This document shows, one piece after another, positions 1-32,000 of a stretch of 32,000 bases of DNA. The notes beneath the pieces are model-generated. The model made no database searches. It was not told where the DNA came from and saw only the letters and a program-made list of their open reading frames with translations. This DNA is from Synechococcus sp. A15-28 (GTDB lineage: Bacteria > Cyanobacteriota > Cyanobacteriia > PCC-6307 > Cyanobiaceae). A program made the position numbers and the translations under genes. Every line of letters begins with the position of its first letter. The stretch's first letter is position 1. Where the stretch lies: positions 90,001-122,000 of the forward strand of contig NZ_CP047931.1 in assembly GCF_014280175.1 (NCBI RefSeq), given 5' to 3'.

Positions 1-89
1 CTAACAGCTCCTGTATTTACCAGGAACAGCTCCGCGTCATCGGTCCCCGTAGCCACCTGGCCCGCGGAGTTGATCAGATAGTTAGCCAT
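1..89 (-). CDS. 5' end (29 codons) of a gene running off the left edge; N-terminus MANYLINSAGQVATGTDDAELFLVNTGAV; possibly a secreted or surface Ca-binding/adhesin-like protein
   Basis: Own translation of the reverse complement of 1-89. The ATG is at 87-89 and the frame stays open to the window edge. It is absent from the ORF track because it is truncated. A near-consensus promoter lies just upstream (131-159). The G-T-D-D-A-E-L-F segment resembles repeats in RTX/adhesin-type surface proteins, but 29 aa is too short to assign a family. Confidence 0.45.
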   Translation of the reverse strand, partial: MANYLINSAGQVATGTDDAELFLVNTGAV

Positions 90-130
90 GAGAAGAGGAG
101 AGGGTGATCAATTTTTGAGACACCGCAGTG

Positions 131-159
131 AATCTATGCGGGTGGCCTACACATGTCAA
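131..159 (-). promoter_or_regulatory. Candidate sigma70-type promoter TTGACA-N17-TAGATT for the gene starting at 89
   Basis: On the minus strand the -35 element is TTGACA (complement of 154-159) and the spacer is exactly 17 nt (137-153). The -10 element is TAGATT (complement of 131-136). It lies about 42 nt upstream of the ATG at 87-89. The -10 hexamer includes the TAG stop (134-136) of the upstream glycosyltransferase ORF. Confidence 0.45.
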
Positions 160-1423
160 CGGATATATGGCCAGATGCAGATGAGACACACCCTGGTTTG
201 CTGGAAGGAGGGCAAAAAGGCTCGGATATAGTACAATTATACTTGTTATAAATGTTATTTACAAGTTTTTTCCATCTTTTCAGGCATGATTTAATTGAAT
301 AGGTATCATTAGAGGGGCGTATTCGCTCACTATCTTTGTAACTTTCTTCTTTTATTAATTTGACGACAGAACTAGCTAATTCACCTGGTTTTCGGTGGTC
401 GATTCTAACCACATTTTCAAAACTTCTTGTAAATTCTGTCACTGGCTTAACATCACTTACGATCATCGGATTATTAATATATAAACTTTCAACTAAACTC
501 CAGCTCGCTACAAATGGATGCGTTAGGTAAATATGACACCATGAAGATCGCAACCAATTTCTATATGCATCTCCTTGCAAAAAACCAACCCAATTTACAT
601 TGTTGCTAATATTATGTTTTTCTAGATACATTTCAGCCCAGTTTTTCCAGGTACCTTCTACCGGTTTCATACCTCCGTAGCTGCATCTATCATTACCTGC
701 AATTTCAATAGTGACTGAAGGCACCTTTTTTACAATCTCGGGGATTTCCCTTATAAATTGCGGAAAACATCTCATCGGTTCCATGCCTCTTGTACCGTAA
801 GTGATCTTTGGCGTTTCTGATATAAATTTTTGGTCGTTTTGAAAATAATCTGTGTCAACCCCGTCAAAAATGACTTGGCATTTTTCTGCAAAAATCTTCG
901 GAAGTTGCTCCATCTGCCACAAGGTAGGAGCCACTATATTGTCTGCATGAGAAAGTTCTAGAGCTATATTTTTGTTTCTCAGCCAATATTTACGGACAGC
1001 ATCTTCGCCTATCCTTAATTCCTTATTGGTGTTATCATACCAAAAAAAATCTGACTCCTGATTAAACCACCATTCTAAATAACTTATTTGTTTGCATTTC
1101 GGCCATATTTCTTTGATGTGTAATCCGCAACCCCAAGCAGAATGAGAAATTACGATATCAGGGTAATAATTTTTTTCTTTTAATTTTACAAATGCGGTGC
1201 GATACATTTCACCCATCTTGTCTGCACGTTCAGTAAGTCCAAGACTTTGATTTTCCAAGGTCTCGTGGCTCAGGCTGCCTTTCAAACATATGCGATCGAC
1301 TCCCTTGAGTCTTCTTCCAAAGTGCGTCTGGCATAGAAATTTAATTTCATTCTTTTCTGCGAAGTATTTTGCGACATGTTTGAACTGACCTGGAAAATTT
1401 GGGTGAAGGAAAAGAATTTTCAT
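134..1423 (-). CDS. Glycosyltransferase, GT4 / group-1 family (N-terminal MKILFLHPNFPGQFKH type)
   Basis: ORF 134-1432. An ATG at 1421-1423 (MKILFLH...) is preferred over the GTG at 1430-1432. The N-terminal KILFLHPNFPGQFKH motif is typical of the GT4 N-terminal domain. The C-terminal segment FVASWSLVESLYINNPMIVSD resembles the GT1/GT4 E-x7-E region. The gene is AT-rich. Confidence 0.8.
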   Translation of the reverse strand: MKILFLHPNFPGQFKHVAKYFAEKNEIKFLCQTHFGRRLKGVDRICLKGSLSHETLENQSLGLTERADKMGEMYRTAFVKLKEKNYYPDIVISHSAWGCGLHIKEIWPKCKQISYLEWWFNQESDFFWYDNTNKELRIGEDAVRKYWLRNKNIALELSHADNIVAPTLWQMEQLPKIFAEKCQVIFDGVDTDYFQNDQKFISETPKITYGTRGMEPMRCFPQFIREIPEIVKKVPSVTIEIAGNDRCSYGGMKPVEGTWKNWAEMYLEKHNISNNVNWVGFLQGDAYRNWLRSSWCHIYLTHPFVASWSLVESLYINNPMIVSDVKPVTEFTRSFENVVRIDHRKPGELASSVVKLIKEESYKDSERIRPSNDTYSIKSCLKRWKKLVNNIYNKYNCTISEPFCPPSSKPGCVSSASGHISVDMCRPPA

Positions 1424-1468
1424 TGACAACACTTTGTACTACAATGGTGTGATTGTTGATTGGTTCTA

Positions 1469-3220
1469 ATGGGACTCAAGTTAGCCCTCAAAGCACACAG
1501 CGAGGGAAATCTTAAGCTTGCAGAGATTCATTACAAGCGTGCTCTCGAACAAGGTGACAAATCGCATATTTTATATCAAAATTTTGGCGCTTTGTTGAGG
1601 AGTCAAGACAAATTAAAGGATGCTCTTCAATGCTATCGCACTGGCCTTCATCATTTTCCTGATAATGTTGACATATTGCTAAATTACGCAAATGCCTTAC
1701 GTGCAGACTTTCCTGCTTCCGCTCTTGAAAACTACTTAAGAATCCTTGGAATAATACTTTCAACTCCTAATTTTAATGAGAAAAAGTATTTAAATGCTCT
1801 TTGTAATATTTGTCAACTTACTCATGATTTAGGTCTTTACAAACTAAATGTTCTGTATCTACGGGCGGCCCTTCCTCCCGTTAAATATAATGCGGGAATA
1901 CTACTAAACATATTACTCCTTCTTGATAAGAATAACAGTTCACAGGATACAAGCTTTTGCTTTGAACAAATATATCAAAGGATACAATCTTCTCTGCTTT
2001 CACTAACTATAACAGAAAGAGCAGAATTTCACTATTCATTGTGCCAGCATTTTCTCAACAAAAAAGCCGAAAAAGATGCATTTATTGAATTAGACAAAGC
2101 AAACACTTTATTGAACGAAGGGCTACGTGACAGCTCTCTCGATCATAAAAAACTCCAGGATATTTCTATTTGTTATCACTGGAATGCCTCCAATACACTG
2201 CTTAAAATGCAGAATTTTCAACTCGGTTGGCAGTTCTACGAATATGGTCTACGCACGCCTTGTAGTGGTCCCCAGAGATGGCAAAGGTCTTTGGCTAAGC
2301 CATTTGATTTTAACGAAGTTGTTCTTTGGCGGGGAGAATCTTTGAATTCCAGAAGAATTCTGTTACTTGAGGAACAAGGAATAGGTGATGCAATGATGTT
2401 TATTACTCTTGTGCCAGCGTTGCTCGATGAGGCTCAATGTGTTGGCCTGTTCTTGTCTGATAGATTATTGCCTATATACAGGCGTTCATTTTCCGAAGAG
2501 ATTCACAATGGAAGTCTTGTTGTATATTCACGTCAAGATTTCTACGACAATAGGCTACAGTCTAATGCTTTCGATTTTCAAGCACCATTAGGCTCAATTT
2601 GTCAATATCGCTATGATCATCCTTCCAAATTCGCACCAAAGACACCTATAATATCTACAGATACTATTACTACCGAACGATTAAGAGACAAGTATATCAC
2701 TCAAAGATCAATTAAGCCAAAAAAACTTGTCGGGTTGAGTTGGCGTGGAGGTGGTCGTGCTTCGAGAATCAAGCAAAAATCTATTAGCCCTTCGTTCTTT
2801 GCGAAGTTAATGAGGAAATATCCTGAATACCAATTTATTAGTTTGCAGTATGGTGATGCCAAATCTGTAGTTTCTACATGGAATAATGATGGCCTGGATG
2901 TTATTTATGACGAAAATATTAATGCCCTTAAGGATATGGATGGATGATTAGTTCAAGTTGCTTGTTGTGACGCTATAGTTAGTGTTGCCAATACGACTAT
3001 TCATGGCGCTGGTGGCCTTAATATACCTACAATGTGTCTTTTGAGTCTTCACTCTGACTGGAGATGGCTCGATGACCCTCTTATTAGTCGAAGCTATTGG
3101 TACTCTTCTGTCGGCATTGCTCGACAATCTGAAAATATGAACTGGGACGATGCTTTTATTACTGTTGATCATTGGTTCTGTGATAATATGGGTTATCCCA
3201 CTGGAATCATTCACCACTAA
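1469..3220 (+). pseudogene. TPR-repeat / GT9 (heptosyltransferase-like) glycosyltransferase interrupted by an in-frame TGA at 2945-2947
   Basis: ORFs 1460-2947 and 3032-3220 share one frame, with no other stop between 2948 and 3220. The N-terminus carries TPR repeats (AEIHYKRALEQGD..., ALQCYRTGLHHFPDN...). GT9 hallmarks lie on both sides of the stop. Upstream are RILLLEEQGIGDAMMF, LVGLSWRGG and FISLQYGD. Downstream are AIVSVANTTIHGAGGLNIPT and HSDWRWL. The likely start is the ATG at 1469, although the ORF opens at a TTG at 1460. Confidence 0.75.
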
Positions 3221-3234
3221 TTTCACATTATATC

Positions 3235-4323
3235 ATGAATTATGATCAACTCTTATTATTATTTCAGCAAGGTCAGTATTCAAAAATAACATCATTTATT
3301 GATGAAAGTAGTCTTTCATTTGAGTCTGACCCTAATGTTGCGCATCTTTATGCTGCTTCTCTCTTCAAGCTAGGCTCATTCGGGAAAGCCCTCGAAATCC
3401 TTGAAACTCTCGAGTCCGCTTTGGATAATAATGTTGATTACCTTTCTCTTTTTGGTGCTACTTTGCGGCGTGTAGGTAATCTTGAAAAGGCTGAGGTTCT
3501 TTTAAACAAAGCTATGAAATTAGACTCGAAAAATCCTTTTATTAGAAATAACTATGCCAATTTACTGATAGATCTCGGTCGATTCTCGGATGCACGAAAT
3601 ATTCTTGACTCACTTTTGCTTCAAAATCCAAAATATGAAGATGCTCGTATCAATCTTAATCGTCTTACATTCATAGCGACTCAATCAACTGGCAACAAAA
3701 AATCTGAAGATGTTGATTTTAATACGCAGGTTACTTCTGGAACTAAGTCCATTTCTCAACCTAAAGTTCTAGATCCTTTGCATTTAGCATTTGACGAGGA
3801 AGAAGTCTATAAATATGGTCGACTAGACCGGTCTAAAATTGTTCAATCGTCTCAACAAATTGTTGAATCTTTGGATTTACCTGATTCTTCACAAACTGCT
3901 TCGGAGTACATGAAACTTGCTCTTTTAGCAGTTCAAGAAAAAAATTTTAGTTATGCATTACAACTCTGCTCAAAAAGCTATATATTAATTGGTCCTAATT
4001 CACAAATCTTTGACTGTGTTAGTGATTGTTTTATAGGCTTATCGCGTTTTTCTGATGCAGAATCCTTTGCTTTACATGCTATCACTGTTAGTGAGCCTAC
4101 TGCAAAGCTTTATATGAATCTAGCAACCTTGGCAAGTATGAAGGGTGATTTAGTTCTTGCTGAGTTCTATTTAGAACGTGCAGCAGGTTTGGACCCTAGT
4201 CATACCCAACTCAAAAAACTTAGCGGCAACTTGAAGAGCCTTAAATCAAAGTCTTCAGCGAAAAAGTTTTCTTTTGAGCTTTGTGAATTTCCTTCTACAG
4301 TTAGCTCTAAAGATGCTGCATAG
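3235..4323 (+). CDS. TPR-repeat protein (two TPR blocks joined by a Ser/Thr/Gln-rich linker)
   Basis: 362-aa ORF. TPR-like helices include AHLYAASLFKLGSFGKALEILE, GNLEKAEVLLNKAMKLDSKNP, NNYANLLIDLGRFSDARNILDSLLLQNPKYEDA and, near the C-terminus, LYMNLATLASMKGDLVLAEFYLERAAGLDP. No catalytic motif is visible. Confidence 0.8.
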   Translation: MNYDQLLLLFQQGQYSKITSFIDESSLSFESDPNVAHLYAASLFKLGSFGKALEILETLESALDNNVDYLSLFGATLRRVGNLEKAEVLLNKAMKLDSKNPFIRNNYANLLIDLGRFSDARNILDSLLLQNPKYEDARINLNRLTFIATQSTGNKKSEDVDFNTQVTSGTKSISQPKVLDPLHLAFDEEEVYKYGRLDRSKIVQSSQQIVESLDLPDSSQTASEYMKLALLAVQEKNFSYALQLCSKSYILIGPNSQIFDCVSDCFIGLSRFSDAESFALHAITVSEPTAKLYMNLATLASMKGDLVLAEFYLERAAGLDPSHTQLKKLSGNLKSLKSKSSAKKFSFELCEFPSTVSSKDAA

Positions 4324-5089
4324 TCGATCTATTATTTATGTTGCAACAGGTGAGTCTTATGTTAAGGAAGCTATTAAGAATGCGAAATTAACTCGTGAAT
4401 ATTCAATAGATATTCCTATCTATATTGTCACCGATCTCCCTGGCAATCAAGAACTCTATGAAGTTTTTGATTATGTTCTTCCTCATCAATACCCTACCTA
4501 TTCGTACAGAGATAAGATCCTACCTCTCGTAAATCTTCCAACCGATGAGTGTCTATTCTTAGATTCTGATGCTTTCTTAATATATTCAGCACATTTTATT
4601 TTCGAGGTCTGTCAGCATTATGAAGTTGCTGCTACTCATGCTCCTGTCAGGCATCCACCAGGATGGGATGATTGCGTTACTCCGTTGTTGTTCCCTGAAT
4701 ACAATTCTGGTGTTTTGTTTCTAAGGAGATCTACTATTATTTCATCATTCATTAAATATTGGCTTGATCTTTACGACAAAGTAAGACTATCTCATAATCA
4801 GTCTTGGGACCAAGCTACGCTTCGCTCTTCTCTTTGGCAATTTATATCTAATCATAATTTAAAGCTTTTAACTTTGCCTCCAGAAGTAAATCTTCGCACT
4901 ACAAAGCCTTGGACTGCTGGTCGAGGCTTACCTGTTTTTGTTATTCACGGTAGATTAGATGTATCAGAGCTCGACTCCTTTATTCACTATCTAAATTCTG
5001 ATATAGATTGTTTTCGTACTTGGTCCCATTGGATTAATATTCACCCTTCCAGCAGTATTCAACCACGCCATGATAGGACATTTCATTAA
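4313..5089 (+). CDS. GT8-like nucleotide-diphospho-sugar glycosyltransferase
   Basis: ORF 4274-5089. The ATG at 4313 overlaps the upstream TAG (ATGCTGCATAG). The layout IIYVATGESY ... YRDKILPLVNLP ... CLFLDSDAFL (DxD) ... EYNSGVLFLRRS matches the GT-A / GT8 pattern. Confidence 0.6.
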   Translation: MLHSRSIIYVATGESYVKEAIKNAKLTREYSIDIPIYIVTDLPGNQELYEVFDYVLPHQYPTYSYRDKILPLVNLPTDECLFLDSDAFLIYSAHFIFEVCQHYEVAATHAPVRHPPGWDDCVTPLLFPEYNSGVLFLRRSTIISSFIKYWLDLYDKVRLSHNQSWDQATLRSSLWQFISNHNLKLLTLPPEVNLRTTKPWTAGRGLPVFVIHGRLDVSELDSFIHYLNSDIDCFRTWSHWINIHPSSSIQPRHDRTFH

Positions 5090-6495
5090 TTTAAACTTTC
5101 AGCAATTCCATCAATAAACCAATTTCTTCTTCTTCTTTTGGTTACCTCTTTGTCGCTCCATTCTTTTATTTCGAGCCACTCCTCTTTTCTGAATAACTCT
5201 TCTTGTTTCTTTTCGTAACAGTTTTCTTTTTCGCTACCGTCTCTTTCAAGCTCAACTGCCCATAGAATCTTGCCACTCCTTTTTCGCGCTAGTTTCTTGT
5301 TCCCTCGAATAAACAGTATCTCGTCTCTAAATTCCACTACTGCTCGATCGCTTCTTTCTGCCTTCTTTCTAAGCCTTTTGCTACTTCCATTCTTGATTAG
5401 GTTTCGCACCATTAACTTCATTATTTTTGTTAGGCCAAGCGTTTTTTGCATAGGTTCTGATTTACAAGGTCTTATTCCTCTGTAAACCCAAGGTACTCTA
5501 ATAGCACCCTCTTGAAATGAGCCTTTGTAAAGCATACCGCCATCTCCAAGTATTTCCCCATGGTCTGACGTAATAGCTATATTCCAACTATTTTTGTCAC
5601 TTCTTTGATTTATTTCTCTCATTAAATTCCCAACTTGATCATCTAATAGTTTGATATGGTCTCCATAATCGCATTTAAGTTTAAGGATATCGTTATCTTG
5701 TATCTTGCCTTTCCAATTATTGTACTTTTGTTTTAGCAAGCACTGATCATCAAGGCGGTCTATCCAGTCATAATTATTTTTTGATTCTTTGATGTCTCCA
5801 AATTTGTGTATCCCTTTCCAAGGTTTCGGTGTGTCAAAAGGCTCATGAGGTCCAACAAAACTAACCCACAAAAACCATGGTTCCGTATCTTTTTTGTTCC
5901 TAATCATGTCTTCAGCCTTTTTTGCGATCCATATGTCTGGATACAATTCATTTGGCAGTAATGTTGTTTTCACCTTCCATGCATTTTCTTCGATGTGACT
6001 TCTGTACCTTAGATCTAAATCCTGCTTTTGTTTTTCGTAGACATTCTTTGCACGCCATTCATCAGTTAGAGTGCATTCTACGTTCCTTAATGCTCTCGGA
6101 CCTGCTACCTCAATGACTTCGGAGAAACCTAGTTCATTTAGTTTATTTAACTTGTTCCTCATATCCATTGAGCTTAGGTGGCTATAGAAGTGTGCTTTCC
6201 CAATGAGAGTTGTTTTCCATCCGCTATTTCTAAGATCACGAACAAATGAAGGTGATTGATTACTCAACTCATATCTACCGTTGCTTGTTACGCCAATTCG
6301 ACTCGGTTCAAGACCTGTCAACCAACTAAATCTTGCTGGCATGCATTGTGGACTACTTGTATAACAGTAGGTTGCGTGCCAACCTTCCTCTGCAATCTTT
6401 GCAACATGGGGCATATTTGTACTCTTTGAATTGAGATCACACCAATCCGCCCTGAGCTGATCAAATGTTATCAATAGGAGATTTGTCTGTTTCAT
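5086..6495 (-). CDS. Cys-type sulfatase (alkaline-phosphatase superfamily), no signal peptide
   Basis: 469-aa ORF. The N-terminus LLLITFDQLRAD carries the metal-binding Asp. SSPQCMPARFSWLTG contains the C-x-P-x-R formylglycine motif, with Cys51 encoded at 6343-6345. LIGKAHF and ITSDHGE are typical sulfatase segments. The catalytic fold starts at residue ~6, leaving no room for a leader peptide. Confidence 0.85.
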   Translation of the reverse strand: MKQTNLLLITFDQLRADWCDLNSKSTNMPHVAKIAEEGWHATYCYTSSPQCMPARFSWLTGLEPSRIGVTSNGRYELSNQSPSFVRDLRNSGWKTTLIGKAHFYSHLSSMDMRNKLNKLNELGFSEVIEVAGPRALRNVECTLTDEWRAKNVYEKQKQDLDLRYRSHIEENAWKVKTTLLPNELYPDIWIAKKAEDMIRNKKDTEPWFLWVSFVGPHEPFDTPKPWKGIHKFGDIKESKNNYDWIDRLDDQCLLKQKYNNWKGKIQDNDILKLKCDYGDHIKLLDDQVGNLMREINQRSDKNSWNIAITSDHGEILGDGGMLYKGSFQEGAIRVPWVYRGIRPCKSEPMQKTLGLTKIMKLMVRNLIKNGSSKRLRKKAERSDRAVVEFRDEILFIRGNKKLARKRSGKILWAVELERDGSEKENCYEKKQEELFRKEEWLEIKEWSDKEVTKRRRRNWFIDGIAESLN

Positions 6496-6508
6496 TAATC
6501 TTTTTCGT

Positions 6509-6526
6509 ATGATATGATTCTATCAT
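6509..6526. promoter_or_regulatory. Inverted repeat ATGATA-N6-TATCAT in the 44-nt divergent gap between the sulfatase and GT4 genes
   Basis: 6509-6514 ATGATA and 6521-6526 TATCAT are perfect reverse complements. They occupy most of the only non-coding DNA between two divergent starts (6495 and 6540). Confidence 0.25.
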
Positions 6527-6539
6527 CAGTTTGTCTTCT

Positions 6540-7586
6540 ATGCGTTTTTGGCTTGCTTTGCATCCTGATGTCGCCAAGCCTATTGGAGGCGTAAAGCAGA
6601 TGCATCGTTTGTCAGAACATCTTTCTTCTCTTGGCTATACCTCTACAATTATCCAAGAAGATTCTTCTTTCCATCCTGGTTGGTTTGAAAGTGAGGTAAA
6701 TACCATAAGTCTCAAGCAATGGAACTCTCTGACAGATCTCTCTAAATTTCGCGATGTTATTATATTGCCTGAAACATATGTTCGGTTTTTTAGATCATAT
6801 TCTCGTGGTTTGCCACTTGTTATTTTCAATCAAAATGGTTCATACACCTTCGGTGAGTCTGATCCTGTCAAAAATCGAATTTCCCCAAAATTTGTATTTG
6901 ATTCGTATAATTTCCGTAATGTCATTCAGATTCTATGCGTTTCTGAACATGACAAGAACCTCCTGTCTGTTTTTTGTGATATGCCCGATGAGCGTATAAG
7001 TCTTATCGTTAATGGACTAGATAATTTTTCTTGCTCTAACTCAATCAAGAAGCATAATATAATTTCATTCATGCCTCGCAAGAATAGTTTTGATGCTGGT
7101 ATTGTAATGCGACTATTGTCAATTCAACCCTTTTCTAGTAACTTTAAATTTTACCCAATTGCGAATGCCTCTCATCAAGAAGTTATGAATGTTCTTCAGA
7201 AATCCCTGATTTTTCTCTCTTTTGGCCATCCAGAAGGTTTTGGACTGCCGGTTGCAGAAGCTCTTGCCTCAGGATGTTCTGTTGTTGGGTATACAGGCCT
7301 TGGTGGTCGGGAGCTTTTCGATAAAGTTTTGCGTTATAACGTGGCATTCCCTGTCGAGAATGGTGATTGGCCTGCATTTGTTAATGGTGTTTCTAGTGTT
7401 GTCAGCCGTTACAAGCATGACCACTCTAATTTTGTGGGCGATCTTGCTAAATCTTCCACCCTTATCAGGCAAAGCTACTCAGATCTTGCAATGCAAGATT
7501 CTATCAAATCTGCTGTGTTTTCTATAGAAAAGAACCTATCTCGCTTCTTGTCTTCCGATTCCGATGCAAGTTCCTTTGCTTTTTAA
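6540..7586 (+). CDS. Glycosyltransferase, GT4 / group-1 family
   Basis: ORF 6531-7586 opens with a TTG, and the first ATG is at 6540 (MRFWLALHPD). The C-terminal domain motif SFGHPEGFGLPVAEALASGCSVVGY is the E-x7-E signature region of retaining GT-B enzymes. Confidence 0.75.
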   Translation: MRFWLALHPDVAKPIGGVKQMHRLSEHLSSLGYTSTIIQEDSSFHPGWFESEVNTISLKQWNSLTDLSKFRDVIILPETYVRFFRSYSRGLPLVIFNQNGSYTFGESDPVKNRISPKFVFDSYNFRNVIQILCVSEHDKNLLSVFCDMPDERISLIVNGLDNFSCSNSIKKHNIISFMPRKNSFDAGIVMRLLSIQPFSSNFKFYPIANASHQEVMNVLQKSLIFLSFGHPEGFGLPVAEALASGCSVVGYTGLGGRELFDKVLRYNVAFPVENGDWPAFVNGVSSVVSRYKHDHSNFVGDLAKSSTLIRQSYSDLAMQDSIKSAVFSIEKNLSRFLSSDSDASSFAF

Positions 7587-7682
7587 AAGATTTCTCCTGT
7601 AAACCTCCGTTAATCTCGGCTTCCTTACGCAGGTACGGCCTCCGGATTGTAAAATATAGAGCAATTAACTGTTTAGGTTGCC

Positions 7683-10496
7683 ATGCTCAAGCTCCTGCTG
7701 GGTGATTCCAACGCCCGCAAGCTGAAGCGGTATCAGCCGATTGTTTCGGATATTGGTTTGTTAGAGGATGACGTTTCAAGGCTTCCCGATGACGACTTAA
7801 GGCGCAAAACCTTTTCATTTAAGGAGCGCCTCTTTAGTGCTGGATCTCTTGAAAACCAGCGACTTATTTTAGATGAAATATTGCCCGAGGCCTTTGCTGT
7901 AGTTCGTGAAGCCGGCAAACGTGTTCTGGGTATGCGGCATTTCGACGTTCAGCTGATTGGCGGGATGGTTCTTCATGAGGGTCAGATCGCTGAAATGAAG
8001 ACTGGCGAAGGGAAAACACTAGTTGCCACGCTGCCCAGCTATCTCAATGCACTGACTGGCCGGGGTGTGCATGTAGTTACTGTAAATGACTATCTAGCAC
8101 GCCGCGATGCTGAATGGATGGGGCAGGTGCACCGTTTTCTAGGTTTATCCGTGGGACTTATCCAGCAGGATATGCGTCCTGAGGAACGAAGGCGTAATTA
8201 CAACTGTGACATCACCTACGCCACCAACTCCGAGTTGGGTTTTGATTACCTGCGGGACAATATGGCCGCAGACATTAGTGAAGTTGTCCAGCGCGAGTTT
8301 CAGTACTGCGTGATCGATGAAGTTGATTCGATCCTGATTGATGAGGCCCGCACGCCTCTCATCATTTCCGGGCAAGTGGAGCGTCCCCAGGAGAAGTATC
8401 AGCAGGCAGCACAGGTTGCTGAGGCCTTGGAGCGGGCCGCCGAACTGGGCAAGGATGGCATTGATCCGGAGGGTGATTACGAGGTTGATGAAAAGCAGCG
8501 CAGCTGCACCCTTACCGACGATGGCTTCGCGAAAGCCGAGAAGATGCTTGGGGTGGCAGATCTGTTCAATCCTCAGGATCCCTGGGCTCACTACATCACC
8601 AATGCCCTCAAGGCCAAAGAGCTGTTTGTCAAAGACGTGAACTACATTGTTCGCGATGGCGAGGCGGTGATTGTCGATGAATTCACTGGTCGCGTGATGC
8701 CAGGACGCCGCTGGAGTGACGGCCAGCACCAAGCCATTGAGGCCAAGGAGGCCCTGCAGATCCAACCGGAAACGCAGACTCTCGCTTCCATCACGTATCA
8801 GAACTTTTTCCTGCTCTATCCCCGCTTGGCCGGCATGACCGGTACCGCCAAGACAGAAGAGGTGGAATTCGAGAAGACCTACAAACTCGAAACCACAATC
8901 GTTCCCACCAATCGGGTGCGGGCCCGTCAGGACTGGGCTGATCAGGTGTACAAAACCGAGACTGCTAAGTGGCGCGCTGTCGCCAACGAAACAGCTGAGA
9001 TTCATAAGAACGGACGGCCTGTGCTTGTTGGCACGACTTCAGTGGAGAAGAGCGAGTTGCTGAGTTCCCTGCTGGCTGAGCAGGGGATTCCGCACAACCT
9101 GCTTAACGCCAAGCCAGAGAACGTGGAGCGTGAATCGGAGATTGTGGCCCAAGCGGGTCGGGCCGGTGCGGTGACGATCGCCACCAACATGGCGGGCCGG
9201 GGCACCGACATTATTCTGGGCGGCAATAGCGACTACATGGCGCGTCTTAAGTTGCGGGAGGTGCTGCTCGGCCGTCTGGTTAAGCCGGAGGACGACCACA
9301 ATCCTCCGCTGCCCCTGCAACGCAGTACCGCCGCTGCTGGTTTCTCCGATGCTGCAGCTCCAGCACTGCCCCGCAGCGGTGAGAGCCTCTACCCCTGCCA
9401 GCTCACCGACGACACCGATCACGTCCTCGGCCAGTTGGCCCGTGATCTTGTCAAGGCCTGGGGTGATCGGGCCCTCAGCGTGATTGAGCTGGAGGAGCGT
9501 ATTGCCACCGCCGCTGAAAAAGCCCCCACCGACGATCCCCAGATCCAAGGGCTGCGCGAGGCGATCGCCCGGGTGAAGGGGGAATACGACGCGGTGGTGA
9601 AGCAGGAGGAAGCCCGGGTGCGTGAGGCCGGCGGCCTGCATGTGATTGGCACCGAACGTCATGAGTCCCGCCGGGTGGATAACCAACTGCGTGGTCGGGC
9701 TGGGCGACAGGGCGACCCCGGCTCCACCCGTTTCTTCCTTTCCTTGGGAGACAACCTGCTGCGAATCTTCGGGGGTGACCGCGTTGCCGGCCTAATGAAT
9801 GCTTTCCGCGTAGAAGAAGACATGCCGATCGAATCCGGCATGCTCACCCGCTCGCTTGAAGGGGCCCAAAAGAAGGTGGAGACCTACTACTACGACATCC
9901 GCAAGCAGGTGTTCGAGTACGACGAGGTGATGAACAACCAGCGGCGTGCGGTGTATTCCGAACGTCGGCGGGTACTGGATGGTCGCGCCCTCAAGAAGCA
10001 GGTGATCGGCTACGGCGAACGCACAATGGGCGAGATTGTGGAGGCCTATGTGAATCCCGATCTGCCGCCAGAGGAATGGGATCTCGATCAGCTCGTCGGC
10101 AAGGTGAAGGAGTTCATTTATCTGCTGGAAGATCTCACCCCCGATCAGGTGCGGGGTCTGGGCATGGAAGAGCTCAAGGCCTTTTTGCATGAGCAGCTGC
10201 GCAACGCCTACGACCTCAAGGAGGGCCAGGTCGAACAACAACGCCCAGGGCTGATGCGGGAGGCTGAGCGTTTCTTCATCCTTCAGCAGATCGACACACT
10301 CTGGCGGGAACATCTCCAGGCCATGGATGCCCTGCGCGAATCTGTTGGCCTACGTGGCTACGGACAAAAAGATCCTCTGATCGAATACAAGAACGAGGGA
10401 TACGACATGTTCCTCGAGATGATGACCAATATGCGTCGCAACGTGATTTATTCAATGTTCATGTTCCAGCCCGCCAATCCTCAGAGCGGCGGCTGA
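7683..10496 (+). CDS. secA: Preprotein translocase ATPase SecA
   Basis: 937 aa. The sequence runs [19 protein letters not shown]..., with Walker [36 protein letters not shown] and [10 protein letters not shown]. It looks like full-length SecA throughout. Confidence 0.98.
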
Positions 10497-12013
10497 CCAT
10501 CGCTCTCCCACTGACGGAAGGAAGTTTCGTAATCCGGTCTCGGTTGCACTCCTTCAGGAATCGGCTCTTTCATCTGCCTGTAGAGCCCTGCCTTGGCACA
10601 GCGGTAAAACACAGAAACTTGGTTCAGGTGCTGGCGCTTAAGTCCAGCATTTTTGAGGTGATGCAGCATGATCCGGTCGCCAATCAGGTGGCCGTAGGGC
10701 GGCATCAGCACCCACTGGTGCAGAAGATGGAAGGAGCCCCGGCCAAACAGCATCGCGTTGGTGTCAATGAACCGCTCCGGATCGGTGAGCGGGCAGGGGC
10801 CCATCACCGTGCCGTCCAGGCGGCAGAGGGTGCGGCTGGAGGAGACGAAGTCGGCCTGGTGCTGGTCCATCTCTGCTAGCAGGCTGGCGATGTGGTCTGG
10901 CCTGTACCAGTTGTCACCATCGAGGAAGGCCACGGCGTCCACCCCAAGGCCGATGGCGTGATAGCTGCCGATCAAGCGCGGTGTCGATCCGATATCACCA
11001 TGGCTGCGCGGTAGCCGCACGTGCTCGGCACGCCAATGGTTGATCCGCCTGCGGCGGTGGCCGTCGGCCACCAGCACATGCAGGCAGGGCTCGCTCTGGG
11101 CCAGCACGCTGTCGTGGCACTGGCGCAGCTGGGCCAGGGGTTCCTTGTAGTAAGGCGTGATCACGGCCACCCGGGGCAGGGGATTGCCCAGGGCCTTTAG
11201 CAGTCGCCGGTCGTCAATCAGCTCACCGCGCACCAGTTGGGCTGCGAGCGCGGCAGGTTTGGGCCGGAGGCTGTCGTAATAGGCCGGCAGGGTTCCCTGA
11301 CTGAGGTGATTCGCGTAGATCTTTCGCCAGCTGTCACCGATGCCCGCACTAACGCGTTTGTTGCGCTGTAGAGCCTCCGTTCCCTGTCGGATTTTGCGTT
11401 CGAGCTGCGCATAGCTGCGAATGGGCACATGCAGGATCTCGATGCCGGCGTTCTCTATCGCGCTGATGGGCGTTCCATCCACCCCGGCGCCGTGGTTGCC
11501 ATCGCTGATCTCAATCCCAGCATGGGCGCGATGAATCAGCTTGGGGGGCAGTGGCTTGCCGAGGCTGTTGCGTGAGACCCGTTCCCGCAGGGTCTGGCGT
11601 TGATAAAACGGCGTTTTGTCCGCGATGTTCCGCACCGGTGGCAGAAAGTTGGTGCGCTCCACCAGCACTCCCTTAATACTTTCCGGCACCTGGGTCAGGC
11701 TGGATTTCAGGCTGCCTTGCTCCGGCCACCAGAACTCATCCGCATCGCTGTTGATCACCCAGTCCGCCCCCATCGCCGCCGCCATGCGCGCCATGCGGGT
11801 CACCCACACGGCCTGGTCGTGGGTGTGCTCCGGTTCCTGCAGCAGTGTCAGCTGACCGCGGCGTTCGAACCGCTTAAGGATCTCCAGGCTGCCGTCCACC
11901 GAACCGTTGTCGGTGGCGATGATCCGGTCCACCCCCTGGGCCAGATGGAAGCGCAGCATGCTCTCAAGGATGTCGGCTTCATCCCGGCAGAGCAGTGTTA
12001 GCACCAGCATCAT
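10481..12013 (-). CDS. Two-domain family-2 (GT-A) glycosyltransferase
   Basis: 510 aa. Domain 1 is [36 protein letters not shown] ... [12 protein letters not shown]. Domain 2 is [25 protein letters not shown] ... [14 protein letters not shown]. Both carry D-x-D-type motifs. The ATG overlaps the upstream stop as ATGA (12010-13). Confidence 0.8.
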
Positions 12014-12864
12014 GGTGCGGCCCTCTTTGTTCGTTTGGGCTTGAGTTGAAGCTCCGGGCGTGGGCTCATACGTCCGTAATACCAGTGCATCTCCGGTGTG
12101 AGGTTGGTCAGTGGCAGGTCATGGGAGGGGCCAATGGCGAGACAGGCGTTGATCAGTTGTTTGAGCTCCGGGTCGCTGAACGTCGCCTTCTGCTGCTTGT
12201 ACCGAAAACAGGGGAAGTCTTCCCGGTGGAGCAGATTGGCCATGGCCTGAAGATCGGGGTGGTTGCGGAGTGCTGTCAGATCCGCTGTCTCCCGGCGTCC
12301 TGCGCCCTCTCCCACGGCCTGGAGACGCTTCCGCAGGCTCTTGGGCAGAGAGAGCGTTTCCCCCAGCGCTTCGAGATCGCTGCTGAATTGCTCGCAGCGG
12401 ATCAGCTGATCCACCATCGGGCGTTTGCCGAGGTGGGTGAACCAGTGGATTGGAAAACCATGCACCCAGCGCAGGTCGTGGGCATCCATTGCAGCCGGAA
12501 GCCGCCGCAGGTAATGCAGGAGCTGTTCATTGGTGGGTGGCTGGCTGCTGACCTGCATTTCGGTTGCTCGGCTTTTTTGGCGCAGGTGTTCCCGGCAGGC
12601 GGAGGCCAGGCGGTCGTAGGGATGACGGATGCAGGCAATGACCTGGTAACGGCGCAGCCAGCGCCATAGTTTGGTGTGACGTAGGTCCATTAAGGGACGG
12701 TGGGCCAGGTCCACTTGCCGTTTCAGCACCGGGTCGTAGCTGAAGTCGAACCAGCTCTCGGTCCGCCGATCAGCGCCGTCCTCCAGAAAGGCTCTGCGCA
12801 GGGCGGTGCCGGCACACTTGGGAATGTGCAGAACAACCAGCTTCAGATCGTGGTCAACGATCAC
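12010..12864 (-). CDS. Sulfotransferase-family protein (Sulfotransfer_2-like)
   Basis: 284 aa. It has a 5'-phosphosulfate-binding loop LVVLHIPKCAGTALRRAF and a 3'-phosphate-binding motif IACIRHPYDRLASA (R-x-P-x-x-R-x-x-S). The GTG start overlaps the cysE stop as GTGA (12861-64). Composition is high-GC, like the host. Confidence 0.7.
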   Translation of the reverse strand: MIVDHDLKLVVLHIPKCAGTALRRAFLEDGADRRTESWFDFSYDPVLKRQVDLAHRPLMDLRHTKLWRWLRRYQVIACIRHPYDRLASACREHLRQKSRATEMQVSSQPPTNEQLLHYLRRLPAAMDAHDLRWVHGFPIHWFTHLGKRPMVDQLIRCEQFSSDLEALGETLSLPKSLRKRLQAVGEGAGRRETADLTALRNHPDLQAMANLLHREDFPCFRYKQQKATFSDPELKQLINACLAIGPSHDLPLTNLTPEMHWYYGRMSPRPELQLKPKRTKRAAP

Positions 12865-13607
12865 CCGCTGTTCTCCCCCAGGAACTCGAGAATCTCCCGG
12901 TCCTTGAGGCTCTGGGCTTCACCGCGGCAGACATCCCGCAGCTGCCGCCCCTCGGCAACCTCCTTGAGGCAGCGCTGCAGATTGCTCACCGTGCTTTCCA
13001 GTTCATCGATCCGCTCCATCAGGTTGCGGATCACATTGGCTTCCGCATCCGGTAGGGCGGAGTGGGCCAGGGGGTTGATTCGTACGCCGCTTTGGTGAAT
13101 CACCCGGCCGGGGATGCCCACAACGGTGCAGTCCGCCTCCACGTCGCGCACCACCACCGAACCAGCGCCGATGCGGGTGTTGGCACCCACGTTGATCGCC
13201 CCCAGCACCTTGGCGCCGGCACCGACCACCACGTTTTCGGCCAGGGTGGGATGGCGTTTGCCGTGGTCCTTGCCGGTGCCGCCGAGGGTGACGCCCTGAT
13301 ACAGCAGGCAGTGATGCCCCACTTCAGCGGTTTCGCCGATCACCACCCCCATGCCATGGTCGATGAATACGCTGTGGCCAATCCTGGCGCCAGGGTGGAT
13401 TTCAATGCCGGTGAGCGCCCTGCCGATCTGGCTGAGGCAGCGCGCCGCGAGTTTCATCGGTAGGTGGCAAGTCCAGAGCCGGTGGCTGAGCCGATGCAGG
13501 CTGATGGCCTGAAATCCGGGGTAGCAGAACAGAATCTCCAACCAACCACGGGCCGCCGGGTCGCGCTCGCGGATGATGGCGAGATCGGCTCGGATCTGAT
13601 CGAACAT
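12861..13607 (-). CDS. cysE: Serine O-acetyltransferase
   Basis: 248 aa. The sequence includes DPAARGWLEILFCYPGFQAISLHRLSHRLW and the hexapeptide-repeat core IHPGARIGHSVFIDHGMGVVIGETAEVG...GTGKDHGKRHPTL...VGAGAKVLG. Confidence 0.93.
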   Translation of the reverse strand: MFDQIRADLAIIRERDPAARGWLEILFCYPGFQAISLHRLSHRLWTCHLPMKLAARCLSQIGRALTGIEIHPGARIGHSVFIDHGMGVVIGETAEVGHHCLLYQGVTLGGTGKDHGKRHPTLAENVVVGAGAKVLGAINVGANTRIGAGSVVVRDVEADCTVVGIPGRVIHQSGVRINPLAHSALPDAEANVIRNLMERIDELESTVSNLQRCLKEVAEGRQLRDVCRGEAQSLKDREILEFLGENSG

Positions 13608-13617
13608 CGGGGTTGAT

Positions 13618-14619
13618 TCAGCTGGCGGCCGCTGGGGTCTGCAGGCCGATCTCCTTGCGGAGCAGATCGATCGTATCGGTGCTGAGGTAACTCTCGGCGC
13701 AGTGCACCTGCGGCATGCGCATCAGCTGGGAGCGATTTTGCCGCAGGCTTTGCTCCACCAACGGCAAGCTGGGGCGGTCGCAGAGCACATGGCTGGAGGC
13801 CCTCAAGAGAGCCAGCAAGCGGCTGCCCACGTCCGGCGTAGCGGTCATCAGCAGCAGTTCGTTGCCGCGCATGGAGTGGAGGATCACCTCCGCCGCCCGC
13901 AGGATGCCGGGGCTGATGCTCACCAGGCCCACGCAACTGCCCTGTCGCAGCTCCTTCAGCATCGCCAGCTCGTGGCGGAAGTCGTTGAGGTCCACCGCCA
14001 CGGCCCGAACGCCGTGTTTCTTCGCCAGCTCCTCTACAGGCTGGAGGAAGTAACGGCTTGTCACCACGGTGCCGTTGCTGGAACTCTCCAGGACGTTTTC
14101 CAGCTCCTCCATCGGCACCACCTCCACCGGCACATCGAGGCAGGGTTCAAGTTCCTCGGAGATCAGCATCGAGGCGCCGATGTCCTCACGGGGGGTGCTC
14201 ACCAGCACCCTGGCGCCGCAACGCAGCCGCCAGTCGATCTCACGGGTCAGCAGTTCACGGGTCTGCTGCAGGGTGCAGCCGGCATTGAGCAGGCCGTCCA
14301 CGCACTTGCGCACCTCCCGGTCGAGATCGGTGACGCCCCTGTTGCGGATATGGGGTGGTGTCTTGATTTCCCTTGGCTTCTGCTGATCGCGCACGTAAAT
14401 GCCGGAGCCGGCCATGGCTTCCACCACGCCGTCGGTCTCGAGCTGCCGGTACACCTTGCTGATCGTGTTGCGGTGCAGACCGGTCTGCATCGCCAGCTGC
14501 CGGGTGCTCGGCAAGCGGTGGCCGGGGGGGTAGTGCCGTGCCGCAATCGCGAAGCAGATCTGGTTGTACAGCTGGGTCGACGCCGGGATGTCGCTTTCCT
14601 GCTGGATGTGGAATCGCAC
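13618..14619 (-). CDS. GntR-family winged-helix transcriptional regulator (cyanobacterial PlmA-like)
   Basis: The wHTH segment is LPSTRQLAMQTGLHRNTISKVYRQLETDGVVEAMAGSGIYV, followed by a long C-terminal effector domain. The ORF is open up to a TTG at 14745. I prefer the GTG at 14617-14619 (V-RFHIQQESDIPASTQLYNQ) because, from memory, PlmA-type proteins begin near this motif. The start is uncertain. Confidence 0.85.
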   Translation of the reverse strand: MRFHIQQESDIPASTQLYNQICFAIAARHYPPGHRLPSTRQLAMQTGLHRNTISKVYRQLETDGVVEAMAGSGIYVRDQQKPREIKTPPHIRNRGVTDLDREVRKCVDGLLNAGCTLQQTRELLTREIDWRLRCGARVLVSTPREDIGASMLISEELEPCLDVPVEVVPMEELENVLESSSNGTVVTSRYFLQPVEELAKKHGVRAVAVDLNDFRHELAMLKELRQGSCVGLVSISPGILRAAEVILHSMRGNELLLMTATPDVGSRLLALLRASSHVLCDRPSLPLVEQSLRQNRSQLMRMPQVHCAESYLSTDTIDLLRKEIGLQTPAAAS

Positions 14620-14791
14620 GCCGGTGGGCCAGGTGGGAATGCGGCCACCATAAGGAGCGATTCCCGTGGTGACAATTGGGGGTGTGTCCTGTGGACCTGT
14701 GACAATTTCCGACTCAACCCGTGCTGGCTGGGTGTCCGTGGCCAACGGGCCGCTGGCCTTGCGCTGCTGGTGGTCCGCACCATCGGAAACT

Positions 14792-14842
14792 CAGCACGAT
14801 ATCAATAAGTTATCTGTTTCAAATCGTGCATATATCGTGCTG
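14792..14842. promoter_or_regulatory. Perfect 11-bp inverted repeat CAGCACGATAT-N29-ATATCGTGCTG plus a third ATCGTGC half-site; candidate operator upstream of the GntR gene
   Basis: 14792-14802 and 14832-14842 are exact reverse complements. The heptamer GCACGAT/ATCGTGC occurs at 14794-14800, 14823-14829 and 14834-14840. The repeat sits in a locally AT-rich patch in the divergent region upstream of the regulator. Confidence 0.35.
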
Positions 14843-15079
14843 CCTGAGGTCACTGGGAGCTTGACCTGCCTCTGCGGCACGACCGATCCTTGGATCCCAG
14901 AGCCAGACCGCGCTTCGATTCAGCGGGCCTTGGCGGCCCAGGATCCCAGTGGTGAGAAGTTTCGCTATGAGGAGCTGGCCGGAGCTGACCATGGCTCCAT
15001 GTGTGAGGCCCGCAGCAACTTTCAGGCTGCAGCAACGGCCCGGGGCTGGCAGCTGCTGTTGGCCGCGCTCAAGGCTTGA
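14837..15079 (+). pseudogene. C-terminal remnant (~80 codons) of a dienelactone-hydrolase-family gene
   Basis: The tail of ORF 14666-15079 reads LCGTTDPWIPEPDRASIQRALAAQDPSGEKFRYEELAGADHGSMCEARSNFQAAATARGWQLLLAAL. This matches the DLH C-terminus (G-x-x-D-p-x-i-P ... y-x-g-a-x-H-g-f ... aa-x-x-aW). The ~170 N-terminal residues carrying the nucleophile are absent, and that space is occupied by the GntR gene on the other strand. A GTG lies at 14837. Confidence 0.45.
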
Positions 15080-16664
15080 TCAGCCCCTGCTTTAGCCACC
15101 AGCCGCGCCGGCGGGCATCGATGCGCCGCAGCAAATCCTTATCCCAGGACTGGAAGCGGTTGCTGAGCCGCTGCTGTTCCAGCCCGGACGCCGGTGGGCT
15201 GGGGCTCCAGCTGGCGGGCAGCACTTCGCTGGCGAAACAGCCGAAACCCGTGCTGGTGTCGGGCATCCAGGGTGGCAGTTGTGGTGGGGTTGGCAGGCCC
15301 GCTGCAATCGCCTGCTGGCGCCGTGCCGTCAGATCCGCCACGAGGGCGCGCCACTGTTCAATCACGCTGCGCCAGTTGTAGTGCGTTTCCACCCGCCGTC
15401 GCCCTGCGGCCCCCATGGCGGCGCGCAGGTCCGGTGCTTGCAGCAGGGTGGAGAGGTGCTGTTTGAACTGCTCCAGGTCAACGGCAATGCCCTGGGCCAC
15501 ACGGCCAATCGCCTGGCTGTAGTCCGCTGTTTCGTGGAGCATCTGCTGGGCTTCCGCGGCCCCTAGCCCAGCCACCAGCCGGGTGGTCACCCGCAGGCCG
15601 GTGGCCGCGCCCGCTTCCCCGGGTTGCACCACGCTCTCCCGGTAGCCGTCCCAGTCACTCACCAGGCAGGGCAGTTCCGCAGCCATGGCCTCCAGCGGTG
15701 TGATGCCGAAGGTTTCCTGGGGGTTGTCCGACAAGCTGACGAAGACGTCGGCGGCCCAGCGCACCGGTCTGGCCAGCTCCATGGCCCGGCCCGGCACCCA
15801 GTGCACCGTCAAGGATGGGGCAAGTTGTCGGGTGGCCTTTTTCCACAGCTCCAGCATCTCGGCGCTGGGGGCTTCGCCGTACACCAGCAGCTCTAGATCT
15901 GGGTGCTGCGTCTGCTGCAGCTCTGCCAGGCTATGGATCAAGGGTGCAGGCTGGAATTTGGTCAGCAGGTCCAGGCGGCCTGCCAGCAGCACCACCTGGG
16001 CCTCCGGGCGAATACCGAGGCGGGCACGGGCCTCGCGGCAGGCGTCTGCCTTGCTCACCGGCGGCGCCCAGCCTTCGGGGTGGATCCCCAGCGGGATCAC
16101 CGGAAGTTGAGGCCGCTCGAAGCGGCAGGCCTCGTTGCGGCGGCGCAGCCAGTCCTCTTGGCGATTCAGGAACCCCTCCACTACCTGGCGGGCGGCTTGG
16201 GAGGTGCAGATCAAGGCATCCCAGGGCCGCACCGGTGCGCTGCTGTACTGCCCCAGCGCGTTCTGAACGCTGTAGCTGCACAGGGTGTGGACGATGCCGA
16301 TGATCGAGTAAGCCCCATCCCCCCAGGGCATCCGTTTCCAGGCCCAGTGGTTGATGCCCGGATCTGGCACATGGATGGCCCCGGTGCTGCTGGCGGCGTC
16401 ACCCCACCGATTCAGGCCAACCGCTTCTGTGCGGGCGTCAGCCTGGACGGCTCGGGCTGCCCCATGGAACCACTCTCCATCCGCCTGATGGGGAACCACA
16501 AGGCTGTGGGTGCTGTTGCCGGAGTAGTGGAGGTAAGCCTCGAGGAACGACGCTCCGGCCGACTGGCGTCCCAGGGGTTGGTTGGGATCCACCTGGAAGC
16601 CGTTGCGAACCATCACCAGTGTCAGCGGCAGGGGGGATGGCGATCGCGTCGCGTCAGCGTTCAT
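15069..16664 (-). CDS. Glycosyltransferase, GT4 / group-1 family
   Basis: 531 aa. The E-x7-E region is DVFVSLSDNPQETFGITPLEAMAAELPCLVSDWDGYRE. Composition is high-GC, like the host. Confidence 0.85.
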   Translation of the reverse strand: MNADATRSPSPLPLTLVMVRNGFQVDPNQPLGRQSAGASFLEAYLHYSGNSTHSLVVPHQADGEWFHGAARAVQADARTEAVGLNRWGDAASSTGAIHVPDPGINHWAWKRMPWGDGAYSIIGIVHTLCSYSVQNALGQYSSAPVRPWDALICTSQAARQVVEGFLNRQEDWLRRRNEACRFERPQLPVIPLGIHPEGWAPPVSKADACREARARLGIRPEAQVVLLAGRLDLLTKFQPAPLIHSLAELQQTQHPDLELLVYGEAPSAEMLELWKKATRQLAPSLTVHWVPGRAMELARPVRWAADVFVSLSDNPQETFGITPLEAMAAELPCLVSDWDGYRESVVQPGEAGAATGLRVTTRLVAGLGAAEAQQMLHETADYSQAIGRVAQGIAVDLEQFKQHLSTLLQAPDLRAAMGAAGRRRVETHYNWRSVIEQWRALVADLTARRQQAIAAGLPTPPQLPPWMPDTSTGFGCFASEVLPASWSPSPPASGLEQQRLSNRFQSWDKDLLRRIDARRRGWWLKQGLIKP

Positions 16665-16673
16665 CGCAGCGCA

Positions 16674-16689
16674 CAGGCCTCAAGGCCTG
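16674..16689 (-). other. Short GC hairpin (CAGGCC-TCAA-GGCCTG) between the infC stop and the downstream GT4 start
   Basis: 16674-16680 CAGGCCT and 16683-16689 AGGCCTG are perfect reverse complements. No U-tract follows on either strand, so this is not a canonical intrinsic terminator. Confidence 0.3.
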
Positions 16690-16702
16690 GGATCCTCCCG
16701 CA

Positions 16703-17356
16703 TTAGGCCTGCGGCGCGGCCACCTTGGCGGCCGTGGACCGTGGTGGTGCCGGGATGGTGCGCACCGCCTTGGTCGGAGCGGCCTCCTTCTCCTCCTTCT
16801 TCACCAGGGGCGTCTTGCGCGGCGTGAGGAACATGATCATGTTGCGGCCCTCCCGTTTCGGAGCCTGCTGGATCTCAGCCTTTTCCTCCAGGTCCTTGGC
16901 CATGCGCCGCAGCAGGGTTTCTGCCAGGGCGGTGTGCTGAATCTCCCGGCCGCGGAAGATCACGGTGCACTTCACCTTGTCGCCGGCCTTGAGAAAGCGC
17001 ACTGCCTGACCGATCCGCACGTCGTAATCGTGCTGATCGATCTTGTAGCGCATCTTGACCTCCTTGACTTCGGTTTGATGGGACTTCTTCTTGGCTTCCT
17101 TGGCTTTCTTTTCCTGCTCGAATTTGAACTTGCCGTAATCCATGATTCGACACACCGGTGGATCGGCCTTCTCGCTCACCAGCACCAGATCCAGTTCACG
17201 ATCTTTGGCCACCTCCAGGGCTTCTTCCCTGCTGATCACCCCGAGTTGGCTGCCGTCTGAGTCGACCACCCGCAATTGGGGGTAGCTGATCCGGTCGTTG
17301 ATGTTGGGCAGCTCCCGAACAGGAGCACGACGGTCAAAACGGGGGCGTGGGGGCAT
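16703..17356 (-). CDS. infC: Translation initiation factor IF-3
   Basis: 217 aa. The sequence reads [66 protein letters not shown]...[17 protein letters not shown]...FRGREI, with a Lys/Pro/Ala-rich C-terminal tail. Confidence 0.97.
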
Positions 17357-17412
17357 TCAGGCGGAGACAGGTACAGGTGCAGACAACACGAAGATCACAA
17401 CGTCTGCATTCT

Positions 17413-18315
17413 TCACCTTAGATGCTGCTTGATCAGCGTCATCGCCTGATCAAGTTCTGTTGTGGTCTCCAGCCAGTGGGGTTGGTGCTGGCGGCGGAAC
17501 CACGTGCGCTGTCGCTTGGCGAACTGACGGGTGCGCTGGGTGGTGATCCGGTTCGCCTTCACAGGGCTCATCGTCCCCTGGATCAGCTGCAGGGCTTCGC
17601 TGTAACCGATGGTCTGCAGCAGCGGCAGATCAGCGCCGTAGCGCTCCGCCAGCTGCCGGGTCTCCTCCACCAGCCCATCGGCATAAAGCTGGTCGGTGCG
17701 CTGTTGGATGCGCTGGCGCAGGTTGGCCGGATCCAGCCCCAGTTCAAGCACCCGCCACGGCGGTGGGGCGACCGTGGCCTGGCTGCTCATGGGCCGACCG
17801 GTGGCGTACAGCACCTCCAGGGCCCGTTGGGTGCGAACGGCATCAGCGGGGGCGATCCTGGCGCCGGCTGTCGGATCGGCTTGCTGCAGCAGTGGGTGGC
17901 AGATCGCTTGACCGAGATGGCTCAGTTGCTCCCGCAGCTGCGCCTGCGGTGGCACCGCCGGTGGTTTGAGGCCGCTGGTGAGTGCCTTCAGATACAACCC
18001 GCTGCCTCCCACCAGCAGGGCCACGCCGCGCTGCTCCAGCTCATGGGCGATGCAGGGTTCGGCCTCCGCCTGAAATTCCTGCAGCGTGATCGGTTGATCG
18101 GGGTTGCGCAGATCCAGGAGGTGATGCGGGACCCTGGCTTGCTGCTGCGCCGTCGGTTTGGCGGTGCCCACGGTCATCTCCCGGTACAGCTGCCGGGAGT
18201 CCACGTTGATCACCGGCAGGTTCAGCCGTTCGGCAATCTCCAGGGAGAGGGCTGTTTTGCCGCTGGCGGTGGGTCCCAGCAACGTGATTACCAAGGGGTC
18301 CGGCTGCGTCAACAA
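17413..18315 (-). CDS. miaA: tRNA dimethylallyltransferase
   Basis: 300 aa. It has the P-loop [13 protein letters not shown], followed by [20 protein letters not shown] and HHLLD. Confidence 0.95.
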
Positions 18316-18390
18316 TCGAGCGGGGGTGCACCCCAGGATGGAACGGCGCTTGAGAGGCCTCTGGATGCCTCTATAGACAGCCGGTGGTAG

Positions 18391-20432
<2,042 letters not shown>

Positions 20433-20433
<1 letters not shown>

Positions 20434-20738
20434 TGGGTGCTGTTTTGCGCTGGAGCTGGCTGCTTGGGGTGGCGTTGATGGCTCCTGCGGCTCTGCCGGC
20501 CGGTGGTGGCGATAACCGTCAGCCCCAGCTGCGCCGACGCAGCGGCAGTGGTCCGTTGCATCTCAATGCCGAGTCGCCGTTGCAGGTGAGTCCCCTGGCG
20601 GTGGCGCCACGACTGCACACCTTGCCGGTGGGCACCTCGTTGCGTCTGCTGCGGCGTTGGTCCGGCTCCGAAGGCCGCGACTGGCTGCAGGTGCAGACCC
20701 TGGCTGGTGAGCAGCGCCGTGGCTGGATCCGCGCCTGA
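20433..20738 (+). CDS. Small secreted protein with a bacterial SH3-like domain
   Basis: 101 aa. The signal-peptide-like N-terminus is [19 protein letters not shown]. The C-terminus reads [37 protein letters not shown] (SH3b pattern ...W..V....G..GWi). The ATG overlaps the gyrB TGA by 1 nt (TGATG). Confidence 0.6.
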
Positions 20739-20739
20739 A

Positions 20740-21099
20740 GTGTTGCTGGTGGGTCTGGGGGCGATCCCCGGAGCCTGGCTGCGCCTGAAGGCCGTGAACC
20801 ACTTTGAGCCGATGGTGCCCAAGAAGCACTGGGGCACCTTTCTGGTGAATGTGATCGCTTCGTTTGCCCTCGGACTCGTCCTGGCACTTCAGGAGAGTTG
20901 TACGGCCAGCCGTGGTGTCGCCCTATTGATAGGGGTGGGTTTCTTCGGCAGCCTCAGCACCTTTTCCACCTTTGCGGTCGAGTTGCTGAACGAGTTGCGG
21001 GCTGGTCACGTCCTGGCTGCTGCCGTTCTGGCCCTGATCTCCATCCTGGCTGGGGTGCTGGCCGCTGCAGCTGGCTTCGGCCTGGGGGCCTATGGCTGA
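20740..21099 (+). CDS. crcB: Fluoride channel CrcB/FluC, copy 1
   Basis: Motifs are [15 protein letters not shown] and [18 protein letters not shown] at 20740, two nt after the upstream stop, gives a typical ~119-aa CrcB. The ORF is also open from an ATG at 20707. Confidence 0.85.
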
Positions 21100-21517
21100 A
21101 CAGTCCTCCACGCTTCGCAGCGAACTCAATGAACTGCTGCTGGTGGCTGTCGGGGCTGTGCCCGGAGCCTTGCTGCGCTGGCAGGTGGCCCTGCATCTGG
21201 GGGATCAGAACCTGCTGGTGAACGTTCTGGGGGCTGCCTTGCTGGGATTACTGGCCGGCCTTCCCGCCGCGCCAAGGCGTCAGTTGCTGCTGGGCATCGG
21301 TTTCTGCGGCTCCCTCACCACCTTCAGCAGTTGGACCTTGGCGGTGGCTAAAGACTTTATGGCAGGGAACTGGGGTGAGGCGGTCGCTCTGCTCGGCCTC
21401 ACCCTGGGTCTTGGACTCGGGGGAGCTGCCCTGGGGTTCTGCCTGGGGCGTCGCTTCAGGCCGCCAGGGCCGCTTCGATCGGCGACTTCAGTTCCTCAGG
21501 GTCCACACCGCTCTTGA
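21092..21517 (+). CDS. crcB: Fluoride channel CrcB/FluC, copy 2
   Basis: Motifs are [15 protein letters not shown] and [14 protein letters not shown]. The start overlaps copy 1 by 8 nt (ATGGCTGA). The 3' tail overlaps the convergent peroxidase gene by 62 nt. Confidence 0.85.
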
Positions 21518-21929
21518 AGCGGGCGATCACGGTGCCGTCCTTGCCCACGAGGAACTTCTCGAAGTTCCAGGCCACATCACCGGCGGGCTCCATCTGGTTG
21601 AGAGTCGTGTAGGGCTCGGAGGTGCTGCCCATGGCGTGCACCTTCTCGAACAGCTCAAAGTCGGCGCCGTAGGTGGTGGAGCAGAAGCTCTTGATCTCGT
21701 CGAGGGTGCCGGGCTCCTGACCACCGAAGTCGTTGCAGGGGAAACCCAGCACCGCCAGGCCCTTGTCGGCGTAGGCCGCGTTGAGGGCCTGCAGGCCGGC
21801 GTACTGCTTGGTGAAGCCGCAGCGGCTGGCCACATTCACGATCAGGAGCACCTTGCCGGCGTAGTCACCCAGGGATTTGCTGCTGCCGTCGGGGGTGTTG
21901 ACGGTCACGGTGCTGACGCTGATCGCCAT
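21456..21929 (-). CDS. gpx: Glutathione peroxidase-family protein (Cys type)
   Basis: 157 aa. Motifs are LLIVNVASRCGFTKQY, LGFPCNDFGGQEPG and WNFEKFLVGKDG. The active site is Cys, not a TGA/Sec codon. Confidence 0.93.
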   Translation of the reverse strand: MAISVSTVTVNTPDGSSKSLGDYAGKVLLIVNVASRCGFTKQYAGLQALNAAYADKGLAVLGFPCNDFGGQEPGTLDEIKSFCSTTYGADFELFEKVHAMGSTSEPYTTLNQMEPAGDVAWNFEKFLVGKDGTVIARFKSGVDPEELKSPIEAALAA

Positions 21930-22002
21930 GGCTGAACAAGGGAAGTTGCCGCGAGGTTAACCGGCTGTAACGGCCATACACTTGGTCGCCGGCTGGTGAG
22001 CG

Positions 22003-23463
22003 ATGACTGAGGGAACCGGGCTGACTACAGCGGGCGTCACCGTGGAACATCACCTGCTGGCGGAGGTGGTGACCCGGCAGCTCGAGGCGATGCTCAGCGT
22101 CGGCAATTACGACGCGGTGAAGCTGCTGCTGGAGCCGGTGCAGCCGGTGGACGTGGCCGAAGCGATCGGCAATCTTCCTCAGAACCTCCAGGCCATTGCC
22201 TTTCGTCTGCTCAGCAAGGACGAGGCCATCAGTGTTTACGAGTACCTCGACACCGTCACCCAGCAGAACCTGCTGAGCCTGCTGCGCTCTGGCGAGATGC
22301 AGGAGGTGATGGAAGAGATGTCGCCCGACGACCGGGCGCGGCTGTTCGAGGAGCTGCCGGCGAAGGTGGTGCGTCAGCTGCTGGACCAGCTCAGCCCGGA
22401 GGAGCGCAAGGTCACCGCGGAGCTGCTCGGCTACGAGGCCGAAACCGCCGGTCGTCTGATGACGACTGAGTACATCGCCCTGAAGGAAAACCAGACCGCC
22501 CTTGAGGCCCTCGACATCGTGCGTCGGCGCGCCCGCGACACCGAAACCATCTATTCCCTGTACGTCACCGACACCGAACGGCGGCTCACTGGCATCCTGT
22601 CCCTGCGGGATCTGGTGACCGCTGATCCCCACACCCTGATCCGCGATGTGATGACGGAGGAGGTGCTCAGCGTTCGCACCGACACCGATCAGGAGAAGGT
22701 GGCCCGCACGATCCAGCGTTACGACTTCCTGGCGGTGCCCGTGGTGGACCTGGAGCAACGGCTGGTGGGGATCGTCACCGTCGACGACGTCATCGACGTG
22801 ATCGAGCAGGAGGCCACCCGCGATCTGTACGCCGCCGGCGCTGTACAGGCTGGCGACGAGGACGACTACTTCAGCAGCAATCTGTTCACCGTGGCCCGCC
22901 GCCGGGTGGTGTGGCTCGCGGTGTTGGTGGTGGCCAGCTTCTTCACGTCCGAGGTGATCGCCGCCAATGAGGAGGTGCTCCAGAAGGTGGTGCTGCTGGC
23001 GGCTTTCATTCCCCTGCTGGGCGGAACAGGGGGGAACGTGGGGGCCCAGAGTTCCACCGTGGTGATCCGTGGCCTGAGCACTCAGAGCATCAGCGCCCTT
23101 GGACCGTTGAAGGCGGTGGGTCGTGAGGCGATGGCCGGAGCGTTGCTGGGAATCCTGATGATGATCCTGGTGGTGCCCTTCGCCTGGTGGCGGGGTGAAA
23201 GCCCCCTGGTGGGGTTGTCGGTGGGGATGAGCCTGCTGGCGATCACCACCCTGGCGGCCACCGCTGGCGCGGCCTTTCCGCTGCTGTTCGATCGGATGGG
23301 GTTGGATCCGGCGCTGATGTCTACCCCGTTCATCACCACCTGCACGGACGTGGCCGGCACCCTGATCTATCTCAAGACAGCCGAATGGCTGCTGGTGCAC
23401 CTGCCGCAGCAGCTCACGGCCACAGGTATTTCTACCCAAATCGCCCCAGCCTGGCTTTCCTGA
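22003..23463 (+). CDS. mgtE: Magnesium transporter MgtE
   Basis: 486 aa. It has the MgtE N-domain, a CBS pair (MTTEYIALKENQTALEAL...; LAVPVVDLEQRLVGIVTVDDVIDV) and a C-terminal membrane domain (IPLLGGTGGNVGAQSS...). Confidence 0.95.
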   Translation: MTEGTGLTTAGVTVEHHLLAEVVTRQLEAMLSVGNYDAVKLLLEPVQPVDVAEAIGNLPQNLQAIAFRLLSKDEAISVYEYLDTVTQQNLLSLLRSGEMQEVMEEMSPDDRARLFEELPAKVVRQLLDQLSPEERKVTAELLGYEAETAGRLMTTEYIALKENQTALEALDIVRRRARDTETIYSLYVTDTERRLTGILSLRDLVTADPHTLIRDVMTEEVLSVRTDTDQEKVARTIQRYDFLAVPVVDLEQRLVGIVTVDDVIDVIEQEATRDLYAAGAVQAGDEDDYFSSNLFTVARRRVVWLAVLVVASFFTSEVIAANEEVLQKVVLLAAFIPLLGGTGGNVGAQSSTVVIRGLSTQSISALGPLKAVGREAMAGALLGILMMILVVPFAWWRGESPLVGLSVGMSLLAITTLAATAGAAFPLLFDRMGLDPALMSTPFITTCTDVAGTLIYLKTAEWLLVHLPQQLTATGISTQIAPAWLS

Positions 23464-23515
23464 GAGCTCGTTTACGTTTCTTAGGAGTACTCTTTACATA
23501 ACTAAAAGAAGCGTC

Positions 23516-24514
23516 ATGGCTCGTGCTGCCGCAACTGCTTCAAAACCTGCTTCTGCTGCCCGCAGCGTCAGTGTGGACGTTGATCTGGTTCGCTCCTATC
23601 TGCGTGACATTGGCAGGGTTCCCCTGCTCACCCACGAGCAAGAGATCACCCTTGGACGCCAGGTTCAGGATCTGATGGATCTTGAGGCCCTCCAGTCCGA
23701 ACTGGAAAGCCGTGACGGCGATAAGCCCTCTGCCGACATGTTGGCCAAGGCATCCGGTCTCACGTCCCTTCAGCTCAAGCGCAAGCTTCAGCACGGTCGA
23801 CGTGCCAAAGAGCGGATGGTCGCGGCCAACCTCCGTTTGGTGGTGAGCGTCGCCAAGAAGTACACCAAGCGGAACATGGAGCTTCTGGATCTGATCCAGG
23901 AGGGCACCATCGGATTGGTGCGTGGTGTGGAGAAATTTGACCCCACCCGTGGCTACAAATTTTCCACCTACGCCTACTGGTGGATTCGTCAGGGCATCAC
24001 TCGGGCGATTGCTGAGAAGAGCCGCACCATCCGGCTGCCCATTCACATCACCGAGATGTTGAACAAGCTGAAAAAGGGCCAGAGGGAGCTCAGCCAGGAG
24101 CTGGGTCGCACGCCCACGGTTTCGGAACTGGCTGAATTCGTTGAACTGCCTGAGGATGACGTCAAAGATCTGATGTGCCGCGCCCGCCAGCCGGTTAGCC
24201 TTGAAATGAAGGTTGGAGATGGTGACGACACCGAGCTGCTCGAGCTTCTGGCTGGTGATGGAGATCTTCCCAGCGATCAGGTGGAGGAAGACTGCATGAA
24301 GGGAGATCTACGTAGCCTGTTGGGTCAACTCCCCCATCTCCAGGAGCAGGTGCTGCGGATGCGTTACGGCATGGATGGCGAAGACCCGATGAGCCTCACC
24401 GGTATTGGCCGGATTCTGGGCATGAGCCGCGATCGGGTTCGCAACCTGGAGCGCGATGGTCTGGCCGGTCTGCGCCGAGTGAGCGATCAGGTGGAGGCCT
24501 ATGTGGCTTGTTGA
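23516..24514 (+). CDS. RNA polymerase sigma factor, sigma70 family, group 2
   Basis: 332 aa. Motifs are VRSYLRDIGRVPLLTHEQE, ANLRLVVSVAKKY, LDLIQEGTIGLVRGVEKFD, YAYWWIRQGITRAI and the region 4.2 segment SLTGIGRILGMSRDRVRNLE. It is short, with no long region 1.1, which points to group 2. Confidence 0.95.
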   Translation: MARAAATASKPASAARSVSVDVDLVRSYLRDIGRVPLLTHEQEITLGRQVQDLMDLEALQSELESRDGDKPSADMLAKASGLTSLQLKRKLQHGRRAKERMVAANLRLVVSVAKKYTKRNMELLDLIQEGTIGLVRGVEKFDPTRGYKFSTYAYWWIRQGITRAIAEKSRTIRLPIHITEMLNKLKKGQRELSQELGRTPTVSELAEFVELPEDDVKDLMCRARQPVSLEMKVGDGDDTELLELLAGDGDLPSDQVEEDCMKGDLRSLLGQLPHLQEQVLRMRYGMDGEDPMSLTGIGRILGMSRDRVRNLERDGLAGLRRVSDQVEAYVAC

Positions 24515-24539
24515 GGCCTCTTTAAGCTTGAGCTAGAGC

Positions 24540-25235
24540 TCTGGCCAATGGTTTGAAACGCCAACTGCAGTTCGTTCATGTTGGTAAGTGTGGGGGCTCC
24601 ACTGTCAAAAAGCTCCTTCCAACTTCTCCTGTCGTCAAAAAACAATACTCTTCATTCTTTGAGTCACACATCAACGGCGTAGTTGTTGATTCGAATTGTG
24701 ATTATCTGTTTTGCCTGCGTAACCCGATTAGCAGAGCTTTTTCGGCTTTCGAGTGGCGTAGAAAGCTTGTTCTTGAGGACGAGCTTCCTGATCAAGTTCG
24801 ACGCTTTCCTGGCGAGAGAAAGGTTCTGCGCAAATACTTGAGTTTAGGTGCGATGGCGCGATCTCTCTACCGGCCAGATGGAAGACTTGACCAGGTTGTG
24901 GCTAGAGATTTTCGCAGCGTTCATCATTTGCGTGAGTCAATATCTTTTTACTGTCAACCTCTGTTGGGTGTGCTCACCCCAGGCAATATTTTTGGTGTTG
25001 TTTGTCAGGAGACCTTGGCTTCTGATTGCGAAAGAGTATTGCGTGTTGATGTGTCAGAGGTCCGGGAGCGCAGCAATGTATCAAAGAGGCAGATCGAGCA
25101 AGATCTTGATGCCGCAGCAATAAATAATCTGAGAAGATTCCTCGTTGAGGATTACCAATGTGTTGCAGCGCTTTGGAGCCTTGGGGCGCTGAGCCAAAAG
25201 CAGTTTTGGAGTGTCATGACGAAGGTAGTTTAGGG
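24540..25235. other. AT-enriched islet II (one sulfotransferase-like gene)
   Basis: Hand counts give 22/60 G+C for 24601-24660 and 24/60 for 24901-24960. The flanking sigma-factor and hydrolase genes have a visibly higher GC content. Confidence 0.55.
24553..25233 (+). CDS. Sulfotransferase-family protein (Sulfotransfer_2-like)
   Basis: 226 aa with a TTG start. The 5'-PSB loop is FVHVGKCGGSTVKKLL, and the 3'-PB motif is FCLRNPISRAFSAFEW (R-x-P-x-x-R-x-x-S). The 3' end overlaps the convergent hydrolase gene by 20 nt. Confidence 0.6.
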   Translation: MKRQLQFVHVGKCGGSTVKKLLPTSPVVKKQYSSFFESHINGVVVDSNCDYLFCLRNPISRAFSAFEWRRKLVLEDELPDQVRRFPGERKVLRKYLSLGAMARSLYRPDGRLDQVVARDFRSVHHLRESISFYCQPLLGVLTPGNIFGVVCQETLASDCERVLRVDVSEVRERSNVSKRQIEQDLDAAAINNLRRFLVEDYQCVAALWSLGALSQKQFWSVMTKVV

Positions 25236-26140
25236 AGAGGCGATGTCAGTGCTTTGAGCAAAGCCTGATTGGTTGTATTCGGTGCCTCGTCATGGGGACA
25301 GTGTCCGGCACCTTGTATCACTGTGAGCGAGCGCACGCAATCGATGGTTTCTTTCCATCGCTGTGCTTCAGGTAATGGCTCCCAGGGATCCTTGTCCCCC
25401 CAAACCATATCCACCGGAATCGAGAGGTCCTGCATCAATTGTGGGGCGAGATAGTCGTCGAACAAGTTGATGAAGCCACGAAAGGCTTCGGCCGCCCCAT
25501 CGCGTTGGGTGGGTTGGTACAGCAAGTTGATCAGCTCGTCGTCGATGTTGCTGCCACTGGGGTAGGCCTGCTTCAACACTCTGCGGATCACGCCAGGCCG
25601 TGCCGCATTGCGGAATAGGACTGTGCTGAGCCAACGCTGACGCACCATCGTTTTCAGCAGCGGTCGGATCCAGGCCATCCAGGCTGGCTGTGCGGCCAGC
25701 TGTTTGTCATCCATCAAGCGCTGGGCGCAGTCGATCAGTACAACGCCTTGGCAACGGTCTCCAAGTAGTTGTGCCGCTCGTAGAGCCACGACCCCGCCGA
25801 TGGAATTGCCCACCAAGTGCACCGGCCGATCGATCACCTCATGGCAGAAGTCGGCCACCTGCTGGCCCCAGAGGTCAAAGCTGTAATGAACGTAAGCTCC
25901 GCTGTCTTGTTCATCTTTCAATCTGGCTCGGGGTTGATCGCTGCGCCCGAAACCGAGCAGATCAATGGCATAAGTGGGCGCCTGTTTAGCCAGCACCGGT
26001 TGGTTGAAGCGCCAATGATTTGTGTTGGCTCCGAAGCCATGAATTAATAATGTTGCGGAGGCATTGTTACTGTTATTAATTACGTTCCAGTTTATTGAGT
26101 AACCTCTCCAGGTCCAGCATTCAAAATTACGATTTTGCAT
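25214..26140 (-). CDS. Alpha/beta-fold hydrolase
   Basis: 308 aa. It has the oxyanion region LLIHGFGAN, the nucleophile elbow LVGNSIGGVVAL (G-x-S-x-G) and the C-terminal His region GAGHCPHDE. The first ~30 codons (about 26040-26140) are AT-rich, unlike the rest of the gene. Confidence 0.85.
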   Translation of the reverse strand: MQNRNFECWTWRGYSINWNVINNSNNASATLLIHGFGANTNHWRFNQPVLAKQAPTYAIDLLGFGRSDQPRARLKDEQDSGAYVHYSFDLWGQQVADFCHEVIDRPVHLVGNSIGGVVALRAAQLLGDRCQGVVLIDCAQRLMDDKQLAAQPAWMAWIRPLLKTMVRQRWLSTVLFRNAARPGVIRRVLKQAYPSGSNIDDELINLLYQPTQRDGAAEAFRGFINLFDDYLAPQLMQDLSIPVDMVWGDKDPWEPLPEAQRWKETIDCVRSLTVIQGAGHCPHDEAPNTTNQALLKALTSPLPKLPSS

Positions 26141-26960
26141 TCCAGTTGATCCTTTTTTGGAGTCCGATATTAGCTAAAAGTGGGCTGTCCCTAAGGCTGC
26201 TGTTAGTGTTTTCGTAATCCAGAATTTTATATCCATAAAACTTTAGCAATTTTTTGCTATGCTTGAGATGGTGATTTGCTTCTTCTAGGCCGTCCAATCC
26301 TAAAAAACTCAAATGTCTAGGGGTCATGTCTATAATACATTGAATTGGAAAATTTTTTTTACCCCTTAATTTGTTATTCCGATTTAGCTTCAAATGTTTT
26401 TTTTCGAGCCTCAGCATGGAAATCAGATTTTCTGGATTTTTGCAGAAATGTTCATAAGAAATGAATGGTATATTAGGAAAATTTTCTATATTTTGTTTTT
26501 GAATGAGAGCTCTCTTGATCCATCTCATTGTTGCGCAATTTATTGCATTTTTTATATCCATCCCTTCCATATAGTTTTCGACATTTGAACTTATGTACGA
26601 GTATGGTGAGCTTATGGAAAGAATAGATCTGTGATGCGGGAAAGTGTCTGTAATTGGCTTTATTCTCAATAAGTTCGGTGGGCTACATTCTATGAATATT
26701 TTCTTGTGATGTTTTTTCGCATAGCTGCTCCATATGGTTTTGATTTTTGACCAGTCAAATTTTTGGTTTTGATCCCATTTTTTTATGCTCATGATTCTCT
26801 TTGCTTCTGGTATTGCCTGGCCTTCATTGTTGCCATATTCTGGCAAGTAGCTGTTTGATATGCAGTTATTAATGTACTGACTCATTATAGTTGTGCCTGA
26901 ATTATTGAGGGAAAATATGAATATGAAAAAGGTGTCGTCTGAGTATTGATGGCTGTCCAT
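26127..26960 (-). CDS. Sulfotransferase-like P-loop protein
   Basis: 277 aa. The N-terminus FFIFIFSLNNSGTTIMSQY resembles the PAPS 5'-PSB loop (x-x-S-G-T-T). Overall size and position fit small cytosolic sulfotransferases, but the 3'-PB motif is not clear. The stop overlaps the hydrolase start region by 14 nt. Confidence 0.5.
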   Translation of the reverse strand: MDSHQYSDDTFFIFIFSLNNSGTTIMSQYINNCISNSYLPEYGNNEGQAIPEAKRIMSIKKWDQNQKFDWSKIKTIWSSYAKKHHKKIFIECSPPNLLRIKPITDTFPHHRSILSISSPYSYISSNVENYMEGMDIKNAINCATMRWIKRALIQKQNIENFPNIPFISYEHFCKNPENLISMLRLEKKHLKLNRNNKLRGKKNFPIQCIIDMTPRHLSFLGLDGLEEANHHLKHSKKLLKFYGYKILDYENTNSSLRDSPLLANIGLQKRINWNAKS

Positions 26961-27027
26961 TTTTATCGAATCCTAAGTTGCATAGGAGTCATTGGTTTTG
27001 ATAATAATTTCTCGTTGCTGCGTTTTC

Positions 27028-27045
27028 ACCGGCATTTATGCCGGT
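27028..27045. other. Perfect hairpin ACCGGCAT-TT-ATGCCGGT at the right edge of islet III
   Basis: 27028-27035 and 27038-27045 are exact reverse complements (an effective 7-bp stem with a 4-nt loop). There is no strong U-tract on either strand. Confidence 0.3.
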
Positions 27046-27349
27046 TATGCGCCACCCCAAGCACCAATGTTATGGCCAACACCACTCCTCCAAAGATGAC
27101 CGTGCCCGGGTTGTTGGTCGTGGGCTTTATCTCTGTTAATCAGTACTAGTAGTAGAAAGCCGGTAACGCTGCGGTGGTAGTCATCAGGATCGGCTTCAGC
27201 CGGATTCGACGGATCGCACCGTCGCCTCGGTGATGCGTAATCGCTGCTCGTGCTTATGGTCGACTATCTCCACGATGTGCTGGTCCTTGGCAATTCAGTG
27301 ACGTTTGAACCTGGCGCGGACACAGCACGGTTTGAACTTCCCATCGTTG

Positions 27350-28456
27350 ATGCCTAAGCAGCCTTTCCCTGTGCCGGTGCTCGCTGAAGCGTTGCTCACC
27401 TGGTGGGGCGAACAGGGTCGGCGTGGGATTCCCTGGAAGCTCTTGACCGATGGCGCGCCCCCGGTTCTCGAACAAGATCTCGACCCTTACGGCATCTGGA
27501 TCGCGGAGGTGATGCTGCAGCAGACCCAGTTGGCGGTGGTACTTCCCTACTGGGAGCGTTGGATGACAGCGTTCCCCACAGTTGAGGCTCTGGCTGCTGC
27601 ATCTCTTGAGGAGGTGCGGTTGCAGTGGCAGGGGCTCGGTTACTACTCGCGGGCTCGCCGGTTGCATGAGGCGGCGCAGCGGTTGGTGGGCGGGCCTTGG
27701 CCCCGCAGCTTGGAGGGCTGGATGGCCTTGCCGGGCATCGGTCGCACCACCGCCGGCAGCATTCTGTCCAGTGCCTTCAATGCTTCACTGCCGATTCTGG
27801 ATGGCAATGTCAAACGGGTGCTGGCGCGATTGACGGTATATCCGCGCCCGCCGGCTCGCGATGACGCTTTGTTTTGGAGCTGGAGTGAGGCTTTGCTCGA
27901 TCCGTTGCGGCCGCGGGACACCAACCAGGCCTTGATGGATCTGGGGGCCACGGTTTGCACCCCTCGCCAGCCGGACTGCCACCGCTGCCCCTGGCAATCC
28001 CACTGCGCTGCCTACGCTTCCGGCGATCCTTGCCGCTGGCCCATGACCGACGCCCCGAAGCCCCTGCCCTTTCAAGTGATCGGTGTGGGCGTTGTGCTCA
28101 ACGTGGCGGGGGAAGTGTTGATCGACCAGCGTCTGGAGGAAGGTTTGCTGGGGGGGATGTGGGAGTTCCCCGGCGGCAAACAGGAGAAAGACGAAACGAT
28201 CGAAACCTGTATCGCTCGCGAACTTAAGGAGGAACTCAGCATTGCGGTGACGGTCGGCGATGAACTGATCACTGTTGATCACGCCTTTAGCCACAAGAAG
28301 CTGCGCTTTGTGGTCCATCTCTGCAATTGGGAGTCGGGGGAGCCGCAGCCTCTTGCCAGTCAACAGGTGCGTTGGGTGCGTCCGGATGACCTGAAGAACT
28401 TCGCCTTCCCAGCGGCCAACGCAAAGATCATTGCGGCGTTGCTGGCTCGCCGATGA
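27350..28456 (+). CDS. mutY: A/G-specific adenine DNA glycosylase MutY
   Basis: The ORF opens at a TTG at 27305, and the first ATG is at 27350. Motifs are PYGIWIAEVMLQQTQ, LGYYSRARRLH, the HhH segment LPGIGRTTAGSILS and the 4Fe-4S cluster C-x6-C-x2-C-x5-C (CTPRQPDCHRCPWQSHC). The C-terminal NUDIX-like domain reads GGMWEFPGGKQEKDETIETCIARELKEEL. Confidence 0.93.
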   Translation: MPKQPFPVPVLAEALLTWWGEQGRRGIPWKLLTDGAPPVLEQDLDPYGIWIAEVMLQQTQLAVVLPYWERWMTAFPTVEALAAASLEEVRLQWQGLGYYSRARRLHEAAQRLVGGPWPRSLEGWMALPGIGRTTAGSILSSAFNASLPILDGNVKRVLARLTVYPRPPARDDALFWSWSEALLDPLRPRDTNQALMDLGATVCTPRQPDCHRCPWQSHCAAYASGDPCRWPMTDAPKPLPFQVIGVGVVLNVAGEVLIDQRLEEGLLGGMWEFPGGKQEKDETIETCIARELKEELSIAVTVGDELITVDHAFSHKKLRFVVHLCNWESGEPQPLASQQVRWVRPDDLKNFAFPAANAKIIAALLARR

Positions 28457-29313
28457 AGTTGCTGCTCCATGCCGGCCCGATGAAAACGGGCTCAACGGCG
28501 TTTCAGGAATTGCTTGTGCTCAATAGCTCCCAGTTGGAGCAGTGCGGAATTCGCTTCCGCCATCTGCGCCGCCAGGAGCTGGACGACCTCGAGGCGGTGG
28601 TGGAGGCCGAGCAAAGACGGGGTTGGCCGCGGGTGTTGTTGCTGTCCCATGAATGTCTTTGTCGGGTGGATCCGCAGCGCTTGAAAGCGGCGCTGCATTT
28701 GGTGCCAGTACCTGCAGAAGCCGTTTTGGTGGCGCGACCGCTGCGGGAGGTGTATCCGAGCCTGTATCTCCAAAACCTCAAAGGGCACGTGATGCGCACC
28801 TCCTCCTACGAGGAGTTTCTGCAGGAACAGATCGACCGGGATCGGCGGCCGGAGTTGGCGACGCGGGGGCAGGTGTTTCGCTACGCCTTTCTGGAGGAGC
28901 AGATGCAGGCCGCGGGTTGTGCGGTCCAGTGGGTCTCCTATGCACGTTCATCCCTGCTGGATGATCTGGTGGCCTGGTTGGCGCACAACGCCGATGCAGC
29001 GGAAATGTTGCGCGCACTGAAGCCCCTACCAATGCCAAGTGGTGTGAGTCCACGACGGTCTCTGGATGGAACTGTTGTTGAAATAGCCCGCCTGATGAAT
29101 GAACGTTGTCGTGCGGGAACGCTGTCTCCTGAGGATCGTGACAGATTTTTGGTTGCCTTACTGAACAGCAGCGATCGGATTCGTTCCCAACGCCAGGGCC
29201 TGGATTCTTTCCGTGAAAATCACGCTGATCAGCTGGATGCTTTGGATCATGAGCTCAATGGCGACTTCTGGCGCCAGCGAGCCATGCATCCGACTCCATG
29301 GGATCCGACATAG
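28453..29313 (+). CDS. P-loop protein of unknown function, sulfotransferase-fold-like
   Basis: 286 aa. The N-terminus LLLHAGPMKTGSTAFQELL has a (P/h)-x-K-T-G-S-T loop, followed later by VARPLREVYPSLYLQNLKG. The ATG overlaps the mutY stop as ATGA. Composition is high-GC, like the host. Confidence 0.45.
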   Translation: MKLLLHAGPMKTGSTAFQELLVLNSSQLEQCGIRFRHLRRQELDDLEAVVEAEQRRGWPRVLLLSHECLCRVDPQRLKAALHLVPVPAEAVLVARPLREVYPSLYLQNLKGHVMRTSSYEEFLQEQIDRDRRPELATRGQVFRYAFLEEQMQAAGCAVQWVSYARSSLLDDLVAWLAHNADAAEMLRALKPLPMPSGVSPRRSLDGTVVEIARLMNERCRAGTLSPEDRDRFLVALLNSSDRIRSQRQGLDSFRENHADQLDALDHELNGDFWRQRAMHPTPWDPT

Positions 29314-30266
29314 CAGGCCCTTGTTCTGTTGTCTGTCTTGGTGAAGCTCTGATCGATCGGCTTGGGCCGCCTGGAGGTGATCCTGCGCTGGATCGTCCGG
29401 TGGACGACCGTCTGGGAGGAGCTCCGGCGAATGTGGCCTGTGGTCTGGCTCGCTTGGGGACCCCCGTGGCCTTTGCCGGTCGCTTGGGGCAGGATGCCAT
29501 CGGCGAGGCTTTTTCCACGTTGTTTGCTGAGCGTGGACTGCAGACCGAGCTGCTGCAGCGGGATGCCGAGCGTCCCAGTCGCATCGTTTTGGTGCGCCGT
29601 TCGCCAGACGGTGAACGGCAGTTTCAGGCCTTTTCTGGGGATCAGGGCCTTGGATTTGCTGATCAGGCTTTGGAGCCAGCCTCCTTGCCCCCGGCCCGAT
29701 GGTTGTTGATCGGCACGCTGCCGCTGGCGGCGCCAATGTCAGCCTCGGCCCTGCTCTCGGCTGTGCGTCAGGCCCAGAGCCAGGGCACAGGAATAGCCCT
29801 CGATGTGAACTGGCGCCCCACGTTCTGGGATCCGGTCGCGGATCCGGCCACAGGGCCTGGGCCCAAGGCTTTGGCTGCTACTGAGCCGTTGCTGCAGCAG
29901 GCGGCTCTGATCAAGTTGGCGCGGGAGGAAGCGCTGTGTTTCTTCAAAACCGACGATCCAGGCGCGATCCAGCAGGCCTTGCCCCAGCGGCCGGATGTGG
30001 TGGTGACTGATGGCGCCGCCCCGGTGCGCTGGCAATTGGGAGCCGACTCAGGTGAGCAGACCGCCTTTCAGCCCCCCACCGTCGTCGATACCACCGGCGC
30101 TGGTGATGCCTTCACGGCAGGTCTTTTGCACCGGTGGGCCGCCGCACCCCAGGAGCGCATTCGTTTCGCGGCGGCCTGCGGCGCCCTGGTCTGCGGAGGC
30201 CCCGGCGGCATTGATCCCCAACCAACAGAGGCTCAGGTGGAGGTTTTTCTGGGAGGTGTGAGCTGA
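29298..30266 (+). CDS. pfkB-family carbohydrate kinase (fructokinase-like)
   Basis: 322 aa. Motifs are VVCLGEALIDRL, LGGAPANVACGLARLG and the ATP/anion-hole motif VVDTTGAGDAFTAGLL. Confidence 0.88.
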   Translation: MGSDIAGPCSVVCLGEALIDRLGPPGGDPALDRPVDDRLGGAPANVACGLARLGTPVAFAGRLGQDAIGEAFSTLFAERGLQTELLQRDAERPSRIVLVRRSPDGERQFQAFSGDQGLGFADQALEPASLPPARWLLIGTLPLAAPMSASALLSAVRQAQSQGTGIALDVNWRPTFWDPVADPATGPGPKALAATEPLLQQAALIKLAREEALCFFKTDDPGAIQQALPQRPDVVVTDGAAPVRWQLGADSGEQTAFQPPTVVDTTGAGDAFTAGLLHRWAAAPQERIRFAAACGALVCGGPGGIDPQPTEAQVEVFLGGVS

Positions 30267-30730
30267 GCGCGGCGGCCCTCTCCGACATGGCACAGCTCCA
30301 AGCGCCAGGCTTCTGGCAGCGCCAAGCTGAGCCGTTCGGGCCATTCCACCGCCATCAGGGCTCCCATCGCCCGGGCCTCCTCCTCTTCCTGGAGAAACAG
30401 CTCATCAGCTGATCCCGGAGCGTCCAGCCGGTAGAGATCCAGATGGACGAGGGGCGGATTCCCGTCCGGGTAGTGCTGGGCCAGGGCAAAGGTTGGACTG
30501 GTGATCGCTTCAGTGATGCCGCAGGCCAGGGCAAGGCCCTGCACCAGTGAGGTTTTGCCCGCTCCGAGTGGCCCCTGCAACAGCAGGATGCTTCCCGCGG
30601 GGAGATGGCCTGCCACGTGCTGACCAAGGCTCCGGGTTGTGGCCAGCGACTTGAGGGTCCAGACACACTGTGTACAGTCCGAACTGAGCGAGCCCGAAGC
30701 CTCGGCGTCTCTGCAGAGATTCACCTCCAC
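30233..30730 (-). CDS. tsaE: tRNA t6A37 biosynthesis ATPase TsaE (YjeE)
   Basis: 165 aa. Motifs are [32 protein letters not shown] and HLDLYRL. The start position is uncertain because the N-terminal extension is longer than typical. Confidence 0.88.
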
Positions 30731-30752
30731 GTTTCCCAGGGAGCATCAACTC

Positions 30753-32000
<1,248 letters not shown>

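What the first reader, a model, noticed from the sequence alone, without database searches (positions are those of the whole stretch)
225..7600. AT-rich island encoding a TPR-guided glycosylation and sulfatase module with no polysaccharide assembly or export genes
The island holds six ORFs: a GT4, a TPR-GT9, a TPR-only protein, a GT8-like enzyme, a signal-less Cys-type sulfatase and a second GT4. Their composition is far from the host (14/60 and 27/60 G+C in two hand-counted lines, against 41/60 in a core line). Classical EPS or O-antigen loci carry sugar-nucleotide synthesis genes, a priming transferase, Wzx/Wzy or ABC exporters and chain-length regulators. None of these is visible anywhere in the 32 kb. 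Instead, two proteins carry TPR protein-interaction modules. This points to cytoplasmic decoration of a protein or of another pre-formed acceptor, and the gene at 1-89 is an obvious candidate substrate. A sulfatase embedded among glycosyltransferases is an unusual combination for such a module.
Basis: partly seen in the sequence, partly recalled or inferred. Interest (0 to 1): 0.7.

Follow-up and report, generated by a model that had tools for sequence, protein, structure and literature searches.

The report
Surface-protein glycosylation and sulfation cassette
The AT-rich block is part of a gene cassette found in many marine and other picocyanobacteria: a secreted repeat protein, its likely exporter, and six cytoplasmic enzymes that probably add sulfated sugars to that protein, in versions so diverged between strains that they resemble surface "serotypes".

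Summary
Window 1-7650 is about 38% GC against about 63% for the rest. It encodes two GT4 enzymes, a TPR plus GT-B protein, a TPR-only protein, a GT8-like GT-A enzyme and a signal-less Cys-type sulfatase.

Corrections:
- The TPR-GT gene carries an in-frame TGA at 2945-2947, at a conserved Trp. It is intact in 21 of 21 metagenomic copies.
- Its GT9 label holds only through remote homology.
- The window also holds a GT2 and a sulfotransferase just beyond secA.

The source is Synechococcus sp. A15-28. The gene at 1-89 encodes a 471-aa acidic, Ser/Thr-rich RTX-like protein.

In relatives, a HlyB-type type I secretion exporter, this protein and the six enzymes form a conserved cassette (substrate 9/9, exporter 5/5 informative contigs). 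Sulfotransferases usually accompany it. Cassette proteins are 35-53% identical between strains whose SecA is 88-95% identical. dN/dS in the one close pair is 0.09-0.19, and allele relationships contradict the core-gene relationships.

Low GC is not intrinsic to the cassette: complete copies sit at host-like 51-67% GC elsewhere.

The best reading is cytoplasmic O-glycosylation and sulfation of the secreted protein. This is inferred, not shown.

The parts
1..89 (-). 5' end (first 29 codons) of the candidate acceptor gene: a 471-aa RTX-like beta-strand repeat protein (P0250). The rest lies off the window.
   Evidence: The translation MANYLINSAGQVATGTDDAELFLVNTGAV is identical to the start of P0250 from Synechococcus sp. 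A15-28. The protein is 15% Gly and 22% Ser+Thr, has 48 acidic against 9 basic residues, no Cys or Trp, and 8 GGxGxD-like motifs. Distant relatives carry PF00353.
134..1423 (-). O1: GT4-family glycosyltransferase (GT-B), co-directional with the acceptor gene and directly upstream of it.
   Evidence: PF12000 8e-33 and PF00534 2.5e-9. Present in 18 of 20 informative metagenomic loci.
1469..3220 (+). O2: N-terminal TPR superhelix plus a C-terminal GT-B domain remotely related to GT9. It is interrupted by an in-frame TGA at 2945-2947, so the annotated product is 492 aa instead of about 586.
   Evidence: (homologs are 575-600 aa). Trp (TGG) sits at this codon in L001 and L084. dN/dS is 0.09 before the stop and 0.16 after it. 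O2 is intact in 21 of 21 metagenomic loci.
3235..4323 (+). O3: TPR-only protein, two TPR blocks joined by an acidic, Ser-rich linker. Candidate adaptor or chaperone.
   Evidence: TPR_19 1.5e-17, TPR_14 2e-14. Weak NCBIfam resemblance to TPR secretion chaperones SctY and LcrH. Present in 32 of 36 informative loci.
4313..5089 (+). O4: GT-A fold, GT8-like glycosyltransferase with an invariant D-x-D.
   Evidence: No Pfam hit. Model pLDDT 94.8. Foldseek hits to glycogenin, LARGE1, GlyE and XXYLT1, E 1e-11 to 5e-8. Invariant D84 and D86.
5086..6495 (-). O5: cytoplasmic type I (formylglycine, Cys-type) sulfatase.
   Evidence: PF00884 9.5e-33. NCBIfam arylsulfatase 1.7e-49 and choline-sulfatase 7.5e-40, both below their cut-offs. 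PDB sulfatase 9koq 8e-28 and choline sulfatases. CMPAR at residue 51 is conserved in 4 strains. No signal peptide or TM segment. Present in 28 of 30 informative loci.
6531..7586 (+). O6: second, divergent GT4-like glycosyltransferase. The true start is probably the ATG at 6540.
   Evidence: PF00534 1.9e-6, 27.9 bits against a cut-off of 26.4. Present in 21 of 26 informative loci. Replaced by other genes in L086 and absent in L085.
7683..10496 (+). secA: a housekeeping core gene that marks the right edge of the hypervariable block. Not part of the module.
   Evidence: 88-95% aa identity among strains. DNA similarity to other strains starts at window 7677-7683. In metagenomic loci the cassette is next to secA in only 2 of 11 informative cases.
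10481..12013 (-). Two-domain GT2 glycosyltransferase with host-like GC. A probable accessory component of the pathway.
   Evidence: PF00535 3.7e-17 and PF13704 7e-15. Present with the cassette in L001, L082, L083, L084, L085, and in variant forms in L081 and L086. Absent from WH7803, MIT S9507 and CUG2213, which lack the cassette.
12010..12864 (-). Sulfotransfer_2-family sulfotransferase with host-like GC. A probable accessory component: it would sulfate the glycan.
   Evidence: PF03567 7e-9. Same co-occurrence pattern as the GT2. Other sulfotransferases sit inside or beside the cassette in L081, L086 and L130.

Best explanation
The island is the enzyme half of a conserved picocyanobacterial cassette. 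The full cassette is a HlyB-type type I secretion ABC exporter, a ~470-aa acidic, Ser/Thr-rich RTX-like repeat protein, and six soluble cytoplasmic proteins.

Proposed mechanism:
- The unfolded repeat protein is captured in the cytoplasm by the TPR domain of O2, possibly helped by the TPR-only O3.
- It is O-glycosylated by O2 (GT-B, remotely GT9-like) and the glycan is extended by O1 and O6 (GT4) and O4 (GT8-like).
- The glycan is sulfated by the neighbouring PAPS-type sulfotransferases and trimmed by the formylglycine sulfatase O5.
- The product is exported by the ABC system to the cell surface.

Alleles of the whole cassette are ancient, are under purifying selection, and are exchanged between lineages. 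This fits frequency-dependent selection by phages or grazers on a surface antigen.

Shown: the domain identities, the soluble nature of the enzymes, the gene linkage, the divergence pattern, and the stop codon in A15-28's O2.

Inferred: the acceptor, the order of reactions, sulfation of the glycan, the role of the sulfatase, and the selective agent.

In A15-28 the pathway may be impaired, because O2 lacks its last ~90 residues, including the invariant ANTTIHGxGG segment.
For: - Linkage. Seven genomic loci share the order substrate, O1, O2, O3, O4, O5, (O6). The ABC exporter is present in all four that reach far enough. In 52 metagenomic loci with canonical O4, counting only informative contigs: substrate 9/9, ABC 5/5, O1 18/20, O2 19/23, O3 32/36, O5 28/30, O6 21/26.
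- Linkage survives changes of context. It holds with or without secA adjacency, across cassette GC of 0.38 to 0.71, and through gene-order rearrangements.
- Exporter. TIGR01846 HlyB type I secretion 4e-194, with cNMP-binding and weak C39-like domains.
- Substrate. RTX-like, with a conserved N-terminus and a conserved C-terminal motif.
- O2 architecture equals that of protein O-glycosyltransferases. Foldseek's top hits are SPY and OGT. FlmG is 596 aa, and its TPR domain binds its substrate (PMC7591256).
- All six proteins lack TM segments and signal peptides.
- No priming transferase, flippase or polymerase is present in the window or in the syntenic loci.
- Sulfotransferases recur with the cassette.
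- Precedent: cyanobacterial RTX surface proteins SwmA and oscillin are reported to be glycosylated (PMC3034196).
- Evolution. Cassette genes are 35-53% identical where SecA is 88-95%. dN/dS is 0.09-0.19. The window-L084 pair has the closest cassette (80-90%) and one of the lowest SecA identities (89%).
Against: - There is no biochemical evidence. Nothing here shows that the repeat protein is glycosylated or sulfated.
- GT9-like, GT8 and GT4 enzymes are also the classical lipopolysaccharide-core set.
- TPR domains also serve as scaffolds in capsule polymerases (8qoy ranks second).
- No membrane-fusion or TolC-type gene lies beside the exporter.
- A bulky sulfated glycan would have to pass through a type I secretion channel.
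- A cytoplasmic sulfatase working alongside sulfotransferases looks futile, and no formylglycine-generating enzyme was found in the window.
- A15-28's own left flank could not be retrieved, so its exporter is inferred from relatives.
- O2 is truncated in this strain.
Confidence: 0.5

Rival explanations
1. The six enzymes decorate a lipid-linked acceptor, such as the simple lipopolysaccharide core of marine Synechococcus or another glycolipid, on the cytoplasmic face of the membrane. The product then leaves by general machinery encoded elsewhere. The neighbouring repeat protein and its exporter are linked only because both are surface determinants under the same selection.
For: The family mix of GT9-like, GT8-like and two GT4 enzymes is the mix found in waa-type core loci (knowledge of Waa enzymes). 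Such enzymes are soluble or peripheral and need no Wzx/Wzy, which matches the absence of these genes. Low-GC, hypervariable glycan loci are typical of O-antigen and core regions.
Against: - The substrate gene and the ABC exporter stay with the enzymes in every informative contig and through rearrangements.
- Waa enzymes are not known to have TPR domains, whereas two TPR proteins are conserved here.
- No lipid A, Kdo or kinase genes are adjacent.
- O5 is not an EptA-type membrane transferase. It has no TM helices and has Cys in C-x-P-x-R.
Confidence: 0.2
2. The cassette makes a small sulfated oligo- or polysaccharide that the adjacent ABC protein exports directly, as ChvA/NdvA or HepA-type exporters do. 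The repeat protein is a co-secreted binding or anchoring partner rather than the acceptor.
For: The exporter also scores against glucan and heterocyst-polysaccharide ABC models (chvA 6e-79, HepA family 2e-86). Sulfotransferases and sulfatases recur with the cassette. Sulfated exopolysaccharides are known in cyanobacteria (own knowledge).
Against: The best exporter match by far is HlyB type I secretion (647 bits against 266-291), and a C39-like domain is present. No priming transferase, polymerase or synthase is in the cassette. The TPR plus GT-B architecture points to a protein acceptor.
Confidence: 0.1
3. In A15-28 specifically, the module is a recently crippled remnant. The premature stop in O2 abolishes the first transfer step, so the strain displays an unmodified or differently modified surface. 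This could be a phage- or grazer-escape mutation, or a laboratory mutation.
For: - TGA replaces a conserved Trp codon, and the frame remains open to 3220.
- The deposited annotation is 492 aa.
- 21 of 21 metagenomic copies are intact.
- dN/dS after the stop is 0.16, so the lesion is recent.
- The nearest allele, L084, has a different lesion about 30 nt upstream.
Against: - It could be a sequencing error or a tolerated split.
- The L084 lesion is in a contig of 4.5x coverage.
- The other five genes look intact.
- This reading concerns the state of the module, not its nature, and is compatible with the best explanation.
Confidence: 0.45

Closest known systems
FlmG flagellin O-glycosyltransferase of Caulobacter crescentus (PMC7591256)
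   Same: A cytoplasmic enzyme of almost the same size (596 against ~586 aa) and layout: an N-terminal TPR domain that binds the secreted substrate, and a C-terminal GT-B domain. It modifies Ser/Thr of a protein that is exported unfolded.
   Different: Sequence homology could not be tested because no FlmG sequence was available. FlmG transfers pseudaminic acid made by dedicated genes, and its substrate leaves through the flagellar apparatus. Here no nonulosonic-acid genes are seen, the substrate is an RTX-like protein with a type I exporter, and five more enzymes are attached.
O-GlcNAc transferase and SPINDLY (GT41)
   Same: A TPR superhelix followed by a GT-B catalytic domain. These are the best Foldseek matches to the O2 model (E 2e-9 to 1e-6).
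   Different: The catalytic domain shows no sequence match to GT41. TM-scores are low (about 0.25) because the domain arrangement differs. The sequence link goes to GT9 instead.
Autotransporter heptosyltransferases AAH/TibC (GT9-related; Lu et al. 2014, cited in PMC7591256; otherwise own knowledge)
   Same: GT9-type enzymes that O-glycosylate a beta-helical repeat surface protein in the cytoplasm. They are encoded next to their substrate.
   Different: They have no TPR domain, use ADP-heptose, and their substrate is exported by Sec and the autotransporter route. No sequence-level match was found in the PDB search.
SwmA surface-layer protein of Synechococcus WH8102 and its island
   Same: A marine Synechococcus RTX-type surface protein reported as glycosylated (PMC3034196), lying in a clade III genomic island together with a glycosyltransferase (PMC7522525).
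   Different: SwmA is a 130-kDa polypeptide, against 471 aa here. A15-28 is one of the two clade III strains lacking swmA and swmB. Whether the two loci are positional equivalents was not testable.
Serine-rich-repeat adhesin glycosylation loci with the accessory Sec system (GtfA/B, GlyE)
   Same: A secreted repeat protein plus several cytoplasmic GT4 and GT8 enzymes in one locus. GlyE is among the structural matches of O4. A secA gene is adjacent in A15-28.
   Different: The secA here is the housekeeping gene. It is 88-95% conserved and is present in strains without the cassette. The cassette is next to secA in only 2 of 11 informative metagenomic loci. There is no SecY2 or Asp, and export is by a type I ABC system.
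Replacement-type flexible genomic islands and low-GC glycosyltransferase islands of marine picocyanobacteria (PMC7522525; otherwise own knowledge)
   Same: The same chromosomal site, conserved flanks, deviant GC and surface-glycan genes, with diversity attributed to phage and grazer pressure. Dore et al. list a predicted island GI01 in A15-28.
   Different: Here gene content and order are conserved while the sequences are 35-53% identical. Each allele is under purifying selection. The same cassette exists at host-like GC in other lineages.

Membership tests
GT4 glycosyltransferases (O1, O6) | Pfam Glycos_transf_1 or GT4 N-terminal domain above the gathering score | tested here: met
   O1: PF12000 114 bits (cut-off 25) and PF00534 37.4 bits (cut-off 26.4). 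O6: PF00534 27.9 bits, which is marginal.
GT9 (heptosyltransferase family), for O2 | Direct match to Pfam PF01075, or to solved GT9 sequences | tested here: not met
   PF01075 was not among the families reported for the window protein or the 60 scanned homologs (top 25 families shown), and the isolated catalytic domain had no hit. There were no PDB sequence hits.
GT9 (heptosyltransferase family), for O2 | Homology through intermediate sequences, and a GT-B fold close to a GT9 structure | tested here: met
   hhalign of the catalytic-domain profile against P0478 gives 99.9% probability, E 1e-35. That region of P0478 carries PF01075 at 50.6 bits (cut-off 22), and P0445 carries it at 36.2 bits. 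WaaF (1psw) is the best Foldseek hit lacking TPR repeats, TM 0.54.
GT9 (heptosyltransferase family), for O2 | Use of ADP-heptose as donor | not testable with these tools
   No heptose-synthesis genes are in the window. The donor is unknown.
GT41 (OGT/SPY), for O2 | TPR array followed by a GT-B catalytic domain | tested here: met
   Model: helices 2-266 form the TPR array and residues 300-588 form the GT-B domain. SPY and OGT top the Foldseek list.
GT41 (OGT/SPY), for O2 | Sequence similarity of the catalytic domain to GT41 | tested here: not met
   Only the TPR part aligns to OGT (query residues up to 134). The catalytic domain alone finds nothing.
FlmG-class cytoplasmic protein O-glycosyltransferases | Two-domain layout, with a TPR N-terminal domain that binds the secreted substrate and a GT-B C-terminal domain | tested here: inconclusive
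   Layout and length match. Substrate binding and sequence homology could not be tested.
GT8, for O4 | Match to the Pfam GT8 family | tested here: not met
   No Pfam or NCBIfam hit, even at E 10. Rare homologs carry PF11051 or PF03407.
GT8, for O4 | GT-A fold closest to GT8 structures, with a D-x-D metal site | tested here: met
   Glycogenin-1 and -2, LARGE1, GlyE and XXYLT1 at E 1e-11 to 5e-8, TM about 0.5-0.59. D84 and D86 are invariant in 57 sequences.
Type I (formylglycine) sulfatases, for O5 | Sulfatase domain with C/S-x-P-x-R and metal-binding residues | tested here: met
   PF00884 114 bits. CMPAR or CVPAR is conserved in 4 strains. The N-terminal FDQ-R-D and SDHGE segments align to solved sulfatases.
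Type I (formylglycine) sulfatases, for O5 | A maturation enzyme (FGE or anSME) available in the cell | not tested
   None is in the window.
RTX / type I secretion substrates, for the gene at 1-89 | Gly/Asp-rich nonapeptide repeats, acidic, no Cys, C-terminal conserved region | tested here: met
   8 GGxGxD-like motifs, 48 acidic against 9 basic residues, no Cys or Trp. A conserved C-terminal AYLFVQGG..DLVV.F motif. PF00353 is found only in distant relatives, and the direct hit has E 0.33.
RTX / type I secretion substrates, for the gene at 1-89 | Adjacent HlyB-type ABC exporter, membrane-fusion protein and TolC | tested here: inconclusive
   The ABC exporter is present in 4/4 genomic and 5/5 metagenomic loci that reach far enough, at TIGR01846 4e-194. 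No fusion protein or TolC is nearby. A15-28's own flank was not retrievable.
Classical polysaccharide loci (Wzx/Wzy- or ABC-dependent EPS and O-antigen) | Priming transferase, flippase and polymerase or Wzm/Wzt, chain-length regulator, sugar-nucleotide genes | tested here: not met
   None is in the window, nor among the called genes of L081-L086.
waa-type LPS core clusters | GT9, GT8 and GT4 enzymes together with Kdo transferase, core kinases or lipid A genes | tested here: inconclusive
   The GT family mix matches. No Kdo, lipid A or kinase genes are adjacent, and two TPR proteins, a substrate gene and a type I exporter are present instead.
Known anti-phage defence systems (PADLOC) | Match to a defence-system protein model | tested here: not met
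   No hits for the six proteins or the substrate apart from a below-noise TPR match. The ABC exporter gives generic ATPase hits only.

The most novel reading that the evidence does not exclude
This is a previously undescribed class of bacterial protein-glycosylation system. It would be coupled to type I secretion and guided by TPR domains. It would build a sulfated O-glycan on an RTX-like surface protein, with a cytoplasmic formylglycine sulfatase acting as an editing enzyme. It would be maintained across picocyanobacteria as ancient, horizontally exchanged "serotype" cassettes in which substrate, exporter and enzymes co-diverge.
Probability: 0.3. Interest if true: 0.8.

Novelty: new variant of a known kind. 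Interest (0 to 1): 0.6.

Why it matters
Marine Synechococcus is among the most abundant phototrophs, and its losses to phages and grazers depend on cell-surface chemistry. This cassette is a concrete, widespread and testable candidate for a major variable surface antigen: one protein, its exporter and its decorating enzymes in one place.

The pattern of diversity is a clear example of long-lived, exchangeable surface types. Gene content is conserved, proteins are 35-53% identical, each allele is under purifying selection, and allele relationships are decoupled from the core genome.

If the chemistry is confirmed, it would add two things. It would be a glycoprotein secreted by the type I route with a sulfated glycan. 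It would also give a biosynthetic role to a cytoplasmic sulfatase, which is unusual.

The O2-type TPR plus GT9-like domain also belongs to a very large uncharacterised family (5,464 cluster representatives at E <= 1e-30).

Tried and rejected
- Exact-sequence look-ups of O1, O5, O4 (P0001) and the substrate (P0250) found no contig. A15-28's own left flank was therefore never seen.
- Pfam, NCBIfam and PDB sequence searches of O2, of 60 homologs and of the isolated catalytic domain found only TPR matches. Direct GT9 or GT41 membership was rejected.
- I first read the cassette as always low-GC and always next to secA. The metagenome scan overturned both.
- I considered an accessory-Sec-type system because of the adjacent secA. 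I rejected it because this secA is the conserved housekeeping copy and the adjacency is not general.
- I considered an EptA-type transferase for O5. I rejected it because O5 has no TM helices and has Cys in C-x-P-x-R.
- I considered a known defence system. PADLOC gave nothing.
- I considered an old pseudogene for O2. I rejected it because dN/dS is 0.09-0.16 on both sides of the stop.
- The WH8102 swimming-mutant papers and SYNW gene numbers could not be read or found. The relation to the swmA locus stays open.
- The cluster identifiers in the Dore et al. supplement could not be mapped to genes, because the descriptions are not held.
- dS between deep alleles is saturated, so no selection test was possible beyond the one close pair.

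Full report
**1. The observation**

The compositional break is real. All 500-nt windows from 1 to 7500 are 33-41% GC, 7501-8000 is 46%, and 8001-24500 is 54-68%. The six ORFs are present.

Pfam and NCBIfam support:
- GT4 for O1 (134-1423, minus strand; PF12000 8e-33 and PF00534 2.5e-9).
- GT4, marginally, for O6 (6531-7586; PF00534 1.9e-6).
- TPR for O3 (3235-4323).
- Sulfatase for O5 (5086-6495, minus strand; PF00884 9.5e-33).

These searches give only TPR for O2 and nothing for O4.

O5 has the C-x-P-x-R formylglycine motif (CMPAR at residue 51, conserved in four strains). It begins directly with the metal-binding strand and has no hydrophobic segment. Its nearest solved relatives are a sulfatase (9koq, 8e-28) and cytoplasmic choline sulfatases. 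None of the six proteins has a signal peptide or a TM-like segment.

**2. The two unassigned domains**

O4 was modelled with 57 homologs (pLDDT 94.8). Foldseek places it with GT8 enzymes: glycogenin, LARGE1, GlyE and XXYLT1, at E 1e-11 to 5e-8. A D-x-D is invariant. GT8-like is therefore supported by fold, not by sequence.

O2 homologs are 575-600 aa. A model of a 588-aa homolog (pLDDT 92.2) shows a TPR superhelix (residues 2-266) and a GT-B domain (300-588). Foldseek's best matches are SPINDLY and OGT, which share the two-domain layout. The best match lacking TPR repeats is the GT9 enzyme WaaF (1psw, TM 0.54).

The isolated catalytic domain finds nothing in Pfam or among PDB sequences. A profile search of 1.84 billion representatives found 5,464 proteins at E <= 1e-30. 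They include 1,000-3,100-aa proteins with several copies of the domain, from Pirellulales and Rhodospirillaceae assemblies. Two of the remote relatives carry Pfam Glyco_transf_9 above threshold in the same region, and hhalign links the O2 domain to one of them at 99.9% probability. So O2 is a TPR protein with a divergent, GT9-related GT-B domain.

**3. A lesion in O2**

In the window the O2 frame is cut by TGA at 2945-2947 and then continues in frame to 3220. The relatives L001 and L084 have Trp at that codon. The deposited A15-28 protein is 492 aa.

The lost part includes the invariant ANTTIHGxGG segment. In 21 of 21 metagenomic loci with both neighbours present, O2 is a single uninterrupted match of at least 540 aa. 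dN/dS against the nearest allele is 0.09 before the stop and 0.16 after it. The lesion is therefore recent, or it is an error.

**4. Source and neighbours**

O2, O4 and the substrate have 100%-identical entries from Synechococcus sp. A15-28. According to Dore et al. (PMC7522525), this is a clade IIIb strain with a 2,341,586-bp genome at 60.1% GC. It is one of the two clade III strains lacking swmA and swmB.

The 29 codons at 1-89 are the start of P0250. P0250 is a 471-aa protein with 15% Gly, 22% Ser+Thr, 48 acidic against 9 basic residues, no Cys or Trp, and eight GGxGxD-like motifs. Its family has a conserved N-terminus and a conserved C-terminal motif. More distant members carry the RTX repeat domain PF00353.

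The rest of the window is housekeeping, apart from these genes:
- a two-domain GT2 (10481-12013);
- a Sulfotransfer_2 gene (12010-12864);
- a GT4 (15069-16664);
- a second low-GC patch holding a weak Sulfotransfer_3-like ORF (26127-26960).

**5. The cassette**

Seven genomic or long-contig loci share the order: substrate (minus strand), O1 (minus), O2, O3, O4 (plus), O5 (minus), O6 (plus). The loci are the window, L001, L081 (CC9616), L082 (YX-04-1), L084, L085 and L086 (MU1611).

In the four loci that reach far enough, a ~985-aa ABC protein lies beyond the substrate gene. It has cNMP-binding and weak C39-like domains, and it scores 4e-194 against the HlyB type I secretion model.

WH7803 and CUG2213 lack the cassette, as does MIT S9507, which keeps only a weak O1-like GT4 and a diverged ABC gene. 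All three also lack the GT2 and the sulfotransferase beyond secA.

A metagenome scan with the O4 profile gave 80 more loci. Among the 52 with canonical O4, and counting only contigs long enough to be informative, the neighbours are present as follows:

| Component | Present / informative |
|---|---|
| Substrate | 9/9 |
| ABC exporter | 5/5 |
| O1 | 18/20 |
| O2 | 19/23 |
| O3 | 32/36 |
| O5 | 28/30 |
| O6 | 21/26 |

Rearranged distant variants still keep the substrate with O2 and, in most, O3 (L146, L152, L153, L157; L154 keeps O1 and O2).

Two of my early impressions were wrong:
- secA adjacency is seen in only 2 of 11 informative loci.
- Cassette GC ranges from 0.38 to 0.71. Complete cassettes sit in flanks of matching GC in L113 (0.51), L130 and L132 (0.60) and L114 (0.66).

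Low GC and the secA site are therefore properties of the marine lineage, not of the module.

**6. The sulfation theme**

Sulfotransferases accompany the cassette in most contexts examined:
- Sulfotransfer_2 beyond secA in the window, L001, L081, L082, L083 and L085.
- An extra Sulfotransfer_1 in CC9616.
- Two Sulfotransfer_2 genes in MU1611.
- Sulfotransfer_1 and a 781-aa Sulfotransfer_3 protein after O6 in L130.

A second, small sulfatase-like gene recurs in L001, L085, L113, L114 and L130. A BNR-repeat protein recurs in L113, L114 and L130.

**7. Evolution**

In 21 pairwise comparisons of seven loci, SecA is 88-95% identical, the ABC protein 56-64%, and the substrate and the six enzymes 35-53%. 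The one exception is the window-L084 pair, at 80-90%.

That pair has one of the lowest SecA identities (89%). Its dS is 1.78 in secA against 0.43-0.81 in the cassette, and its dN/dS is 0.09-0.19 in all six genes. DNA similarity to the other strains starts at the secA start codon.

Whole-cassette alleles are therefore old, functional, and moved between genomic backgrounds. In CC9616 the non-coding gap next to the substrate gene holds a degenerate copy of a substrate 3' end, possibly a scar of a replacement.

**8. Most likely mechanism (inferred)**

The unfolded repeat protein is bound by the TPR domain of O2, perhaps with O3 as adaptor. It is O-glycosylated by O2 and extended by O1, O4 and O6. 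The glycan is sulfated by the neighbouring sulfotransferases and trimmed by O5. The product is exported by the type I system.

The grounds are:
- the invariant linkage of substrate, exporter and enzymes;
- the OGT/SPY/FlmG-like layout of O2. In FlmG the TPR domain binds the secreted substrate (PMC7591256);
- the soluble nature of all the enzymes;
- the absence of any lipid-carrier machinery;
- the reports that cyanobacterial RTX surface proteins SwmA and oscillin are glycosylated (PMC3034196).

I put this at about 0.5.

Rivals:
- A lipopolysaccharide-core or glycolipid decoration module (0.2). The GT9-like, GT8 and GT4 mix is the classical core set.
- A directly exported sulfated glycan (0.1).

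Independently of these, the pathway may be disabled in A15-28 by the O2 stop (0.45).

The role of a cytoplasmic formylglycine sulfatase beside sulfotransferases is the weakest part. No maturase was seen, and an editing role is a guess.

**9. Comparison and novelty**

Low-GC, glycosyltransferase-rich islands in marine picocyanobacteria are well known. Dore et al. list a predicted island GI01 in A15-28 that may include this locus, but I found no functional description.

The components resemble known systems: FlmG, OGT/SPY, AAH/TibC, serine-rich-repeat adhesin loci, and SwmA. Membership in GT9, GT41 and GT8 fails at the direct sequence level.

Three things appear to be new:
- the fixed combination of type I exporter, RTX-like protein, TPR-GT, TPR protein, GT8-like enzyme, two GT4s and a cytoplasmic sulfatase, with sulfotransferases;
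- its breadth across picocyanobacteria;
- its deep, exchangeable allelic diversity with conserved gene content.

I rate it a new variant of a known kind, with interest 0.6.

Noticed in passing
window 2945-2947: An in-frame TGA replaces a conserved Trp codon in the TPR-GT gene. The frame stays open to 3220. The deposited protein is 492 aa, against about 586 in relatives.
   Followed up: yes
L084 about 3590-3634: The nearest allele (a metagenome contig at 4.5x coverage) keeps TGG at that codon but has a 1-nt deletion about 30 nt upstream, which splits O2 into 493 and 93 aa. This is either an independent lesion or an assembly error.
   Followed up: partly
window 26001-27000 (ORF 26127-26960, minus strand): A second low-GC patch (35-36% GC) holds a 277-aa ORF with a weak Sulfotransfer_3 match (E 1.2e-4, below the cut-off). 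This would be another possibly imported sulfotransferase, 19 kb from the island.
   Followed up: no
window 15069-16664 (minus strand): A 531-aa GT4 glycosyltransferase with host-like GC lies between the GntR-like gene and infC. It has a weak match to the GT4 family found in conflict systems (5e-5). A similar 567-aa protein sits inside the cassette in L113.
   Followed up: no
L081 3084-4407: The AT-rich gap between the ABC exporter and the substrate gene contains a degenerate copy of the substrate gene's 3' end (63-aa ORF ending ...KSGSAAYLFV). This is a possible scar of a past cassette replacement. The gaps in four strains share no DNA similarity.
   Followed up: partly
L081 120-3083, L082 711-3668, L085 311-3292, L086 75-3041: The type I secretion ABC exporter carries an N-terminal cyclic-nucleotide-binding domain, which suggests that secretion is regulated by cAMP or cGMP.
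   Followed up: no
P0363, P0381, P0395 and others: The O2-type catalytic domain occurs in giant proteins of 1,000-3,100 aa, with many TPR blocks and several profile matches per protein. They come from Pirellulales and Rhodospirillaceae assemblies and are annotated only as TPR proteins.
   Followed up: partly
L130 13269-14477, L114 8428-9663, L113 15580-16809: In cassettes at 51-66% GC, a BNR-repeat (sialidase-like beta-propeller) protein and a small sulfatase-like protein directly follow O6. They are absent from the A15-28 version.
   Followed up: no
L002 6161-9115 (MIT S9507): This strain lacks the six enzymes but has a 43%-identical ABC exporter next to secA, with different neighbours including a Sulfotransfer_1-like ORF. 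It is a different occupant of the same site.
   Followed up: partly
window 1424-1468 and 6496-6530: The divergently transcribed pairs O1/O2 and O5/O6 are separated by only about 35-45 nt, and O4 and O5 overlap tail to tail. Promoters must therefore lie inside coding sequence. The arrangement is conserved across alleles.
   Followed up: no
window 24553-25233: A 226-aa ORF with no Pfam or NCBIfam match sits in a local GC dip (47% at 24501-25000), next to a sigma-70 gene.
   Followed up: no

Follow-up and report, generated by a model that had tools for sequence, protein, structure and literature searches.

The synechan (xss) cluster of Synechocystis 6803 encodes a coordinated sulfated-exopolysaccharide (EPS) pathway, and cyanobacterial sulfotransferases have been found to be mostly located in EPS clusters (PMC8205485). 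For Synechococcus WH8102, a Pfam sulfotransferase count of 12 has been reported. The DNA analyzed here is a 32,000-nt stretch of Synechococcus sp. A15-28 (the window), among whose scanned ORFs no XssQ/R/S-like regulator was found. The segment belongs to marine Synechococcus of subcluster 5.1 ('Parasynechococcus'-like) and harbors, within 17 kb of chromosome, four small insertions between housekeeping genes. Its backbone genes (GC 0.57–0.67) follow the order secA-cysE-GntR-infC-miaA-gyrB-crcB-mgtE-sigma-abH-mutY-pfkB-tsaE, which is broken at several core-gene gaps by accessory islets; four of these carry one soluble sulfotransferase-fold gene each, designated ST1 to ST4. Three of the four insertions encode proteins of sulfotransferase families, and the fourth gene, ST4, is an unannotated look-alike. 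The relevant features are the following.

1..7600, no strand: low-GC island (about 0.38) with GT4, TPR proteins, GT-like genes, sulfatase and GT1
5086..6495, minus: Cys-type (formylglycine) S1 sulfatase, PF00884 (E = 9.5e-33)
10481..12013, minus: two-domain GT2 glycosyltransferase, PF13704/PF01697 N-terminal and PF00535 C-terminal
12010..12864, minus: ST1, Sulfotransfer_2-family sulfotransferase, 284 aa
12861..13607, minus: cysE (serine O-acetyltransferase), core gene, TIGR01172 (233 bits vs. a cut-off of 210.65)
15069..16664, minus: GT1/GT4-type glycosyltransferase inserted in the GntR-infC slot, PF00534 (E = 1.8e-16)
24553..25233, plus: ST2, short (226 aa) divergent Sulfotransfer_2-like sulfotransferase
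25214..26140, minus: abH (alpha/beta hydrolase), PF12697/PF00561
26000..27000, no strand: low-GC block (0.28–0.43 in a 100-bp GC profile) with ST3 and the abH 5' end
26127..26960, minus: ST3, Sulfotransfer_3-like protein, 277 aa
27305..28456, plus: mutY, core gene, left flank of the ST4 slot, PF00730 and PF14815
28453..29313, plus: ST4, unannotated family, 286 aa
29298..30266, plus: pfkB-family sugar kinase, core gene, right flank of the ST4 slot, PF00294 (E = 2e-43)

The original prediction had been made from four ORFs with sulfotransferase-like motifs, and the translations confirmed these at the positions above, with HIPKCAGT and RHPYDRLAS in ST1 and HVGKCGGST and RNPISRAFS in ST2. ST1, ST2, ST3, and ST4 are real genes, protein homologues being conserved for each. 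The division into three compositional classes was also correct, owing to GC contents of 0.611, 0.471, 0.347, and 0.588 for ST1 to ST4, respectively, against that of the backbone, although ST2 is at 47% and not at the 'about 40%' given earlier.

ST1, native-like in composition (GC3 0.72), stands between cysE and GT2 in a cysE-ST1-GT2 cassette and overlaps each neighbor by 4 nt. The cysE gene lies directly upstream and is 67–85% conserved in the backbone of related genomes, and the GT2 gene is co-transcribed downstream of ST1, with a 16-nt overlap between its stop and that of the convergent secA. ST1 matched PF03567 over model positions 4–251 of 252 (Pfam; E = 7e-9, 36.6 bits, cut-off 22) as well as PHROG 3347, 'Galactose-3-O-sulfotransferase' (E = 3.5e-7). 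Across 14 ST1 homologues, K16 and R80 were found to be invariant, and residue 88 was Ser in 11 and Ala in 3. The cysE-ST1-GT2 order was kept in 21/21 metagenome contigs (L086–L106) as far as the contigs extend, with ST1 identities of 59–93%, and GT2 was present downstream in each contig reaching past ST1. The cysE-secA slot of related contigs contained a Sulfotransfer_2 and Gly_transf_sug fusion (24.2 and 33.3 bits, both over the cut-off) and an additional Sulfotransfer_3-like gene. ST1 is the only one of the four genes for which a link to glycans has support, as the overlapping ST1-GT2 cassette is conserved and the sulfotransferase-glycosyltransferase fusion occurs in the same slot.

ST2 (GC3 0.45) directly follows the group-2 sigma factor gene and converges on abH with a 20-nt overlap. 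By itself, ST2 failed PF03567 in Pfam (E = 0.14), and the same model was matched by 35 of its 43 diverse relatives (best 3.1e-7). All seven PDB matches of the ST2 family profile were sulfotransferases (best 3rnl, E = 0.0016), and alignment of the ST2 and ST1 family profiles with hhalign gave a probability of 94.9% (E = 4e-8, 198 columns). The residues K12, H39, R56, P58, R61, S64, and H125 are invariant in the ST2 family; the structure model of ST2 was poor (pLDDT 62.7). These sequence comparisons show that ST1 and ST2 are distant homologues, both of Sulfotransfer_2. In each of the two, the 5'-phosphosulfate loop retains its Lys and the 3'-phosphate motif its Arg, and the motif Ser is invariant in ST2. 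The kinship proposed earlier for all four N-terminal motifs holds for this pair, but no sequence relation was detected between ST3 and ST4 or between either of these and the pair.

ST3 is rare, with only 11 homologues among 5.8 billion proteins, and lies upstream of abH with a 14-nt overlap. PF13469 scored ST3 itself under the cut-off of 27 (22.9 bits, E = 1.2e-4) and matched 10 of 12 ST3 family members (best 6.3e-9). The family profile matched the CurM sulfotransferase 4gbm (E = 0.0064), with N19 and S116 each aligned with Arg. The loop of ST3, NNSGTT, contains neither Lys nor Arg, and the second site reads SISSPYSYISS; the family has lost the two canonical basic PAPS-binding residues (K/R to N and R to S). 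Without the normal PAPS-binding residues, ST3 may use another donor or may be a non-catalytic protein. The adjoining abH is a backbone gene of marine Synechococcus and Prochlorococcus with homologues in related loci, and most Cyanobium-type loci gave no match to it. The first ∼30 abH codons fall inside the low-GC block, and the N terminus is Asn-rich and still alignable with other abH proteins. The borders of the block are sharp, and a search of its flanks revealed no tRNA, repeat, or IS signature. The block probably marks a recent import by recombination, for which abH would have served as the anchor.

ST4 fills the gap between mutY and pfkB, overlapping the former by 4 nt and the latter by 16 nt. 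Neither the single sequence nor the profile gave a match in Pfam, NCBIfam, or PDB, comparison with sulfotransferases by sequence and by profile yielded no significant link, and among its 126 homologues all that carry names are hypothetical. The AF2 model was confident (pLDDT 92.7). Foldseek retrieved P-loop kinases and sulfotransferases, nothing at E ≤ 1e-3 and nucleotide kinases scoring equal to sulfotransferases, with the highest query coverage for the sulfotransferases 3rnl (TMq 0.43) and 6xkg (0.42); the BFVD matches were also kinases mixed with sulfotransferases. The loop GPMKTGST is of the sulfotransferase type (xKTGST), with no GK[ST] Walker A. Invariant residues in the family are K11, E67, R95, and S103, and R95-x7-S103 has the 8-residue spacing of the 3'-phosphate motif. 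Structural modeling thus predicted a P-loop kinase/sulfotransferase fold with a loop of the sulfotransferase and not of the Walker A type, which makes ST4 a probable candidate sulfotransferase. The Pfam check proposed with the original prediction placed three of the four proteins in sulfotransferase families, directly (ST1) or through their families (ST2 and ST3), whereas ST4 received no assignment. Likewise, the resemblance to a PAPS-binding loop stands for ST1 and ST2, which keep the Lys, and for the sulfotransferase-type loop of ST4, but is unsupported for ST3 because the loop Lys/Arg and the 3'-phosphate Arg are missing.

The locus was compared with a distant set of 80 gyrB-centred loci, from species-representative picocyanobacterial genomes sharing the backbone gene order, and with about 35 short contigs of close relatives, a small and non-systematic sample. 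In the 80 loci, no tblastn or HMM match to ST1–ST4 was found within 10 kb of gyrB. In the closer relatives, ST1–ST4 were present, absent, relocated, duplicated, or swapped for alleles of very different GC. For example, pfkB directly follows mutY in L008, L023, and other loci, and elsewhere the mutY-pfkB slot holds an ST4 homologue at 36–37% identity with a GC of 0.39–0.42, the ST4 alleles spanning 39–59% GC. An ST4-family gene occupies the abH-mutY slot instead in L109, two ST4 paralogs lie 2.4 kb apart in L113, and in L114, which shares an ST4 paralog with L113, a serine recombinase is positioned ∼1.5 kb downstream of that gene. An ST3 homologue is present on the opposite side of abH in L111, and in L083, ST2 adjoins a second, decayed copy of the 3' end of abH. 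In other strains, these slots are taken up by a methyltransferase, an RND pump, or GT61; GT61 genes occur alongside ST4-family genes in L082, L109, and L113, and the ST4 homologue of a proteobacterial MAG adjoins a GT-B-like gene. The separate histories deduced earlier from the mixed composition are borne out by the related contigs, in which such genes were repeatedly gained, lost, relocated, duplicated, and replaced by other alleles in this neighborhood. Such gain, loss, movement, and swapping of genes here is a useful finding, yet it represents no new kind of system.

The chance of such clustering was evaluated by placing 12 sulfotransferase genes, a number assumed from Synechococcus WH8102, randomly on 2.34 Mb. 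Some 17.3-kb window then contained at least three genes with P = 0.033 and at least four with P = 0.0008; the corresponding values for 30 genes were 0.42 and 0.034.

Taken as a whole, it is moderately probable that islets with sulfotransferase-fold genes, turned over between core genes, diversify an envelope glycoconjugate. ST1, ST2, and probably ST4 would act in the cytoplasm, passing sulfate from PAPS to an acceptor, which in the case of ST1 would be a glycan intermediate made by the co-transcribed two-domain GT2. Homologous recombination in the core genes on either side could swap the islets, as suggested by the abH 5' end having come in with ST3. Their turnover may diversify the cell-envelope glycoconjugate under phage or grazer pressure, a rationale that comes from general knowledge of picocyanobacterial islands, and it most likely serves to vary putative sulfated sugars. 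It is unlikely that only ST1 and ST2 work as sulfotransferases, with ST4 as a nucleotide/sugar kinase-like P-loop enzyme, perhaps acting with pfkB, and ST3 as a degenerate or repurposed fold, so that 'four' would be partly a coincidence of motifs and the clustering would lack a common function. Such a reading is consistent with the absence of a profile match for ST4, its overlap with pfkB, and the Foldseek result, in which gluconokinase, adenylate kinase, and designed P-loop proteins are among the top matches and share the E-values of the sulfotransferases, as well as with the substitutions at the PAPS-binding positions of the ST3 family; with two to three true sulfotransferases, the clustering would be of weak significance (P = 0.03 for three or more of 12 genes). 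However, the G-P-M-K-T-G-S-T loop fits the PKxG[ST]T sulfotransferase loop and not Walker A, R95 and S103 are invariant at the appropriate spacing, the full-length structural matches of best coverage are sulfotransferases, and the ST4-family genes of other strains occur in the abH-mutY slot, away from pfkB; ST4-family genes also lie beside GT61 or GT-B genes. A degenerate ST3 is at odds with its relatives, which pass or approach PF13469.

The acceptors of true sulfotransferases might also be small metabolites, lipids, peptides, or natural products in place of surface glycans, the variability reflecting metabolic or allelopathic diversification. ST2 (between sigma and abH), ST3 (paired with the alpha/beta hydrolase), and ST4 (between mutY and pfkB) have no GT partner in the window, other strains carry methyltransferases and an RND efflux pump in these slots, and CurM, to which the ST3 profile is closest among solved structures, is a natural-product sulfotransferase. 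Non-glycan acceptors are nevertheless quite unlikely in view of the locking of ST1 to GT2 in each contig extending past ST1, the fusion found in the ST1 slot, the GT61 genes accompanying the ST4 family in three loci, and the four to six GT genes inside the window. Highly improbable is a single coordinated pathway of sulfotransferases, GTs, and sulfatase for a sulfated EPS like synechan, even though sulfotransferase and GT genes lie within 30 kb with the sulfatase nearby and the usual location of cyanobacterial sulfotransferases in EPS clusters speaks for it. No Wzx, Wzy, PCP, OPX, ABC exporter, or XssQ/R/S-like regulator was found among the scanned ORFs of the window, nor was any PAPS-synthesis gene, polysaccharide export/polymerisation gene, or acceptor found within it. 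The genes fall into at least five units split by secA, infC, miaA, gyrB, mgtE, sigma, and mutY, their presence varies independently among strains, and the sulfatase island was not next to secA in any related locus examined; by gene content, this pathway is largely refuted. ST1–ST4, placed in four separate transcription units with housekeeping genes between them, are independent modules in separate islets and not a single pathway, as the Wzx/Wzy export machinery is absent. The claim of one diversifying sulfated glycoconjugate exceeds the evidence for the same reason, given the four transcription units and the missing Wzx/Wzy/PCP/OPX or ABC export genes. The observation behind the original prediction is confirmed, and its interpretation is partly supported.

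The sulfatase at 5086–6495 was identified as predicted, with an intact CMPAR (CxPxR) formylglycine motif. Among solved structures, 9koq was the nearest (E = 8e-28) and choline sulfatases came next, the CxPxR motif being aligned; no obvious signal peptide was seen, the N terminus leading directly into the first conserved strand. Its assignment to the same system as ST1–ST4 is not supported, since it sits in a different low-GC island, which is absent from the relatives examined, and is tied to these genes by proximity only. The island stops 96 nt short of secA, and in 111 related loci it gave one weak TPR match in one locus and nothing adjoining secA. Four of the six GT genes counted earlier were confirmed with Pfam (134–1432, 6531–7586, 10481–12013, and 15069–16664), whereas 1460–2947 and 4274–5089 are GT-like by motif only (GIGD; DSD), with no profile match. 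The GT at 15069–16664 was missing from the GntR-infC slot in the 80 gyrB-centred loci, with 31–38% matches elsewhere in 2 of the 80, and in the related contig L089, a 62% homologue adjoins GntR.

The window is built on a high-GC (about 0.57-0.67) picocyanobacterial backbone, as judged from composition and domain scans. Among species-representative genomes, gyrB matched that of a 'Parasynechococcus' MAG best (96%) and then those of WH7803-type Synechococcus, Cyanobium and low-light Prochlorococcus; the host is a marine Synechococcus of subcluster 5.1. Reading of the translations showed the four sulfotransferase-like ORFs of the original prediction (ST1-ST4) and their motifs to be exactly as claimed, and these ORFs lie among the backbone genes as follows.

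Sulfotransferase-like genes (with GC content) and the backbone genes identified by domain scan, in window coordinates:
7683-10496, secA, backbone
12010-12864, minus strand, ST1, GC 0.611
12861-13607, cysE, backbone
18466-20433, gyrB, backbone
23516-24514, cyanobacterial group-2 sigma factor, backbone
24553-25233, plus strand, ST2, GC 0.471
25214-26140, α/β hydrolase (abH), backbone
26127-26960, minus strand, ST3, GC 0.347
27305-28456, mutY, backbone
28453-29313, plus strand, ST4, GC 0.588
29298-30266, pfkB kinase, backbone
Further backbone genes: a GntR regulator, infC, miaA, two crcB genes, mgtE and tsaE

The division of these genes into three compositional classes is real, with the correction that ST2 has a GC content of 47% and not of about 40%. 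Compared to their flanks, ST2 (0.47), ST3 (0.35) and a low-GC island at 1-7600 (0.38) are atypical in composition, and ST1 (0.61) and the ST4 allele of the window (0.59) are not. The count of six glycosyltransferase genes was upheld by Pfam for four of them; the other two are motif-level guesses only.

ST1 passed the cut-off for the Pfam family Sulfotransfer_2 (PF03567; 36.6 bits against 22), with a match spanning model positions 4-251 of 252, i.e., the whole domain, and it also matched PHROG 3347, annotated as galactose-3-O-sulfotransferase (E = 3.5e-7). Its 5'-phosphosulfate loop reads HIPKCAGT (K16) and its 3'-phosphate motif RHPYDRLAS (R80, S88); K16 and R80 were invariant in 14 homologues, and S88 was replaced by Ala in three of the 14. 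No relative of ST1 was found in the PDB, either by sequence or by family profile. The ST1 start and the cysE stop share 4 nt, and so do the ST1 stop and the start of GT2 (10481-12013), a two-domain glycosyltransferase gene that converges on secA. In a metagenome scan, the order cysE-ST1-GT2-(gap)-secA was found in 21/21 contigs, as far as each extends. In these contigs ST1 showed 59-93% identity, against 79-98% for cysE, GntR and secA, and its GC content was native-like in all 21. The kept order, the native-like GC and the lower identity of ST1 together indicate that ST1-GT2 is an old cassette which one set of lineages has inherited vertically and which evolves fast.

The slot between cysE and secA (a slot being the gap between two core genes) carries extra genes absent from the window in five related contigs (L089, L091, L100, L101 and L104). 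GT2 and secA overlap in the window, and extra sulfotransferase-type genes lie between them in L100, L101, L091 and L104. The additional genes include a fusion of Sulfotransfer_2 with a Gly_transf_sug (DXD) domain, both domains scoring above threshold, and a 275-aa Sulfotransfer_3-like protein (23.2 bits; motifs HEGRCGSS and RRNGLRRLVSH).

Positions of fusion and Sulfotransfer_3-like genes in the gap from GT2 to secA:
L100:3407-4942 and L089:5697-7034, minus strand

Since a sulfotransferase-glycosyltransferase fusion occupies the same slot elsewhere, a Rosetta-stone argument favors the pairing of ST1 with GT2, and ST1 may sulfate the sugar added by the adjacent GT2.

ST2 alone scored below the cut-off for PF03567 (E = 0.14; 12.7 bits, cut-off 22), and its assignment comes from its family. 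Among 43 diverse members, 35 matched PF03567 (best 3.1e-7), nine also matched Sulfotransfer_1 and three Sulfotransfer_3. The family profile retrieved sulfotransferases only from the PDB, namely 3rnl (E = 0.0016) and then, as weak matches, HS6ST, HS2ST and 3-OST, and it aligned with the ST1 family over 198 columns in hhalign (94.9% probability, E = 4e-8). Eight residues (K12, G15, H39, R56, P58, R61, S64 and H125) were invariant in 43 sequences down to 25% identity. Modeling of ST2, with too shallow an alignment, gave a poor model (pLDDT 62.7); the corresponding Foldseek list consisted almost purely of sulfotransferases, at E ≥ 0.023, and supports the assignment weakly. We regard ST2 as a putative short, divergent Sulfotransfer_2-type enzyme. 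The gene is widespread, with 305 close homologues (at least 75% identity among the 120 matches listed), and an exhaustive search gave 424 clusters at 50% identity. The ST2 homologues in the related loci L082-L085, L113 and L114 have a GC content of about 0.44-0.47 and flanks of about 0.57-0.59. Low GC persists in a long-resident gene, yet the 120 homologues listed are 75-91% identical.

ST3 scored 22.9 bits against PF13469 (Sulfotransfer_3), under the cut-off of 27, and 10 of the 12 members of its family matched this model (best 6.3e-9). Only 11 homologues were retrieved from among 5.8 billion proteins. The family profile showed a weak match to the sulfotransferase domain of CurM (PDB 4gbm; E = 0.0064), in which N19 of the ST3 loop NNSGTT aligns with the Arg of PRSGST in CurM and S116 of SISSPYS with the Arg of the 3'-phosphate motif VRHPYS. 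Both substitutions were kept in every relative covering those positions in the family alignment. Neither the basic loop residue (Lys/Arg) nor the Arg of the 3'-phosphate motif is present in ST3, which, from its sequence, is a predicted sulfotransferase-fold family without a defining PAPS-binding feature. The family may bind its cofactor in a non-canonical way or use another donor. The alignment of this family also showed other retained invariants, namely R98, K200, H215 and SPPN.

ST3 lies within a sharply bounded 1-kb block (26000-27000) with a GC content of 0.28-0.43. The first ∼30 codons of abH (26000-26140) fall inside this block and are Asn-rich, and they still align with other abH proteins. 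The location of the abH 5' end in the low-GC block places the breakpoint of the ST3 import inside a core gene, and the block bears the signature of DNA imported through homologous recombination, the donor being low in GC and having abH beside an ST3-type gene. No tRNA, IS element or meaningful repeat was found at the block borders. ST3 is a recent, rare import; in many lineages ST1-GT2, ST2 and ST4 have long occupied fixed slots.

ST4 gave no Pfam, NCBIfam or PDB sequence match, alone or as a 36-sequence profile. Its family comprises at least 126 proteins at 90% clustering, and every named one of the 126 homologues is annotated as hypothetical; where checked, they originate from marine picocyanobacteria and one proteobacterial MAG. 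The alleles span 31-92% identity and a GC content of 0.39-0.59 (0.39-0.53 outside the window), sometimes with two paralogs. The alignment showed M10-K11-T12, T15, E67, R95, Y101-P102-S103 and L106-Q107-N108-L109-K110-G111 to be invariant and G13 to be conserved in at least 90%. The loop GPMKTGST has no Walker A GK[ST] and fits the sulfotransferase pattern PKxG[ST]T. The AlphaFold2 model (pLDDT 92.7, pTM 0.88) comprised a strand (2-6), a loop and a helix (14-23), followed by a strand (88-94) and a helix (97-110); R95 and S103 lie eight residues apart at this second strand-to-helix junction, a spacing which we take to be that of the Arg and Ser in the sulfotransferase 3'-phosphate motif. A Foldseek search of the PDB returned nothing at E ≤ 1e-3, and nucleotide kinases and designed P-loop proteins were interleaved with sulfotransferases in its list, BFVD giving the same mixture. 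The sulfotransferases covered most of the ST4 query (TMq of 0.43 for 3rnl, 0.42 for 6xkg and 0.35 for 4gbm). Profile-profile comparison (hhalign) of ST4 with the ST1, ST2 and ST3 families was not significant; as a control, the ST3 family was compared with the ST2 family and this failed too, so that the test has little power. On balance, ST4 is moderately likely to be a PAPS-type sulfotransferase. The most distant ST4 homologue (31% identity) was found in a Pseudomonadota MAG (L107:2871-5121), beside a divergently oriented gene whose 401-aa product faintly matches Glyco_tran_28_C (GT-B), and this pairing recurs in a second contig.

It is very probable that at least three of the four proteins belong to the sulfotransferase superfamily, and the balance tips slightly toward membership of all four. 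ST1, ST2 and probably ST4 would use PAPS. All four were taken to be cytoplasmic, as no N-terminal signal peptide or long hydrophobic stretch was seen when the translations were read by eye.

The comparison covered 80 gyrB-centered loci of up to 10 kb on each side, including those of WH7803, WH8017, MIT S9451 and MIT S9507 as well as Cyanobium, Vulcanococcus and low-light Prochlorococcus. The backbone order secA-cysE-GntR-infC-miaA-gyrB-(crcB)-mgtE-sigma-(abH)-mutY-pfkB-tsaE was kept in these loci. No copy of the ST1-ST4 families was detected in the 80 loci by tblastn and HMMs, and tblastn with GT2 (start 10481) found nothing in any of them; the glycosyltransferase at 15069 gave only 31-38% matches, located elsewhere, in 2/80. 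All four ST genes are insertions. Their presence or absence varies among related genomes at fixed positions between conserved core genes, as seen in the following loci.

Gene content of related loci around abH and mutY:
L081 (UW69-like contig): sigma - methyltransferase - abH - RND pump - mutY - ST4 homologue (36% identity, GC 0.42) - pfkB
L082 (SAG GCA_003209165.1): sigma - ST2 - methyltransferase - abH - GT61 - mutY - ST4 homologue (37%, GC 0.39) - pfkB
L083:979-1283, minus strand: decayed duplicate of the abH 3' end with stop codons, directly downstream of the ST2 homologue
L109: ST4-family gene located between abH and mutY; pfkB directly adjoins mutY
L111: sigma - ST2 (57%) - ST3 homologue (48%) - abH, the ST3-type gene being on the opposite side of abH
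L112: ST2 absent; ST4 homologue 60%
L113 (SAG GCA_003208915.1): ST2 - abH - GT61 - ST4 paralog A - mutY - ST4 paralog B - pfkB, with one paralog on each side of mutY (3251-4111 and 6490-7308)
L114: abH-GT61-ST4 paralog A as in L113, with a serine recombinase gene ∼1.5 kb downstream of paralog A (ST4 paralog/serine recombinase neighborhood, 6266-7204)

The abH duplicate in L083 seems to be left over from an exchange of cassettes via abH, and homologous recombination within the flanking core genes may be what moves the cassettes. The turnover together with the fusion loci suggests that sulfotransferase-fold and glycosyltransferase genes have repeatedly landed and been exchanged in this neighborhood, and the region is likely a turnover hot spot for sulfotransferase-type genes. 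The comparison of related loci supports the repeated acquisition or replacement originally proposed, with the refinement that only ST3 is a recent, rare import. A phage origin of the low-GC genes was considered, and tblastn of ST2, ST3 and ST4 against 50,697 phage records gave nothing; only ST1 matched a PHROG family. A role in anti-phage defense was likewise not indicated by PADLOC, which gave no match for the four ST-like proteins, two glycosyltransferases and the sulfatase. As to chance, with 12 sulfotransferase genes in 2.34 Mb (the Pfam count of WH8102, not of this strain), the probability of at least three in some 17.3-kb stretch is 0.033 and that of at least four is 0.0008; with 30 genes assumed, the values become 0.42 and 0.034, respectively. 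These values indicate that the clustering is probably non-random, given a sulfotransferase count assumed from another strain.

It had also been proposed that these genes, a nearby sulfatase and the glycosyltransferases point to a diversifying sulfated glycoconjugate. One such product was not supported: the four ST genes occupy at least four transcription units, no polymerization or export gene was found among the window ORFs scanned (Pfam, NCBIfam), and the sulfatase lies in a separate island. The separate transcription units and the lack of polymerization and export genes argue that the ST genes do not form one pathway. The sulfatase itself (5086-6495) is a bona fide type I (formylglycine) enzyme of the S1 family, as predicted, with a PF00884 match (E = 9.5e-33) and the motif CMPAR, which aligns with the formylglycine motif CVPAR of the solved sulfatase 9koq. 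Its N-terminus leads directly into the first conserved strand, so that no signal peptide was seen, and it is most like cytoplasmic choline- or aryl-sulfatases. No sulfatase maturation enzyme (FGE or anSME) was found in the window. Its connection with the sulfotransferases is one of proximity only.

The island at 1-7600 (GC about 0.38, 0.36-0.39) ends 96 nt before secA, and its left border lies outside the window. It contains a GT4 gene, genes for two TPR proteins (the first with a C-terminal domain carrying a GIGD motif) and for a glycosyltransferase-like protein with a DSD motif, the Cys-type sulfatase gene and a GT1 gene. Except for one weak TPR match, the island genes were absent from the 111 related loci searched, and none was found beside secA. 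Further sulfotransferases within the island were considered and rejected, as the C-terminal part of 1460-2947 and the product of 4274-5089 matched no sulfotransferase or other profile; by eye, the former looks GT9-like (GIGD) and the latter GT-A-like (DSD). The TPR gene at 3235-4323 and the glycosyltransferase-like ORF at 4274-5089 overlap by 50 nt in different frames. This overlap may be genuine, or a TTG start may have been mis-called, or the two may be a fusion broken by a frameshift.

ST1 and, via its family, probably ST2 fall into Sulfotransfer_2 (PF03567), which includes the HS 2-O-/6-O-sulfotransferases and galactose-3-O-sulfotransferase, i.e., Golgi-type enzymes, and bacterial relatives. 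Both share with this family the motif H-I/V-x-K-C-x-G-[ST] after strand 1 and R-x-P-x-x-R-x-x-S. Unlike the Golgi-type members, they are soluble without a transmembrane anchor, ST2 being very short (226 aa), and neither has a closely related solved structure. The ST3 family profile aligns with the Sulfotransfer_3 domain of CurM (PDB 4gbm) across the 3'-phosphate region, but differs from CurM in Asn for the loop Arg and Ser for the Arg of the 3'-phosphate motif. NodH and Stf0, bacterial glycolipid and oligosaccharide sulfotransferases, are likewise soluble PAPS-type enzymes acting on cytoplasmic glycoconjugate intermediates; no sequence match to either was seen in the searches described above. 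Both NodH (rhizobia) and Stf0 (mycobacteria) are mentioned in the synechan study (Maeda et al., 2021; PMC8205485).

In Synechocystis sp. PCC 6803, the synechan (xss) cluster for a sulfated exopolysaccharide comprises sulfotransferases together with a Wzx flippase, a Wzy polymerase, PCP, OPX and the regulators XssS/R/Q, and 12 Pfam sulfotransferases are reported for marine Synechococcus WH8102 in the supplementary file 3 of that study (Maeda et al., 2021; PMC8205485). The window resembles the synechan cluster in having sulfotransferases of distinct subfamilies beside several glycosyltransferases. Unlike in that cluster, housekeeping genes separate the genes of the window from one another, gene content varies independently from strain to strain, and no Wzx, Wzy, PCP, OPX or XssS/R/Q was found among the window ORFs scanned with Pfam or NCBIfam.

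Hypervariable islands and islets (small accessory insertions) with cell-envelope genes have reportedly been described in marine picocyanobacteria by Coleman et al. in 2006, Dufresne et al. in 2008 and Avrani et al. in 2011, and flexible islands rich in envelope genes are familiar in this group. The window shares with them strain-variable content, atypical composition, borders formed by core genes, many glycosyltransferases and exchange apparently by homologous recombination. Unlike one large island, it contains several single-gene islets of 0.7-2.4 kb with no tRNA at their borders, and compared with the known islands its islets are unusually rich in sulfotransferase-fold genes. Cyanobacterial sulfated polysaccharides and sulfotransferases (synechan/xss) and the many sulfotransferase genes of WH8102 are already established, and the finding is within expectations for the marine Synechococcus group, with known enzyme families in flexible islets. 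No report of sulfotransferase islets, sulfated products or gene-level function in marine Synechococcus or Prochlorococcus was found in the full-text literature searched. The unannotated ST4 family and the loss of both basic PAPS-binding residues in the ST3 family merit follow-up.

By analogy with picocyanobacterial islands in general, the benefit of such genes would be envelope diversity. There is an even chance that the product of ST1 action is a sulfated envelope glycan, and the chance is lower for ST2-ST4. It is a tentative and rather doubtful proposition that ST4 represents an unrecognized PAPS-dependent sulfotransferase family in swap-prone slots at mutY, which together with ST1-, ST2- and ST3-type genes would form a 'sulfation-variation' region setting strain-specific envelope sulfate patterns and affecting phage or grazer susceptibility. 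Marine Synechococcus are among the most abundant photosynthetic organisms, and their surface chemistry bears on phage adsorption, grazing, aggregation and the release of dissolved organic matter. Should envelope sulfates be the outcome, the region would open a way to study surface differences among strains; otherwise, these are routine flexible islets with known enzyme families. The conserved cysE-ST1-GT2 cassette, the widespread short ST2 and the unannotated ST4 with its high-confidence model are compact testable units, and the natural presence/absence and allele variants can be used for comparative phenotyping. Flavobacteria associated with a Synechococcus culture are reported to possess sulfatase-containing polysaccharide utilization loci (PMC7029141), which is indirect evidence; if the ST products are envelope sulfates, the region would also hint at the origin of the sulfated polymers which such heterotrophs seem able to break down.

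Two further features of the window were observed. A GT1/GT4 glycosyltransferase gene (531 aa, 15069-16664) is inserted between GntR and infC and showed a weak match to the Pfam model 'GT4-conflict' (E = 5e-5, below threshold) and none in PADLOC. The 344-nt gap between ST3 and mutY (26961-27304) has an intermediate GC content of 0.51, and an antisense ORF of 137 aa (27254-27667, minus strand) overlaps the mutY start. As L112 carries a UPF0114 gene, also of 137 aa, at the place equivalent to this gap, the window may hold a remnant, or its mutY start may have been mis-called.
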